DNA from: Octopus sinensis
Lineage: Eukaryota
Direction: 5' to 3'
Length of the DNA: 64,000 nucleotides
NCBI RefSeq assembly: GCF_006345805.1
Contig: NC_043006.1
Coordinates: 80,414,001-80,478,000, forward strand
Part shown: positions 1-64,000 of the stretch, piece by piece
Layout: every line of letters begins with the position of its first letter
Position numbering within the stretch: the stretch's first letter is position 1
Translations under genes and position numbers: made by a program
The notes under the pieces: generated by a model
What the model saw: only the letters and a program-made list of their open reading frames with translations
The model's database searches: none
Told to the model about the DNA's origin: nothing

Positions 1-636
1 AGATTCATTACACGCAGAGAAATCTGTAAGCGTAGCAGGAGACTCAAGCTATATGTTTATGGATCTTAAGACACCTCGACATCAACAGCGTTATAGCCAC
101 CATCAGGAGTCACGTCTTCACATCAGTATCCCAAGTTTATTTTGTTATCTAACATGTTTTAAGCTAAAAGCTATCATGTAAACATTGCGCCAATGCATTC
201 CATCTGTTATTCAAGTATCCAATGGGAAGTAAAAGTTAAGCAAATGTTAAACATCTTCCGTTGGTGTGTTTATGTGCACTTTTATAATGATGGACACCGT
301 CCATAATATCAACATCACTATAAATATTTTACTTACGCTTTAGAAGTTTACATTCGGTTTACAGCAGCAAATCATTTATACAGAAACAAAACCTTAGAAT
401 AAATAGCAAACTAAGTGTATTGTTATTACTGAAAGAAAACTGCCAGTCAGTAGCGGTAAAGAATTAAGTTAAATGTTAGTTTTGCTTAAACGATTTAAAG
501 TCTATTATAACAAGCATTACGTGCGCGCGCAAACACACAACCGTGTGTGCACATATTTACGTATATATTGTCATCTAAATTCGTTCGTTTCTTTGCAATC
601 TTATTTCGATTACTACGTATTTTATGTTTCTTCTTG

Positions 637-736
637 NNNNNNNNNNNNNNNNNNNNNNNNNNNNNNNNNNNNNNNNNNNNNNNNNNNNNNNNNNNNNNNN
701 NNNNNNNNNNNNNNNNNNNNNNNNNNNNNNNNNNNN
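637..736. other. Assembly gap (100 N)
   Basis: Run of exactly 100 N; composition changes abruptly from AT-rich to GC-rich across it. Confidence 0.99.
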
Positions 737-1742
737 GCTCTATACCCGTTAAAAGGAGGGTCTGGCATGCCGTGGTTGATGATGCGCAGACACGCGCTGA
801 GACTGCGACATCTCTGGCTCTATGTAGACGACGGTGAAAGGTAGGGTGGGCATGCCCGTGGTGATGGTGAGACTGCCGTCTTGTGACGGCAGGTTGTGGT
901 CGCCGTTTCACGCTTTCCGCAGCTCGTCTCCATGACCGAACTGCAGTCGTGGATCAAAAAGAGGCCGAGGAAGGGCGAATGGCACCGCGAGTGTCGCGTT
1001 GCTCTCAAGCAACTCTGCCGTCCTGGGTCGACCTTAAGTGACTTCAACACAACCAAAGCATTCTATAGGGGTTTAGTGGAGGGGAGGTACGACGACGAGC
1101 TCGGGGCGAACTGGACGTCGACGAGGAGTACCTGACCCGCCTGTTCGGGACGACTTTCGGGCCAGGCCCATGGACAACTTCCAGAGATCCCTGGCCTGCA
1201 GTGCTACCGAGAAGCGCTACCCGTCGGGATAAGCTCTACAGACACGGCTCGAGAACACGGGGCCGACCTGCCCGAGATGCGGTCAGAGCGACGAAAACCG
1301 TTCTGCACGCACTCGTTCAGTGTCCAACAATTTCCGACCTGTGGGCTTATGTCGAACAACTGCTGTCACGTGTGGGACGAGTCGGTTTATCAGCTGAATC
1401 TATCGTCAATATTGTCACGCCTCCTTCCTTCAAACGGGAAGGAAGAGCTATTTTCATCATCCTTGTGGCTATGGCGAAAGAATGTATCTGGTTGAGCGCG
1501 TCTGAAAGGATTGGAGACAAACACTTTCCTCTCTGGTCAATCTCTCATCAACTTCTTCAAGTACCATTGAAAAGGAAAGTGAGAGTAGAGAGGCAAGTTT
1601 TGTCTAGCGAATGTTTTAAAAAAAGATGGGTGAATGTAGCAAGAATGGCACGTATGAATGACGAAGCCACCTTGAGCATAGTCCTATGAACCCAGAAATC
1701 GAAAACAGAGAGTTGCTTATTTGCAAAAAAAAAAAAAAAAAA
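737..1742 (+). mobile_element. 3' fragment of an L1/Tx1-clade non-LTR retrotransposon (zf-RVT region), frameshifted
   Basis: Across a frameshift near 1292 reads ALP..DKLYRHG..PTCPRCGQSDE/TVLHALVQCP (C-x2-C..H-x4-C of L1/Tx1 ORF2 C-terminus); CpG-rich; A-run at 1725-1742. Confidence 0.8.
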
Positions 1743-2073
1743 GAAATATAAAATGTGACTTCATTGACCGAGGTTACCGTGGTCTTTTCCGTAGGCTTTT
1801 CTTTCCACGGGTAAACCTCACCTGTCCTCCCCTTTACACTTCATATTGACATTTCTGTGATAACGATCCCTATTGATCAATTTTTTTTTCCTCTCCCCCT
1901 TTTTTTTTTTTTTAACCCCCCTTTTTTTTGTCCTCTTTCTCTCCTTTTACGATCCCTTTTGATCGAAACTCCCCTTCTCCCTTTTTTTTTTTTTTTTTTT
2001 AAACTTCAAAAGAAAAGCTCTACCTTGTAATTTGTTCTATCTGTGTGCAGCCCTGTGTGGCTAATAAAGAAAC

Positions 2074-2175
2074 ATATCTATCTATCTATCTATCTATCTA
2101 TCTAAGAAGCTGTGCACACAGACACACACACACAAACATACACAAACATACACATCAACACACAGACATATCTAC

Positions 2176-2247
<72 letters not shown>

Positions 2248-2262
2248 ATATATATATATATA

Positions 2263-2293
<31 letters not shown>

Positions 2294-2297
2294 ATAT
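2074..2297. repeat. (TCTA)n/(TA)n/(CA)n compound microsatellite
   Basis: Direct reading; explains spurious YLSI ORFs. Confidence 0.97.
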
Positions 2298-2307
2298 ACA
2301 CAGCATA

Positions 2308-2935
2308 TATTGGGTCATCCCATAAATAATGCGGGTTTTTATACTTTTATTTTTCAAAATTAAGATAAACAAAGTTGTTTTTTAATCTAAAAGACCCTTC
2401 TTCCAAAATTCACTCGACAGTGACGAAAAATACTCCTCCAGTGCTGTTCTGACCTCGTCTACAGAATTTATATAATTTCCGTCCAAATGATTTTGAAGAC
2501 AGCTGAATAAGTGATAATCAGAGGGGGCAATGTGCAGCGAATATGGTGGATGGGGTATCGTTTCCCGATCAAACTGCTCCAGCTTTTGGAGTGTCATTCT
2601 CGTGGTATGTGGCCGAGCATTATCCTAATGGAAGAACACCTTTCGTTTTGAAATCAAAGATGGTCGTTTTTCTTCTAGCGCAGGAGTCGACGAATGGTTG
2701 AATGACCAAATCCAAGTTTCTCTGTTAGTGTCTCAAGAGTTAGGATGGGATTTTGTTCCACCAGGGCTTGCAGGACGTCCTCGTAGAGCTCTACAGATCT
2801 TCGAGGACGAGGCTTGTCTTCTAGGCTGTAGTTTCCGGCTCGGAATTTCTAGCACCACTGTTGACACAGGCTTACGCATATTGTTACATCCCTGTATACT
2901 GCATTAATATTCATCGCACTTTCCGCACGAAACAA
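2308..2935 (-). mobile_element. Internally deleted mariner transposon remnant
   Basis: ORF 2382-2597 HPPYSLHIAPSDYHLF (degenerate YSPDLAPSDY). Reverse strand 2700-2930 reads NINAVY..QQW.KFRAGNYSLEDKPR (mariner HTH). TA+TTGGGTCATCCCATAAATAATGCGG terminus at 2308. Catalytic core missing. Confidence 0.85.
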
Positions 2936-3293
2936 CAACAACAACAGCAACAACAACAACAATAACGTTAGTTCTCTTCAACTCGCTACTGTATTGTTAT
3001 CAGGTGATTGTCCTCATTGGGGCGCTAAGCATGCTCTCCCCTCATATTTATATGATGTATGTCACAGTAGTATATTGCATCTGATTTCCAAGCCTATTCT
3101 ACAAAGCCAGCGTCAACGCCCTCTCTCGGCGTATTCTTGTTCCATCCCAAGCGATTGCTAACGATAAAAAAGACGTACATAAAACAACGTAAATGTAAAT
3201 AATATACTTAAGCTATAAATTGTTTTGCCCAGGTTTACATTAGAAACATCGCATAAATAACAGAAACAGGAAATTAGACTAGATAAGAAACTG

Positions 3294-3300
3294 ACTACTT

Positions 3301-3347
<47 letters not shown>

Positions 3348-3372
3348 GCTACTGCTGCTGCTGCTGCTACTG

Positions 3373-3446
<74 letters not shown>
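3294..3446. repeat. (CTA)n with (CTG)n interruption
   Basis: Direct reading. Confidence 0.98.
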
Positions 3447-3728
3447 GTTGTTGATCCTTCAGCATGTTGTTTTCTTGATATTCAATTGCCAAACATCGAG
3501 ATGCATCTCACAACTTTTAGGTACCTAACACCTTTCTTATAGACCTCGCTGTAAAAGCAAGCAGGTATGTTATTTTTTGCAACTGCTTTTAAGATTTCAA
3601 TAATAATTGCCGCAAATCTACTTTTAAGGACTTACTGTGAAGTATAAGTTTACGGTAATTCCAGATTTTACGATGTGATATAACATACGACTTCTCGTCA
3701 TCACCGTTATATCTGAACTGTTTTAATA

Positions 3729-5931
3729 GTAACCTTCTGTCTATTAATGGGCTCAATGGACCCATTTCAGTTTTTTTCAGTTGCTTTTTCCTATTGTTTA
3801 TATTATTTGACTCTGCTGATTTCTCGTGACTTATTTTTTCTTGACTCTTTTTTATTTGTCAAATGGGAAAGTTTTCGTATGTTTATAAAAGCTGGAAAAT
3901 TTCACTTTATACATTAATTACTATATGCGCCCATTGAACCCGCAAATTAAATTCAGAAAATACTCTTGTCATTCAAAGCAGAATAAAAGCCGTATCAAAT
4001 ATTATCTTCATAGATATTTAAAAGATATTAAATATATAAAATTGTATTTAATTTATTTGCTGAATTTTAGATAAAATAGGAAAAGTTATGAAAATATTCC
4101 TGTAAATTTGTTTAGTTTTGCATCACCTTCAATCTGCTAGGTTATAGGGTGATGTAATATTTCTGTGTGATGATGCAATTCTTACAATGTATTGCATCAT
4201 CTTTCAGGAGAGTATAAATATGTGAAAGAGCGATACTTACCTTTCGTCTGCTATCAAGTTTCATATAGTTCAGTTGTGCTTTCCAATATGCATAGACGTG
4301 AATATTTGAGTGAAGACCAAATATCAAAAAGGTTATTGGAATTAGATGAAGAATGGGAAGAAGATAGTAGTGATTCCTTCTATTGCTCTGAAGATGATGG
4401 TGAAAGTGATTGTGTGCTGGACAATTTAGGTTCTGTGTCATCAGATGATGAAGATACTCCAAAACAATTTCCTGCAAGCCGCCCAATTATGAATGAGCAA
4501 TATGTTTCTAGAGCCAGACAATATGTTTGGCATTCTAATCATCTTACTTAACCAGCAGTAAGAACTTAATCTTGCAATATTGTGCGCCAAGAATGTGAAC
4601 CCCCCCCATCTTGCTAAAAGGTCTTGCGATAGCATTGAAACATGTTTTACTATCTTTATGCCTCAGAATCTTCTTGAAGTAATTCGTAAATGGACAAATG
4701 TTGAAGGTCAGGTTGTTTACAAAGATAAATGTAAGAAAATTCATCACTTTGAACTAAAGAAATTTATTAGACTGATTATTCTAATAGATGTTTATAAATC
4801 TAAACATGATAATGTCACGCAGCTATGGAGTCAAGAAGATGGCCACCCAATATTCAAGAAAATAATGAGCCGGCTAAGATTTCAGCAAATTTTACAAGTA
4901 TTGCGTTTTGATAATGCTAGTGCAAGAAGAAAAAAGCGAAGTAATGATGAATTGGAGCCCATAAGAGAAGTATTTGAAATGTAGAATCAGATTTTACAAG
5001 ATAGATATGTTCCAAGTTCATGCATGACAGTTGATGAACAATTACAATTAGTTTCATTCAGAGGGCGCTGCCCATTCTGGGTACATATCCTTCAAAACCA
5101 AGGAAATATGGAATTAAAATTTGGGCAATATGCGACAGTGAAACATCTTATGCCTGGAAAATGCAAATCTACACTGGAAACACCCCAGTAAAAGGGAGAG
5201 AGACAAATGTTCAAGAGCTATTGAAGACCTAAGAACTTGAAAATACTGGTTGCAATATAACTTGTGATAATTTTTTTACAAGTCTAGGATTGGCTCGAAA
5301 GCTGCTTTGCCAGGAAATTCCTTTAGTTGGAACAATTAGAAAGAACAGAGTTGAACTTCTAAGTGCTTTCACAAATGGAAAAGAAAGAGAAACCAACAGC
5401 ACAATATTTGGATTTCAAACGGATTCTATGATCCTATTTTATTGTCCCAAGAAAAATGATGTAGTCACACTAATGAGTACAATGCACTCTCAGCCTTCAA
5501 TTAATTCAAAAAGTGCTGAAAAGAAACCTGAATTTATTACATGTTACAACAAAACAAAAGGAGAAGTAGATACCCAAGATAAGATGGTAAGGACATACAC
5601 TTGCCAAAGAAAAAAGGAAGATGTTCTTTTGCCTGCCACCCCCCACCAAAGACAGGAAAACCTATACTACATGTAAAAATTGTAATATCCATGTTTGTCA
5701 AGAACATTCAAATGTTGTCTGCATTCACTGCCATGAACAGCTGTAATTCTGTTATTTTTTGTAATTTTAAAAATTTACAATATATTCTGTAAGCTGTATT
5801 TTTTAAAATTAAAATTTGTGAGAAACAGTAATTCTTTATTCACCTGATAATATATATAATGATAGTATATATTATGTAATGGTAGTTTGTAATTAGTGAC
5901 ATACATTTTTCTCCAGAAGACTAAGGGTTAA
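3729..5931 (+). mobile_element. Degenerate piggyBac (PGBD4-like) transposon with multiple stops/frameshifts
   Basis: Acidic N-terminus, ELKKFIRLII, MSRLRFQQI..LRFD, MTVDEQ, SFRGRCP, KPGKYGIKIW, CDNFFTS, LVGTIRKNR, YNKTKGEVD, C-terminal TCKNCNIHVCQEH; right end AGGG-TTAA (5924-5931), degenerate left end near 3729. Confidence 0.9.
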
Positions 5932-5938
5932 ACGTTCC

Positions 5939-6162
5939 TGGCAGAAACGTTAGCACGCTGGGCAAAATGCTCGGCGGTATTTCGTCTGCTGTTACGTTCT
6001 GAGTTCAAATTCCGCCGAGGTCGACTTTGCCTTTCATCCTTTTTGTGTCGATAAATTAAGTACCAGTTACGCACTGGGGTCGATGTAATCGATTTAATCC
6101 ATTTGTCTGTCCTTGTTTTTCCCCTCTGTGTTTAGTCCCTTGTGGGTAGTAAACAAATAAAT
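5939..6162 (+). mobile_element. tRNA-derived SINE
   Basis: B-box-like GAGTTCAAATTCC followed by GTCGACTTTGCCTTTCATCC body; a reverse-oriented 3' fragment of the same family lies at ~6290-6345. Confidence 0.75.
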
Positions 6163-7170
6163 ATTACACGTTTCTGATGTTCTCTTATTACTCTCCAACT
6201 CTGTATCTTCAACAAAAACTCAACGATATTGCTATTCAATAATTCCTACAACCTGTACAATATATGACTGCGCATATGACACTCCATTTTTTTATTGGCC
6301 ACACATGCCTAACATAGAGGGGACGATACAAGGACAGACAAACATATACAGAGTGTTTTTACATTGGATGATTTATATTTTTCTCTCATGCGTAGCATAT
6401 TGCCGCCGCCCGGCGACGTCTATCTCTGGTGGCACTTCTTGGGAAGTTATACGCCCCAGATATGAAAGGAGAAGTACCACCTCGTCTGTCCTCAGGCTTC
6501 GTACCGCGTGTCGCGGGCCTTTTCTTCGTTTATGAAACGTACCACCACAGAGGCAAACTTTTTACCTCGCGACATATATCTAATGTTCTTCCATATTGAT
6601 CTCGTTGTCGAGGAAGGCACACAATTCAATGAAGCATGAAACAGGCTACAGTTCATATAAACAAAACAATGCGCTTCCCCCGTAGGCTTAAGCATACAGT
6701 TTCAACAAAAACCCTTCTAAGCAGGAATCGGTTTACAACAATAGTTTTAAAACAATATCCAGGCGCATATGATACTCCTCTCAAACTGTTCTGTGCATGC
6801 TCATTTATACTAACTATTATAGTTCACTTAGCCAAACACGGGAGTGGACCGATTCCCCCTAGAGCATGATGTTCGTATTGTTTTGTTCTAGTAATTTTCT
6901 ATTCTCTTACATCCTTCGTTCAATACCCTTCTATTAAACAAACAACAATTCAAGAATATACTCTTTCCTCTTTATTGAATATAACGATGTTTAGGAGTGA
7001 CTGTTGTATTCGTTTGAATTCCCGTATTCCATTGTTCTTTTATATGATCAATTTCAAAACTGTATTGAGGATCACAAATCTCTTAGCCACAGGAAAGCTA
7101 CATTACAGAATGGTTTATCACTACTAAGTAAGTTCTCTTTCTTATCTACAACTCACTTAGTATTATAATA

Positions 7171-7318
7171 GGCGTAGGAGTGGGTGTGTGGTAAGTAGCT
7201 TGCTTACGAACCACATGGTTCCGGGTTCAGTCCCACTGCGTGGCAGCTTGGGCAAGTGTCTTCTACTATAGGCTCGGTATGAGTGGATTTGGTAGACGGA
7301 AACAGAAAGAAGCCCGTC

Positions 7319-7365
<47 letters not shown>

Positions 7366-7613
7366 GTGTGTGTCTGTGTGCGTGTGTTTGTGCTTGTATG
7401 TTTGTGCTTGTCCTCCAAACATCGCTTGGCGACCGATACTGGTGTGCTTACGTCCCTGTAACTTAGCGGTTCGGCAAAAGAAACCGATAGCATAAGTACT
7501 AGGCTTACACGGAATAAGTCCTGGGGTAGATTTGCTTGACTAAAAGCGGTGCTCCAGCATGGCCACTGTCAAATGACTGAACCAAGTAAAACAGTAAAAG
7601 AGTAAAAGAGTAA
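7171..7613 (+). mobile_element. tRNA-derived SINE with internal (AT)n/(GT)n and (GTAAAAGA)n tail
   Basis: A-box-like TGTGTGGTAAG and B-box-like GGTTCAGTCCC; 3' CCAGCATGGCC..TGACTGAA tail with tandem GTAAAAGA. Confidence 0.8.
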
Positions 7614-10600
7614 GCATTAGATCGGTATTACCTCTGGTTTCATTTTCTGACTAATTTGCTCCCTCGATTTACTTTTGTCACAAAGGTTTATAATTCATCT
7701 CTATGAGATCAGTTAGCAATTTCCTGAGCAATGGTAAACATATAACAAGAATATAATTACTGTTTTCGCCACGCCTTTCTTTTTTCTGTATTAAAATTGT
7801 CTTTGTCATTCATGTTGGTGTTCTATTTTATATAGAATTAGTAAGAAACAGTTGTTTATAACTGTACCTCTTTGAGAAATTTTCAACTCAGAATATCTGA
7901 TCAGGAAATATGCTGCTTGTAAGGGTGTAGCGAAAGACCTGCTTAGAACGACTGAAGGAGCGCTGTGAATTTGTCGGGGCAGTATGTTGAATAAAATAAT
8001 CGACTGATCCTCCTGTATTTTCTTTTACCAAAAGCTGGAAATTTTCAACACCCACTCGTTACATTATTTAATCTGGATTTTCATCTGCTGTTTCTAAATT
8101 CAAAAACAAAACACATTCTGTTACCTAAACCGTGTAGAATACATGTTTGTCTTATTATCTGAATCTCTTCCCCCCCACCTTGTTCTTCCACAATACAAAT
8201 CTATGCTTAATTTTTCTTCTTCTCTGCTTTCAGCATACTATGTATGATTCTCATATTACACAATTATAATTTACGTTGGTGATGTTTAGTGAAATAGAGA
8301 CCTGAAAATGTCAATCAGTTTCAACTGAATGCCTGGTATTTGTGTGTATTTGTGTGTGTGTGTGTATGTGCGTGTGTGTGTGTTTTGTTTTGTTCCCCAT
8401 ACTGTAAACATACGGCAAATACTTCGTGACTGCTTTGCGTTCTGTGACTTGCATGCAGAAATTGATCTACACGTATTGGCCCTAACATCATCCGCATCAA
8501 GTTAACTAGATTTATAGAGCCTGCCTATTCTATTTCAAAGACTTACTCTTCAGAAACTTAGAGGAGAAATATATAAAGTGCAGTGATATCAGCAGCGAGT
8601 AAAAATATCTTCACTCATTAATTATTAACAAAGAAAAGAAATCATATTGTCTATAATTGATTACATACGATTACTATGTGAATTTCTCGTTTTTGGACTG
8701 AATAAAGACAGTAGTCTGGTGATATACATGCGTGACAAGTAATGTGATTGAAGACCGTGCGTTTAAACTAAAACAATTGCATCTTGAAAGACACACATCA
8801 TTAAGTAAAGAATATTAAAAACCACATTTATTTAAACACTTTTTAGTTTCACTAGCAGAGAAAAGCTCTCCGGGCGGTTTTCTGTTGGCATACGTGTTGC
8901 GCATATTGATATTATGTATACATAAATTATATATTAAAGTGACAATATGATCATGAATTGAACAAATATTCTGTATCGTTTATTCTGTAATCAGTAAATT
9001 AATCCATGATACATATAAAAAAGACGATAATGAAAATTGTAAAAGAGATGAGACTGTCAAGGGAAAATGTTCATAAATCTTTCCTTGAGTGTATCTGAAA
9101 ATAGATGCTTTGGTGGGAATTAATGGATTACATTTAACAATATAAAGAGTTGTAGTTTGTTGTATTGTTGTTTCATTATATTCACTTATAGACGTCTTAA
9201 GTGTTTCTAGTGTCTCTTTCCTAGCAATAAAAATGAAGCTTAAATACATTTCAATTAAAAGAGAGTAATGAATGTCTCACATCACTGTAGAATTTTTTTG
9301 CAGACACAACTATCAGCAAATGGACCCCTTTTCATTTATCTCGGTTGATATTTTTATATTTTCTTTTCTTGGCGCTGTTGGAAATGCAACATACATCTGA
9401 CCATGTAAGAAGAATTGTGTTGGAAGATGATATGATTGACTAAATAATTACAAAGTTGTACCCCAGCATGACCGCAGTCCATCATAATTTGAAAACTTAA
9501 TTCTATTAGATACGGATTATAGTTTTTGCATTACGTGGTTCTTTTAAAAATAATTTACTCATTTGTTTCGATGTTTATTTTAGCTTTATAACATTTTTTA
9601 CGAACGCGTAGAAAAGCTATTTGTTGACACATGGATTTTAAACGGAAGTTGACATTTAAAACAGAAGTGTATCTTGTAATATTAAGCATTATGATTTATG
9701 TTTAATATGCAGATAAACTTTATAGTTAAACAATTTTAAATATTCATTTATATAAATAGCGTGGTTGGGTGAGAGGACTAAATTGGACACAGTCCTGCAC
9801 TTCTTCAGACATTAGATTTTACTAAGTACGCGCTAGTCACTGACACGGATCCAATGCAACACAATGACTTCTGGAAACGGAATTAATGAGAATGTATGAA
9901 ATGTTTGAAATTATAATATTGCTCCTAAATCGGAAAAGAATTTTAAACAGGAATTATAAAGTTGTCACCGTCTCGTATGGCAAATGAAAGATCTTCAGAC
10001 CTAGAATCACGGACACAATATATTCTTGTGAATAAAAACAGTAGGCCGAGTAATATCGTTATATCATTTATTCCACATAAGATATATAACATATAATGCA
10101 AAATGTTTCCGTATAACATAGATCTTCATATATACAGGATTTAAATTATGCAACGGTTTACCTGTTTATTCGGATCCAGTTGCCTTTATTCAGGTGATAT
10201 ACAATTGCTGTCCCTGTTAGCTACAACAGTTTCGACTTCGATGCTAACATCTTAAATTTTGTATAGCGCGCCGCACACCATCCTGGAATTTCTGCGTACC
10301 TGTGTTATTGCTAGATTGGTGTTGAACCTGCACTAGGTTAATCCGATCTTTCAACAGGTTTTGTTTTTTAATCCTGCTGGATTTCTAGTAACCCTCCTCA
10401 ACAGTGTACCCTGGTGGAAGTGCCCGTTTAGTCGCCGACAACCCGACCATGCGACAGGTTGTACTAGATTCCATGTTACCAGTAGCACTTATGATAGGCT
10501 CATGTAACCTACACATAGATACATACGTACATACACACACATATAATCACATATACATGCATACACACACATATATATACATATGCATGCACACAAATGT

Positions 10601-10949
10601 GTTTACACACATAAATACACCCACATACATACGCACACACACACACACACACATTATACTTACACACATACACTTCTCCACATGCAAGCGTTCGCGTCTA
10701 CATCTACTTTTTTCTACTGCTATGTTAATTTTTCGCAGCAAATATTTGTTGGCATATTTTGTTTATATACAGCTGCATTGTAAGGTTACATAGATAAACA
10801 TATATGGCCGTCTATAGCTGTACACAAATATAAAGATATAAATGTTATACACAGGTGACCTGCAGTTGCAGTCTACTATTGTCCTATATGAACGTATCTA
10901 AATTCACGTAGCGTTCTCATCTGGTTCTTTCTTGGAATATGTTCCATAG

Positions 10950-11900
10950 TTACATTTCATGAAGTTATTACTCAGTGGGTGACGGTGAATTTGGAAGGTC
11001 GTTTCTGTGTGTGTGTGTTTGGTTAGTGTTCGTTAGCTGTGTATCACCAACGGTGTGGCCTGTTTAACTGCATGCATGCATCTGGGTAGTCCTTCAGCAA
11101 ATCTGTTTATAATACGCACTTTCGTCAACATTATGTGTAGTGATTTCTTAGAACATAGTTCGAATTTCCGGGATAGTGTATTATAGAGAATCGTATGTCC
11201 AGTTATTGACCAGATCAGGTCGTATTCTAATTTCTCTTCCTTGAGTCGCCAGACAAAATCGGCCAATCAAGGTGAGTGTCGTTTTCAAAACTGTCGATAT
11301 GGTTTCGGTATCGAGTTTTGAAAATATCGGCCGACGCACCAGTATATACGTACGGACCTCCTCTACTATTCACTGTGCACTTGTACACCACATTTTTGGT
11401 CTTGCATTGGTTACGCAGAGGATATTTCGATTGGCTCCTGCATGAACACAGCTTGTCAGTTTTCCTGTATGCATGTGTGCAGCCAGTACCTGTCAGGTCG
11501 ATGCTATTGACATTCGCTCTCGAGGCTTCATTATTACTCTTTTTTATTATTATTTCTGGGTGTGCTTGTGTTATTGTTGGGTTGTTGTGCTTATGATGTG
11601 TTGGTGGATTACTAAATTTGCTGTTGCAGTGTGTACCCAGTTGGTTAGTGTGATACGTTATGTTGTTGGTATTTTGATTGTCCCTAGGGCTTTCATATGT
11701 ATCTCCGTCAGTTTTTGAGACATTATTATCGATACTGCCGGCAAGCTGTCTTAGTTTTTGATTATTAATCCTATGAATGTTGTGCTCAATATTTGACCAA
11801 TTTGCATACGACAGTTTTACAGTATGCCGGTTGAACAGCTAGCTGTACATACTGTTGAGTATAGCGTAGAATTGTCTCCTAATCCTGTCTCCCGATCATC
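10950..11900 (-). mobile_element. Penelope-like element fragment (RT thumb-linker-GIY-YIG)
   Basis: Reverse strand reads NRHTVKLSY, CSCRSQSKYPLRNQCKTKNVVYKCTV..YVYTG...FKTRYRNH, ADFVWRLKEEKLEYDLIWSI..ELCSKKSL. Confidence 0.85.
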
Positions 11901-11934
11901 AGGATGTGTAGCGAAACTCCACTGTATGTATCGA

Positions 11935-12040
11935 TGTACCTGGTGTGACCTAGAGAGCAAAATGGATGCTACACAACATATTGAACGGAGTCCCAATCAT
12001 AAGGAACAGTAGCTGGAAGGGTCGAAACGATCGTTGTACA
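11935..12040 (+). ncRNA. Degenerate type-I hammerhead ribozyme (PLE-type, long helix II)
   Basis: TGTAC-CTGGTGT-GACC..GGTC-GAAA-CGATCG-TT-GTACA: helix I and II pair, palindromic helix III; core has two mismatches to CUGANGA. Confidence 0.5.
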
Positions 12041-12272
12041 AAATAAAAGATTAATTTCAAATCTATCTTCTGGTTAATCAGTTATCATTACTTGAACTAA
12101 CACTGCGGAGTTCCTGAAGTAAATCCAACGGAAATATACTTCTACTGAGGATGACACCAGGTAGACCAAACAGTGCTTGTGTTCGGCCTAAAGTTTCAGC
12201 ACACTAATCAACATAAACCCATGAGTTCTAAAGATTGCACACACACATATACGCACACAAACACGTCAAAAT

Positions 12273-12322
12273 ATTATTACTATTATTATTATAATAATAA
12301 TAATAATAATTATTATTATTAT

Positions 12323-12373
<51 letters not shown>
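12273..12373. repeat. (TAT)n/(TAA)n microsatellite
   Basis: Direct reading. Confidence 0.97.
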
Positions 12374-12376
<3 letters not shown>

Positions 12377-12429
12377 TGACAATAATATAAGTGGCTAGCA
12401 AGTATTAAACCCCAAAAGGCAAATTTATA

Positions 12430-12567
12430 AATTTATAATTGATTATAATTGAGAGTACACGGATTTCAGTGAAATGGTACCTTATTTGAGTATCTTTCGA
12501 CTTCTATTTCTAGCAATGCTGGTTATTCGTGTACCCTCAATTATAATTAATAATTAATTATAAATTT
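12430..12567. mobile_element. Short MITE-like foldback element
   Basis: AATTTATAATTGATTATAATTGAGAGTACACG at left is the near reverse complement of CGTGTACCCTCAATTATAATT..TTATAAATT at right. Confidence 0.65.
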
Positions 12568-12568
12568 A

Positions 12569-12623
<55 letters not shown>

Positions 12624-12638
12624 ATGCGTGTATGCGTG

Positions 12639-12715
<77 letters not shown>

Positions 12716-12729
12716 TATATAATTGTTAC

Positions 12730-13905
12730 TTAGTGACAATCAATTCTCTCTTTTGATGAAACAATTTTATATTGTGATCGACAATCCATTTTTTGGTAGA
12801 CTTCCTCGTGTGCTTAGGATCGTTATCCTGTTGTAAAACTCACCCTTCACAAAGCTGGAACTTTTCAACAGAGTCCCATAAATCATTGTTCAAAATATTT
12901 TGGTACATCTCTGCATTCATTCTACCATCAATCACATGTAAATTGCCAGTACAATTTGCAGAGAAACGCCCCCACACCATGATGTTGCCACCTCCAAACT
13001 TTACGGTAGGAATTGTGTTTTTCGGCGAATAGGCAGTACCATCTTTCCCCCGAAAATGGCTATGCGAATTTCGTCCAAACAATTCAATTTTCGACTCGTC
13101 TGTCCATAGAACATTTTTCCAGAACGTATTAGATTTATTTTGATGTTCATAAACAAATTTTAAACGGGCATCTCTATGCCTTTTAGTCAACAGCGGAGTT
13201 TTTCTAGGAGTGCGTGATTTCAGTTCATTCCTATGAAGTTCATTGCTGATTGTTCGTAGTGTATCACTAGTCCCTGAAGCTAACAAATCTTCTTGCAACT
13301 TCTTTCTGGTCATCGTTGCATTTTTTCCGATTCTTCGCTTCATTTTTTTTAAAGATCTAGGGGAAATCTTGTGTGATGTACGGATCTTATTCTGTTTTCA
13401 ACAGTTCCCGAATTTTTATATCTTTGAATAAATGAAGATATGGTAGAAAATGGAATACAAAGGGTCTCTGATATTTTCCTGTAGCTTTTACCTGCTTTCC
13501 ACTGTTCAATAATTACGTTTTTCACTGAATTTGTGAGTTCTTTACTTTTCGCCATCATTACGATACTACTTTATGTTGTCTCAATGCTGAATGAAGAAGC
13601 TAGTGTTTTGACATTTAAAAATGACAACTGATAAGATTATTGGAACAAACGAGAAAGTTCTAGTGAAAAAAAGGATTTTGTGGCATAGAAAATCATAAAT
13701 GTATTCTGTACGAATATGTTTTCACCCCTAAATATTTATAATTGTATATAAATTCATTAGTTACTTTAATTTATTAGTTTCTTTTGTATATTCTTAGTAT
13801 ATGCATGTGTATGCAAATATAGTATTGGTATATCCCATTTATATTCATTAGAAATTAAATAAATAAAGAATTCTGACATGTACGAATATTTATTTCCCCC
13901 CACTG
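12730..13905 (-). mobile_element. Tc1-family transposon pseudogene, IR/DR-type terminus
   Basis: ORFs 13349-13558 (paired-like HTH) and 12840-13343 (LWTDESKIELFG, PTVKFGGGNIMVWG), then QQDNDPKHT after a stop; SPDLNPIE segment absent. End CAGTGGGGG.. at 13905 with GTACGAATAT repeated near 13710 and 13880. Confidence 0.9.
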
Positions 13906-14559
13906 GAAATAAAAAAATTACAGTATATAAAATATGAATATCAATATAAATGAACGCGCAAAATAAACATTCAAAGTACTTATTAATCGTTTATAAGTAT
14001 AATAAAGTATAATTCAGAGTAAACACCATTAAAGTATACTTCAGAACATGCGAATTTGTTAAAGCAATATGGTAAAAAGTATGGGATATATAGAAAAAAA
14101 TTATAAAATTTTCAGAGTATAGAATGCCATGTTTAAGATCAATGAGATAAAAAATCGGATCAGTATTAATTATATTGCAGCGCGTACAGATCAAATGTTT
14201 ATTTAGTTTTAGTTAACACAGGTATAAGATAAGGATTAATGGTTATGATAAGATCAAAATATAATGAAATATAATAAAATATAATAAAAGTATGGTACAA
14301 GGACAATAGTGTTGGCAATCTATTGCAATATTATAGACATGTTTAAGTACCGATTAAAACAAGTATAAAATAGTTATATAACTAAGATGACGAAAGTTCA
14401 TTTGGGGGCTTGGAAGTTAGGAAATCTATTACTATATAACCGCATTGATGATTCTACTACAGAGACTGTGGTAGAATGTAAAAAGTTTTAAAATTTTCTT
14501 TAAAATTAACCAAAACTTATATATAAAAAAGATAAATATAATATATTAAGTAAAAACAC

Positions 14560-14920
14560 TACAAACGTTTCATCGGTATAATTAAATTGGAATTATAATT
14601 AAGTTCAAATTCACGCCATTTATATGGGGTCTACTTCCTCTCAAATAAAATTAAGAATCACACAGCATATGCATTCATTTAAAAATAAAAATCAGATTAA
14701 CTCTACAGGGCTTAGCAAATACATATGGGGGCTAATATCCCCAAAAATTAAGTATAATTTAAAGTGGGAAATAATTTGTAAGGCCAAATCATATACTATA
14801 GGTAGCAATTATTGTTATGTTCTAGTTAGTTTAATGAAATTTTATTTAATGGTCATAATAATTTAGTAAATACTCTGCACGATCGTAAAATTAAATGTAG
14901 ACACAGATTACTTTACTTAT
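14560..14920 (+). mobile_element. Penelope-like GIY-YIG endonuclease remnant in extremely AT-rich DNA
   Basis: IYMGSTSSQIKLRITQH..LSKYIWGL..YNLKWEIICKAKSY..C..KCRH. Confidence 0.8.
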
Positions 14921-15436
14921 ATAATTTTTATATAAATAGCGACTATATTTTAACCCTATTTTGTTCATAATATGTAGTTATATGTACTAGTATTAATCTA
15001 AAATTTAGTATGTAATTTATATATATTACAGGATTAATAAGTTTAATTTAATATTATTAAATAAATAATTTAATAATTTAATAAATTTAATAAATATATT
15101 AATTAATGATAGTAGTGTTGTGTTTGCAATTCTGCATGTGGTTTGAGTATTAGTCAATAAGAGTTAGTAAAGGTTCTTTAAATACTTATAGTTAGATTAT
15201 ATTTAGATGTTTTTTATTACTAAACATTTAATGGTTTTAATGAATATAGATTATATGATGGTATATAATGTTGAATCTATAGGATGATAATTTCTTTCTT
15301 TATGTACTACTTTTTTATAATGATAATATATACTTTATTTATTCAATTAAAGAACGATGTAGTTGATCTAAATATAAATTAGTTTACCTATTTAATAAGT
15401 TTAATTTATTATTGTTTAGCATTTATTTTGAGTATT

Positions 15437-15496
<60 letters not shown>

Positions 15497-16745
15497 CTAC
15501 AGTTAGGTATACAGTTTGTAATAAATTTGTTAAATTAATCAATATGTATGTATTTTTTATATATTTCGAAGTAGATTTATTTAGATGTTTATTTAATTAA
15601 AATTATATAATGAATTTTATTAGAATATAGTTTTTATATTAATTAGTGATCATAATATCGATAATGTTTGAGTTACTACTGAATTAATTTTCAATGTGTT
15701 TACTAGTTATTTTTTAAAATTCAAATTAAGAATTGACTACAACGCGACCTTTTTTTTATATAAAATTAATTAATTTTTATAAGATATTTAGAGTTTATAC
15801 AGTAATTGGTTGTTATATAAATTATTTAATTTATAGAGTATTGAGTATAGTTTATTGTAGTTATTTTTAATTATAAATTTCATAGTATATAGTGATTTTA
15901 TTCTCTAATAGTGACTTTGTTCTCTTTATCTATTGTAGCTAGACTACAGCAGTATTTTCCATAATTTCGTCATAATTTTCATTGATAAAATATATTCGTA
16001 GTTTTCATTGTTAAAAGGATTTTTCATCTGATTATTCTATTTCTGTTAATAACGTAATTCCACGAGTATTCTTATAAACGCTTAAAAGACGTTTTCTGTT
16101 TTAAAAGTTTAGTTAATGACACGATTTTTGAAAGCTAAGTAAACCTTTTCTATTTAAGATTTTAAAGTATTTTAATAAGATTAATTGTATTATATTGTAT
16201 ACTATTTAACTAGTGATTGTTAATTTGATTCTATAATTATTTAGTGGTTGATGATATGTATTTAATTATTAGATTATAACTGTACGTTATTTGTAAGTTA
16301 TTACTTAGCCAACGAGATATATAGATCGTAAAATAGCTATACGGTTCTTTTAAGATAGGTTATACGTTTATGGTTTAATTTTTAATCTTTAATGTCTTAA
16401 TGTATTTCATAAATATATTATATTAATATTTAATATTTAAGTAAGTAATATATGGACTAATTAATTTATTTATTTTTCATTATATGTCTATATATTTATT
16501 CATAGAGTAAATTTTAGATTTTAATTACTACATTAGTTATTATTTTTAAATATTTTATAATTATTAGATGTGAATTTAAATCTAAAAATATGAAAAGTGA
16601 TTATTTTGTTAAATAATTTGGTAATTAGATATTGGACCATAACTGAGTTAACGATATTTGTGAGTTTCTTATGTTTTTTAATGCCATATTATATCTTAAT
16701 AGATACATACATATTTATATGTATACATATATATACACACACACA

Positions 16746-16786
<41 letters not shown>

Positions 16787-16790
16787 GTCC

Positions 16791-16916
<126 letters not shown>

Positions 16917-17169
16917 CATAATGATATTAAATCTCGTCTTTTGAAGCGACAATAATGAATGACGTCTCTAGGAGTTTGTTTTGGACTATAATTTTTGATT
17001 CGGGAAGCAATATTTTAGAGAGAAATAACATACATTCATACATTAATGTGATGAGAGTTGAAGAGCTTATAGTTATACCACGTGGGAGGGTGGTAATTGG
17101 CGACTTATACGATTTAGTTGGACACCTAACTTATATAGTGTAATACGATGAAATCAGTTAATTTCATAA

Positions 17170-19077
17170 TTAGGAATGCATTTTGTACCAACATTTGCAG
17201 CACGATTCTTTGAAATGGCGTCTAACGACTTTCGTTGACAAGAGTGTAATACTAATTATTAAACCGACATACGCATTCCCTATTAAGCTGATCACGAAAA
17301 CGTCGTAAATTTCGGCAATGGCAGATAATGGTATTATTAACCATGTTAAACCCATTATAAGGCTTAATTTAAAATAAACCATAATTCCTATATTCTTACG
17401 TACCCCAAGATATTTTGATGAGTTTTTCCTAGCAAAACAGAGACCCACAACTATGACGATGAAAATCAACGCATTCATTGATAAAAGTGTTATCAGCGGA
17501 ACTCCAAGAAACCACTTCGGAATTTCATTTCTCCCAAACAAACAAAAATATTCCACTGGATCTTTAGGAGGAATGTACTGCAAATATATCAATGTTGCAA
17601 TGACAATTATAAGCGGAGACATCCAAGCATATAAGGAATAAAAGATAAATTTCTTCCCTTGTTTTTCAACAATTGGAAACTTTTTAATTCCTGAAAATAC
17701 ATATGAAGCATCAAATGATATAACATTCATCCAAAAAGCAGACGCTAACACGAAATACTGCAACAATATGTCGTATACATTGCACGCAGATTGATATTGT
17801 ATAAAAAAGTCGATGAAACATAAAAACACTGTTGCAAACATTGAGGATAAAAGTTCAATGGTTAGTTTACCTGGTAATGTACGGAGTTCTGGTATACAGA
17901 AATAGACCGTAATAGTGATGATTAGAGCTACACTGGAGCACAATGCTCCCGTAATTAGAAGGTACACTTTAAGATCAATACGCGCCTTTCTCTTATAATT
18001 ATTTACACAAATACTAATACCTTGGGGATCTCGAATGAATTCTGACTGGTTTAGCACCGTTCTGGAAGAATTCAGATAGATATATCCATCAAGATTGAAA
18101 GAATACTCAGACTCTTTTAATCTTTCGGTGGTACAATTTAAGATGAAACTAAAGTCAACTTGTCGGCATTTAATCTTCAGTTCGTCGTAAAGAAATCCAG
18201 GTGAACAATATGGCAGTTCTTTCAAATATACTTTTTCATTATTTGCATTTAATAGTTCAACTGTGTTATGATTATAGTTAAATATTGCTATTTGTCTGTA
18301 CTCCTTCTTTCCATGTGATATTTTTGAAGAGATCGTCACGTTGCACTCAATATTATTAATACCAATACCATTACAAATTGCGCAGTGAATGTTTCTAAAA
18401 CTAGTCCCATTTGATCTGACAATAGCCATTGGTACAAACATACAAGGAGAATCTAAAGATGCATTGGTAAATTTTGTGGGACAACTTGAAACATAATCAG
18501 TGCATGGATATTGGTAATCGCTAAAGTTCAATGGCGCTTCAATCGATACATTACAATGATTATTTCTCAATATGCGAGGGAAGTTTGATAAATCTATATC
18601 TATCTGATGATTGCATTTGTAGTGAACTGTCCATAATATATATTCTTCACCGTTGCACAGAGCACAGAACAAATTCCTGTAAAGTCTTTTAGTTCGTTTT
18701 CCCAGAGCAGGTATGTTGTATAATTGGTCATTCTCATTCGGTGTTTCACAATAGGTAAGGTGTTCTGTAATTGAATGGTCGCTTGGACAGCGATCAAAGA
18801 GAAAATAACTTTCTAATTTATTATCACTAATTTTCCTGCAACTATAATCTACTGATAAGGTTCCATGGTCACTTATTGTTTCATTAATTACGTCTGAACA
18901 ACATTCATTATATAGATTACAATATTTATGACAAGAACATCTTCTTTGCAAACTTTCTGTATCACAAAGTGAATGATGACATTCAATATTTTTCACCGAA
19001 CAATATGAAAGCTGGATAACGTGGTCTTCAAAAGCTATCAGCAGAATGTGTAAGAGATTCCAGAAATGATGTTTCAT
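17170..19077 (-). CDS. Type-A receptor 1: SMB-like/Cys-rich ectodomain class-B (Methuselah/adhesion-like) GPCR, 635 aa, intact single-exon CDS
   Basis: ATG start, hydrophobic N-terminus, RCSCHKYCNLYNECCSD (SMB-like), two RNxxCAxCN modules; 7 hydrophobic segments with PELRTLPGK, C..LLQYFVLASAFWMNVISFD, YSLYAWMSP, YFKLSLIMGLTW; no GPS motif. Confidence 0.93.
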   Translation of the reverse strand: MKHHFWNLLHILLIAFEDHVIQLSYCSVKNIECHHSLCDTESLQRRCSCHKYCNLYNECCSDVINETISDHGTLSVDYSCRKISDNKLESYFLFDRCPSDHSITEHLTYCETPNENDQLYNIPALGKRTKRLYRNLFCALCNGEEYILWTVHYKCNHQIDIDLSNFPRILRNNHCNVSIEAPLNFSDYQYPCTDYVSSCPTKFTNASLDSPCMFVPMAIVRSNGTSFRNIHCAICNGIGINNIECNVTISSKISHGKKEYRQIAIFNYNHNTVELLNANNEKVYLKELPYCSPGFLYDELKIKCRQVDFSFILNCTTERLKESEYSFNLDGYIYLNSSRTVLNQSEFIRDPQGISICVNNYKRKARIDLKVYLLITGALCSSVALIITITVYFCIPELRTLPGKLTIELLSSMFATVFLCFIDFFIQYQSACNVYDILLQYFVLASAFWMNVISFDASYVFSGIKKFPIVEKQGKKFIFYSLYAWMSPLIIVIATLIYLQYIPPKDPVEYFCLFGRNEIPKWFLGVPLITLLSMNALIFIVIVVGLCFARKNSSKYLGVRKNIGIMVYFKLSLIMGLTWLIIPLSAIAEIYDVFVISLIGNAYVGLIISITLLSTKVVRRHFKESCCKCWYKMHS

Positions 19078-19103
19078 GCTGAATATATATTTTATAGAGG
19101 CAC

Positions 19104-19112
19104 CTATAATTT
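19104..19112 (-). promoter_or_regulatory. Putative 3' splice acceptor of a 5'UTR intron
   Basis: AAATTATAG|GTGCC 26 nt upstream of the ATG; equivalent AG at 47766-67, 23672-73 and 51439-40 in the three paralogs. Confidence 0.4.
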
Positions 19113-19770
19113 AAAAGTGTTTATGTCTCATTACATTTGCAGCATCCAAAATTTGATTTTGTTCATGGTATATTGAGACTATATTTCTGTTAGCAAATAT
19201 GGACATATAATTAAGATTTACTAAATAATATGAGGATGAACAGTTGAATGAAATACGTCGCTACTGTTGACTCTGTTAAAAGAAAGAAAGTAAGAATACG
19301 TTAAGATTTTGTTAAGCAAAAACTAAGTAATATAATAATGCAGGAAATACACCACAACACTGAGGTCAAAGGAAGCTTGTAAAGATATATCTTATGCAAT
19401 TTGATTGTGAAATTTGTTGAAAATTTCTTTGATTACTAGCAAAGACTCCATATTTTAAAAACAAAGATTGTGAGGTAGGAGTAAATGTAAGCATTTCGTA
19501 TTTCGAAAGTATAGAAGTGGAATGCATTGTAATACTGAATGAAAAAGTCTTAAGAATATTGCTTGGTTCATAGTTTGGAATACAAAATGTTTGTATTACT
19601 TTTATATGCCAAGTTTCATACAAACTCATGACATAAAAAAAACTCACCGTTACATCAATCTAGTCATGCAGATTTTGAAATATCGTTCTAATGACAAGCC
19701 TGGAATACAAATACTTGTTAATGAGATGAGAGACTATAACTTCATACATATACATTGGTTTTTATATATA

Positions 19771-21005
19771 CCGGGGTTTTCCGAAAATCCGCCCATCCAT
19801 TAGATCGCCCATGGGCGTTTTTTTTGGATGGGTGGTAATTTGAGTTGAAACGGAGTTAGTGTTCTTGTTTGCAGTTTGATTAGACGTTCATTTATTCTAT
19901 GTCTGTATATAAATTCAAAGGATTTGTATTCTCGATAATGGAGTCGAGAAAAATATATCAAAACGTGTTCAACTATCATATAACATTCGTAAAACTTTGA
20001 AGAACATTCTGGCAATTTATCTGTTGCGTCAAGTGACAGGTATTGATAGAAAACTATAGAGAGAATGGCGCCCAAAAGAAACTGAGTTAATCCATGTTAG
20101 ACAAGAGAAAGCGCAGATCAATTGGTGGAAGTAGGGGACCAGCACATAAGGATCTGGAGATTGAAATCTTATTGTGGATTATTGCTCAGTGTGCAAACAA
20201 TATAATTGTAAATTATCGCCGTTTATGAGAATATACTTCGTGCTGAATGGGAGAGTTGGTTTTCAAAAGGCAAAAAGGAGTATACAAAAGGCAAAAAGAA
20301 ATATACAAGGATATCGCACAAAAACCTTCTTATCAAGAGATAGTGAATTTTGTGACCCAAGATGTTGCCACTTTAAATAAAGAAATGTTATATGATCGTT
20401 GAACACGTTTTGATATATTTCTTTTACTCCATTACTCCAAACAAGAACACTAACTCTGTTTCAACTGAAACTCACGCTTACAGGATGTTTTGTCTGGCCT
20501 TCAGGTAAATGCACCAGATGCACATAATGACAAAATTGAAGAAGATGAGATTCAAGTAAATGAAATTTGCTTTGATGTGGATTATGACCAAGCAACAAAT
20601 GAAGAAATTTGTGACTTGTAACTATTCGGTTATTGATCTACCATATATGCCCAAGGACATTATTTGTTCATATGAGGCTTGTATTCAAGTTTTCAACAGT
20701 TTAATATTTCCTCATTAAACCATTGTTAACTTCAGAATATTTTTTAATATGATACTTCTTTTAAGGCTGTTTCAATCTTTTATGCCTATATATCTGGTAA
20801 CTGAAAGGATAGAAATTCAATGGAATTGTATAAAATAAATATGGTTTTTGAGAATATTTTTGTTTTTCCTAGGTGAAATATTTTACTTCAATATTAGCGC
20901 CCATGTGCGCTTATTATAAGTGGGCGGTTATCTAAGCTCCAAAATAGTTTTGTAAAATAGAATTTTCCGTTTAACATTCCTGGGCGGATTTTCGGTAAAT
21001 CATAA
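19771..21005. mobile_element. Non-autonomous TIR element (hAT-like MITE)
   Basis: Left TTTTCCGAAAATCCGCCCA (to 19795) vs right TGGGCGGATTTTCGGTAAA (from 20981); no transposase ORF; only the right part survives in unit B (~48010-48300). Confidence 0.6.
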
Positions 21006-21069
21006 GTATTTGCATCCATCCATTCTATGAGTGACAAATCACAGTGTGGAAAGTTTTGAATTGGCAGCA

Positions 21070-21235
21070 AATCGGTGTAGATTAAGAGAACAATACCTCT
21101 GTAGTTACCATACATTATTCGGGCTCCTTTTCCTTCATAGAGAGGAAGAATAATTGCATCCTTCCAATCCTTAAGCATTGCACCATCCCCACCAGACTAC
21201 ACTAATAGGTTCATGAAGGGACTGTATTATGTAAT
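21070..21235 (-). mobile_element. RTE-clade LINE reverse transcriptase fragment (unit A copy)
   Basis: KDWKDAIILPLYEGKG..GNYRGIVL; same position as the longer unit B copy. Confidence 0.8.
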
Positions 21236-21736
21236 CACAACAAAATCGTGAGAGGCAATCAAATGATTCAAGCAACCAAAAATAATTAATCTCTGAAGCT
21301 GTAATTACAGTTTACTTTCGGATATTCCTTCTCTTTTGATGTACTATGTAGAAACATTGAATGAGGCGGCAATTTAATAGTGTTTCCATTTAACTATGTA
21401 CACTCATTTATGATGCTATTTTCAGTTCATGTCATTGTTGGGTATGCAACTATATTAGTTAGGCATCACTCTTGAGGGTGAAAGCGGCGTATATTTTTCG
21501 GCTACAAATTGATTGAGGAATGATGTTTGCGGTGTTTGTGTTCGGGAATATTATTTCGTAGTGGGATCATTATTTTTAATGGAGAAATAACATAAAAACA
21601 ATATAACTTTTGAAAGTTGAGGTTTTTTATGGTATTCTGAGCGTGTAGTAACAGATCCGTTAGGTGTAGGAAAAACTTGACTATACTTGTGATTTGTGTG
21701 CGGTGAAATGATTAAATCAAATTCATTTCATGAATA

Positions 21737-23637
21737 TTATTTTGTTTCGTGAAATAATTTGCAGCATTCTTGTTTGAAATGACGTCTAACGGTTTTCGTT
21801 GATAAAAATGTAATACAAATTATTAAACCGACATAAGAATTTAATGTGACGCATATAGTGATTGCGTCATGCATATAGGCATAGGCAAATATTGGTATAA
21901 AAACCCAAGTGAAACCCATAATAAGGCTTAGTTTAAAATAAATCATAAATCCTGTTTTCTTACGTAGTCCAAGATATTTTGATGAGCTTTTTCTAGCTAA
22001 ATAAAGACATATGACGGTAATGAAAAACATCAACGTATTAATTGATAAAATTGTTGTTATAGGAAATGCAAAAAACCACTTGAAACTCACGTTCCCAAAA
22101 TAACAAAGAAAATGTCCATGCGTAAGTTTAGGAGAAATGTTCAGCGAAAATAGCAGTGCCACTATCACAATTGCAAGTGGAGTTATCCAAGCATATAAAG
22201 AATAGAAGATAAACCTCTTCCCTTGTTTTCCTGCAACTGGAAATTTTATAATTCCTGAGAACGTGTACAAGGCATCAAATGATATGACATTCATCCAGAG
22301 GACCGGTGTTAGTATTAAATAATGCAACAATGGGTGTAATACAAAACACGGTATTCGAATTTTAGTAAACCTGACGATCAAGAAAAAAAATTCGATTACA
22401 AACATGGAGAACAACAGTCCCATGATTAGTTTACCTGGTAATGTACGGAGTTCTGGTATACAGAGATAGACTGTAATAGTTATGAATATTGCTACAACGG
22501 AGGACAATAATCCGATATACATCAGAGAAAATAAAACCCCTATCTGCCCTCTTGTCTCATGATCATTTACACAGATACTTATGCCTTGAGGATCTCGACT
22601 GAACTCTGACTGGTTTAGCCATGTCTGGGAAGAATTCAGATATAGAAACCCATCACTAGTAATGTGATATTCCGATTCCTCAAGTCTTTTGGTTGTACAA
22701 TTTAACACGAAATTAAATTCAACTTGTCGGCATTCATTCTTTAGTTCATCATAAACAAATCCATGCGAACAAGGGGACAATTTTTTAATATAGTTTTTTT
22801 CAGTAGATGCATATAATACTTCAACAGTGTTATTATTGTAATTAAATATTGTTTCGAAAGTATACACTTCTATTTCATATGTCATTTCTCTAGAGACAGT
22901 TATGTTACATTCTGTATCATTAATATCAACACTGTTACAGATGGCGCAGTGAATATTTCTGAAATTAGTTCCATTTGATGTTACCATAGACATTGGTTCA
23001 AACATACAAGAAGACACTAAAGTTGCATTGGTAAGTTTTATAGGACAGCTTGAAACATAATCTGTACAGGGATATTGGTAATCTTTAAAGTTAAATGGAG
23101 CTTCAATCGATACATTACAATGATTATTTCTCAACATTTGAGAGAAGAGTGATAAATCTATATTCATCCTATGTTTACATTTGTAGTGAACTGTCCACAA
23201 TAGGTATTCTTCTCCATTACACAGAGCACAGAACAAATTCCTGTAAAGTCTTTTAGTTTTTTTTCCCAAAGCAGGTATGTTGTATAATCGGTCATTCTCG
23301 TCTGGTGTTTCACAGAAAGTAACGTGCTCTGTAACTGAATGGTCGTTTGGACAGCGGTCAAACAAAAAGTAACTGTCTGATTTATTATCGTTAATTTCTC
23401 TGCAGCTATAATCTGTTGACATTGTTCCATGTTCAAGTATCGTTTCGCTGATCACGTCTGAACAACATTCTTTATATAGATTACAATACTGATGACAAGA
23501 ACATCTTGCAAACGTTCAGCATCACAAGTTGAAGGAGAACATTCGAGATTTTCTACCAAACAATATGACTGTTTAATGATTTCGTTCGCAAAAGCAACAG
23601 AAAAAATCTGAAAGAGATTCCCGAAGTGGTGTACCAT
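21737..23637 (-). pseudogene. Type-B receptor 1: same GPCR family, one 4-nt frameshift deletion in the SMB-like domain
   Basis: ATG at 23637 (MVHHFGNLF). At 23506/23507 TTGCA-AGATGT lacks 4 nt relative to the paralogs (TTGCATCAAAGATGT). The remaining 572 codons are open with all 7TM motifs; the ORF-track start at 23455 is a GTG. Confidence 0.85.
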
Positions 23638-24569
23638 GTTGAATATTAATGTTGAATTCTCAAGTAGCCATCTGTATTTCCGAATAATTTACACAACGAA
23701 TAAACATTATATTTGATTTAATGTCAAGCTGTATTGAGACTATTTCTTCTTGAAATAGTAACAAGATAGTCCATTGAATGAATCGTTTAATAACTGTTGC
23801 ATCTGTAAAAGATAAAAAACAACAAAAGCAAAAAATAAACGAACACCGTATTAAGATGATGTTTAACAAAATTTACAAAGGAAGCAGTATAATAAGGAAG
23901 AAAACTTGATATCAACTAACATTATAACGGAATTTCGTAAATGTACATACTAGGCAAGAACGCAAAAAACGTTTTATATATTTTAAACAAAATTCGTAAG
24001 GTAAAATTTGAAATTAAATCATTTCGTAATGGTACAAATGACGTAAGTAGTAAATGTGGAAAATATTGAATGATTATGGTGACTCTAAATGGGATTTGTT
24101 TTTCGATTCTGTGGCTTCATCTCCGTGTTAGAATATTTGTTGTTTATATCTTTTGAATTCTCAGGCACGTCTCATATAACTTTACAGCATAACGGGAGAA
24201 AACTCGCCGTTACAAGTCCAGGACCCAAATGTTTGAATTTCCAATGGACGTTCTCATATCATAACTAATAACGAGTTGAGAATTTGGAAAACAAATACAC
24301 GTCACTGAGAGTAGAATTTATAACCATAGATCCTTAAATATATATAAGAACGCTTGTCACAAAATTGTTCATCCTGAAAACGACAGCCTCAGAAGGAGCA
24401 ATTTCTGGAATATAAGGGAAGTGCGACAGCAACAATAGCGATACCCTGGTCATCTTTTCCACGTCGTTAGTAAGCAGCATGCTGATTATTGTGCAACCTG
24501 TGAATACACTTTAAGCCCATTTTGAGTATGACGAGATCATTACGAATAATAATTCTGCACACACAGAGA

Positions 24570-24654
<85 letters not shown>

Positions 24655-24658
24655 TATA

Positions 24659-24694
<36 letters not shown>

Positions 24695-24714
24695 CATATA
24701 TATATACACACATG

Positions 24715-25020
24715 TGGAGGCGCAATGACCCATTAGTTAGGGCAGCGGACTTGCGGTCGCAGGATCGCGGTTTCGATTCGCAGACCGGGCATTGTGAGTG
24801 TTTATTGAGCGAAAACACCTAAAAGCTCTACGACGCTCCGGCAGGGAGTGGTGATCCCTGCGTACTCTTTCAACACTCTTTCTCCCACTCTTTCTTCTGT
24901 TGGCCTGCTCGTTTAGCCATTGGGGTGGCGTCATTCGAAGGCTAAAACAATTCTAACGCATTGTGACCAGCGATGTGTAACAACATCTGATGGTCTGGTC
25001 GGTCACGTGATCACGTGATA
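24715..25020 (+). mobile_element. tRNA-derived SINE
   Basis: GGCGCAATGACCCATTAGTTAGG..GGTTTCGATTCG A/B boxes; same family as 57575-57882. Confidence 0.8.
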
Positions 25021-26419
25021 TACACACATATATACGGATATATATACGTATAATTATGTATAGAGATTTGTTACGACGTCAATAAATTTACATCTATATG
25101 ACTAAAAATCACATCGTTTTCATGCTAAAGTAATACGTAGAGGTTGTAAGTGTAGTGTGGATGATATACACGATTTCGCCTGACCACCACTAGCATAGCC
25201 GGAGTGTTTACATCATTGTTAACAGTTAGAAAAAGCAGAAACAAAAAAAAAAGCAAGAAGCAACACACTTTTGCACATTCTTATCAGTGGAATCTTTGCC
25301 AAGTTGAATTAATTACCATAGCTTCAGATGAAGTTGTTCGCGTGTAAATAAGGCTCCATTGTTAAACAACAAATCTTACTCTGTTCAAGCAACTGAAACA
25401 CAATACATATATTCATTTTCGCACGCGCTCACGCATACCCGTAACCATATACACACACATATGTACATATATATATATATATATATACATATAGGCGTGT
25501 GTATGATAAAATACATTCATAAATACACAGATGTGGATATAGATATGTGTGTGTGCGTGTGTGTATTTGTTCGTGTATGTTCATTCACGCATGTGTGTGT
25601 GAGTGTAGTGTAATATTTTTTGTACCGCTTTACCTTAATATTTGAATATTTGATATTTGTCATTTACATTTTCCTAGAAACGGCTACAACTATTTCAGAT
25701 ACCGCGACCATGTATATTGTAATATTTTGCATTTTGCATTGCATCGTCTGCATAACGTCTGAACGTATAATTGTTTACTAGCACACCGGCGAATCATTTG
25801 TAAGCTGCAAATTCACGCCTATGCACCACAGAAATATACGGATAGTATACTTTGAAAACGGTGCTGAAATTTCATTTCAAAGCATTACATAAGAAAAAAC
25901 ATTTGAATACAAGAATTTATAACGAACAGTTACCATTAAGTAAATAATATTTAATTTACCTGATAGAAAAAGTAATTGATAACCTCATGAAGCTTTGAAA
26001 AGTCGGAGAATTAAGTGATTCCAAGAGTAAAATCTGTTAATTTTGCTGATTTCTGTATTCTATATATTTCAGTTCTGCTAAATACTTCTGACGGCTGCTG
26101 CAGTAATGGTTGTTTTTATAAGTTTTCCAGTTTCGGTATTTTCAAAATGAAGAAAACGGAAAATATATTTCAACCAATTGAGGTGCGTTACGACATTAAA
26201 GATTATTGTAGCTAGATAGTATTTTCCTTTACATTATTTTATATTTTTCCATTTTTATTAATTGTCAATTATTAACAATTTGATATGATTATCCCTTATA
26301 TTACAAAATAATTGTAGTAAAATGATTTTACTAGCCAGGGATAATTAGTTATGCTAATAGCTATACCAATTATCAAATGTACGACATAAAATATTTTATT
26401 GCTCCACAAAGTTTTGCAG

Positions 26420-27620
26420 TATCTCGATAGCGCTTCTTTGGATGTTCTGGTTCAATTCCAGTAATATATTGTTTAATCCGAATTTAGCTTAATTTTTTTT
26501 TTTTAAGTTAATAAATTTCCAGATGTTGGAGTGATGAGACCCAACTTGAGTTTTGAATGCTCGGTGCTATTCTTCGATGAAGTTATGTGTTTTGGTGAAA
26601 TCGTCTAGAACTCTTAAATAAATATTCCACATATTTAGTGGGAAGAGAAGTGTGCGTCACACATCCCTTCTTTTAGACCTTGCAATCCACGTATCCTCGA
26701 AATAATCAATGATTGTTTGCGCTTCATCCTAGAAGGTGTTGTTATCAAATAATAACTCATATGCTCTTTTTGCCCTACATGCTGGGACAAATGTTAATGC
26801 TGGTAACATCCTCATCACTAAAGCAAAATTAGGGTCTATTTCATATTTTCGTTTTAAACAATTACTTTGAATTACAGGAAAGATAGATTGGCTGAAGAGG
26901 AAAAAGCAAACGTTTTGTTCTGCACAAGGAAATTCTTTCAAAAATGCTTTCATCATCGCTTTCTCAAAAGCGATCGTTATTGACAATGGTGCACATGTTG
27001 GTTCAAGATTTTTTATCTCCTGCAAAAACGTTATATATGTTTCTTCTGTTTTGTCCGGCAATAACAAAAACACGAACGGCAGCAAAGCTTTCCCTTTTAA
27101 ACCATGTAGGGTATATAACTGGTGAAAAACTGTACATTAAGCCGCAAATATCACAATTCGCTTTTCGACTGGTCCTGAGTCATAAAGTAGAAATTGAACA
27201 CCTTTAAAAGATTTAGTAATTTCAGGTGGGAATAATATTTTACTGCAAGTTGGTGGTAAGGCCGGTCCAATAAGTGTTTGTTACCTTATAGATCTTATTG
27301 TTCTTTTACTACTTAGCATTTTTGGTAGTTTGCAGGCAACAACTTGATCGCAATCATCCAGAACAGTAGATAAGACTGAACGGGGCGCATGTTATGTTGA
27401 TTTGGCCAGTTAAATTATCTTTGAAATGGCGTCTTTTGTTGCAATGTCAGCTGCGCCCTATATACGATTATGGTCGTTGGAAGACTTCACCATTTCATCC
27501 TATACAGTAAATAATTACTGTAAAGGCATTATGTTGTTGGATATTTTTCGCACTTCCAATAAACATGTTCCCCATGTTCATAGTATGTCCATTATCACCC
27601 AACTTGTAACGCCTTTTTTC
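26420..27620 (-). mobile_element. Mutator-like (MULE) transposase pseudogene with FLYWCH-like N-terminus (unit A)
   Basis: VYWKCEKY..NDH; LPFVFLLLPDKTEETY; ITIAFEKAM..EFP..CFFLFSQ; RMLPALTFVP. Confidence 0.85.
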
Positions 27621-27768
27621 TGATTCAGTAAATGCAGCAGTCGTCTTTAGTTATGTGTGTTTTCCCTGTGAATAATTCCAAATAACAAATATTTTATTAT
27701 GAAAATATTTTTCTTAGTAAACAGCCATTTTTATTCCACTTAATAGTAAACATCTAGTTTTATTCGAT

Positions 27769-28045
27769 ACTAGCAGTATTGCTCGGCGTTGCTCGGGTTT
27801 GTTTTCTCTTCGACCCTTTAGAATTGGAATTTTTGAAAAGTAAACCTTTTGCTTTATACAGCTTGTTACGTGAACATTTTCCCGGTTGAAATAGACCAAA
27901 AATAGCAACACAGCAGTGGAAAATCGTAAAAATACGGATTATCATAGAAAAAACAACTTTTGAATAAATAATTGTTGGTCTTAACATGGTCCCATTTGAA
28001 TTTTCCCTTTTACGAAATGAAGAGCAAGCCTTCTTCTATGATACT
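27769..28045 (-). mobile_element. Helitron-like non-autonomous element 3' end (unit A)
   Basis: Reverse strand CCCGAGCAACGCCGAG..CTAG-T (GC-rich subterminal segment plus CTAG); duplicate at 62142. Confidence 0.55.
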
Positions 28046-29123
28046 CTCTGTTAGTGGTATAACCCAGTAGTAGTACTGTCTGTGGAATCATCTTTAATGG
28101 TCAAGTGACTTAAAAGTGACCTGTTGCTACATGTCTACATTCAAGAACTGAAGTTTTTGGTTAATACCCATATTTGGCTAAATAGTGGTTACGTTTTTGG
28201 TCCCCACTAGATCACAAATAGAAAATACTTTTTATATTGTTTCCACGTACAAGTATTTTATCTCTTTATATTTTTATATATAATTTTACATATATGTTTT
28301 ACATGTATTTATATATATTTTTATATATTTTTATTGTTTTATATATTCTTACATATTCTTTCAGTATTTTACCTTTCATTCTGCATTTTTGTCTATTTGT
28401 GTATATAGAAGTGTATATGAACATATTTGTGCGTGTATGAGTATATACGTGTGTGTGTGCGTGTGTGCGAGTATGTATATGTGTACATGCGTATGGTTGC
28501 ATATATAAATATATGGGTATACATCCATTATTTTCACACGAGTGTGAGTGAGAATATGAACATATAACATGTGCGTAATTAGATGTATATATCAATATAA
28601 TTGTGCGAGTATTGGTATGTGCACGCGTGTGCGTGTGTGCGGATATGTATATGTGTACACGTGTATGGTTGCATATATATGTGCACATATAGATGTGTGT
28701 TTGAGTGTGCTTGAATGTGTTTCACGCACGTGCTGGTGTGCTTATGCATAGCGGCACGTGTACGTGGGTGTGCGTGCGGACATGTGTATGTATGTACATG
28801 CGCTCATACGTGAATTCTATGATCCTTTTTACTTTTTTACTTCCTCCCCTTCGCGTTTGTTCCCTTTATTTAACTGTCATTATAATAGCTCTTTTGTTTG
28901 ACTTAACAACGGTCATAGTAATTTCCATTTGTTTAACGGTCATTTTCATAGAATATTTTGATTGTCTTAATAACTGACGAGATGCCAGAGCAGTTTCCAT
29001 ACGGATATACGAAACTTGGAGTTTAGTTATGGCAACCGATTAATTGTCATATATTATATTACAGATAAATTCCTCCATTTACATAATATCGAGGTTTCAT
29101 TCATTTTATTGTTGTCATACCAT

Positions 29124-29157
<34 letters not shown>

Positions 29158-30206
29158 ATGCCTACATATACATACATATATCTAGTAATATATAAAATAT
29201 ATTGTGCGCGTATTCGCTTCTCGCGCGGAACCGAATACAACAATTGCTTTCATATTTGTGATGCATGAATAATTCGACCTCGGTCAAATGATAGGCTGTT
29301 CATTCGACTTTTTTTTATTAGAAATTATTAAAAAAACTATTGATTTTTATATTACACTCACGTCTTTGAAAGATTTTAAAATGTTTACTTCCGGTGTTCT
29401 AGCGTTTGTGACGTAACATATATCTTTATGTATCTCTCTCTATCCATTTGTTTCTAATTATATCTAACTCTCTATAACATATTTCGCTATTTATATCTCT
29501 TGTTTTCACTTTCATTTTTCAGACAATATTTACAATTTCAATTTTCATACGACATTGTTTAACTTCCATGTTATTGTTTTCACTGTAAGTCTAAGTTTCC
29601 AATTACAAATTCCCGCCGCCACGCCAATTTGGATGATCATAACTTTCAGAAAAAAGGATATTTTGTAATAAACCTTTCTACAAATATGCGTGATGTCATG
29701 TAGATTCTAAAAATCTGTGGGTAGGAGTTTTAGGAGGGAGTAGGGATTTTCTGAAATTTCCACTTCAATTCGTCTTAACTTTCAAGAAAATTAATATTAT
29801 TTAATGAAATTCTCTACAAATTTATCTCGGTCTATGTAGATTCCGAAGACATAGGAATTTTTGGAGAAAACAATTGGGTGTTACATTTGAGAACTGTTCC
29901 CCACTGAGAAGTGTTTCGTAACATGTCGTCCATATTTGTTTCATTTTCTCCGTTTTTTGCGTTTGTGCATCCCTAGAGTTCCACTGAAGCAACAAACAGG
30001 CAATGAAGGCAGATGAAGCCCTCCCCAGAAAACTCGTTAAGCTAAAAATAACATCTAAAGGTCTGGTCCAGAGAAATATGATATTGAGATGACTTCTCTA
30101 TCGCGTACGATTTCTTTTCACTTAAAATACATTCCCAGGAAAACATTTCTAATAGAAAGGCAGAAGACACTCGCAGCAAAAATAAGGAATATACACGCTT
30201 GATAGG

Positions 30207-30374
30207 GGTCAAACAAAGTTACTGTCTTATTTATTATCGTTAATTGTCCTGCAGCTATAATCTGTTCACATTGTTCCATGTTCAATTATAGTCTCGCTGA
30301 TCACATCTGAACAACATCCATTATATAGATAACAATATTGATGACAAAAAAAGTGTGCAAACTTTCTACATCGC
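30207..30374 (-). pseudogene. Short remnant of a third receptor copy (type-B-like SMB region)
   Basis: Aligns by eye with 23357-23520 (GGTCAAACAAA..GTTACTGTC..CTGCAGCTATAATCTGTT..CTGAACAACAT). Confidence 0.8.
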
Positions 30375-30727
30375 TTTCAATTTTGTAATATATTCCGGAA
30401 ATAATGAAACATCCTAAATATTAGTGTTACATTTTATGCAGCAACCTATATTTTAAAAGTATTTATGTCTCGATCGATTTGCCTAGTACTTATCCTATCG
30501 GTCCCTTTTGCTGAAACGCTAGGTTACAAGGACGTAAACACAACAAAATCGGTTGTCAAGAGATGTTGGGGAACAAACACACATATAATGAATGTCATTG
30601 TGTGTGGATCAACACAAACACACGTTTGCTATCTCTGGCATATACACACACATAGTCTGCGTTCTATCTCTCTTTATCATACTCTAAGAAAAAGGTCCAC
30701 ATTTTGACGGACATACACACACACACG

Positions 30728-30790
<63 letters not shown>

Positions 30791-33700
30791 AAATAGAGAA
30801 ACATCTTTTTTGTGGAGATTATTTATCGGTTCATCATTTCAGATTTGTCATACAATGTTGTAAGAAAAGTTTTCTCCTTCAAATAACCAAGAAGTAATTT
30901 TGTCTCTATTCTTCATTACAGAAAACATTATCAATGTATTCATACTCACAATTTTCTTCAGACATTAAATTGATTACTATTGTTTGGATAGTAACAATTA
31001 AATAAGTCCAGAAGTTAAGTTAAATATATAAACATACAAAAGTACCATGAATTCTCATGCTACAAATGGCAGATAATTTCGTGAATACTTTACCGGCCGA
31101 CGCTGGGTAGTAATCTAGTATGCTTTACGGGCAGGTTGGTGTAAAATGAAGGAGATTCAGCAGTTAGTTTTAGCAGGTCACAGCACCAAATTGTGGTTCC
31201 CAGTGTTGCTTTGACTCCATCTTTTGTTCAGTGAATCGAGTTGGAGCTTCAAATATGTTCAGATTATTTATCTTAATATTAATTCATTATAAACATTCTG
31301 ATTTGTACAATTATCAATAATATTTACTTAAGTAACTTACAGTTAATGTTCTGCTATCCAACGTTTATTTTACAGTCATTCAGTCTACTATATGTTTGTG
31401 TTTGATTTCTGTTTATGTGAAATATTGTGGGAAAATGATAGAGGGAAGTTGGGAGAGAAACAGTTGCAATCATCGTGGCTTGCATTCGCCCGCAAAGGAG
31501 TAGAGGTTGCCTAAATTTACTGGAGACTCGTTGATAGATGATGGGATCAACAATGGATAGACAGATCCGAGCACAGCGTTTGCTTGGCCAATAATTAGCA
31601 AAATTCATATAGACACTGCACCATCCACACTGAAATATTGAATGTAAGGTTTAACGTTGCATATGTGAAGGTGAAAAATCTAAACGTATAACTCGTCAAA
31701 ATTACCGTCTTGCTGTCTCAGACGAATTACATCTTGTAGAGGTACCTATTTATATATATTTTGTACGGAATTGTTTAGCCATGAGAAAATTTAAAATCAG
31801 ATTAAAAACACTTTGTAATAGATCTCCTGATACCTGTTAACCCTCTATTCGGCGCGAGAGTAAATGAATGAAATATGACATTGACTTTGAAATGTATACT
31901 TTTCATTTCGTGAGGTTGTAAATTCTAGATCTTCGAAGAAAAATCATTGAGGTATTTTCCCCGAGACTACGTTTCCAGTCGAAGTCAATATGACTTTAAT
32001 CCCTTTGGATACAATTATCTGCTTCCCTCAAAATTCCTGATATTGTGCCTATATTAAACCCATTCTGTTACCTTTTCATAGTTATCTCTCAACAAATGTA
32101 TAAAATGTCTATCGGTTGAAGTACTGATGTTTTGTGTTGCATCATAACTTTTCATAACGTTGAAATGGTTCGGTTTACTTTGCTAATTCTCCGATAAATT
32201 AGCCGTAAGCTGGCGAGAAATATTAGCTTCAGTGTTATTGTGTAACTAAATGAGTTTTTAGTTGTTTTGTAAATATATTAGAGTAGGAATGGCTGGTTTA
32301 GTGTATTTTTAATCAGTAAATGAAGACGAATTTTTTCGACGACAATAAAGCCACTGTTTTTCGGATGTTAGAAATCCCACCATCACCACCACCACCGTGA
32401 AGTCTACGGACTCATGTAGTCTATTACTATCAACTAAGTTTCCTCTTTCTGACTGCACTTCAATTAGTAGTATGATATCCATCTACGATAGGTCAGCTGC
32501 ACCTCTGATTTTCTTTCCTATCCAAGGTTTTGATTTTTGTCATGCGGCCTGTCCGAATATGCAAGAATAAAGACAAAAAATACACCCTCTTCATCAAGTA
32601 ACCTCGGTGGGGTCACAGGTTAAGATTGTATTACGTTGTATTACGACTACCAGTAGATTTCGTCTTGACATACCACAATTCAATGACGATTGTGTCTGTG
32701 AATGTATGCTTGCACGAGAATGAGAGAGGGAGAGGGAGAGAGAGATGATTTTAGCGCATAAACAGTGGGGTTATTTCACTGAATCTTTCCGGTTATATCA
32801 CTCATTCTCATAACCTTCGTCGTTAAAATAGATCCATCAAACATTTTCAATGACATATTTTTTTACTGTATTTCTTTTGTTAAAGTTAAGAATTAATTCG
32901 AAATTTTTCTTTTTTTACCATTCAAGATGCGTTTTGCTAATACTTCGTGACTGCTTTCCGTTCCATAACTTTCATGCAATATGTGATCTACCTATATTGG
33001 CCCCTCCACCCGATGGAGAAAGGCTCTGGCCACAGGAAGAGCGGTGGTTCATTATCCGGTGCGAAGCAGCGGTGAAAGTCGAGCGCTTTGACAGGCGCCG
33101 ACGCAGCCAATGCGCAAAGCATAGATTCATAGGGACTGAACATTCTAGTAACATCAACCGCACTTCAAAGATTTACACTTCAGAAATCAGAGGAGATATC
33201 AACAGCGATTAAAAATATCTTCACTCATTAATTATTAATAAGGAAAAAATCACTTTGTCTATAATACATAGTACAAAAGGTTACTATGTGGATTTCTCAT
33301 TTTTGGACGGAATATAGACCTTTGTCCGGAGATATACTCGCATGGCAAAAAATTTAATTGAGATTGTACGTTATAGCTAAAGCAGTTAAATTAGCAATTA
33401 AAAAGAACACAACTACTTAAACTTTTCTTAGTTTTATTGTAGTATGTACGACCTAGTCACAGACATGGAATCACTGCCACACATTGACTTTGGGAAACGG
33501 AATTACTGAGGATGTATGTAACTTTTGAAATTACGTTGCTCAAAAATAGAAGCAGATTTTAACCAGGGATTATAAAGATGTCACCTTCCCGTATGGCTAG
33601 AATGACAGAGATAATATGTTCTTGTGAATAGTAACAGAAGCCCGAATAATATTGTTACATTATTTATTCCATATAATACAGGAGATTTTATATGACATTA

Positions 33701-34837
33701 CCGCGAATTTTGTAACCTGAGAGGACATCTACTCTAGCTAGTTAACGATACACAGCTACATCGAAATGATAGCCATGCTGAAGTGGCTACGAATATTACT
33801 TGTTAATACAACTACTGCATTTATCTCTTAGAAAAAATAAAACTTACATTTTTGCTTGTTGCAAAATCAGCGACTGTTTTCGCTTGAATTTATATATATA
33901 TATATATATATATTGCGAGTAGAAGCGAGCTACTACCTGTAACAGACGAGGTGCTCAATATTTAAGAGACGCAAACTAGGCTTGTCAAATGCTTGCGTCG
34001 CAAGAATGTGGTAGGGGTTCGCTCCCCTGCTGGCAATATATCAGAGGCAGCTGTGCATCAATAATCAGTTAGAAGGAGGTCTTCTTGGGATTAAAAAATC
34101 GCAGTAAGGTCCGTTTCAACAGACGTCCATGTTGAAATAGCTGTGAACATTACTTTTTCGTACAGCTATTTCGTTGATCTCTTAGTCTTTTTTTCTGATA
34201 TATGTATATATATTTTGGAAAAACACTAGAGATCTAGACATATGAAATTTTTGATATGTAAAATATGGAAAGAGATATTACGAAATAGTTTAAGAAACGG
34301 ATTTTAAAAATATATAAAGAAAATGTAGAATACATATATAATCCGTTCCGCAGTTCTCCAATAATGTTGCAAATACACAAACTGACAAAGACGAATGATA
34401 ATATCCGGATTTTGCTTACGCGAGCAAGGTAATAAAAACAAATATAACCGTACGCATGAACTGAAAAACACACACAAACACAGATACAGACTCAAACGCG
34501 CACACACGTATGCATATATATATATATATATGCAAAAAAATGGAAACATAGATGGCTTGAAAATAGTCTAAATATTTATACGTCATATTTGTTCTGGATT
34601 ATGATAAAAGCATTTGGACATTAAAGAATGTAATTGGTAGATATTGACTATACAAATAATATTATAATAAATAGTATGATAGAATGAAATAAAAATGAAA
34701 AAAAAGTGGTGTAATAGGATAAAGTAAAGTAGAGAGTAAAAGGTAAACTGGAAATAAAATTATAGTTATGAAGAAATAATAAAATGATAGAATATATAAT
34801 AACTATCTCTCTGTATATAAAACCCAGACTCTGTGTG

Positions 34838-34869
<32 letters not shown>

Positions 34870-34924
34870 GGTGTGTGTGTGTGTGTGTGTGGAAACCAGG
34901 ATAACGTCTGAAGTTTGTAACTGA

Positions 34925-35366
34925 ACCCGCATGGTTCATGGTCTCAAAAATTTGTCCTACGAAGAAAGGCTGAGGACGCTCGACCTTTATTCTCTTGAAA
35001 AACGCCGCCGCCGTGGTGATCTCATTCTTGCCCACAACATCATAAGCGGAAAGTGTAACCTCTCGAAAGAGCTGTTCTTCACTCCTGCTCCAGAGCGTCG
35101 GCTGCGGGGTCATTCCGAAAAGCTCTACCTGCGACGATTGCATCTCAATCGAAGGAGAGGAGCTTTCTCCGCCCGGGTTGCGGATCCGTGGAACAAGCTG
35201 CCAGACGAGATGGTGAAGATGCCGACGACCGCTTTGTTCAAAGCCTCCCTAGACCTCAAGTGGCCTGAACTCTTTACATGAACATCACCCTGTACTTAAC
35301 TCCATGTCCCCCTACATGGCCTTGCTATTTGCTTTTGAGCCAAATTAACTAACTAACTAACTAACT
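34925..35366 (+). mobile_element. 5'-truncated CR1-clade LINE 3' end with (TAAC)n tail
   Basis: LSYEERLRTLDLYSLEKRRRRGDLI..LRGHSEKL..FSARVADPWNKLP..FKASLD; AACT repeats at 35345-35366. Confidence 0.9.
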
Positions 35367-37325
35367 TCTTCTAACTGGGAGTATGCACCTCTTATGTTAC
35401 AGAGATGTTTTTTTATACTTTTAAAATGTTTCACATGATAAATAATGGGGTGAGTAACCACCTTCCTGGGGCCAGTATGACTACTGTGGAGAAAAAGGGC
35501 GGGATAACTGATTGCAAGGTAACTTTTCTTAAAATTTGGTAAGAATTGTTTTTTTATTGAGATTTCCTTATTAACTTGTAATTGTCATATTTCTTGATAT
35601 AATGTCTTCAAAGGAGTGATCATCCATTGCTCAAAAATGGTGGTAGCAGAGAAATTGAAAAGAATGAGTGCAAAAGAATCATTGCATGAGACTTCGATTA
35701 GACAATCATAAAATGCTGCATGTACAGCTACTGCAAGAGCAATGGAAATAGATGAGAACAGTGTTCGCCTGGCCACGAATTCTGCATTAATAATTTCATC
35801 CAATACCTACCCCTTAACACGTCAGAACTTTCATGAAGATTTATCTCTTGTGTTGCTGTTTAGCGCGCTCACAGGCTTTATTTATCACATAGAGGTAGTT
35901 CATATGTCTGCTGATTGTTCAGCGTGGTAGCTGCAGCACACACAGCCACACAGGAGAGTGTATCCACTAAGAGGTTTTTGGGGGCATTCAAAAATCACAC
36001 CTCCACCCACATTTTCTATGACAACGTTAGTGACTGGAAACTTCCAAACAGACGCATGACATGTCACTTAGTCGAATTAGTCCTTCATTTACCCCAGAAA
36101 AGTTTATTGAATGCTGCACATCCCCGTGTCATGTTTCAACATAACTGTACCATATGTACAAACTATACCATTTAAAGCCCGAGCAACATGGGTATGTCTT
36201 GTAGTAATTCAATAAATGTTTTTAACGTTACGAGAGGAATAAAAGGATAGGACAAATAAGAAAACAGAAAGCAGTAAAGTATAAATTTCCAAGCCACGAT
36301 TTGAAGCGAATAGAATAGATAAACCCAACCGAAGTCGCAGATTCATTCATAATGTAAATTAAAAAATTATGATATATAAAAAAAGTATTTATACATATTG
36401 CATACCACATGAGGGATATTAGTACATAATGCATAAACTATTTCTTATGATAGGTTATAAACAATCATATATAAATAAAAGCATGGCCACAGCTCATAAG
36501 CTGAAACTAGAATCAATCAATCAATCAATCATATAAAATATGAATATCAATATAAATGGATGTTTTAATATAAATTCAAAGTACTTATTAATCGTTTATG
36601 AGTATTATAGAGTATTATTCAGTGTATATACCATTAAAGCATACTTGCGAAGTTCTTAAAGCAATATGATAAAAAGTATGGGATATATAGAAAACTTTAT
36701 ATTTATAAAAATTTCAGATTATAGAAGGCCATTATTAAGATCAATGATATAAAAAATCGGATCAGTATTAATTAGATTATAGCGCGTACAGATCAAGTGT
36801 TAATTTACTTTTAGTTAATACAGTTATAAGATCAGGATTAATGGGTACGATAAGATCAAAATATAATGAAACGTAATAGAATATAATAAAAGTATGGTAC
36901 GAGGACAAGAGTGTTGGCAATCTATTGAAATATTATGGACACGTTTAAGTACCATTTAAAACAGGTGTAAAATAGTTTAAAAAGTTATATCAGAGTAACC
37001 AAAATATAACTAAAATGACGAAAGTTTATTTGGGGGCTTGGAGGTAAGGAAGCCTATTACTATATAACCGTATTAATGATTCTACTACAGAGACCTTGGT
37101 AGAATGTAAAAAGTGAGTTTAGTGGTGAAAAGGATACATAAAACAGGGGCTAGAGGGTTATGCAATACATTAAAATTTTCTGAAGGTTCGGAGGATTTTG
37201 TGAATGCACGAAACTCGAAAATTAAATTTATTGATAATTTAAGTATCTTTGTTCCCATTTATCAATATTTCATAGAGCTTCATATAATAGAGTCCTAACA
37301 CTTATCTGCTGCTAAATGTACCTAC

Positions 37326-37405
<80 letters not shown>

Positions 37406-37525
37406 ATGTATATAACTATATATACATAAATATATATATATATATGCATTAATATATACATACGTACATAAATGTATATATATATATATATGTATATATA
37501 TGTACATATGTATACATGTATAGAT

Positions 37526-37583
<58 letters not shown>

Positions 37584-37607
37584 GTATATATATATATATA
37601 TATATAT

Positions 37608-37704
<97 letters not shown>

Positions 37705-37705
<1 letters not shown>

Positions 37706-38401
37706 TTCTAGTCTCAGCTCAGAGCTGCGGCCATGCTGATGCACCGCCGTTTTGTGCTACACTGTTATTGCGACGAACCTCGTCTAATATGTGGCACTTG
37801 GTGAAGAATGGAGTTTGATATAGCTACTCTCATTTGCACCTCTTGCCGTGAGGTAGGTTCATCTGGGACTCTTGACAGGAAGATGTCCAGCTTTGATTTA
37901 AAAACCGCTACATCTACTTTGTGCAAGTTCCTCAGACTTTTTGGGAGTATATTAAAAAGCTGTGGGCCCGTGAAACCCAGGCTGTTGCAGAAGCTGCTCC
38001 TGAAGCGTGATGGCATTGCTGGGATCTTTGGCACTATGCAGTGTCGTCCCGTTCAAGCATTGGTGTAGCATACAATGCCGAAATTTGGCACAATTCCTTC
38101 CAGGATCTTCCAGACATATATTACTGCATACCTCTCCCGTCTTCTCTCTATGGAGTAGTGTCTTAGCTGTTTCAACCTTTCCCAGTAGCTGAGCTGTTGC
38201 AAAGAGACGATCTTCTTTGTGAATCTTCTCTGGATTGCTTCAAAGTCCGCTGTTAATTTTACACTGGTGGGTGACCATAGCTGTGAGCAGTAATCCAGGC
38301 GACTGAGGACGAATGTCCGCCAGAGGACCATCATGGTTTCCTTATCTCTGGTTCTGAATGTTCTTAGGATCCACCTAGCCAGTCGTCTGCACTTTGTCGC
38401 C
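37705..38401 (-). mobile_element. 5'-truncated CR1/L2-like LINE 3' end
   Basis: ILRTFRTRD..LSRLDYCSQLWSP..IQRRFTK..LSYWERLK..GPQLFNILP..FKSKLD. Confidence 0.88.
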
Positions 38402-38430
38402 ATATATAAATTATATAAATTATATATAAA

Positions 38431-38768
38431 TTAAATTAGAGATAAACCCACTATTAGGCAAATCAAACAGAGAAAAATATAAACCAAAACATAGAAATAA
38501 ATTAATATAATATAGAAAATATATAAAATATAAAATTCAAAATTTAAATTATTTAAATTTAAAGTTAAAAATTAAAAAAAAAGTTTTTAATTAATAATTT
38601 ATACTTATAATTTTTTATATATATATACATAAATATATAATAGATAAAAAATTTTTTATTTTTTATTTTTATTTTTATTTTTATTTTTTATCTTAATTTT
38701 ATTTTTTGTATGTTAAATATATATAAATATCAAAAAGTATTAAAAAGTTTAATATAATATATATAAAT

Positions 38769-38807
<39 letters not shown>

Positions 38808-38922
38808 CATACATGTATGTATATATATATATATATCCTGGGATTACACAAAATATTTGAAACACCTTAAAATTGCAGACAAATTGATTTTAATACTTGT
38901 ATATATATACACACAGATACAT

Positions 38923-38982
<60 letters not shown>

Positions 38983-39706
38983 AGTAAATGGAGAAATACA
39001 TCTAAATCAAATATCAATTACCAGATAATACTCAATCACATACTTTATTAAACCACCACATAAGAAACTATAGGGTTAAACATGAAAAAGTAGAGCAAAA
39101 CAGTGTACATAAAGGAGTAATGTTATACAATAAGTAGAATACATATAAGAGAATATAAATATAAGTAAATATAAATATAAATATAGATTACATCTTACAG
39201 CTGTCTCGGCCATGTAGATAAATATGTCTCATATTACTCATATTAGCCTTTTATGGTAGGTCAATATGTAGTTATAAATAAAACATTGACAAAATATCAT
39301 AAGGCCTCTTCGGAGATTATGTGATATAAATCAGTCTATATATATACCTATATGGGTGCGGGTACATACCCATAATACATCATATACATAGAAGTGCATA
39401 TACTCACACTCTTATACATATAAAGACATACATATACTTAATGATATAAATAATATAAATTAGTAAACATACATATGTTCCACATTCAATGTTACAATTT
39501 TTCTACTTAATATTGTGATAATTAACATACACATATCAATGCTGTGATAATAAACATACACATATTAATACCTAAATGCAGATATACAGAGTCAATAGTA
39601 CATTATATTAATTCCTACTAATTTCTCCGAGTTCAAATTTGTAATGTTCCTTACGACATAAATACAACATTGGATTTGAATTTAAATTACAACACCTATC
39701 TCAATT

Positions 39707-39782
<76 letters not shown>

Positions 39783-40065
39783 TAATAATAATATTAGGGA
39801 GTAAATCCAAACTTACATGGGAAAATTAGATTTAAGATTAAATCCAATTTTATAGCATAAATATATATATTATATTAAATTAGAGATAAAACCACTATTC
39901 AGCAAATCAAACAGTGAAAATCATAAACCAATAAATAGAAATAAAATTAATTAATAAAAAATATATAAAATATAAAATTCAAAATTTAAAATATTTTAAT
40001 TAAAGCTAAAATTTAAAAAATTATTTAAATTAATAATTTATACTTATAAACGTTTAAATATATAC
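38431..40065. repeat. AT-rich degenerate direct repeat pair (~190 bp at 38431 and 39875), probably Penelope pseudo-LTRs
   Basis: TTAAATTAGAGATAAA.CCACTATT..GCAAATCAAACAG.GAAAA.. occurs twice about 1.45 kb apart; PLE identity is inferred. Confidence 0.6.
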
Positions 40066-40066
40066 A

Positions 40067-40110
<44 letters not shown>

Positions 40111-41189
40111 CATTATTATCCTTATGTTTATTGATATTATTATTATTATCATTTAAACATTTTTTTTATATTAAATATAACTATCAAAAAGTATTAAAAG
40201 TTTTATATAAGATAAAGAGGAAGACCACTATGACCGTTTCATGCCCATATACCAATTCGAATAGCAATAATTTAAATTCAATTAATAATTCGAATTATAG
40301 TAATAGTCAATCTCCAGGATAATTATAATATTTAAATAAATAATCAGAAATATTTAAACAATATTTCTTAAGCAATAAATAATATAATAATTCTTCTTAT
40401 AAGAATCTCTATTATCAAACTAGAAACTTAACGATTATGATTATGTCATACAATCGATTATAATGTTAAATATTAATTTTAAGTTTTAAGTATTAATTTT
40501 TAAGGTAATATTAGTTATAGTCAATATCTAATTACATAAATATTTTACAAAAAAATAACTATTCATATTATTAAATATATAATATTTGAATAATATATAA
40601 ATAATCAATGAAAATATACAAATGTATATAAATATTATAATTAGGATATAAAATTATCTCTATCAATAAATATATATGCACGTACAATAAATAACTAATA
40701 AATTAATTCTTCACTATTACTAATAAATTTATTAAAAAATTAAGGATGAAATAGATAATTGTAAAAAAACAATCAATCCGAAACGAATGCTATAACAAAT
40801 TAACAATCTATATATCACGTTAGCTAACTAATAACTTTCAAAAATTGTATAGTTAAAATATAATAATATAAAATACTTAATGAAATAGTCGATCCGTAGT
40901 TATATAGTATCAAATAAACACTACATATATATTTATGAATGGGAAGAATATTACTACCATTATCGATTTAAAAAGACAATATATAAGTTATAATAACAAT
41001 TATAAGAAATTAAAATAACTATCAGCAAATATAGTTATTTTAGAGTAAAAATAATGCTATCAAACATGTATATATATGAAACCTAACTTTAAACAACTCG
41101 TATAGCTGTTGTCGAACTATATATCTCTATGGCTAATTAAAGTCTTACTAATAAAAGTAAAGTTAATATCTAATAATTATATACAAAAA

Positions 41190-42240
41190 TTACTATAATT
41201 AGATCATTACATAAACATCGATATTTACATAAAAAAACAATATTATACGATAAGATTTTGGCAGTAATTACAGCTTGAAGTCTATGAGGTAGGGACTCGT
41301 TCAAATTTTGAATTGTTTGGAAAGGAATTTTTATCCATTCTTCATCTAAATCAGTCTCCAATTCTTGTAGAGGTGAATGATATCGACTTCTTACTTGTTT
41401 TTCTACAACGCACCTTAAATGTTCAATAATATTGAGAACTGGAGACTGTGTGCTCAGATAAGTTATTCCACTTCACTAGAATGTTCCTTGTGCCATTCAG
41501 TAACAACTTTAGCTGAGTGAATTGGTGCATTATCATCCTGAAAGATTGCATTTCGCTCCGGAAACAGTTCTGCAACCATAGGATGAATTTGATCAAATAC
41601 TATGCTGAAACAGTCTTGAGTAATTCTACCATGAAGGGAAACCATTGGGCCGGCGGAGTTCCTAGATATAGCCGCCCAGAACATCACAGATCCTCCTCTA
41701 TGTTTAACTGTGTGTGTCAAATGCTTCTTTTGTTGGTCTCCACTGGTATAGTTGGCCGGTGGTCGGAAATGCTGTAAACGATGACTCTTCCGAGAAAATA
41801 ACATTCTTCCAATGCTCAAAGGACAAATTCTGTAGCTTTTTACTCCACTCTAAACGCTTTGCAACATTTGGTTTTAAAAGTAGTGGTTTTCTGATTGCAT
41901 CTCTCCCGTGAAATCCAGCTTTGCGCAGCTCCCTACGAACAGTTTTTGTGGAACCTGGGATCTAGACGTGGTCATTAAGCTCTGTAGTAATTTTGGGAGC
42001 CGCACTTTTGTGTTCTTTTCTAACAGTTCGCATAAGAATCCTACGGTGCCTATCTGACATTTTGGTTTTCTTCCGGAGTTTTGTTTTGTAGAGGAGGTTT
42101 TGCACTCTTTTTCAAACGCTGTCATACATTCGAGACTGTACTCCTTGCTACACCAAACATTTCGGCTGTTATCGTTACGCTAGCGCCTGTCATACGTACA
42201 CCAACAATTTGACCACTTTGAACGTCAGATAGATGTGTCA
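41190..42240 (-). mobile_element. Second Tc1-family transposon pseudogene
   Basis: TVKHRGGSVMFWAAIS, AIFQDDNAPIH, EEWIKIP..LNESLPHRLQAVITAK; many frameshifts. Confidence 0.85.
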
Positions 42241-43022
42241 TTTTAATGAATTTTAATTACCTTTAATTACCTTATATACTATTATAGAAGCTTATCGTAT
42301 AGGTCGTAATTCTTGTTGTGTACTAATGAAGTTAAGGAAACATTATTTAATAATAATAAAATATTGGTTAATTACGTAGACGAGCGAAAAATTGAATGCA
42401 ACCATAAATTACATTACTTATATAAGTTTAGCGATTTTTCCGTATATATAAAACACTTTATTATGTTACTAATTTGCTGTAGATATAATTTATCTACAGT
42501 ATATAAATTAGCATGATATTTTATGTTGTATATTACATTATTTGAATACGTTTAAACTTGAATGTTTCTTAAATAAATGAATATATAATTTATTGAATAT
42601 CTATCAATTATAGTAATATAAATTAATGTAACTATATTATGAATATTTTACGCATTTTATTATTAATTGTTTCTACTTTAAATCTTCTACTAAATAATAA
42701 TTTATAGTTTTGCTTTTTGTTCTATTACTCTCTGATTCTAAAATCTTAAATATCGTTCGCGATTTTCATTAATATAATACATACTACTATATAGTTATTT
42801 AATTTTTTTATTTACGCAACGTCTTCACGAGATAAATTTATTATAAACGCAAAGGCCTACGTGTTTACATTTAAAATTCAGTTAACAGATTTTCTTAGAT
42901 GTCATGAATTTCTTGTTAAAACAATATTGTTGAATTTTGTTTGGCTTTGATTGTAAAAATATTGATTTCTATATTTTTATTTGTTAATTATATGCTATGA
43001 TACGTATACTTATTTACTTATG

Positions 43023-43086
<64 letters not shown>

Positions 43087-43090
43087 TTTT

Positions 43091-43179
<89 letters not shown>

Positions 43180-44264
43180 TTGTAATCTATAATCTTAACG
43201 TATTGCATATAATTTACATTGGGAAATAGTTTTGTAAGACAAAATCTTACCGAATAGGTAGTAATTGTCTTTACTTGTTATGTAATATTGCATTTAAATA
43301 AATATTTTTGATAATTATAGAAACTTTGGTTAATTCTATAAATGAGTGAAGTATTAAATCAAAACATAAATTGAATTAATCATATGATAAGTTAAACTAA
43401 TATTTGTGTGTATATATTTGAAACATTTTTCTATTTTTATTTCTCGTAGTTATAATTTGTAGTAGTATTATATATATAAGTTAGCATATAGTTTTTAGCA
43501 TATATTACATAATTAGAATAAGATTTAAAATTAGATGTTTATTAAATAAATACATAAATAAATAATTTAATGGACATAGATTAAATTATAGTATTTTAGC
43601 TTCACTTAATGTATATTATGTATTTTATATATGTTGTTTTAAATATTTTGTTCTTCTATAAGCTAAAATATATTTTCATAGATAAAATTAATATTTCTAT
43701 ATATTTATTCTATTTTAATTTACACCACGTTTTTAACGAGATAAATTAATTATAAACGCTAGGTCCTACGTATTACGTTTAAATATGTAGTTAACGGAAT
43801 ATATTCAATAAGATATTTCATATTTTTATTTTAAGATATAGTGTTGAATTTTGTTCGATTTTTTATTGTAAAATTACGTATTTTTATATATAATTTTATA
43901 TTTTCTTTTAAGATAATATACGTGCATTTATTTAATTATTTTATTGTTTTTATCTTGGACCTGATGAGTGAATATATTTAAATTGAATTGATTTTATTGT
44001 GAACAATTTGAAAATATAGCCAAGAAACACAATTCATATAATATGTATATTTTATTTCGTACTTTACTTAGTTCTAGGTCAATGTATTATCGTCTCATTA
44101 ATTTTTTTCTATATGGAATGATTTAAGTATATCATTGTTGAATTGCTACATGGTGGTTCTTCTATAATTTATATACATAAATTATATATTATGAAATTTT
44201 ATTTAGAATTACTAAATTGAATTTTCCCTGTGAGTTTTGAATCATATTACCTAATATTATTATG

Positions 44265-44331
<67 letters not shown>

Positions 44332-44339
44332 TATACATA

Positions 44340-44542
44340 TATATAAATTTAATCCAAACATGAAAACACAAAGTGAAAATACAACAATGCGAGGACGTGG
44401 AACAAACATAGTATTATTGGACGCTCAGGAAGGAAGGAAAGAAGGAGGGTTTAAAATTTCAGAAACATAGGAAAAGGAAAGATCCACAGAAGGGAAGACG
44501 GAGGAAAAAATCGCCAACGGTACACACACGGTCACATTTTGA

Positions 44543-44597
<55 letters not shown>

Positions 44598-44790
44598 CAT
44601 ATACATATGATAGATCGCAAAACACTACACGTTCTTTATTTTCTCTCCTCGTTTCTTTCTGTGTTCTTTTCTGTGGAAAATCGTAGGTTCGAAACGCCAA
44701 AGAATTTTTCACTTCCTGGGCTTTAAACTAATACATCTGTTTGTTGTCTACACCACCTGTCTTCGTCTTGTCTTGTAAATTCTCCCCCTA
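44340..44790. mobile_element. Two short, oppositely oriented Penelope-like terminal fragments with decayed hammerhead traces
   Basis: CTGTGGAAAATCGTAGGTTCGAAACG at ~44670-44696 resembles a collapsed CUGANGA/helix II/GAAA core; family identity inferred. Confidence 0.35.
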
Positions 44791-44831
44791 TATTTATGTA
44801 TATAGATATATATATGTATATATATGTAATA

Positions 44832-44887
<56 letters not shown>

Positions 44888-45831
44888 CATATTTAGATAT
44901 ACCTATACTTAGTTAGAAACTTATTAGCAGTGTAAATATACATGAGATACATTCGAACTTTTAATCCATCCATGGTATTTTGTCATAGAGTAACTTTCCC
45001 ATTATAGACACATATAGGTGCAAGAGCACCACTTAAGTTCTCAGAGTCCCCTAACCAGGCTGATGGAATCATACATTTCGGAGTTGTTATTTCCGCCTCA
45101 GTGCCACATACTGGAAAGTAAAGTGCCACAAACTGACAAGCGAAAGGTATCTGTTGCTATATCTTATACATGAGAAACAGTGAACATTTCAATCCAACTT
45201 TACACGGATATTCCCAGATGCTGAGACGTATGTATAAGCTATTTTTCAAACGATATCACGTAGGACCTTAGATGAATTGTGAAATTAACTGAGAAGAATT
45301 ATCAGGGAATATTTGTTTCGTGATAGAACTTTCTGCAAAGAGTCGGTCAGCTGATCCTTTCTTTCCCTTCATCTGAATAATTCACACGGCCAATTATGAA
45401 TTCTCAAAGACTACTTTTGCTTTGTATGTATTATGGATTTTCTCTCTCCCTAGATCTAACGAGTGAAACATTGATGGAAGCGACAATTAGCATGGTATTC
45501 TCATTTTTGGTATACTCATATTTGATGTCGTTTTGAACGTTGATCGATATACTACTTCATTGCACAAACAGCAATCCAGAGGACGGTGGGATGGTTTGGG
45601 TGGAATTGTCTCATTTACCAATTGAATAATGAATGACGCCTCTAGGATTTTGTTTTGGACTGCATTTCTTGATTCGGGAAGCAAAATTTTAGAGAGAAAT
45701 AACATACTTTAATGTGATGAGAGTTGAAGAGTTTATATGTATACCAAGTGGGTGGTAATTGGTGACTTATACGATTTAGTTAAACACCTAACTTATATAG
45801 TGTAATACGATGAAATCAATTAATTTCCTAA

Positions 45832-47739
45832 TTAGGAATGCATTTTGTACCAACATTTGCAGCACGATTCTTTGAAATGGCGTCTAACAACTTTCGTTGT
45901 CAAGAATGTAATACTAATTATTAAACCGAAATAAGCATTTCCAATTAAGCTGATATAGAAAACGTCGTGCAATTTGGCAATGGCACCTAATGGTATTATA
46001 TACCATGTTAATCCCATTATAAGGCTAAATTTAAAATAAATCATAATTCCTATATTATTACGTACCCCAAGATATTTTGATGAGTTTTTCCTAGCTAAAC
46101 AGAGACCCACGACTGTGACGATGAAAATCAAAGTATTCATTGATAAAAGTGTTATCAGCGGAACTCCAACAAACCACTTCGGAATTTCATTTCTATCATA
46201 CCAACAAAAATATCCGTCCGAATCTTCAGAAGAAATGGTCTGCGAATATATCAATGTTGCAATCACAAATATAAGTGGAGACATCCAAGCATATAAGGAA
46301 TAAAAGATAAATCTCTTCCCTTGTTTTTCAACAATTGGAAACTTTATAATTCCTGAAAATGTGTATAAAGCATCAAATGAAATAACATTCATCCAAAAAG
46401 CAGACGCTAACACGAAATAATGCAACAATGACTCGCCTATGTTGCACACCAAATGACGATCCGCAACAAAGTCGAAGAAATATAGAACCTCTGTTGCAAG
46501 TATTGAGAATAAAAGTCCAATGGTTAGTTTACCTGGTAATGTACGGAGTTCTGGTATACAGAAATAGACCATAATAGTGATGATTAGAGCTACACTGGAG
46601 GACCATATTCCCGTAAATAGAAGGTACACTTTAAGATCCATACCCACGTTTTTCCTATAATTATTTACACAAATACTAATACCTTGGGGATCTCGAATGA
46701 ATTCTGACTGGTTTAGCACTGTTCTGGAAGAATTCAGATAGATATTTCCAGCAAGAGTGAAAGAATACTCAGACTCTTTTAATCTTTCGGTGGTACAATT
46801 TACGATGAAACTAAAGTCAACTTGTCGGCATTCAATCTTCAGTTCGTCGTAAAGAAATCCAGCAGAACAATATGGCAATTCTTTCAAATATACTTTTTCA
46901 TTATTTGCATTTAATAGTTCAACTGTGTTATGATTATAGTTAAATATTGCTATTTGTCTATACTCCTTCTTTCCATGTGATATCTTTGAAGAGATCGTCA
47001 CGTTGCACTCAATATTATTAATACCAATATCATTACAAAATGCACAGTGTACGTTTCTAAAACTAGTCCCATTTGATCTGACAATAGCCATTGGTTCAAA
47101 AATACAAGGAGAATCTAAAGATATATTGGTAAATTTTGTGGGACAACTTGAAACATAATCAGTGCATGGATATTGGTAATTGCTAAAGTTCAATGGCGCT
47201 TCAATCGATACATTACAATGATTATTTCTCAATATGCGAGGGAAGTTTGATAAATCCATATCTATCTGATGATTGCATTTGTAGTGAACTGTCCATAATA
47301 TATATTCTTCATCGTTGCACAGAGCACAGAACAAATTCCTGTAAAGTCTTTTAGTTCGTTTTCCCAGAGCAGGTATGTTGTATAATTGATCATTTGCATT
47401 CAGTGTTTCACAATAGGTAAGGTGTTCTGTAACTGAATGGTTGCTTGGGCAGTGATCAAATAGAAAATAACTTTCTAATTCATTATCACTAATTTTCCTG
47501 CAATTATAATCCACTGATGAGATTCCATGGTCACTTATTGTTTCATTAATTACGTCTGAACAACATTCATTATAAAGATTACAATATTTATGACAAGAAC
47601 ATCTTCTTTGCAAACTTTCTGTATCACAAAGTGAAGGATAACATTCAATATTTTTCACCGAACAATATGAAAGCCGGATAACATGGTTTCCAAAAGCTAT
47701 CAGCAGAATGTGTAAGAGATTCCAGAAATGATGTTTCAT
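45832..47739 (-). CDS. Type-A receptor 2: paralog of 17170-19077, 635 aa, intact single-exon CDS
   Basis: Same length, same Cys pattern and 7TM motifs, no indels relative to receptor 1. Confidence 0.93.
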   Translation of the reverse strand: MKHHFWNLLHILLIAFGNHVIRLSYCSVKNIECYPSLCDTESLQRRCSCHKYCNLYNECCSDVINETISDHGISSVDYNCRKISDNELESYFLFDHCPSNHSVTEHLTYCETLNANDQLYNIPALGKRTKRLYRNLFCALCNDEEYILWTVHYKCNHQIDMDLSNFPRILRNNHCNVSIEAPLNFSNYQYPCTDYVSSCPTKFTNISLDSPCIFEPMAIVRSNGTSFRNVHCAFCNDIGINNIECNVTISSKISHGKKEYRQIAIFNYNHNTVELLNANNEKVYLKELPYCSAGFLYDELKIECRQVDFSFIVNCTTERLKESEYSFTLAGNIYLNSSRTVLNQSEFIRDPQGISICVNNYRKNVGMDLKVYLLFTGIWSSSVALIITIMVYFCIPELRTLPGKLTIGLLFSILATEVLYFFDFVADRHLVCNIGESLLHYFVLASAFWMNVISFDALYTFSGIIKFPIVEKQGKRFIFYSLYAWMSPLIFVIATLIYSQTISSEDSDGYFCWYDRNEIPKWFVGVPLITLLSMNTLIFIVTVVGLCLARKNSSKYLGVRNNIGIMIYFKFSLIMGLTWYIIPLGAIAKLHDVFYISLIGNAYFGLIISITFLTTKVVRRHFKESCCKCWYKMHS

Positions 47740-48384
47740 GCTGAATATATATTTTATAGAGCCACCTATAATTTAAAAGTAGTTATGTCTCATTACATTT
47801 GCAGCATCCAAAATTTGATTTAGTTCATGGTATATTCAGACTATATTTCTATTAGCAAATATGGACATATAATTAAGATTTACTAAATAATACGAGGATG
47901 ATCCGTTGAATGAAATACGTCACACTGTTGACTCTGTTAAAAGAAAGAAAGAATACATTAAGATTTTGTTTAACAAAAACTAGGTAATAAATTAATGTTT
48001 AATTTTCAGTATTTTCTAATATATCCATTGTTTGCTTCAGAATACTTTTTAATATGCTTCTTCTTTTAAGGCTCTGTCAATCTTTTATGCCTATATATCT
48101 GATAACCGAAACGATAGAAGTTCAATGGTATTGTATAAAATTTTGGGGAATATCTTTGTTTTTCCTACGTGAAATATTTTACTTCCATATTACCGTCGAT
48201 GGGCGCTCATGATAGGTGGGCGGTTATCTAAGCCCCCAAATAGTTTTGTAAAATAGAATTTTCCGTTTAACAGCCCTGGGCGAATTTTCGGAAAATCATG
48301 AGTATTTGCACCGATCCAATCCATGAGTGACAAATCACAGTGTGGAAAATTTTGAATTGGCAGCAAATCGGTGCAGATTAAAGA

Positions 48385-49000
48385 GGCGTCCACACGATCG
48401 ATACATGACATTTATTCCTAGAGGGCTAACATTAGCAAAAGCATGAGTAGAAGTAGCAGGAAAGAGTTGGGGCAAGGATGCCACCCTGCTTGACGCTATT
48501 CTCTACAGGAATCGTTCCCGCCATGCCACTACCAACATTGGCCCAAGCCTTTATCCCATCATGAAATGATTTAATTAAAGATACAAAGTGATACGGGCAT
48601 CCAATTTTGCCAAGTATTTTCCATAGTAATGCCCTATGTACAGTATCAGAGGTTTGGTTAAATCAAAGAATTCCTGGACAAGACCTATATTCTGCTAATA
48701 ACATTTCTCCTGCATCTGTCTTGCTGTGAAAATAATATCCATTGTTCCTTTACCAGATCAGAAACCACAATGAGATTCAGATAGAACATTTGCGAGGCAC
48801 ACATTCAGGCGGGTAAAAAGAATATTTGTCAGAACCTTGCCGGCAGGTGATAGTAGAGCAATACCTCTGTAGTTACCACACATTTTTCTGGTTCCTTTTC
48901 CTTTATAGAGAGGAAGAATAATAGCATCCTTCCAATCCTTAGGCATTGCACCATATCCACTAGACTACACTAATAGGCTCATGAAGGGACTGTATTATGT
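48385..49000 (-). mobile_element. RTE-clade LINE RT fragment (unit B copy, longer)
   Basis: PKDWKDAIILPLYKGKG..CGNYRGIALLSPAGKVL..LSESHCGF..TMDIIFTARQMQEKC. Confidence 0.85.
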
Positions 49001-49505
49001 AATCACCACCAAATCGTGAGTGGCAATCAAATGATTCAAGCAACCAAAAATAATTAATCTCTGAATCTTGTAACTACAGTTTACTTTCGGATATTCCTTC
49101 TCTTTTGATGTACTATGTAGAAACATTGAATGAAGCGGCAATTTGATAGTGTTTCCATTTAACTATGTACACTCATTTTTGATGCTATTTTCAGTTCATG
49201 TGATTGTTGGGTATGTAACTGTATTAGTTAGGCATCACTCTTGAGGGTGAAAGCGGCGTATATTTGTCGGCTACAAATTGATTGAGGAATTATATTTGCG
49301 GTGTTTGTGCTCGGGTATATTATTTCGTAGCGGGAGCATTATTTTTAATGGAGAAATAACATAAAAACAATATAACTTTTGACTGTTGAGGTTTTTTATG
49401 GTATTCTGAGCGTGTAGTAACAGATCCGTTAGGTGTAGGAAAAACTTGACTATACTTGTGATTTGTGTGCGGTGAAATGATTAAATCAAATTCATTTCAT
49501 GAATA

Positions 49506-51404
49506 TTATTTTGCTTCGTGAAATAATTTGCAGCATGCCTGTTTGAAATGACGTCTAACGGCTTTCGTTGATAAAAATTTAATATAAATTATTAAACCGA
49601 CATAAGAATTTAATGTGAAGCATATAGTGATTGCGTCATGCATATCGGCATAGCCAAATATTGGTATAAAAACCCAAGTGAAACCCACATTAAGGCTTAG
49701 TTTAAAATAAATCATAAATCCTGTTTTCTTACGTAGTCCAAGATATTTTGATGAGCTTTTTCTAGCTAAATAAAGACATATTACGGTAATGAAAAACATC
49801 AACGTATTATTTGATAAAATTGTTATTACAGGAAATGCAAAAAACCACTTGGACATCCAGTCCTTAAGATAACAAAGAAAATGTTCGTGCGGAAGTTTAG
49901 GAGAAATTGTCAACGAAAATAGCAGTGCCACTATCACAATTGCAAGTGGAGATATCCAAGCATATAAAGAATAGAAGATAAACCTCTTCCCTTTTTTCCT
50001 GCAAATGGAAATTTTATAATTCCTGAGAACGTGTACAAGGAATCAAATGATATGACATTCATCCAGAGGACTTGTGCTAGTACTAAATAATGCTCAATGG
50101 GTGTAATATAAAACACGGTATTTGAATTTTAGTATACGTGTTGATGAAGAAAAAAATTCGATTGCAAGCATGGAGAACAACAGTCCCATGATTAGTTTAC
50201 CTGGAAATGAACGGAGTTCTGGTATACAGCGATAGACTGTAATAGTTATGAATATTGCTACAACGGAGGACAATAATCCGATATACATCAGAGAAAATAA
50301 AAACCCTCTCTGCCCTCTTGTCTCATGATCATTTACACATATACTTATGCCTTGAGGATCTCGACTGAACTCTGACTGGTTTAGCCATGTCTGGGAAGAA
50401 TTCAGATATAGAAATCCATCACTAGTAAAATGATATTCCGATTCCTCTAGTCTTTTAGTTGTACAATTTAACACAGAATTAAATTTAACTCGTCGACATT
50501 CATTCTTTAGTTCAACATAAACAAATCCATGCGAACAAGGGGACAATTCTGTAATATAGTTATTTTTCAATAGATGCATATAATACTTCAACAGTGTAAT
50601 TATTGTAATTAAATATTGTTTCGAAAGTATACACTTCTATTTCATACGTCATTTCTCTAGACAGTTATGTTACATTCAGTATCATTAATATCAACACTGT
50701 TACAGATGGCGCAGTGAATATTTCTGTAATTAGTTCCATTTGATCTTACCATAGACATTGGTTCAAACATACAAGAAGACACTAAAGTTACATTGGTAAG
50801 TTTTAGGGGACAGCTTGAAACATAATCTGTACACGGATATTGGTAATCTTTAAAGTTAAATGGAGCTTCAATCGATACATTACAACAATTATTTCTCAAC
50901 ATTTGAGAGAAGAGTGATAAATCTATATTCATCCTATGTTTACATTTGTAGTGAACTGTCCACAATAGGTATTCTTCTCCATTACACAGAGCACAGAACA
51001 AATTCCTGTAAAGTCTTTTAGTTTTTTTTCCCAAAGCAGGTATGTTGTATAATCGGTCATTCTCGTCTGGTGTTTCACAGAAAGTAACGTGCTCTGTAAC
51101 TGAATGGTCGTTTGGAAGGCGGTCAAACAAAAAGTAACTGTCTGATTTATTATCGTTAATTTTTCTGCAGCTATAATCTGTTGACATTGTTCTATGTTCA
51201 ATTATCGTTTCGCTGATGACGTCTGAACAACATTCTTTATATAGATTACAATACTGATGACAAGAACATCTTTGATGCAAACTTTCAGCATCACAAGTTG
51301 AAGGAGAACATTCGAGATTTTCTACCAAACAATATGACTGTTTAATGACTTCGTACACAAAAGCAATAACAAATCTGAAAGAGATTCCCGAAGCGGTGTA
51401 CCAT
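49506..51404 (-). pseudogene. Type-B receptor 2: pseudogene with at least six frameshifts
   Basis: Versus 21737-23637: -2 in signal peptide (~51365), -2 at ~50660, +1 at ~50565, -1 at ~50152, -1 at ~50095, -1 at ~49995; DRCP changed to DRLP. Confidence 0.9.
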
Positions 51405-52310
51405 GTTGAATATTAATGTCGAATTCTCAAGTAGCCACCTATATTTTCAAATAATTTACACAACGAATTAACATTATATTTGATTTAATGTCAATCTATA
51501 TCGAGACTATTTCTTCTTGAAATAGTAACAAGATATTCCATTGAATGAATCGTTCAATAACTGTTGCATCTGTAAAAGATAAAAAAAACGAAAGCAACAA
51601 ATAAACGAAGACCGTATTAAGATGATTTTACAAAGGAAGCAGTATAATAAAGAAGAAAACTTGATATCAACTAACATTATAACGGAATTTCGTAAAGATA
51701 CATACTAGGCAAGAACGCAAAAAACGTTTTATATATTTTAAACAAAATTCGTAAGGTAAAATTTGAAATTAAATCATTTCGTAATGGTACAAATGACGTA
51801 AGTAGTAAATGTGGAAAACATTGGATGATTATGGTGACTTTAAATGGGATTTGTTTTTCGATTCTGTGGCTTCATCTCCGTGTTAGAATATAAGTTGCTT
51901 GTATTCTTTTGAATTCTCAGGCAAATCTCATATAAAGTTACAGCGTAACGAGTGAAAACTAGCCGTTACAAGTCCAGGACCCAAATGTTTGAATTTCCAA
52001 TGGATATTCTCATATCATAACTAATAACGAGTTGAGAATTTGGAAAACAAATACACGTCACTGAGAGTAGAATTTATAACCATAGATCCTTGCATATATA
52101 TAAGAACGCTTGTCACAAAATTGTTCATCCTGAAAACGACAGCCTGAGAAGGAGCAAGTTCTGGAATATAAGGGAAGTGCGACAGCAACAGTAGCGATAC
52201 CGTGGTCATCTTTTCCACGTCGCTGGTAAGCAGCATGCTCATTATTGTGCAACCTGTGAATACACTTTAAGCCCATTTTGAGTATGACGAGATCATTACG
52301 AATAATAATT

Positions 52311-52426
<116 letters not shown>

Positions 52427-52464
52427 TATATATGAATATATATATATACATATATATATAATAG

Positions 52465-52961
52465 GAAATATTGAATTCCTAAACTTCTCGTAGAGACATG
52501 TACGGTGGTGGGGCGATAGAATGGTTGTATACTGTCAATCTAACAAGAACGTGACAGTAGGGAGTATACCACCGTTGTATAGCCCTAGGAGGCATCGAAC
52601 GCCTCCTGACAGCTTCGACACATTTTTTTCCCTGTGTCCTTATATACATATACGAAGGGGAGACAAACACCCCCGACCGGTGTCTGCTACTCTAGGCCGA
52701 TGAAGGACAATGATCCTGAAACACGGTGTCCCTAGATGCAGTTCCGACGGCCGGGGGTGTTTGTCTCCCCTTCGTATATGTATATAAGTACACAGGGAAA
52801 ACATGTGTGGAAGCTGTCAGGAGGCGTTCGATGTCCTCTAGGGCTATACAACGGTGGGGTACCCCCTACTGTCACGTTCTTGTTAGATTGACAGTATACA
52901 ACCATTCTATCGCCCCACAACCGTACATGTCTCTACGAGAAATTTAGAAATTCAATATTTC
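52465..52961. repeat. ~500-bp palindrome (arms 52465-52679 and 52748-52961, ~68-bp spacer)
   Basis: Arms are near-exact reverse complements by eye; partial re-duplication of the arm at 52961-52990. Confidence 0.95.
52684..52741 (+). ncRNA. Type-I hammerhead ribozyme fold (U4C variant) in the palindrome spacer
   Basis: CTGC-TAC-TCTAGG-CCGATGA-AGGA-CAATGA-TCCT-GAAA-CACGGTG-TC-CCTAGA-T-GCAG; predicted GUC cleavage after 52730. Confidence 0.8.
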
Positions 52962-53100
52962 TTGTTAGATTGACAGTATACAACCATTCCATATATATAT
53001 ATAAATATATAAAATTTGATAAGAGTAGAAATTGATATTAATCAATTAAAACCAGTGGCCTAGCATATTAAAAAAATGCGAAGATTATATTTATTTTTAC

Positions 53101-53697
53101 ATACAAAATTTAAAGGACTGACCACTAAAAGTGGACGGTCAACGTGCTAGATATAGACGTGAAATCTCTATTTTCCACAGAGAATATGTTCTCAAATAAA
53201 AATCCAGCACGAACCAAAGTATGAAAAATAAACAAGACGAAATAAAAATGATTACCTATGTACCGATCAGTTTCGATTGATATTATCCACGCATGTAAAT
53301 ACCCGCATTCTCTTCAGCATAGTCGTCATATAGAAATAGAATTTGCAGGACTAGATACAAAAACGTTTGACCGGAGTCTCGCATGCATAGAGTCTAACCA
53401 ATTATATTTATGTGTATCTTTTAAATGCCTTCACTTTGGTGCGCTGAGATCGGAAATCTACCCTGCAGCCAAAAAGCAGCAGCAGTCAATTTACCGATTA
53501 GATAACATTTATTATTATTATTTAAAATTTAATAAGGGTAGAAATTGATATTTTCATTTGTCTTGCTTATTTTTCATACTTTAGTTCGTGCTGGATTTTA
53601 TTTTGAGAACATATTCTTTGTGGAAAATAGCGATTTGACGTCTATATCTAGCATGTTGACCGTCCACTTTTAGTGATCAGTCCTTTAAATTTAGTAT
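53101..53697. repeat. Inverted repeat (~150-bp arms 53101-53250 and 53550-53697) plus 29-bp direct repeat (53011-53039 / 53524-53552); Penelope pLTR-like
   Basis: Direct reading of arms; hammerhead abuts the inner end of the left arm. Confidence 0.9.
53256..53322 (-). ncRNA. Type-I hammerhead ribozyme with canonical core
   Basis: Reverse strand CTATG-CTGAAGA-(GA..36 nt..TC)-GAAA-CTGATCGG-TA-CATAG; GUA triplet, near-palindromic helix III; predicted cleavage between 53261 and 53260. Confidence 0.8.
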
Positions 53698-53961
53698 ATA
53701 TAAATATATATATAGATATATATATACATATAAATATATATAAATATATAAATATATATATATATATTCTCCCACCCCCCTTTCCTCACCAGCCTTCTCT
53801 CTACTACCCTACCAAGAGCTCACAACTACCTCGAACACACAAGTGCAAACAAGGGAGTCAGAGAAAGGCAGAATGCCACTTAAATCTGAACACTACTATA
53901 GAAATATTCTTTTAAAAAAACTTTTCTTCTAATTTTTCTAAATTTAATTATTTAATCGTTA

Positions 53962-53999
53962 CAGTTGAAAAGGTCTCAAAATGACCGAAACCGGTACTG
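53962..53999 (+). ncRNA. Degenerate minimal hammerhead
   Basis: CAG-TTGAAAA-GGTC-TCAAAAT-GACC-GAAA-CCGG-TA-CTG; helices intact, core has C3U and G8A changes. Confidence 0.55.
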
Positions 54000-54048
54000 A
54001 AATGTTCACTATAAAATTATTTTAGCATTTTCTATTTTTTACTTGTTT

Positions 54049-54094
<46 letters not shown>

Positions 54095-54095
<1 letters not shown>

Positions 54096-54311
54096 ACATA
54101 AGGGACATTAGCCATTTGAATGTGGCTAAGGACAGGGCAGGGCGGTGGGGGTGTTACTGATGCATTTAGCCCCAGGCGATCATCAACATCACCAGATAGG
54201 CTGACACCATCTGGTGACGTTGATGATCGCCTGGGGCTAAATGCATCAATAACACCCCCACCGCCCTGCCCTGTCCCTAGCCACATTCAAATGGCTAATG
54301 TCCCTTATGTG
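54095..54311. mobile_element. 217-bp near-perfect hairpin MITE
   Basis: CACATAAGGGACATTAGCC..CACCAGAT / ATCTGGTGA..GGCTAATGTCCCTTATGTG; loop about 6-11 nt. Confidence 0.85.
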
Positions 54312-54445
54312 ATGGAGCAGTTACTGTCTATATCTCGTTTAGAGAATTATTATTGCTATATATATATATATATATACTAGCTGAAGGTGACCCTCTCTAC
54401 GCGCGGGAAAGAGTGTGGTTGTTACTTTCTGTCGGTTCCTTTCAG

Positions 54446-54757
54446 CATGTAAAAAGCACCATCCGAACATGGCCGATTGCAGCGCCGCCTTGACTGGCTT
54501 CTGTGCCAGTGGCACATAAAAAGCAGCAACCGATCGTTGCCGCTGCCTGCCCCCTGGCACCTGTGCCGGTGGCACGAAAAAAGCACCCACTACACTCACA
54601 GAGTGGTTGGCGTTAGGAAGGTCATCCACCTGTAGAAACACTGCCAGATCAGACTGGAGCCTGGTGCAGCCTCCTGGCTTCCCAGACACTGGTCAAACTG
54701 TCCAACCCATGCTAGCACGGAAAACGGACATTAAACGATGATGATGATGATGATGAT
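54446..54757 (+). mobile_element. SINE 3' portion with internal subrepeats and (GAT)n tail
   Basis: Repeated CTGTGCC.GTGGCAC..AAAAAGCA units; GGCGTTAGGAAGG..CCAACCCATGC..AAACGATGATGAT. Confidence 0.75.
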
Positions 54758-55535
54758 TCTCCCTCTTTGTTTTTCTCTCACTTTCCCACTCTCTTACTTT
54801 TCTTTTCTCTCGGACTCTCCCTCGCTTTCTCTTACTCTCTATCTTTATCTATCTCTCTCCCATTTATAAACAGCAAAAGATCTTGAGTAAGTTGAGAAAT
54901 AAAATATTTTGAAAGATCAATCTTAAATATCATGCAGTAGCAATGGAAAGGTCTGCTTCAAGGCAGACAGCAAAACGCTAACATTTAAAAGGGACAGACG
55001 AACTTGCGAGCTGAATAAAAATAATAAAATATTGGAAACCAAAGTTTGAAGGGATAGAATTTGAGGATAGTAGAGTCACCATGGCTGGCATTTCTTAACG
55101 ACGGACAGCAACGTATTGACAGTTTAACGGCTGGCGTAAAATTTTGAACTTGATGGAAAAGAAAAATCGTAAACACCAAGTTTTGAAGTGATTCTTTCTC
55201 ACGACAGTAGACTCACCATGGCAAGCATTGAAAACTTCTTCATCATGGACGGCAACACATTGACGATTAAAAGGCTTGATGTAACAGAGAATTGCTAAAC
55301 ACCCGCTCCTTTAAATTTTAATCCCCTTCCAGCCCCATTTAGACCCCTTTTCACATTTTGGTTAATATAACCCGATTTCATTCGGGTCTACTGGGGCCAC
55401 ATTTTATAAGATGAGGAATTTTGTCCTAGAGGTCACGCCTTTCATTTGAGGAAAAAAATAGTTGTCATGCAAACTTGCCAGCACTTTTAACATAGGTGTG
55501 CATATTTTCAGCTCAACCGACCATATAATGCACAC

Positions 55536-55582
<47 letters not shown>

Positions 55583-56439
55583 GTGTGTATGTGTGTGTGT
55601 ATGGTGTGTGTGTGTGTGTGGTGTGTGTGTGTGTTGGAGTCTCTCTCATACGTGAGCGTTGACGCTGAATTCGACTGGTAAGCATGTATCCTTGTCTTTG
55701 TTGAAATAGTTGTGAGCTGTTGGAGTTATTTCTCTGACAGGTAATAAGAATTTCCATATCCTCCGAGGAAACGAACTGTTGACCCAGACAATTAGAATTA
55801 ATTTTAATAAAAGCATCAATTTAAGAAAAAATAATAAAGTAGTAAAAATGAAAATTTAGCACGAAAAGTTTGCAGGGTTCTAAATAAATGTTAAAATGTA
55901 ATAGATACGAAAAACTTATGTTATCACCAGAACACGAACGCTGGTTGGTGCGTTCTGTTTGTATTTGGTCGATCGGCGCGTTGACAGGTAGACAATAGAA
56001 TGCGATTGCGATGGCGATGGAATATTTGTTTCTCACTATGAATGCTGACAGATACATAAGTGAAAGTTAATGGAAGGTAAGAGATAGAGTGAGTGAAAAA
56101 GTGCTGGGAAGAGAGGAAATAGCGAGAGTGAGTTGAGGAAGACAGATACATTAACTAAGGGGAGTGGACTTGTCAAAGTTATAAATAAAAGGGAGTTAGA
56201 GGGGAATGGAGGATATAGCGTAAGTGAGGAAGATGGCCCCTAGCAACCACACCTTTTAAGATAGGGATTTCTAAGGTAGCCCACGGGCATCGACACCTCA
56301 TTTTACATGTCCCTGTAAATTTTGGAGCGAATCGGACGGGATGTAGTGGCATTGAAAGCGAGCCAAGCGGTAAAAACGCATTTCAGTTGTATATATATAT
56401 ATATATATATTTATGCACATATATATATTTACACAGAAA

Positions 56440-56488
<49 letters not shown>

Positions 56489-57432
56489 AAATGGATAAAT
56501 GAATTATCTTGTTACGGATTATTCAAAATTTAACCGATACCTGGGTAGCAAAAATCACAACGGAAAAAACACGACAGAAAAAATCACAATCTGAACATTT
56601 TCACATTTTGTTCGCCCGAGGGCAGCTAGTTAACGCGATTTTGCAAAACTCTTTCAGATGTCCCCACTGGAAGCGGCACACATTTCTTGCATACAATTGA
56701 AGCCTAAGATAATTAACACCTTGATGTCCTAAGAAAAGAAAAAAATTTGGGAAAAAAACTTTGAATTAAATTTGTAAAGGGAAATTACTCCCCTTTTAGC
56801 GTATGATTTGCTACTTATTTAGAAACAATATCAGGGATTATACTCCCCTTGTTTGACAAGTCATCTGTGTATAAACTGACCACAGACGAATACACAGACA
56901 CAGGCTTTTATCAGCCGCTTGACCTACAATATCTGCAATATATTTTCCCTCTAGCTGCTTCCTAACATACTGCCACACATACACAGGCGCACACACACAT
57001 ACATGTAAGTAGTTTCTCACACCCAAATAAGATAGCTTTCATTCTTAAAACAATTCGAACATTAACATTAGTTATACAGAATATATTCACACTCTTTGGT
57101 TTTCTGGAATTCTTCCCCTACCAAATTTAACCGCAGTTTGACCTCGATTTATTCCAACGGACTTTTTCGTCGGCCATCACCCACCCTGACATCAACGCAC
57201 ATTGAGAGACAGTTTTGTGCCTTACCATGGGCTTCTAGGGAGCGTTTTGTTCGAATAGCTTGCTGCGCACTTGTTTGGAGATTTAAATTCCTGGTTTTTC
57301 CTGAAGAGAAAGCTGCAAAATGGTCTCCTTATTCAATCCGAATTTGGAAATTTGCAGCCTTTGAAACATGTGTAGAAAATAATAAAATGGAATTTTGTAG
57401 AATCTTCGTTCAGCTCCATTTCTTCCCTTCAC

Positions 57433-57471
<39 letters not shown>

Positions 57472-57502
57472 ACACATATATATATTTACACACACACACA
57501 CA

Positions 57503-57548
<46 letters not shown>

Positions 57549-57574
57549 GTATATACATATATATATATATGTTG

Positions 57575-57879
57575 AGGCGCAATAGCACAGTGTTTAGGGC
57601 ACCGGACTCGCGGTTGTAGGACCGTGGATTCGATTCCCAGACCGGGCGTTGTGAGTGTTTATTGAGTTAAAACACCTTAAAGCTCCACGCGGCTCCAGCA
57701 GGAGGTTGGTGACTATACCTGCTGTACACCTTCGCCACAACTTCCTCTTACTCTTTTTTCTGTTGGCCTGCTCGTTTAGCCAGCGGTGTTTCAGTTGAAG
57801 GCTAAAACAATGCGAAGCGAACTGTTTTAGCGATGTGTAGCACTATATGATAGTTCGATCGATCACGGTTATCACGGTG

Positions 57880-57882
<3 letters not shown>
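57575..57882 (+). mobile_element. tRNA-derived SINE (same family as 24715)
   Basis: GGCGCAATAGCACAGTGTTTAGG..GGATTCGATTCCC. Confidence 0.8.
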
Positions 57883-57912
<30 letters not shown>

Positions 57913-58011
57913 TGTATGTATGTATGTATGTATGTATGTATGTATGTATGTATGTGTGCATGTATGTATGCATGTATGTATGTATGCATGCATGCATGTA
58001 TGTATTTATAT

Positions 58012-58096
<85 letters not shown>

Positions 58097-58399
58097 AATA
58101 GTCGTCAGAATTTTGCAAACAAATCCTTTTACTCCTTCATTTTTATTAGCGCTTTCCTTCCCTTCTAGAACTTGTCAAATACAATTTTGTAAATGTACAA
58201 ACAGCTTGTTCATTTATATAAATGTTTCTTTGATGAAGTGTGTGTGTGCGTTTGTTTGTGTGCATGTTTCTGCATGTGTATGAGTGTGTGTGTGAGTGTG
58301 TGGGGGCGTGATTGTGTGGGTGTGCGTGTGTGGTTGTGAATATGTCCATGTTTATACTGTGTAACTTCGATCACGCCTCTTTGAATTCCTTGATTTTCT

Positions 58400-59330
58400 T
58401 TGTTCATTATCCCAAGTCTTCTAGCAGTATGTTAATTTTCATGTTGTGTGACAAAGCTGAGTTCTTGTGATCAACATATGCTGAAGTTAAGGATTTCATG
58501 TAATACTGATAGCAGTTTTAGTTAGGATAATGAACAATGCTTGTGAAGAGATGAACTTGAAATACCTAAGGGAGACATCTGGAAGCATTGCGGAACAACG
58601 AAATGACCATCTGAGACAATACGACGACAAAGAAGCAGGCCTCCATACTCTACCAACATACCAAAGACCAACAAGTGTGTTTAGACAAGAAACGAAAAAA
58701 ACATATACAGAACTTCATGCACAGTATGCGGTTCTCTGGGTATGATCAGAAAGATAGGGTTCTAGTATACAGGGGGTTTAGATAGAAATTAGAAAACATT
58801 ATACGTAATGATGCCAGTGGTATCTGCCGTAGTTATAGAAACAAAGAATGAGATAGCATACAAAGAACTTTTGACAAAGCAAACAGGGCGAACACGTTGT
58901 ATAAAACCGACAAATATGAAGGAGTGATGTTTGTAGAGGCCACCGCCCGTGGAGAACAAGCCCGTAGATTTAGAAAAGGTCTGAAGGAGACCAGACTCAA
59001 CATTAACATTGTTGAAAAACCTGGCATTCACTGTGGAATTAGAAATTTAGTTTACAGCATAAGATGCATAGAAGGTGCTTGTGAAGACATGAACTTGAAA
59101 TACACAAGAGAGACATCTGGGAGCATTGCGTAACGACTAAATGACATCTGAGACAATATGACGACAAAGAAGCAGGCCTCCATACTCTACCAACATACCA
59201 CAGACCAACATGGAGGCACGGTGGGCCAACATGAAATGCGCATCTTATCCAAGTATCCAAAAGACACAACACTTAGTGAAATACGGGAGTACCTCCTTAT
59301 AAAGGAAACTTCCCCAAAACTACAATAGGA
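58400..59330 (+). mobile_element. Rearranged Penelope-like fragment with duplicated GIY-YIG segment
   Basis: YKTDKYEGVMFVEAT..LNINIVEKPG; VYSIRCIEGACEDMNLKYTRETSGSIA; ~140-bp duplicate at 58533-58673 and 59071-59210. Confidence 0.7.
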
Positions 59331-59820
59331 AATATACATAGTAGATATCATACCTCCATACTCATAGTTTATGCAGGCAGAGTAGAATAGTTAGTAGGCT
59401 GTTATGTAGGCAGATATATGTATGTGTGTGTGTGAGGCGGTTTAGACAAGATTTGTTACGACGTCAATAAATTTACATCTCTATGACTAAAAATCACATC
59501 GTTTTCATGCACAAGTAATAAGCAGAGGTTGTAAGTGTAGTGTGGATGATATCCACGATTTTGCCTGACCAACACTAGCATAGCCGGAGTGTTTACATCA
59601 TTGTTAACAGTTAGAAAAAAAGCAGAATAAAAAAAGATAAGCAAGATGCAACACACTTTTGCACATTCTTATCAGTGGAATCTTTGCCAAGTTGAATTAA
59701 TTACCATAGCTTCATTGTTAAACAACAAATCTTACTCTGTTCAAGCAAGTGAAACAATACATATATTCATTTTCGCCCGCACGCACACATATATGTAACC
59801 ATATACACACACATATGTAC

Positions 59821-59909
<89 letters not shown>

Positions 59910-60799
59910 CGTGTGTATGAAAAAATGCATTCATAAATACACACATGTGGATATAGATATGTGTGTGTGCGTGAGTGTATTTGTTCGTGTATGTGCATTC
60001 ACGCATGTGTGTGTGAGTGTAGTGTATTATTTTCTGTACCGCTTTACCTTAATATTTGAATATTTGATATTTGTCATTTACATTTTCCTAGAAACGGCTA
60101 CAACTATTTCAGATACCGCGACCATGTATATTGTAATATTTTGCATTTTGCATTGCATCGTCTGCAGAAGGTCTGAACGTATAATATTTGACTAGCATAC
60201 CGGCGAATCATTTGTAAACTGCAAATTCGCGCCTATGCACCACAGAAATATACGGATAGTATACTTTGAAAACGGTGCTGAAATTTTATTTCAAAGCATT
60301 ACCTAAGAAAAAAATTTGAATACTAGAATTTATGACGAACAGTTACCATTAAGTAAATAATATTTAATTTACCTGATAGAAAAAGTAATTGATAACCTCA
60401 TGAAACTTTGAAAAGTTGGAGAATTAAATGATTCCAAGAGTAAAATTTGTTAATTTTTCTGATTTGTGTATTCTATATATTTCAGTTCTGCGAAATACTT
60501 CTGACGGCTGCTGCAGCAATGGTTGTTTTTATAAGTCTTCCAGTTTCGGTATTTGCAAAATGAAGAAAACGGAAAATATATTTCAACCAATTGAGGTGCG
60601 TTACGTCATTAAAGGTTGTTGTAGTTAGATAGTATTTTCTTTTACATTATTTATATTATTCCATTTTGCACGTTAATTATTAACAATTTGGTATGATTAT
60701 CCCATATGTCACAAAATATTTGTTGTAAAATGATATTACTAGCAAGGGATAATTAGTTATGCTAATAGCTATACCAATTATCAAATGTACGACATAAAA

Positions 60800-62010
60800 T
60801 ATTTCATTGCTCCACAAAGTTTTGCAGTATCTCGATAGCGCTTCTTTGGAGGTTCTGGTTCAATTCCAGTAATATTCTGTTTAATCCGAATTTAGCTGAA
60901 ATTAAAAATTTTTTTTTTGGTAAAAAGTTAATAAATTTCCAGATGTTGGGGTGACGAGACCCAACTTGAGTTTTGAATGCTCGGTGCTATTCTTGGATAA
61001 AGTTGTGTTTCGAGCAAATCATCTGGAACTCTTAAATAAATATTCCACATATTTAGTGGGGAAGAGAGGTAGGTGTCGCACATCCCTTCTTTTAGGCCCT
61101 GCAATCCACGTATCCTCGAAATAATCAATGGTTGTTTGCGCTTCATCCTAGAAGGTGTTGTTATCAAATAATAACTCATATGCTCTTTTTGCCCTACCTG
61201 CTGGGACAAATGCTAATGCTGGTAACATCCTCATCACTAAAGCAAAATTAGAGTATATTTCATATTTTCGTTTTAAACCATTACTTTGAATTACAGGAAA
61301 GATACATTGGCTGAAGAGGAAAAAGCAAACGTTTTGTTCTGCACAAGGAAATTCTTTCAAAAATGCTTTCATCATCGCTTTCTCAAAAGCCATCGTTATT
61401 GACAATGGTGCATATGTTGGTTCAAGATTTTTTATATCCTGCAAAAACGTTATATATGTTTCTTCTGTTTTGTCCGGCAATAACAAAAACACGAACGGCA
61501 GCAAAACTTTCCCTTTTAATCCATGTAGGGTATATAACTGGTGAAACACTGTACATTAAGCCGCAAATATCACAATACGCTTTTCGACTGGTCCTGAGTC
61601 ATAAAGTAGAAATTGAACACCTTTAAAAGATTTAGTAATTTCAGGTGAGAATACTATTTTACTGCATGTTGATGGTAGGGCCGGTCCAATAAGGGTTTTT
61701 TGCCTTATAGATCGTATTGTTCTTTTACTACTTAGCATTTTTGGTAGTTTGCAGGCAACAACTTGATCGCAATCATCCAGAACAGTAGATAAGACTGACG
61801 GGGTGCATGTTGTGTTGATTTGGTCAGTTAAATTATCTTTGAAATGGCGTCTTTTGTTGCAATGTCAGCGGCGCCCACTATTTCCTCCTTTACAGTAAAT
61901 AATTACTGTAAATGTATTATGTTGTTGGATATTTTTCGCACTTCCAATAAACATGTTCACCATGTTCATAGTATGTCCATTATCACCCAAATTGTTACGC
62001 CTTTTTTCTG
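60800..62010 (-). mobile_element. MULE transposase pseudogene (unit B copy)
   Basis: FHQLYTLHG..LPFVFLLLPDKTEETY..ITMAFEKAM..CFFLFSQ. Confidence 0.85.
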
Positions 62011-62141
62011 ATTCAGTAAATGCATCAGTCGTCTTTCCCTGTGAATAATTCCAAATAACAAATATTTTATTACGAAAATATTTTTCTTAGTAAACAGCCA
62101 TTTTTATTCCACTTAATAGTAAACATCTAGTTTTATTCGAT

Positions 62142-62420
62142 ACTAGCAGTATTGCTCGGCGTTGCTCGGGTTTGTTTTCTTTTCGACCCTTTAGAATTGG
62201 AATTTTTTGAAAAGTAAACATTTTGCATTATACAGCTAGTTACGTAAACATTTTCCTGGTTGAAATAGACCAAAAATAGCGACACAGCAGTGGAAAATCG
62301 TAAAAAATACGGATTATCATAGAAAAAAAACAACTTTTGACGTAAATAATTTTTGGTCTTAACAGGGTCCCATTTGAATTTTCCCTTTTACGAAATGAAG
62401 AGCAAGCCTTCTTCTATGAT
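62142..62420 (-). mobile_element. Helitron-like element (unit B copy)
   Basis: Duplicate of 27769-28045. Confidence 0.55.
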
Positions 62421-63436
62421 ACTTGCTGTTAGTGGTATAACCCAGTAGTAGTACTGTGTGTGGAATCATCTTTAATAGTCAAGTGACTTAAAAGTGACCT
62501 GTTGCTACATGTCTAAATTCAAGAACTGAACTTTTTGGTTAATACCCATATTTGGCTAAATAGTTGTTAAGTATTTTATCTCTCTCTATTTTTTTATATA
62601 TAATTTTGCATATATGTTTTACATGTATTTATATATATGTTTATATGTTTTTATTGTTTTATATATTCTTACATATTCTTTCTGTATTTTACCTTTCATT
62701 CTGCATTTTTGTCTATTTGTGTATATAGAAGTGTATATGAACATATTTGTGCGTGTATGGGTATATACGTGTGTGTGTGCGTGTGTGCGGGTATGTATAT
62801 GTGTACATGCATATGGTTGCATATATATATGTATTGGTATACATCCATGTGTTTCACACGAGAGTGAGTGAGAATATGAACATATAACATGTGCGTATTT
62901 AGATGTATATATCAATATAGTTGTGCGAGTATGGGTATGTGCACGCGTGTGCGTGTGGGGGGATATGTATATGTGTACATGTGTATGGTTGCATATATAT
63001 AGACGTGTGTATGAGTGTGCTTTAACGTGTTTCACGCACGTGTTGGTGTGCTTATGCATAGCGGCACATGTACATGGGTGTGCGTGCGGACATGTGTATG
63101 TATATACATGCGCTCATACGCGAATTCTATGATCTTTTTTACCTTTTCACTTCCTCCCCTTCGCGTTTGTTCCCTTTATTTAACGGTCATTCTAATAGCT
63201 CTTTTGTTTGACTTAATAACGTTCATAGTAATTTCCATTTCTTTAACGGTCATTTTCATAGAATAATTTGATTGTCTTAATAACTGACGAGATGCCAGAG
63301 TAGTTTCCAAACCGATATACGAAACGTGGAGTTTAGTTATGGCAACCGATAAATTGTCATATATTATATTACAGATAAATTCCTCCATTTACATATTATC
63401 GAGGTTTCATTCATTCTTTTGTTGTCATACCATTAC

Positions 63437-63493
<57 letters not shown>

Positions 63494-64000
63494 GCCTACA
63501 TATACATACATATATCTAGTAATATATAAAATAGAGATGTACACGTATTCGCTTTTCGCGCGGAAACGGATTCAACAATTGCTTTCATACTTGTGATGCA
63601 TGAATAATTCGACATCGGTCAAATGATAGGCTGTTCATTATTATTGCTTTTTATATTAAACTATTGCTTTTTATATTACACTCACGTCTTTGAAAGATTT
63701 TTAAATGTTTACTTCCGGTTTTCTAGCGTTTGTGACGTTACATATCTCTTTATGTATCTCTCTCTATCCATTTGTTTCTAATTATTTCTAACTCTCTATA
63801 ACATATTTCTCTATTTATATCTCTTGTTTTCACGTTCATTTTTCAGACGTTATTTACAATTTCAATTTTCATACGACATTGTTTAACTTCCATGTTATTG
63901 TTTTCACTGTAAGTCTAAGTTTTCAATTACATATTCCCGCCGCCACGCCAATTTGGATGATCATAACTTTCAGAAAAAAGGATATTTTGTAATAAACCTT

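Follow-up and report, generated by a model that had tools for sequence, protein, structure and literature searches.

A probable group 4 array of single-coding-exon, Methuselah-like class-B receptor genes in Octopus sinensis

The region analysed here, a window of 64,000 nucleotides at about 80.414-80.478 Mb of Octopus sinensis chromosome CM016868.1, very probably (at a probability of about 0.85) represents part of a tandem array in which each class-B Methuselah-like GPCR gene has a single coding exon and which belongs to the octopus-specific 'group 4' expansion. This octopus-specific Methuselah-like tandem expansion was described for O. bimaculoides and Callistoctopus minor with 45 sequences in the two species (Ritschard et al., 2019, Proc Biol Sci 286:20182929; PMC6408891), and the O. 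sinensis locus adds members to a receptor expansion known since 2019. Newly recognised are two unannotated genes, A1 and A2, incongruent histories of their ectodomain and 7TM halves, and a clustering of the differences between young copies on the predicted extracellular face of the 7TM bundle.

A tblastn search of the window with A1 together with a four-way DNA alignment revealed copies in (A,B)x2 order plus a fifth remnant, all on the minus strand, exactly as in the original prediction:

17170..19077, minus strand: A1, intact single-exon CDS of 635 aa (ORF list, tblastn, Pfam 7tm_2)
21737..23637, minus strand: B1, full-length B-type copy, ATG at 23637, stop at 21737-21739
30212..30412, minus strand: relic of a third, copy, B-like and reduced to the signal peptide and SMB region, ~67 codons
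45832..47739, minus strand: A2, intact single-exon CDS of 635 aa (ORF list, tblastn, Pfam 7tm_2)
49506..51404, minus strand: B2, pseudogene with ATG at 51404 and six frameshifting indels

A1 and A2 share 85.5% protein identity. Four copies had been predicted to be full-length, which is true for their length, whereas only A1 and A2 possess intact reading frames and three of the five copies (B1, B2 and the relic) are broken; position 51404, given as the end of the cluster, is the B2 ATG. In B1 a 4-bp deletion near 23508 (codon 44) is the sole frameshift, which cuts off the signal peptide and the first part of the SMB module from the remaining protein and leaves 21737-23455 as longest ORF. The B2 indels are located near 51369, 50662, 50562, 50157, 50095 and 49994, three within homopolymer runs and three outside, and no nonsense substitution was found in B2 in the alignment of the copies; faulty assembly could account for the three homopolymer indels and for the B1 deletion. 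The relic shows an internal deletion and three stops and is truncated at 30212 (tblastn with A1 and 24 family members; three-frame translation). The coding sequences of A1 and A2 are uninterrupted and the gene spans of the paralogs P0001, P0004 and P0024 equal three times the number of amino acids plus three, in agreement with the predicted intronless CDS; the single-exon reading applies to the CDS, and introns in the UTRs are possible. A 21.7-kb locus (L001) on GCA_006345805.1 CM016868.1 matches window positions 11737-33422 at 100% and covers A1, but A1 is not called as a gene there and the only product called is that of B1 (P0003, 561 aa, from an internal Met at 23422). No protein identical to A1 or A2 was found among the protein-database matches.

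The (A,B)x2 order originates from a segmental duplication with a unit of at least 12.7 kb, as revealed by self-blastn:

16951..29676, no strand assigned: duplication copy 1, with A1, B1 and a block that contains a fragment of a MULE transposon
45625..64000, no strand assigned: duplication copy 2, carrying A2 and B2 and continuing past the window end

The matching segments are 16951-19340 and 45625-47997 (92.1%), 21087-24688 and 48855-52460 (94.1%), and 25064-29676 and 59449-64000 (89.0%), with ~6.5 kb of additional sequence in copy 2 between 52460 and 59449. It is known that long-read assemblies can leave haplotypes uncollapsed, and the window contains a 100-N gap at 637-736, so that two haplotypes of one (A,B) locus might have been laid out in tandem. 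This is very improbable, as the divergence between the copies amounts to 6-11% in DNA and 14.5% in the A protein, as copy 2 has its extra sequence and ~16 kb of unrelated sequence lie between the units, and as the dS of 0.08 for A1/A2 and 0.05 for B1/B2 is close to that of O. bimaculoides/O. sinensis orthologs (0.08-0.11) and far above allelic levels. Judged from dS, the A and B types would have arisen by an older duplication (A/B dS 0.56-0.70, about 0.6), and the unit of A, B and the relic side would then have been segmentally duplicated at about the time when O. sinensis and O. bimaculoides split. Afterwards, A1 and A2 would have stayed open while B1 acquired one frameshift, B2 decayed and the third B-like copy was truncated. 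The locus history is one of birth-and-death turnover, as had been proposed, with two intact copies, one frameshifted copy, one decayed pseudogene and one relic.

The encoded A1 protein is organised as follows, the 7TM boundaries being taken from a full-length structure model:

19003..19077, minus strand: residues 1-25, predicted signal peptide (hydrophobic helix 2-16; putative cleavage)
18838..18981, minus strand: residues 33-80, somatomedin-B-like Cys module (Pfam sub-threshold; family profile matches SMB)
18001..18837, minus strand: residues 81-359, Cys-rich ectodomain (DUF8401, PF28443, precomputed on B1 and paralogs)
17239..18000, minus strand: residues 360-613, seven-helix class-B TM domain (Pfam 7tm_2, structure model, family profile)
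17173..17238, minus strand: residues 614-635, helix 8 (616-634 in the model) and short tail with CCKCW cluster

In the model, helix 2-16 is followed by a low-confidence linker. The SMB-like module shows the spacing C-x4-C-x8-C-x-C-x3-C-x5-CC-x-D...C and contains CSCHKYCNLYNECCSD at residue 47 in A1 and A2. Pfam Somatomedin_B reaches E=0.0074 and 17 bits on A1 alone, which is below the cut-off of 23.1 bits, while the N-terminal family profile matches EndoU (1.2e-6), vitronectin SMB (5e-5) and ENPP1 SMB (3.5e-3) in the PDB, supporting the predicted module (E 1e-6 to 4e-3). The ectodomains of A1 and A2 were found to bear the expected ~25 Cys (25, all kept in both copies, including all family-conserved ones), many N-x-S/T sequons (9-10) and two RNxxCAxCN modules, RNLFCALCN at 134 and RNIHCAICN/RNVHCAFCN at 228. 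A structure prediction of the ectodomain, suggested along with the original prediction, was obtained for A1 (pLDDT 85.4), but the model matched no fold in the PDB, i.e., there is no solved structural relative. The ectodomain profile matches 2,820 protein clusters at E<=1e-3, including bivalves, Capitella (annelid) and Blattella (cockroach), so the architecture of SMB module, Cys-rich ectodomain and 7TM domain extends beyond octopus and is not lineage-specific as had been supposed.

The 7TM domain is assigned by Pfam 7tm_2 above threshold (E 1e-10 to 5e-15; A1 1.5e-12, A2 5.2e-15), and no GPS or GAIN domain matched at E<=1 in Pfam, which agrees with the prediction of a class-B Methuselah/adhesion-like 7TM domain lacking GPS. 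In A1, the model places TM1 at 360-394, TM2 at 401-423, TM3 at 429-461, TM4 at 470-499, ECL2 at 500-518, TM5 at 519-557, TM6 at 563-588 and TM7 at 591-613. The motifs named beforehand are all present, LRTLPGK at residue 398 and WMNVISFD at 449 in A1 and A2, and tails ending in CCKCWYKMHS (A) and CCKLFHETK (B). The A1 and A2 tails have the same protein sequence with one synonymous difference, and the CCKCW cluster is a candidate palmitoylation site. By family knowledge, the products of A1 and A2 are predicted to be secreted-pathway, N-glycosylated, disulfide-rich receptors composed, in this order, of signal peptide, SMB-like module, ~280-residue DUF8401, 7TM domain, helix 8 and a short Cys-rich, probably palmitoylated tail. 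An extracellular ligand would most likely be bound jointly by the ectodomain and the outward-facing side of the helix bundle, with signal transfer to heterotrimeric G proteins, for which the intracellular loops and helix 8 may constitute the contact surface.

The proteins closest to A1 are all Octopus 'Mth-like' class-B receptors. The family had been suspected to be uncharacterised; however, Table S2 of PMC6408891 assigns O. bimaculoides P0004 (A0A0L8H6C9), P0007 and P0011 to class B group 4, and A1, A2 and B1 nest among the group 4 paralogs in an ectodomain tree and share with them the tandem co-localised organisation and the 7tm_2/Methuselah-like signature. In contrast to the described members, the O. 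sinensis A/B genes are in no annotation found and constitute an extra sub-lineage that shares only 60% identity with its closest O. bimaculoides protein, whereas true orthologs share one cluster at >=90% identity. Furthermore, their 7TM domain is unusually divergent, its history disagrees with that of the ectodomain, and the ectodomain is not described in the PMC6408891 study. With Drosophila Mth and Mthl1-15 (Methuselah_N PF06652 and 7tm_2), the octopus receptors share a class-B 7TM domain of the same subgroup (A1 versus Mth2-type proteins, E about 1e-11), a short C-terminal tail, a Cys-rich ectodomain and the lack of GPS, and in the Mth family lineage-specific tandem expansions arise readily (PMC4768249). 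Identity of the A/B ectodomain with the Methuselah ectodomain was ruled out, as Pfam gave no PF06652 match in the A/B proteins and the octopus ectodomain profile did not match Drosophila Mth proteins; this agrees with non-arthropod Mthl proteins being devoid of the Mth ectodomain (de Mendoza et al., 2016). The best solved-structure relatives of the 7TM domain are the adhesion GPCRs ADGRG6, ADGRG2, ADGRL2/3 and ADGRD1 (E 1e-30 to 1e-26; CRF receptors 1e-13 with the family 7TM profile), which also possess a large extracellular region. The octopus ectodomain is much smaller and of another type, and as GAIN/GPS is absent from the octopus receptors, an autoproteolytic tethered-agonist mechanism is not expected.

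A1 and A2 appear to be kept by selection, as judged from their alignment: they differ by 138 substitutions without any indel or stop, whereas 10-17 indels would be expected at the rates of the B pair (7 indels per about 90 substitutions) and of the duplicated non-coding flanks (45 gap openings per 361 mismatches). In simulations, each lineage remains free of stops with a probability of 0.06-0.14. Long-term constraint is indicated by an A versus B omega of 0.38 (p = 1e-13). The overall dN/dS of A1/A2 since the segmental duplication is 0.99, indistinguishable from neutral, which would fit a non-functional A/B sub-array in which A1 and A2 owe their open frames to chance or have only lately lost constraint, and will decay like B2. 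The broken state of most copies, the missing annotation of both genes and the much weaker 7tm_2 matches in A/B copies (1e-12 to 1e-15) than in paralogs (1e-28) point in the same direction, as does the replacement in A/B of the ECL2 residues G507, Y506 and W513 (the latter in A1 and B1), which are invariant or nearly so in ~60 relatives and whose replacement may indicate that the ancestral mode of activation was lost. This reading is nevertheless improbable, since the several stops and the indels expected are lacking in the A pair (joint chance well below 1e-3), since A1 and A2 both keep, besides the ectodomain Cys, the core 7TM residues (C432-C512 pair, W449, N451, P527, G576, W579, G605), and since conservation extends over the ectodomain, the intracellular half and the tail but not over the outer half, a pattern not predicted by neutral decay.

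The differences between the A copies are concentrated in patches that vary in the B pair as well:

17758..17856, minus strand: A1 residues 408-440, hypervariable patch TM2-ECL1-top of TM3 (clustered A1/A2 and B1/B2 aa differences)
46420-46518, minus strand: A2 counterpart of this patch (clustered aa differences)
17518..17583, minus strand: A1 residues 499-520, hypervariable ECL2 patch (aa differences; includes the three replaced residues)

The nucleotide distance is 0.21 in the 423-462 segment versus about 0.05 elsewhere. Amino acid differences in the outer versus the inner half of the bundle amount to 45/132 versus 18/144 for A1/A2 (p = 2.5e-5) and 28/130 versus 13/142 for B1/B2 (p = 0.006), with variable extracellular loops and outer helix halves and nearly invariant intracellular loops and helix 8. 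If A1 and A2 were expressed in a sensory or immune tissue and tuned to different ligands by positive selection acting on the outer bundle surface, as in intronless tandem chemoreceptor families, they would show such piling up of differences in TM2-ECL1-TM3, ECL2 and ECL3 in both pairs, open A1 and A2 frames at an overall omega near 1, many pseudogenes and intronless CDS. The dN/dS of the 7TM domain exceeds 1 (A pair 1.47; B pair 3.1, p = 0.008; B-pair outer half 5.4, p = 0.005), but the A value lacks significance and the significant B-pair tests include a pseudogene and belong to about nine tests. The outer half is 3.7x more diverged than the inner half (t 0.66 vs 0.18) at similar omega (1.37 vs 1.64); synonymous change is thus also raised there, and this suggests gene conversion or the replacement of patches and not selection alone. 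Moreover, purifying selection was reported to be uniform over group 4 (omega 0.31; PMC6408891). In O. bimaculoides, the expression of some group 4 genes is specific to sucker or skin (fractions of 0.46 and 0.54, respectively, for P0011), but neither of the closest O. bimaculoides relatives is sucker-enriched: the main reported sites are retina, salivary gland and viscera for P0004, and supraoesophageal brain and axial nerve cord for the neighbouring gene model, probably P0001. Taken as a sensory or immune repertoire under positive selection, A1 and A2 are rather unlikely. By analogy only, the group 4 array resembles vertebrate OR, V1R, TAAR and TAS2R genes in single coding exons, tandem birth-and-death evolution, pseudogenes and variation on the ligand-facing part of the helix bundle; these belong to other GPCR classes, the octopus repertoire (45 sequences in two species) is far smaller, and the octopus receptors carry a large conserved ectodomain.

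Five related elements, every one on the minus strand, were found in the window by a six-frame list of open reading frames and by tblastn of the first long reading frame against the window.

Receptor copies (positions in the window)
17170-19077, minus strand: A1, intact A-type receptor copy, unbroken reading frame of 635 codons
45832-47739, minus strand: A2, intact A-type receptor copy, unbroken reading frame of 635 codons
ATG at 23637, end at 21737, minus strand: B1, broken B-type copy, 4-bp deletion near 23508 (codon 44)
ATG at 51404, minus strand: B2, broken B-type copy, six frameshifting indels and zero nonsense substitutions
30212-30412, minus strand: B-like relic, signal-peptide and somatomedin B (SMB) region alone, internal deletion and three stops

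A1 and A2 are 85.5% identical at the protein level. The 4-bp deletion in B1 is its sole such lesion, it is lacking in the other three copies in a four-way DNA alignment, and the frame downstream of it is open for 572 codons. For three of the B2 indels, located in homopolymer runs, an assembly error is possible; this is unlikely for the remaining three, two 2-bp deletions among them. The ectodomains of the intact copies contain 25 Cys, 9-10 sequons and two RNxxCAxCN modules; the CxCxxxCxxxxxCCxD cluster, LRTLPGK, WMNVISFD and the tails CCKCW and CCKLF are present as well, so that every item on the feature list of the original prediction was recovered, including its end coordinate 51404, the ATG of B2. 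The tandem birth-and-death mode it proposed agrees with two intact genes, a frameshifted B1, a decayed B2 and a truncated relic. The sole called gene in the window DNA is the B1 product P0003, an N-terminally truncated protein of 561 aa on CM016868.1 (GCA_006345805.1); the locus L001 matches window 11737-33422 at 100%, and from this match the window spans about 80,414,001-80,478,000 of that record. A1 is uncalled although the 21.7-kb locus around B1 contains it, and neither A1 nor A2 was found in a collection of 5.8 billion proteins; their absence while the frameshifted B1 is called is likely a gap in the annotation of the O. sinensis assembly. As a possible mark of an intron in the 5'UTR, a conserved splice acceptor was sought 30-45 nt or so 5' of the ATG; it was not consistently found, being present in A1, A2 and B2, changed in B1, and missing in the O. 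sinensis family member P0024 and the O. bimaculoides paralog P0001.

Self-comparison of the window showed that a segmental duplication underlies the (A,B)x2 order.

Duplicated blocks (window self-comparison, identity) and transposon fragments outside them
16951-19340 and 45625-47997: block 1, 92.1%
21087-24688 and 48855-52460: block 2, 94.1%
25064-29676 and 59449-64000: block 3, 89.0%, continues past the window end
4580-5676, plus strand: piggyBac-type DDE_Tnp_1_7, degraded, in two pieces
12840-13343, minus strand: Tc1/mariner HTH_Tnp_Tc3_2 reading frame, degraded
41463-41819, minus strand: second mariner-like fragment, without Pfam match

About 6.5 kb between 52460 and 59449 are extra and occur in duplication copy 2 only; this sequence includes a microsatellite block (57880-58100) and two near-palindromic stretches, one at 52413-53011 with 84% self-complementarity and one at 54095-54311 with 94%. 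The relic is positioned just past the point where copy 1 ceases to match, so any counterpart in copy 2 would fall outside the window. Microsatellites and fragments of transposons make up the remainder of the window. MULE-transposase fragments (Pfam MULE, E ~1e-7) at 26729-27085 and 61148-61549 occupy matching sites in both duplication copies and this insertion is therefore older than the duplication. Between the duplication units lies a very AT-rich interval (38000-44000, GC 0.21-0.26). Long microsatellites of the (TATC/TATA)n type, the source of many spurious long reading frames, occur at several sites including 16600-16950 and 37310-37710, and an assembly gap of 100 N is located at 637-736.

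The original prediction of a class-B-like seven-helix bundle (7TM) without GPS was confirmed. A1, A2 and B1 score 47.7, 55.8 and 41.7 bits, respectively, against Pfam 7tm_2 (PF00002), all above the gathering cut-off of 20.6 bits, and no GPS or GAIN Pfam match was obtained in the copies at E<=1. AlphaFold2 models, which rest on 63-71 homologs, reached a pLDDT of 85.1 for the full-length protein and a pLDDT of 85.4 with a pTM of 0.76 for the ectodomain. The full-length model shows seven helices followed by a helix 8, in which the CCKCW cluster falls, and the stalk from the last ectodomain strand to TM1 comprises few residues only. The Cys pair of TM3 and extracellular loop (ECL) 2, C432 and C512, is invariant in 63 relatives and kept in A1, A2 and B1. 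While A1 alone (phmmer) retrieved zero matches among PDB sequences, a family profile matched there, with all matches confined to the 7TM; the best were adhesion GPCRs (ADGRG6, G2, L2, L3, D1; E 1e-30 to 1e-26) and CRF receptors were weaker (1e-13). In contrast to adhesion GPCRs, which have their own GAIN/GPS next to TM1, the octopus copies have none, which argues against an adhesion-type tethered agonist. A1 matched Drosophila Mth2-type proteins with E 1e-11 in a one-way search, its closest proteins are all Octopus 'Mth-like' receptors, and its 7TM is the most divergent within the octopus set. O. bimaculoides paralogs are assigned to CDD cd15039 7tmB3_Methuselah-like (Ritschard et al., 2019, PMC6408891, Table S3), and the 7TM is what defines the Methuselah/Mthl family (de Mendoza et al., 2016, PMC4768249).

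The ectodomain differs from what the label 'Methuselah-like' suggests, as it combines an SMB-like module with DUF8401. The SMB assignment of the original prediction is supported by the family profile but not by the Pfam gathering score of A1: Somatomedin_B (PF01033) scored 17.0 bits (E=0.0074) on the isolated A1 N-terminus, below the cut-off of 23.1, and protein P0005 gave E=0.55 against this model, whereas a profile of 34 family N-termini matched in the PDB the EndoU SMB repeats (1.2e-6), the vitronectin SMB 1OC0_B (5.2e-5), 2JQ8 (1.5e-4) and the ENPP1 SMB (3.5e-3). In this alignment the CxCDxxCxxYxxCCxD core is in register with solved SMB domains and, on these sequence grounds, the N-terminal module is accepted as SMB-like. 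PF28443 (DUF8401) is precomputed on P0003 and every close paralog; as the A1 ectodomain is 70-75% identical to these DUF8401-bearing proteins, we infer that A1 contains it as well. A literature search on DUF8401 returned nothing. The Methuselah ectodomain (PF06652, the ten-Cys fold of PDB 1FJR) gave no match at E<=10 and the ectodomain part of the family profile matched no PDB sequence. The structure prediction that had been proposed for the ectodomain resulted in a confident model without a PDB fold match: Foldseek against the PDB returned nothing at E<=1e-3, only noise with a best TM of ~0.1. Methuselah's ectodomain, or another solved fold detectable in this way, is thus not supported. The Methuselah ectodomain was described as an arthropod novelty that does not define the wider family (de Mendoza et al., 2016, PMC4768249), and it agrees with this that Drosophila Mth2-type proteins do not match the octopus ectodomain profile.

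Contrary to what had been proposed, this architecture is not lineage-specific. Among 1.84 billion representative proteins, the ectodomain-only profile matched 2,820 clusters at E<=1e-3, with 1,321 left when the threshold is E<=1e-10. Most are 700-800 aa long, consistent with an ectodomain plus 7TM, and sampled members from Argopecten, Mactra, Capitella and Blattella have the motifs CxCDxxCxxYxDCC and (Y/F)(R/K)NxxCAxCN in common. The SMB-like plus DUF8401 ectodomain is common among protostomes, with neither a detectable solved structural relative nor a known ligand. The novelty of the family was likewise overstated. Ritschard et al. (2019, PMC6408891), the only study found in the literature on Methuselah-like receptors in cephalopods, reported two octopus-specific class-B expansions, of which group 4 comprises tandemly co-localised Methuselah-like genes that evolve under uniform purifying selection (omega 0.31). 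The family and its tandem expansion were already known, since Table S2 of that study lists the O. bimaculoides paralogs P0004 (A0A0L8H6C9), P0007 and P0011, and a cluster-mate of P0016, as 'B 4'. A1, A2 and B1 fall inside this set in the ectodomain tree (100% support), and the 7TM tree places them in the octopus clade. The family type had been read correctly. The locus adds two intact uncalled receptor genes and three decaying copies to this known expansion, and taken alone it leaves the current picture of cephalopod sensing unchanged.

Within group 4 the A and B copies form an additional sub-lineage, because the two nearest O. bimaculoides paralogs have their own O. sinensis orthologs: P0024, at 80.363 Mb, is in the same cluster (>=90% identity) as P0001, and P0010, at 80.389 Mb, is the counterpart of P0004. 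Both lie downstream of the window along transcription, and their order matches that in O. bimaculoides. A/B show only 60% identity to P0001.

Divergence (dS) used for dating
Orthologs, O. sinensis vs O. bimaculoides: 0.08-0.11
A1 vs A2: 0.08
B1 vs B2: 0.05
A vs B: 0.56-0.70

These values date the one segmental duplication to about the O. sinensis/O. bimaculoides split and make the A/B split much older. No A/B ortholog was found in the O. bimaculoides or O. vulgaris annotations, and no extra A/B-like copies in the 10-kb flanks of P0001, P0004, P0010 and P0024. The O. vulgaris protein P0028, adjoining the P0001 ortholog, was rejected as an A/B ortholog at 35-41% identity. A short group-4 model, Ocbimv22021294m (Scaffold31252:162408-163373), lies ~32 kb upstream of P0004 in O. 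bimaculoides (PMC6408891, Table S2) and could be the counterpart of A/B, as its place is syntenic to theirs in O. sinensis, the syntenic position being estimated at 30-40 kb upstream of P0004. Some neighbouring models are irregular. The O. sinensis P0004 ortholog LOC115216540 (L004:9573-11442, ~80.389 Mb, outside the window) is annotated with 365 aa and aligns with A1 in three frames, with frameshifts at two points that reflect either a pseudogene or an assembly error. The O. vulgaris models P0002 and P0028 have two tandem ectodomains and little or no 7TM and are probably fused or mis-joined models of adjacent family members; the O. vulgaris annotation of the receptor cluster looks likewise unreliable.

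Neighbour-joining trees of ectodomain and 7TM conflict with 100% bootstrap support. In the ectodomain tree P0004 is sister to a single clade of A, B and P0024/P0001, whereas in the 7TM tree A1, A2 and B1 are basal to all other octopus paralogs. In agreement, the A1 ectodomain shows higher identity to P0001 (75%) than to B1 (70%), while its 7TM shares 56% identity with B1 but only 44-47% with P0001, P0024 and P0004. The nucleotide distance of A to P0024 rises from ~0.16 to ~0.39 near codons 343-382. Silent differences at codons for the same residue also increase from ectodomain to 7TM, from 23% to 39% for A1-P0024 (p = 0.003) and from 19% to 35% for B1-P0024 (p = 0.005), and the control pairs A1-B1 and P0024-P0004 are homogeneous at such codons. 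The simplest reading would be recombination or gene conversion among tandem paralogs at the ectodomain/7TM junction, possibly together with faster 7TM evolution.

How the copies evolved after the duplication was analyzed by Nei-Gojobori and maximum-likelihood dN/dS, which are in agreement. For A1/A2 the overall dN/dS is 0.99, with 0.69 in the ectodomain and 1.47 in the 7TM (p = 0.19), neither domain being different from 1, and taken by itself the overall value looks like neutrality. The A pair has 138 substitutions, zero indels and zero stops, while the B pair has 7 indels next to ~90 substitutions and 45 gap openings accompany 361 mismatches in the duplicated non-coding flanks, rates from which 10-17 indels are expected in the A pair. 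The simulated probability of remaining stop-free is 0.06-0.14 per lineage. Furthermore, the replacements are very uneven: 25/25 ectodomain Cys are conserved, as are the intracellular loops and the tail, and in the A and B pairs alike differences cluster at 408-440 (TM2-ECL1-TM3), 499-520 (ECL2) and 585-595 (ECL3). With bundle halves set by the helix boundaries of the structure model, A1/A2 differ at 45/132 positions of the outer half and 18/144 of the inner half (p = 2.5e-5), and B1/B2 at 28/130 and 13/142 (p = 0.006). In A/B, several residues that vary little or not at all among ~60 relatives are replaced (ECL2 G507, Y506 and W513; TM3 A436 and F447). The lack of indels and stops, the stop-free odds and the uneven replacements argue against neutrality and we conclude that A1 and A2 are maintained genes with a fast-changing extracellular bundle face.

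Positive selection is not claimed, since the 7TM omega above 1 in the A pair lacks significance; only the B pair is significantly above 1, with a 7TM omega of 3.1 (p = 0.008) and 5.4 in the outer half (p = 0.005). The outer half of the A pair shows 3.7x the total divergence of the inner half with omega alike in both, so silent change is raised as well, and A1 and A2 are essentially impossible to align across the ECL1 patch. This pattern is as compatible with patchwise conversion from unsampled paralogs as with selection.

A bolder reading, to which we give a probability of roughly one in five, is that A/B is a young recombinant lineage in which a conserved SMB plus DUF8401 ectodomain, in common with the neighbour P0024, is carried on a much more divergent bundle with a rapidly rewritten extracellular face, where ECL1, ECL2, ECL3 and the adjacent helix ends would be changing between copies by selection and/or by patchwise conversion from unsampled paralogs. 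If so, octopus receptor diversity would arise in the bundle with the ectodomain held fixed, and the DUF8401 ectodomain of thousands of protostome GPCRs would be a fold with neither a solved relative nor a known ligand. A conserved ectodomain and intracellular face next to a fast-changing extracellular bundle face suggest a hypothesis on the seat of ligand specificity that could steer deorphanisation across the whole family. Going by family knowledge, the ectodomain would be secreted, glycosylated and disulfide-bonded and would capture the ligand jointly with the extracellular bundle face, the conserved intracellular face would couple to a G protein, and the CCKCW tail may be palmitoylated. A sensory or immune role of the A/B copies is hypothetical. 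In published values for O. bimaculoides, P0004 is expressed chiefly in retina, salivary gland and viscera, and the neighbour model Ocbimv22021292m, probably P0001, chiefly in supraoesophageal brain and axial nerve cord; these nearest relatives show no sucker enrichment, while other group-4 genes are sucker- or skin-specific.

What the first reader, a model, noticed from the sequence alone, without database searches (positions are those of the whole stretch)
45832..46660. Divergence between the two intact receptors is concentrated on the extracellular face of the 7TM, not the ectodomain
Seen (hand count, approximate): about 29 differences in residues 1-361 versus about 63 in residues 362-635. 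They cluster in the stalk/TM1 top (KRKARI vs RKNVGM), ECL1 (FIQYQSACNVYDI vs VADRHLVCNIGES), ECL2 (LQYIPPKDPVEYFCLFG vs SQTISSEDSDGYFCWYD) and ECL3 (LSAIAEIY vs LGAIAKLH). ICL1 and the C-tail are nearly invariant. Usually the 7TM is the conserved part. Inference: positive selection on a small-ligand pocket with shared G-protein coupling and a shared ectodomain function.
Basis: partly seen in the sequence, partly recalled or inferred. Interest (0 to 1): 0.75.

Follow-up and report, generated by a model that had tools for sequence, protein, structure and literature searches.

The report
Fast-evolving outer face in duplicated octopus receptors
Two young tandem copies of an octopus Methuselah-like receptor gene differ mostly on the outward-facing half of their membrane domain, where protein-changing mutations built up about three times faster than neutral DNA, which suggests selection for new ligand recognition after duplication.

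Summary
The two intact 635-aa receptors, A (17170-19077, minus strand) and B (45832-47739, minus strand), differ at 92 residues: 29 in residues 1-361 and 63 in 362-635.

With helix boundaries from a predicted structure, 35% of residues in the extracellular half of the 7TM differ. The figure is 12% for the intracellular half and 8% for the ectodomain (extracellular vs intracellular p=6e-6).

Synonymous divergence is not significantly raised in the 7TM (dS 0.10 vs 0.07, p=0.39). Both values match the non-coding flanks of the ~13-kb tandem segmental duplication (0.058). So ectodomain homogenisation does not explain the contrast.

- **Rate on the outer face:** non-synonymous change there is 0.19 per site, 3.3 times neutral.
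- **Codon models:** post-duplication omega is about 2.1 (p=0.011). M2a beats M1a (p=0.01), and 8 of its 9 candidate sites lie on the outer face.
- **Replication:** the neighbouring pseudogene pair C/D shows the same excess.
- **Family contrast:** other octopus Mth-like paralogs show the normal pattern, with the 7TM more conserved than the ectodomain.
- **Both genes kept:** A and B have no frameshift or stop, where about 7 and about 6 are expected if they were drifting.

Positive selection on the outer face is supported with moderate statistics from four sequences. The "small-ligand pocket" and "shared G-protein coupling" claims are not shown. This is a new member of a known kind: rapidly diversifying tandem GPCR duplicates.

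The parts
45832..47739 (-). Receptor B. Intact, intronless 635-aa Methuselah-like class B GPCR with a signal peptide, a Cys-rich DUF8401-type ectodomain, a 7TM and helix 8.
   Evidence: ORF. Pfam 7tm_2 at 55.8 bits against a cutoff of 20.6. Seven helices in the AF2 model.
45835..46656 (-). B residues 362-635: stalk, 7TM and C-tail. This is the region of the finding.
   Evidence: 63 of 274 residues differ from A; dN 0.131, dS 0.100.
46603..46656 (-). B hot spot 1: stalk and outer half of TM1, residues 362-379 (RKNVGM...F..IW).
   Evidence: 9 of 18 residues changed; six consecutive codons each carry one non-synonymous change.
46420..46503 (-). B hot spot 2: outer TM2, ECL1 and outer TM3, residues 413-440.
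   Evidence: 18 of 28 residues changed. The enclosing region 362-440 has omega of about 8.9, LRT p=3e-4.
46195..46245 (-). B hot spot 3: end of TM4 and ECL2, residues 499-515, around the conserved Cys512.
   Evidence: 11 of 17 residues changed. M2a candidate sites 501, 508 and 515 lie here.
45955..46002 (-). B hot spot 4: outer TM6, ECL3 and outer TM7, residues 580-595.
   Evidence: 6 of 16 residues changed. M2a candidate site 595 lies here.
46669..47664 (-). B mature ectodomain, residues 26-357.
   Evidence: 26 of 332 residues differ from A. All 25 cysteines are conserved. Pairwise omega is about 0.5.
17170..19077 (-). Receptor A. Intact 635-aa paralog, 85.5% identical to B. Its 7TM and tail lie at 17173-17994.
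21737..23637 (-). Paralog C. About 63% identical to A. A 4-nt deletion at codon 44 disconnects the signal peptide. A gene caller records it as a 561-aa protein (P0002).
49506..51404 (-). Paralog D. Duplicate of C, with six frameshifting indels. It is a pseudogene.
16951..29676 (.). Unit 1 of the tandem segmental duplication; carries A and C.
   Evidence: Self-BLAST shows collinear blocks at 92-94% identity. Non-coding p-distance is 0.058 over 6903 aligned bases.
45625..64000 (.). Unit 2 of the tandem segmental duplication; carries B and D. It is longer than unit 1 and runs to the end of the window.

Best explanation
**What it is.** The window is Octopus sinensis chromosome CM016868.1, about 80.414-80.478 Mb. 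A and B are young tandem paralogs of an octopus-specific Methuselah-like (class B, 7tm_2) GPCR with a Cys-rich DUF8401 ectodomain. A tandem segmental duplication of at least about 13 kb created them and copied a neighbouring paralog as well (C/D). Neutral divergence between the two units is about 6%.

**What happened since (shown).** Both A and B have stayed intact. Amino-acid replacements accumulated on both lineages, mostly in the outward-facing half of the 7TM: the stalk and top of TM1, outer TM2 through ECL1 to outer TM3, ECL2 and ECL3. The rate there is about 3 times the neutral rate. Meanwhile three things were kept:
- the ectodomain scaffold;
- the TM3-ECL2 disulfide (C432-C512);
- the activation core (W449, N451, D456, P527, N535, G576, W579, N601, G605).

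**How it most likely works (inferred).** This is diversifying selection on the extracellular vestibule, or orthosteric cavity. In class B and adhesion-type receptors that cavity holds the agonist. The two copies would therefore be acquiring different ligand specificities. B's outer face carries a net charge of -4 and A's is 0. A has also lost the family-wide TM2 glutamate at position 417.

**Wider context (shown).** The recent divergence continues an older shift. The whole A/B/C/D clade has dismantled outer-face motifs that are invariant in the other ten octopus paralogs. It lost the ECL2 motif 'PGNHGLSPEYG..CWI.N' and carries a 5-residue deletion there.
For: - **Counts and topology:**. The extracellular half is 35% changed, the intracellular half 12%, the ectodomain 8%; extracellular vs intracellular p=6e-6.
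- **Neutral yardstick:** non-coding duplicated flanks give p=0.058 (399 differences in 6903 bases). For A-B, outer-face pN is 0.192 (binomial p=7.5e-16 against 0.058), intracellular-half pN is 0.052 and ectodomain pN is 0.034.
- **Synonymous sites are not significantly raised:**
- **ML codon models (own implementation of GY94 with F3x4):**
  - pairwise omega is 8.9 for residues 362-440 (p=3e-4) and 2.4 for 362-520 (p=0.02);
  - on the four-taxon tree M1a vs M2a gives LRT 9.21 (p=0.01), with omega2=6.3 at 3.4% of sites, and 8 of the 9 sites with posterior above 0.5 are on the outer face;
  - the partitioned branch model gives outer-face terminal omega 2.12 (p=0.011), intracellular-half 1.09, and ectodomain 0.50.
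- **Independent replicate:** for C-D, outer-face pN is 0.117 (p=6e-5 against neutral), intracellular-half 0.030 and ectodomain 0.027.
- **Both lineages changed:** outer-face branch lengths are A 0.32 and B 0.33 substitutions per codon.
- **Both ORFs are maintained:** no indels where 7.2 frameshifting indels are expected (P=8e-4), and no stops where about 6.4 are expected (P=2e-3).
- **Control:** in the E-clade orthologs (O. bimaculoides vs O. vulgaris), outer-face dN is 0.051, below ectodomain dN of 0.089.
- **Family-invariant columns retained by A-D:** ectodomain 44-45 of 47, intracellular half 34-36 of 42, outer face only 19-22 of 39 (alignment).
- **Fold:** the 7TM matches class B and adhesion GPCRs by sequence (ADGRL2 9e51, E=6e-32) and by structure.
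Against: - Only four sequences were available, two of them pseudogenes. The formal omega>1 tests are modest (p about 0.01). The strongest test (362-440) uses a region chosen after seeing the data.
- For the 7TM as a whole, omega of 1.4 is not different from 1. For A-B alone, outer-face omega of 1.9 has p=0.09.
- Outer-face pS for A-B is nominally raised (0.124, 10.7 differences in 86 sites). A small contribution from imported sequence or multi-hit codons is therefore possible.
- Differences are spread equally over the three codon positions, and gene-wide omega is 0.91. That is what a relaxed gene looks like.
- A and B are absent from the protein collection, whereas broken C is present. No expression evidence was available.
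- The polarity of change is regionally skewed, which simple diversifying selection does not predict.
- The family does have a history of domain-level mosaicism.
- Ritschard et al. 2019 (PMC6408891) found homogeneous purifying selection (omega 0.306) in this octopus Mth-like expansion. Their species were O. bimaculoides and C. minor.
Confidence: 0.58

Rival explanations
1. Relaxed constraint only. The A/B/C/D clade lost the ancestral ligand-binding role of the 7TM outer face, so that surface drifts freely. The ectodomain carries the remaining function. No positive selection is involved.
For: - Gene-wide omega is 0.91 and differences are spread equally over codon positions.
- Outer-face omega on the long internal branch is only 0.66.
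- About half of the family-invariant outer-face residues are lost in all four copies.
- C and D have already decayed.
- Post-duplication omega of the intracellular half is about 1.1.
- A and B are not in the protein collection.
Against: - Drift cannot exceed the neutral rate. Outer-face pN is 0.192 for A-B and 0.117 for C-D, against 0.058 in non-coding DNA and 0.06-0.12 at synonymous sites.
- Terminal omega of 2.1 differs significantly from 1 (p=0.011).
- M2a fits better than M1a.
- Both ORFs are kept free of stops and indels.
Confidence: 0.22
2. Mosaic history. Patches of the 7TM of A or B were imported by gene conversion from unsampled, more divergent paralogs. Alternatively, the ectodomains were homogenised between A and B. 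Either would make the contrast genealogical rather than selective.
For: - The family does this at a deeper level. P0001 of O. bimaculoides is close to A-D in the ectodomain (dS 0.41-0.55) and far from them in the 7TM (dS 0.88-0.95). Its 7TM is instead close to its neighbour P0004.
- In A/B the polarity of change is regionally skewed. For codons 55-252 the split is 25 B-derived to 2 A-derived. For codons 437-548 it is 23 A-derived to 6 B-derived (post hoc Fisher p=3e-8).
- Outer-face pS for A-B is nominally raised at 0.124.
- A and B themselves are unannotated, so other unannotated copies may exist.
Against: - Ectodomain dS (0.068) equals the flank divergence (0.058-0.08), so the ectodomain was not homogenised.
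- The hottest region, 362-440, has the lowest synonymous divergence: 2 synonymous differences in 48 unchanged codons, and 0 of 24 fourfold sites changed. A tract from a C-like donor would bring about 22 synonymous differences, and about 3 are observed.
- At 21 outer-face sites neither A nor B matches C, D, P0001 or P0004.
- No window has B-C or A-C distance dropping towards zero.
- No protein in the 5.8-billion-sequence collection has a closer 7TM; the best hit is 61% identical overall.
Confidence: 0.13
3. A local mutational hot spot, or clustered multi-nucleotide mutations in the DNA encoding the outer face, inflates dN and mimics selection.
For: Seventeen of the 20 codons with two or more changes lie in the 7TM. 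The same DNA segments are hot in both duplicate pairs.
Against: - A mutational cause should raise synonymous and fourfold-degenerate sites equally. Pooled outer-face pS for A-B plus C-D is 14/172 against pN of 95/614 (Fisher p=0.013).
- Hot segments alternate with cold ones in register with membrane topology. No mutational process is expected to track topology.
- The number of multi-hit codons fits independent hits at the observed elevated rate.
Confidence: 0.05

Closest known systems
Octopus-specific Methuselah-like GPCR expansion ('group 4', Mthl15-derived) of Ritschard et al. 2019 (PMC6408891)
   Same: - The same gene family: the homologs are named Mth or Mth-like in O. bimaculoides, O. sinensis and O. 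vulgaris.
- Tandem, co-localised duplicates.
- A 7tm_2 domain.
   Different: That study reported homogeneous purifying selection (omega 0.306) and no positively selected sites. The A/B/C/D subclade here has post-duplication outer-face omega of about 2 and an inverted domain-conservation pattern. A and B are not in the protein collection.
Drosophila methuselah (Mth) and the Mth/Mthl family (de Mendoza et al. 2016, PMC4768249; Schmidt et al. 2000 PNAS, recalled from memory because the paper was not held)
   Same: - A class B 7TM with a Cys-rich ectodomain.
- A family prone to lineage-specific expansion.
- From memory: Drosophila mth shows adaptive amino-acid divergence concentrated in loop domains.
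   Different: - No Methuselah_N (PF06652) ectodomain was detected. The ectodomain is DUF8401.
- In Mth/Mthl generally the 7TM is the conserved region. Here it is the fast region.
Adhesion GPCRs (ADGRL2/3, ADGRD1, ADGRG2)
   Same: - They are the closest solved 7TM sequences (E=6e-32 to 1e-28).
- The class B fold.
- The TM2 'AE' motif and the TM3-ECL2 disulfide are shared.
   Different: - No GPS or GAIN domain hit.
- Only about 6 residues lie between the last ectodomain strand and TM1, so there is no room for a tethered agonist.
Chemosensory GPCR families that diversify by tandem duplication with positive selection on extracellular or pocket residues (vertebrate TAS2R, V1R/V2R and OR families; general knowledge)
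   Same: - Tandem arrays.
- Frequent pseudogenes beside intact copies.
- Intronless coding regions.
- Replacements concentrated at ligand-facing positions, with a conserved intracellular core.
   Different: - These receptors are class B with a large conserved ectodomain.
- There is no evidence for chemosensory expression.
- Only four to five copies are seen at this locus.

Membership tests
Class B (secretin/adhesion-type, Pfam 7tm_2) GPCR | Significant match to the 7tm_2 profile | tested here: met
   B scores 55.8 bits, A 47.7 and C 41.7, against a gathering cutoff of 20.6.
Class B (secretin/adhesion-type, Pfam 7tm_2) GPCR | Seven transmembrane helices plus helix 8, with a fold matching solved class B receptors | tested here: met
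   AF2 helices at 364-394, 401-425, 430-462, 473-501, 518-551, 563-585, 590-613 and 616-634. Foldseek top hits are CGRP receptor, PTH1R, GLP-1R, CRF2R and GPR110, with TM-score up to 0.74 on the target. Overall model confidence is low (pLDDT 53.7) but the 7TM scores 60-85.
Class B (secretin/adhesion-type, Pfam 7tm_2) GPCR | Conserved TM3-ECL2 cysteine pair | tested here: met
   C432 and C512 are invariant in all 14 aligned sequences.
Methuselah/Methuselah-like subfamily | Placement of the 7TM inside the Mth/Mthl clade by phylogeny | not tested
   This rests on the source names of the homologs ('G-protein coupled receptor Mth', 'Mth-like', 'Mth2-like') and on the published assignment of the octopus expansion to Mthl15. 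No tree with Drosophila sequences was built here.
Methuselah/Methuselah-like subfamily | Methuselah_N ectodomain (PF06652). This defines the arthropod Mth-ectodomain-positive subgroup only. | tested here: not met
   No hit at E up to 1. This agrees with de Mendoza et al. 2016, who found the domain to be arthropod-specific.
DUF8401 (PF28443) ectodomain proteins | Match to PF28443 | tested here: inconclusive
   The model is not in the local Pfam copy. Precomputed hits exist for C (P0002) and for 14 homologs. The A and B ectodomains are 68-71% identical to C's.
Adhesion GPCR | GAIN domain with a GPS autoproteolysis motif and a tethered agonist before TM1 | tested here: not met
   No GPS or GAIN Pfam hit. 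The last ectodomain strand (353-357) is followed by helix TM1 from residue 364.
Genes under post-duplication positive selection | Non-synonymous rate above the neutral rate, with omega significantly above 1 | tested here: met
   Outer-face pN is 0.192 against 0.058 in non-coding DNA (p=7.5e-16). Terminal omega is 2.12 (LRT p=0.011). M1a vs M2a gives p=0.01. The statistics are moderate, from four taxa.
Genes under post-duplication positive selection | The signal is not produced by recombination or gene conversion | tested here: inconclusive
   There is no synonymous excess in the hot region and no donor among the known paralogs. The rest of the genome could not be searched, and the polarity of change is regionally skewed.
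Genes under post-duplication positive selection | Both copies are functional (expressed and intact) | tested here: inconclusive
   Intactness is highly non-random. Expression could not be tested, and neither protein is on record.

The most novel reading that the evidence does not exclude
The A/B/C/D lineage is the start of a class-B-derived receptor family that works like a chemoreceptor. A conserved DUF8401 ectodomain would serve as a fixed scaffold or co-receptor module. The 7TM vestibule would be a hypervariable, birth-and-death-evolving site for exogenous ligands such as environmental, microbial or prey-derived molecules. It would be an octopus invention parallel to the nicotinic-derived chemotactile receptors.
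Probability: 0.1. Interest if true: 0.7.

Novelty: new member of a known kind. Interest (0 to 1): 0.45.

Why it matters
Cephalopod GPCR expansions are thought to underlie lineage-specific sensory and neural novelties. The Methuselah-like expansion had been described as evolving under uniform purifying selection.

This locus shows a subclade in which the selective regime flipped. The family's invariant extracellular 7TM surface was dismantled and keeps changing faster than neutral after each duplication. The ectodomain and the activation core are kept.

That gives a concrete pair of natural near-identical receptors (85.5% identical) whose differences map to four short segments. They are ready-made loop-swap material for deorphanising an Mth-like receptor. 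No ligand-binding determinants on the 7TM of this family are known.

The locus is also a caution for family-wide codeml tests. Unannotated intronless copies and domain-level mosaicism (the P0001 case) can hide or mimic such signals.

Tried and rejected
- **Compensated frameshifts** as the cause of the runs of changed residues. Rejected: the codon alignment shows in-frame point substitutions.
- **Ectodomain homogenisation by A-B gene conversion.** Rejected: ectodomain dS equals flank divergence.
- **Conversion of A or B from C or D.** Rejected: no window shows a reduced distance to C or D beyond what the other copy's derived changes account for.
- **One copy degenerating.** Rejected: outer-face branch lengths are equal for A and B, and both ORFs are intact.
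- **Looking up A and B as exact proteins** to find other assemblies or transcripts. Neither is on record.
- **Reaching O. vulgaris or O. bimaculoides orthologs through neighbouring genes** (P0001, P0003, P0004, P0012). The loci obtained hold only the E-type and P0001-type paralogs. By dS, P0001 is not the ortholog: 0.41-0.55 against 0.12-0.18 for a true ortholog pair.
- **Pfam on the ectodomain.** The local library gave no family.
- **AF2 for the ectodomain.** Confidence was too low (pLDDT below 50 for residues 1-222) to interpret or to search by fold.
- **Schmidt et al. 2000.** The paper could not be read.
- **Global runs test on the polarity string.** Not significant (p=0.09). Only the post hoc regional contrast is.
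Full report
**What is in the window**

The window is AT-rich, microsatellite-rich animal DNA. An exact-protein look-up of one of its ORFs places it on Octopus sinensis chromosome CM016868.1 (GCA_006345805.1), at about 80,414,001-80,478,000.

It holds four intronless paralogous receptor genes on the minus strand:
- A, 17170-19077, 635 aa, intact.
- C, 21737-23637.
- B, 45832-47739, 635 aa, intact.
- D, 49506-51404.

A decayed 5' fragment of a fifth copy lies near 30150-30420.

Self-BLAST shows a tandem segmental duplication in which 16951-29676 corresponds to 45625-64000. A pairs with B and C pairs with D, and insertions differ between the two units. C carries a 4-nt deletion at codon 44. D carries six frameshifting indels. 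A and B carry none.

**Family**

A, B and C match Pfam 7tm_2 well above threshold. The closest proteins are Octopus 'Mth / Mth-like' receptors at 52-61% identity. These carry 7tm_2 plus DUF8401 (PF28443) as their ectodomain.

The family is the octopus-specific Methuselah-like expansion ('group 4') of Ritschard et al. 2019 (PMC6408891). That study described it as tandemly co-localised and under homogeneous purifying selection, with omega 0.306 and no selected sites.

The nearest solved 7TM sequences are adhesion GPCRs (ADGRL2, E=6e-32). The AF2 model's 7TM matches class B1 and adhesion receptor structures. No GPS/GAIN domain and no Methuselah_N domain is detectable.

**Check of the observation**

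The hand count is exact: 92 differences, 29 in residues 1-361 and 63 in 362-635 (Fisher p=1.8e-7). The quoted peptide clusters are all present. They arise from in-frame point substitutions, not from compensated frameshifts.

I took helix boundaries from an independent AF2 prediction (overall pLDDT 53.7, with the 7TM at 60-85) and split each helix at its midpoint. The results:

| Region | Changed / total | Percent |
|---|---|---|
| Extracellular half, including stalk and ECL1-3 | 46 / 132 | 35% |
| Intracellular half, including ICL1-3, helix 8 and tail | 17 / 146 | 12% |
| Mature ectodomain | 26 / 332 | 7.8% |

The extracellular-vs-intracellular contrast gives p=6e-6. ICL1 has 0 of 6 residues changed, and helix 8 plus tail has 1 of 22.

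**Is it genealogy or selection?**

That is not seen.
- By Nei-Gojobori, dS is 0.068 in the ectodomain and 0.100 in the 7TM, while dN is 0.035 and 0.131.
- Restricting to codons with an unchanged amino acid, pS is 0.061 vs 0.087 (p=0.39). Fourfold sites give 0.051 vs 0.085 (p=0.38).
- The non-coding parts of the duplication give an external neutral yardstick of p=0.058 (399 of 6903 bases). The immediate A/B flanks are at 0.062 and 0.082.

So the ectodomain was not homogenised, and the 7TM is not simply older.

Against that yardstick:
- Outer-face pN is 0.192 (p=7.5e-16).
- Intracellular-half pN is 0.052, indistinguishable from neutral.
- Ectodomain pN is 0.034, below neutral (p=0.002).

**Codon models**

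I implemented GY94 with F3x4 codon frequencies myself.
- Pairwise omega is 0.64 for the ectodomain and 1.42 for the whole 7TM; neither differs from 1.
- Pairwise omega is 8.9 for residues 362-440 (LRT p=3e-4, region chosen post hoc), 2.4 for 362-520 (p=0.02) and 0.6 for 521-635.
- On the tree ((A,B),(C,D)), M2a beats M1a (LRT 9.21, p=0.01), with omega2=6.3 at 3.4% of sites.
- Eight of the nine sites with posterior above 0.5 are on the outer face: 424, 428, 435, 501, 508, 515, 518 and 595. None is in the intracellular half.

A branch model fitted to each partition gives the following:

| Partition | Terminal (post-duplication) omega | Internal omega |
|---|---|---|
| Outer face | 2.12 (LRT vs 1, p=0.011) | 0.66 |
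| Intracellular half | 1.09 | 0.33 |
| Ectodomain | 0.50 (significantly below 1) | 0.27 |

**Replication and controls**

The second duplicate pair is an independent replicate. For C-D, outer-face pN is 0.117 (p=6e-5 against neutral), intracellular-half pN is 0.030 and ectodomain pN is 0.027. This holds even though both copies are now damaged.

The older A/B vs C/D split has outer-face omega of 0.8-1.0, against 0.3-0.4 for the ectodomain and 0.4-0.5 for the intracellular half.

In contrast, an ortholog pair of the neighbouring E-type paralog (O. bimaculoides P0004 vs O. vulgaris) shows the ordinary pattern: outer-face dN 0.051, ectodomain dN 0.089, intracellular-half dN 0.025.

Across all pairs of the other ten octopus paralogs, the 7TM is 3-43 identity points more conserved than the ectodomain. 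In the A/B/C/D clade it is 9-35 points less conserved.

I also looked at columns that are invariant in those ten paralogs. A-D retain 44-45 of 47 in the ectodomain and 34-36 of 42 in the intracellular half. They retain only 19-22 of 39 on the outer face. The ECL2 motif 'PGNHGLSPEYG..CWI.N' is gone, with a 5-residue deletion.

**Are both genes alive?**

Given the indel and substitution spectrum of the flanks, a drifting 1905-nt sequence pair should have about 7.2 frameshifting indels and about 6.4 stop codons. A and B have none (P about 8e-4 and 2e-3).

All 25 ectodomain cysteines are kept, as are the C432-C512 pair and the family's core residues: W449, N451, D456, P527, N535, G576, W579, N601 and G605.

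Both lineages contributed to the outer-face divergence, with branch lengths of 0.32 and 0.33 substitutions per codon. Expression could not be tested, and neither protein is in the public protein collection.

**Mechanism proposed**

This part is inference. In class B and adhesion-type receptors the agonist sits in the cavity lined by the outer halves of TM1, TM2, TM3, TM5, TM6 and TM7 and capped by ECL1-3.

The replacements fall on exactly these elements. In TM1 (375, 378, 379) and TM2 (413/414, 417/418, 420-422, 425) they recur with helical periodicity, which suggests one helix face. They also change the electrostatics: net outer-face charge is 0 in A and -4 in B, which also has three histidines there. 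A alone has lost the family-wide TM2 glutamate (E417V).

The likeliest reading is diversifying selection for altered ligand recognition, with the fold and the activation core preserved. Nothing here indicates whether the ligand is small.

**Caveats and rivals**

*Relaxation alone.* It fits several facts:
- gene-wide omega of 0.91;
- the equal spread of differences over codon positions;
- intracellular-half omega of about 1;
- the decay of C and D.

It cannot give rates above neutral.

*Conversion from an unsampled paralog.* It cannot be excluded, because the rest of the genome was not searchable. The family does show domain-level mosaicism. O. bimaculoides P0001 has an A-D-like ectodomain (dS 0.41-0.55), while its 7TM is close to that of its neighbour P0004.

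There is also an unexplained regional skew in polarity between A and B:
- For codons 55-252 the split is 25 B-derived to 2 A-derived, including six synonymous sites.
- For codons 437-548 it is 23 A-derived to 6 B-derived.

The hottest region (362-440) argues against import as the main cause. It has mixed polarity and the lowest synonymous divergence. At 21 outer-face sites neither copy matches any known paralog.

*A mutational hot spot.* This is unlikely, because pooled silent sites are not raised in step with replacements (14/172 vs 95/614, p=0.013).

**Verdict**

The positive-selection reading is supported at moderate strength. The details about ligand type and conserved coupling are not established.

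The phenomenon is a known kind: tandem GPCR duplicates diversifying at the ligand-facing surface. It appears here in a family and species where it had not been reported, and with an unusual inversion of domain conservation relative to the rest of the family.

Noticed in passing
window 21737-23637 (C) and 49506-51404 (D), minus strand: The second gene of each duplication unit is damaged. C has one 4-nt deletion at codon 44. D has six frameshifting indels, most of them not at homopolymers. The C/D pair still shows the same outer-face excess of replacements, at twice the neutral rate. A gene caller nevertheless records C as a 561-aa protein (P0002).
   Followed up: yes
window about 30150-30420, minus strand: A stop-ridden relic of the first ~90 codons of a fifth, C/D-like receptor copy (...CHQYCYLYNGCCSDVISETIIEHGTM*TDYSCR...). 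It lies just beyond the end of duplication unit 1.
   Followed up: partly
L002 10001-11965 (O. bimaculoides P0001) compared with window genes and L005 (P0004): Domain-discordant genealogy. P0001's ectodomain is closest to A-D (dS 0.41-0.55). From about residue 355 onward, its 7TM is closest to its neighbour P0004 (nucleotide p-distance 0.10-0.20) and far from A-D (dS about 0.9). This points to an old gene-conversion or recombination event at the ectodomain/7TM boundary.
   Followed up: partly
A/B codons 55-252 (window 46984-47577 in B) and codons 437-548 (window 46096-46431 in B): The polarity of A/B differences, judged against C/D, is regionally skewed. Nearly all ectodomain changes, including six synonymous ones, are on the B lineage. 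Most TM3-TM5 changes are on the A lineage. Possible causes are complementary divergence, unequal rates, or a hidden donor. It remains unexplained.
   Followed up: partly
A residue 417 (window 17827-17829) and A residues 362-366 (window 17980-17994): A alone has replaced the TM2 glutamate (E417V). That position is acidic in all 13 other aligned family members: Glu in 12 and Asp in one. The Glu is also present in latrophilin. A's stalk reads KRKAR, a polybasic motif resembling a minimal furin site (R-x-x-R) immediately before TM1, whereas B reads RKNVG.
   Followed up: no
L003 10019-11890 and 24960-26830 (O. vulgaris OX597822.1): The O. vulgaris 'Mth-like' gene model P0003 (659 aa, spanning 27 kb) is a chimera. 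It joins the ectodomains of two tandem E-type copies and contains no 7TM. The first copy is in fact an intact intronless 654-aa gene.
   Followed up: partly
window 4580-5676 (+), 12840-13343 (-), 26729-27085 and 61148-61549 (-), 637-736: Transposon remnants are present: a piggyBac-type DDE_Tnp_1_7, a Tc1/mariner HTH_Tnp_Tc3_2, and a MULE transposase fragment that lies inside the duplicated unit. There is a 100-N assembly gap at 637-736 and abundant TA/CA microsatellites.
   Followed up: partly
window 17170-19077 and 45832-47739: Neither intact receptor (A or B) exists as a protein in the 5.8-billion-sequence collection or in the gene-position index, while their broken neighbour C does. The two best-preserved genes of the cluster therefore appear to be unannotated.
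   Followed up: partly
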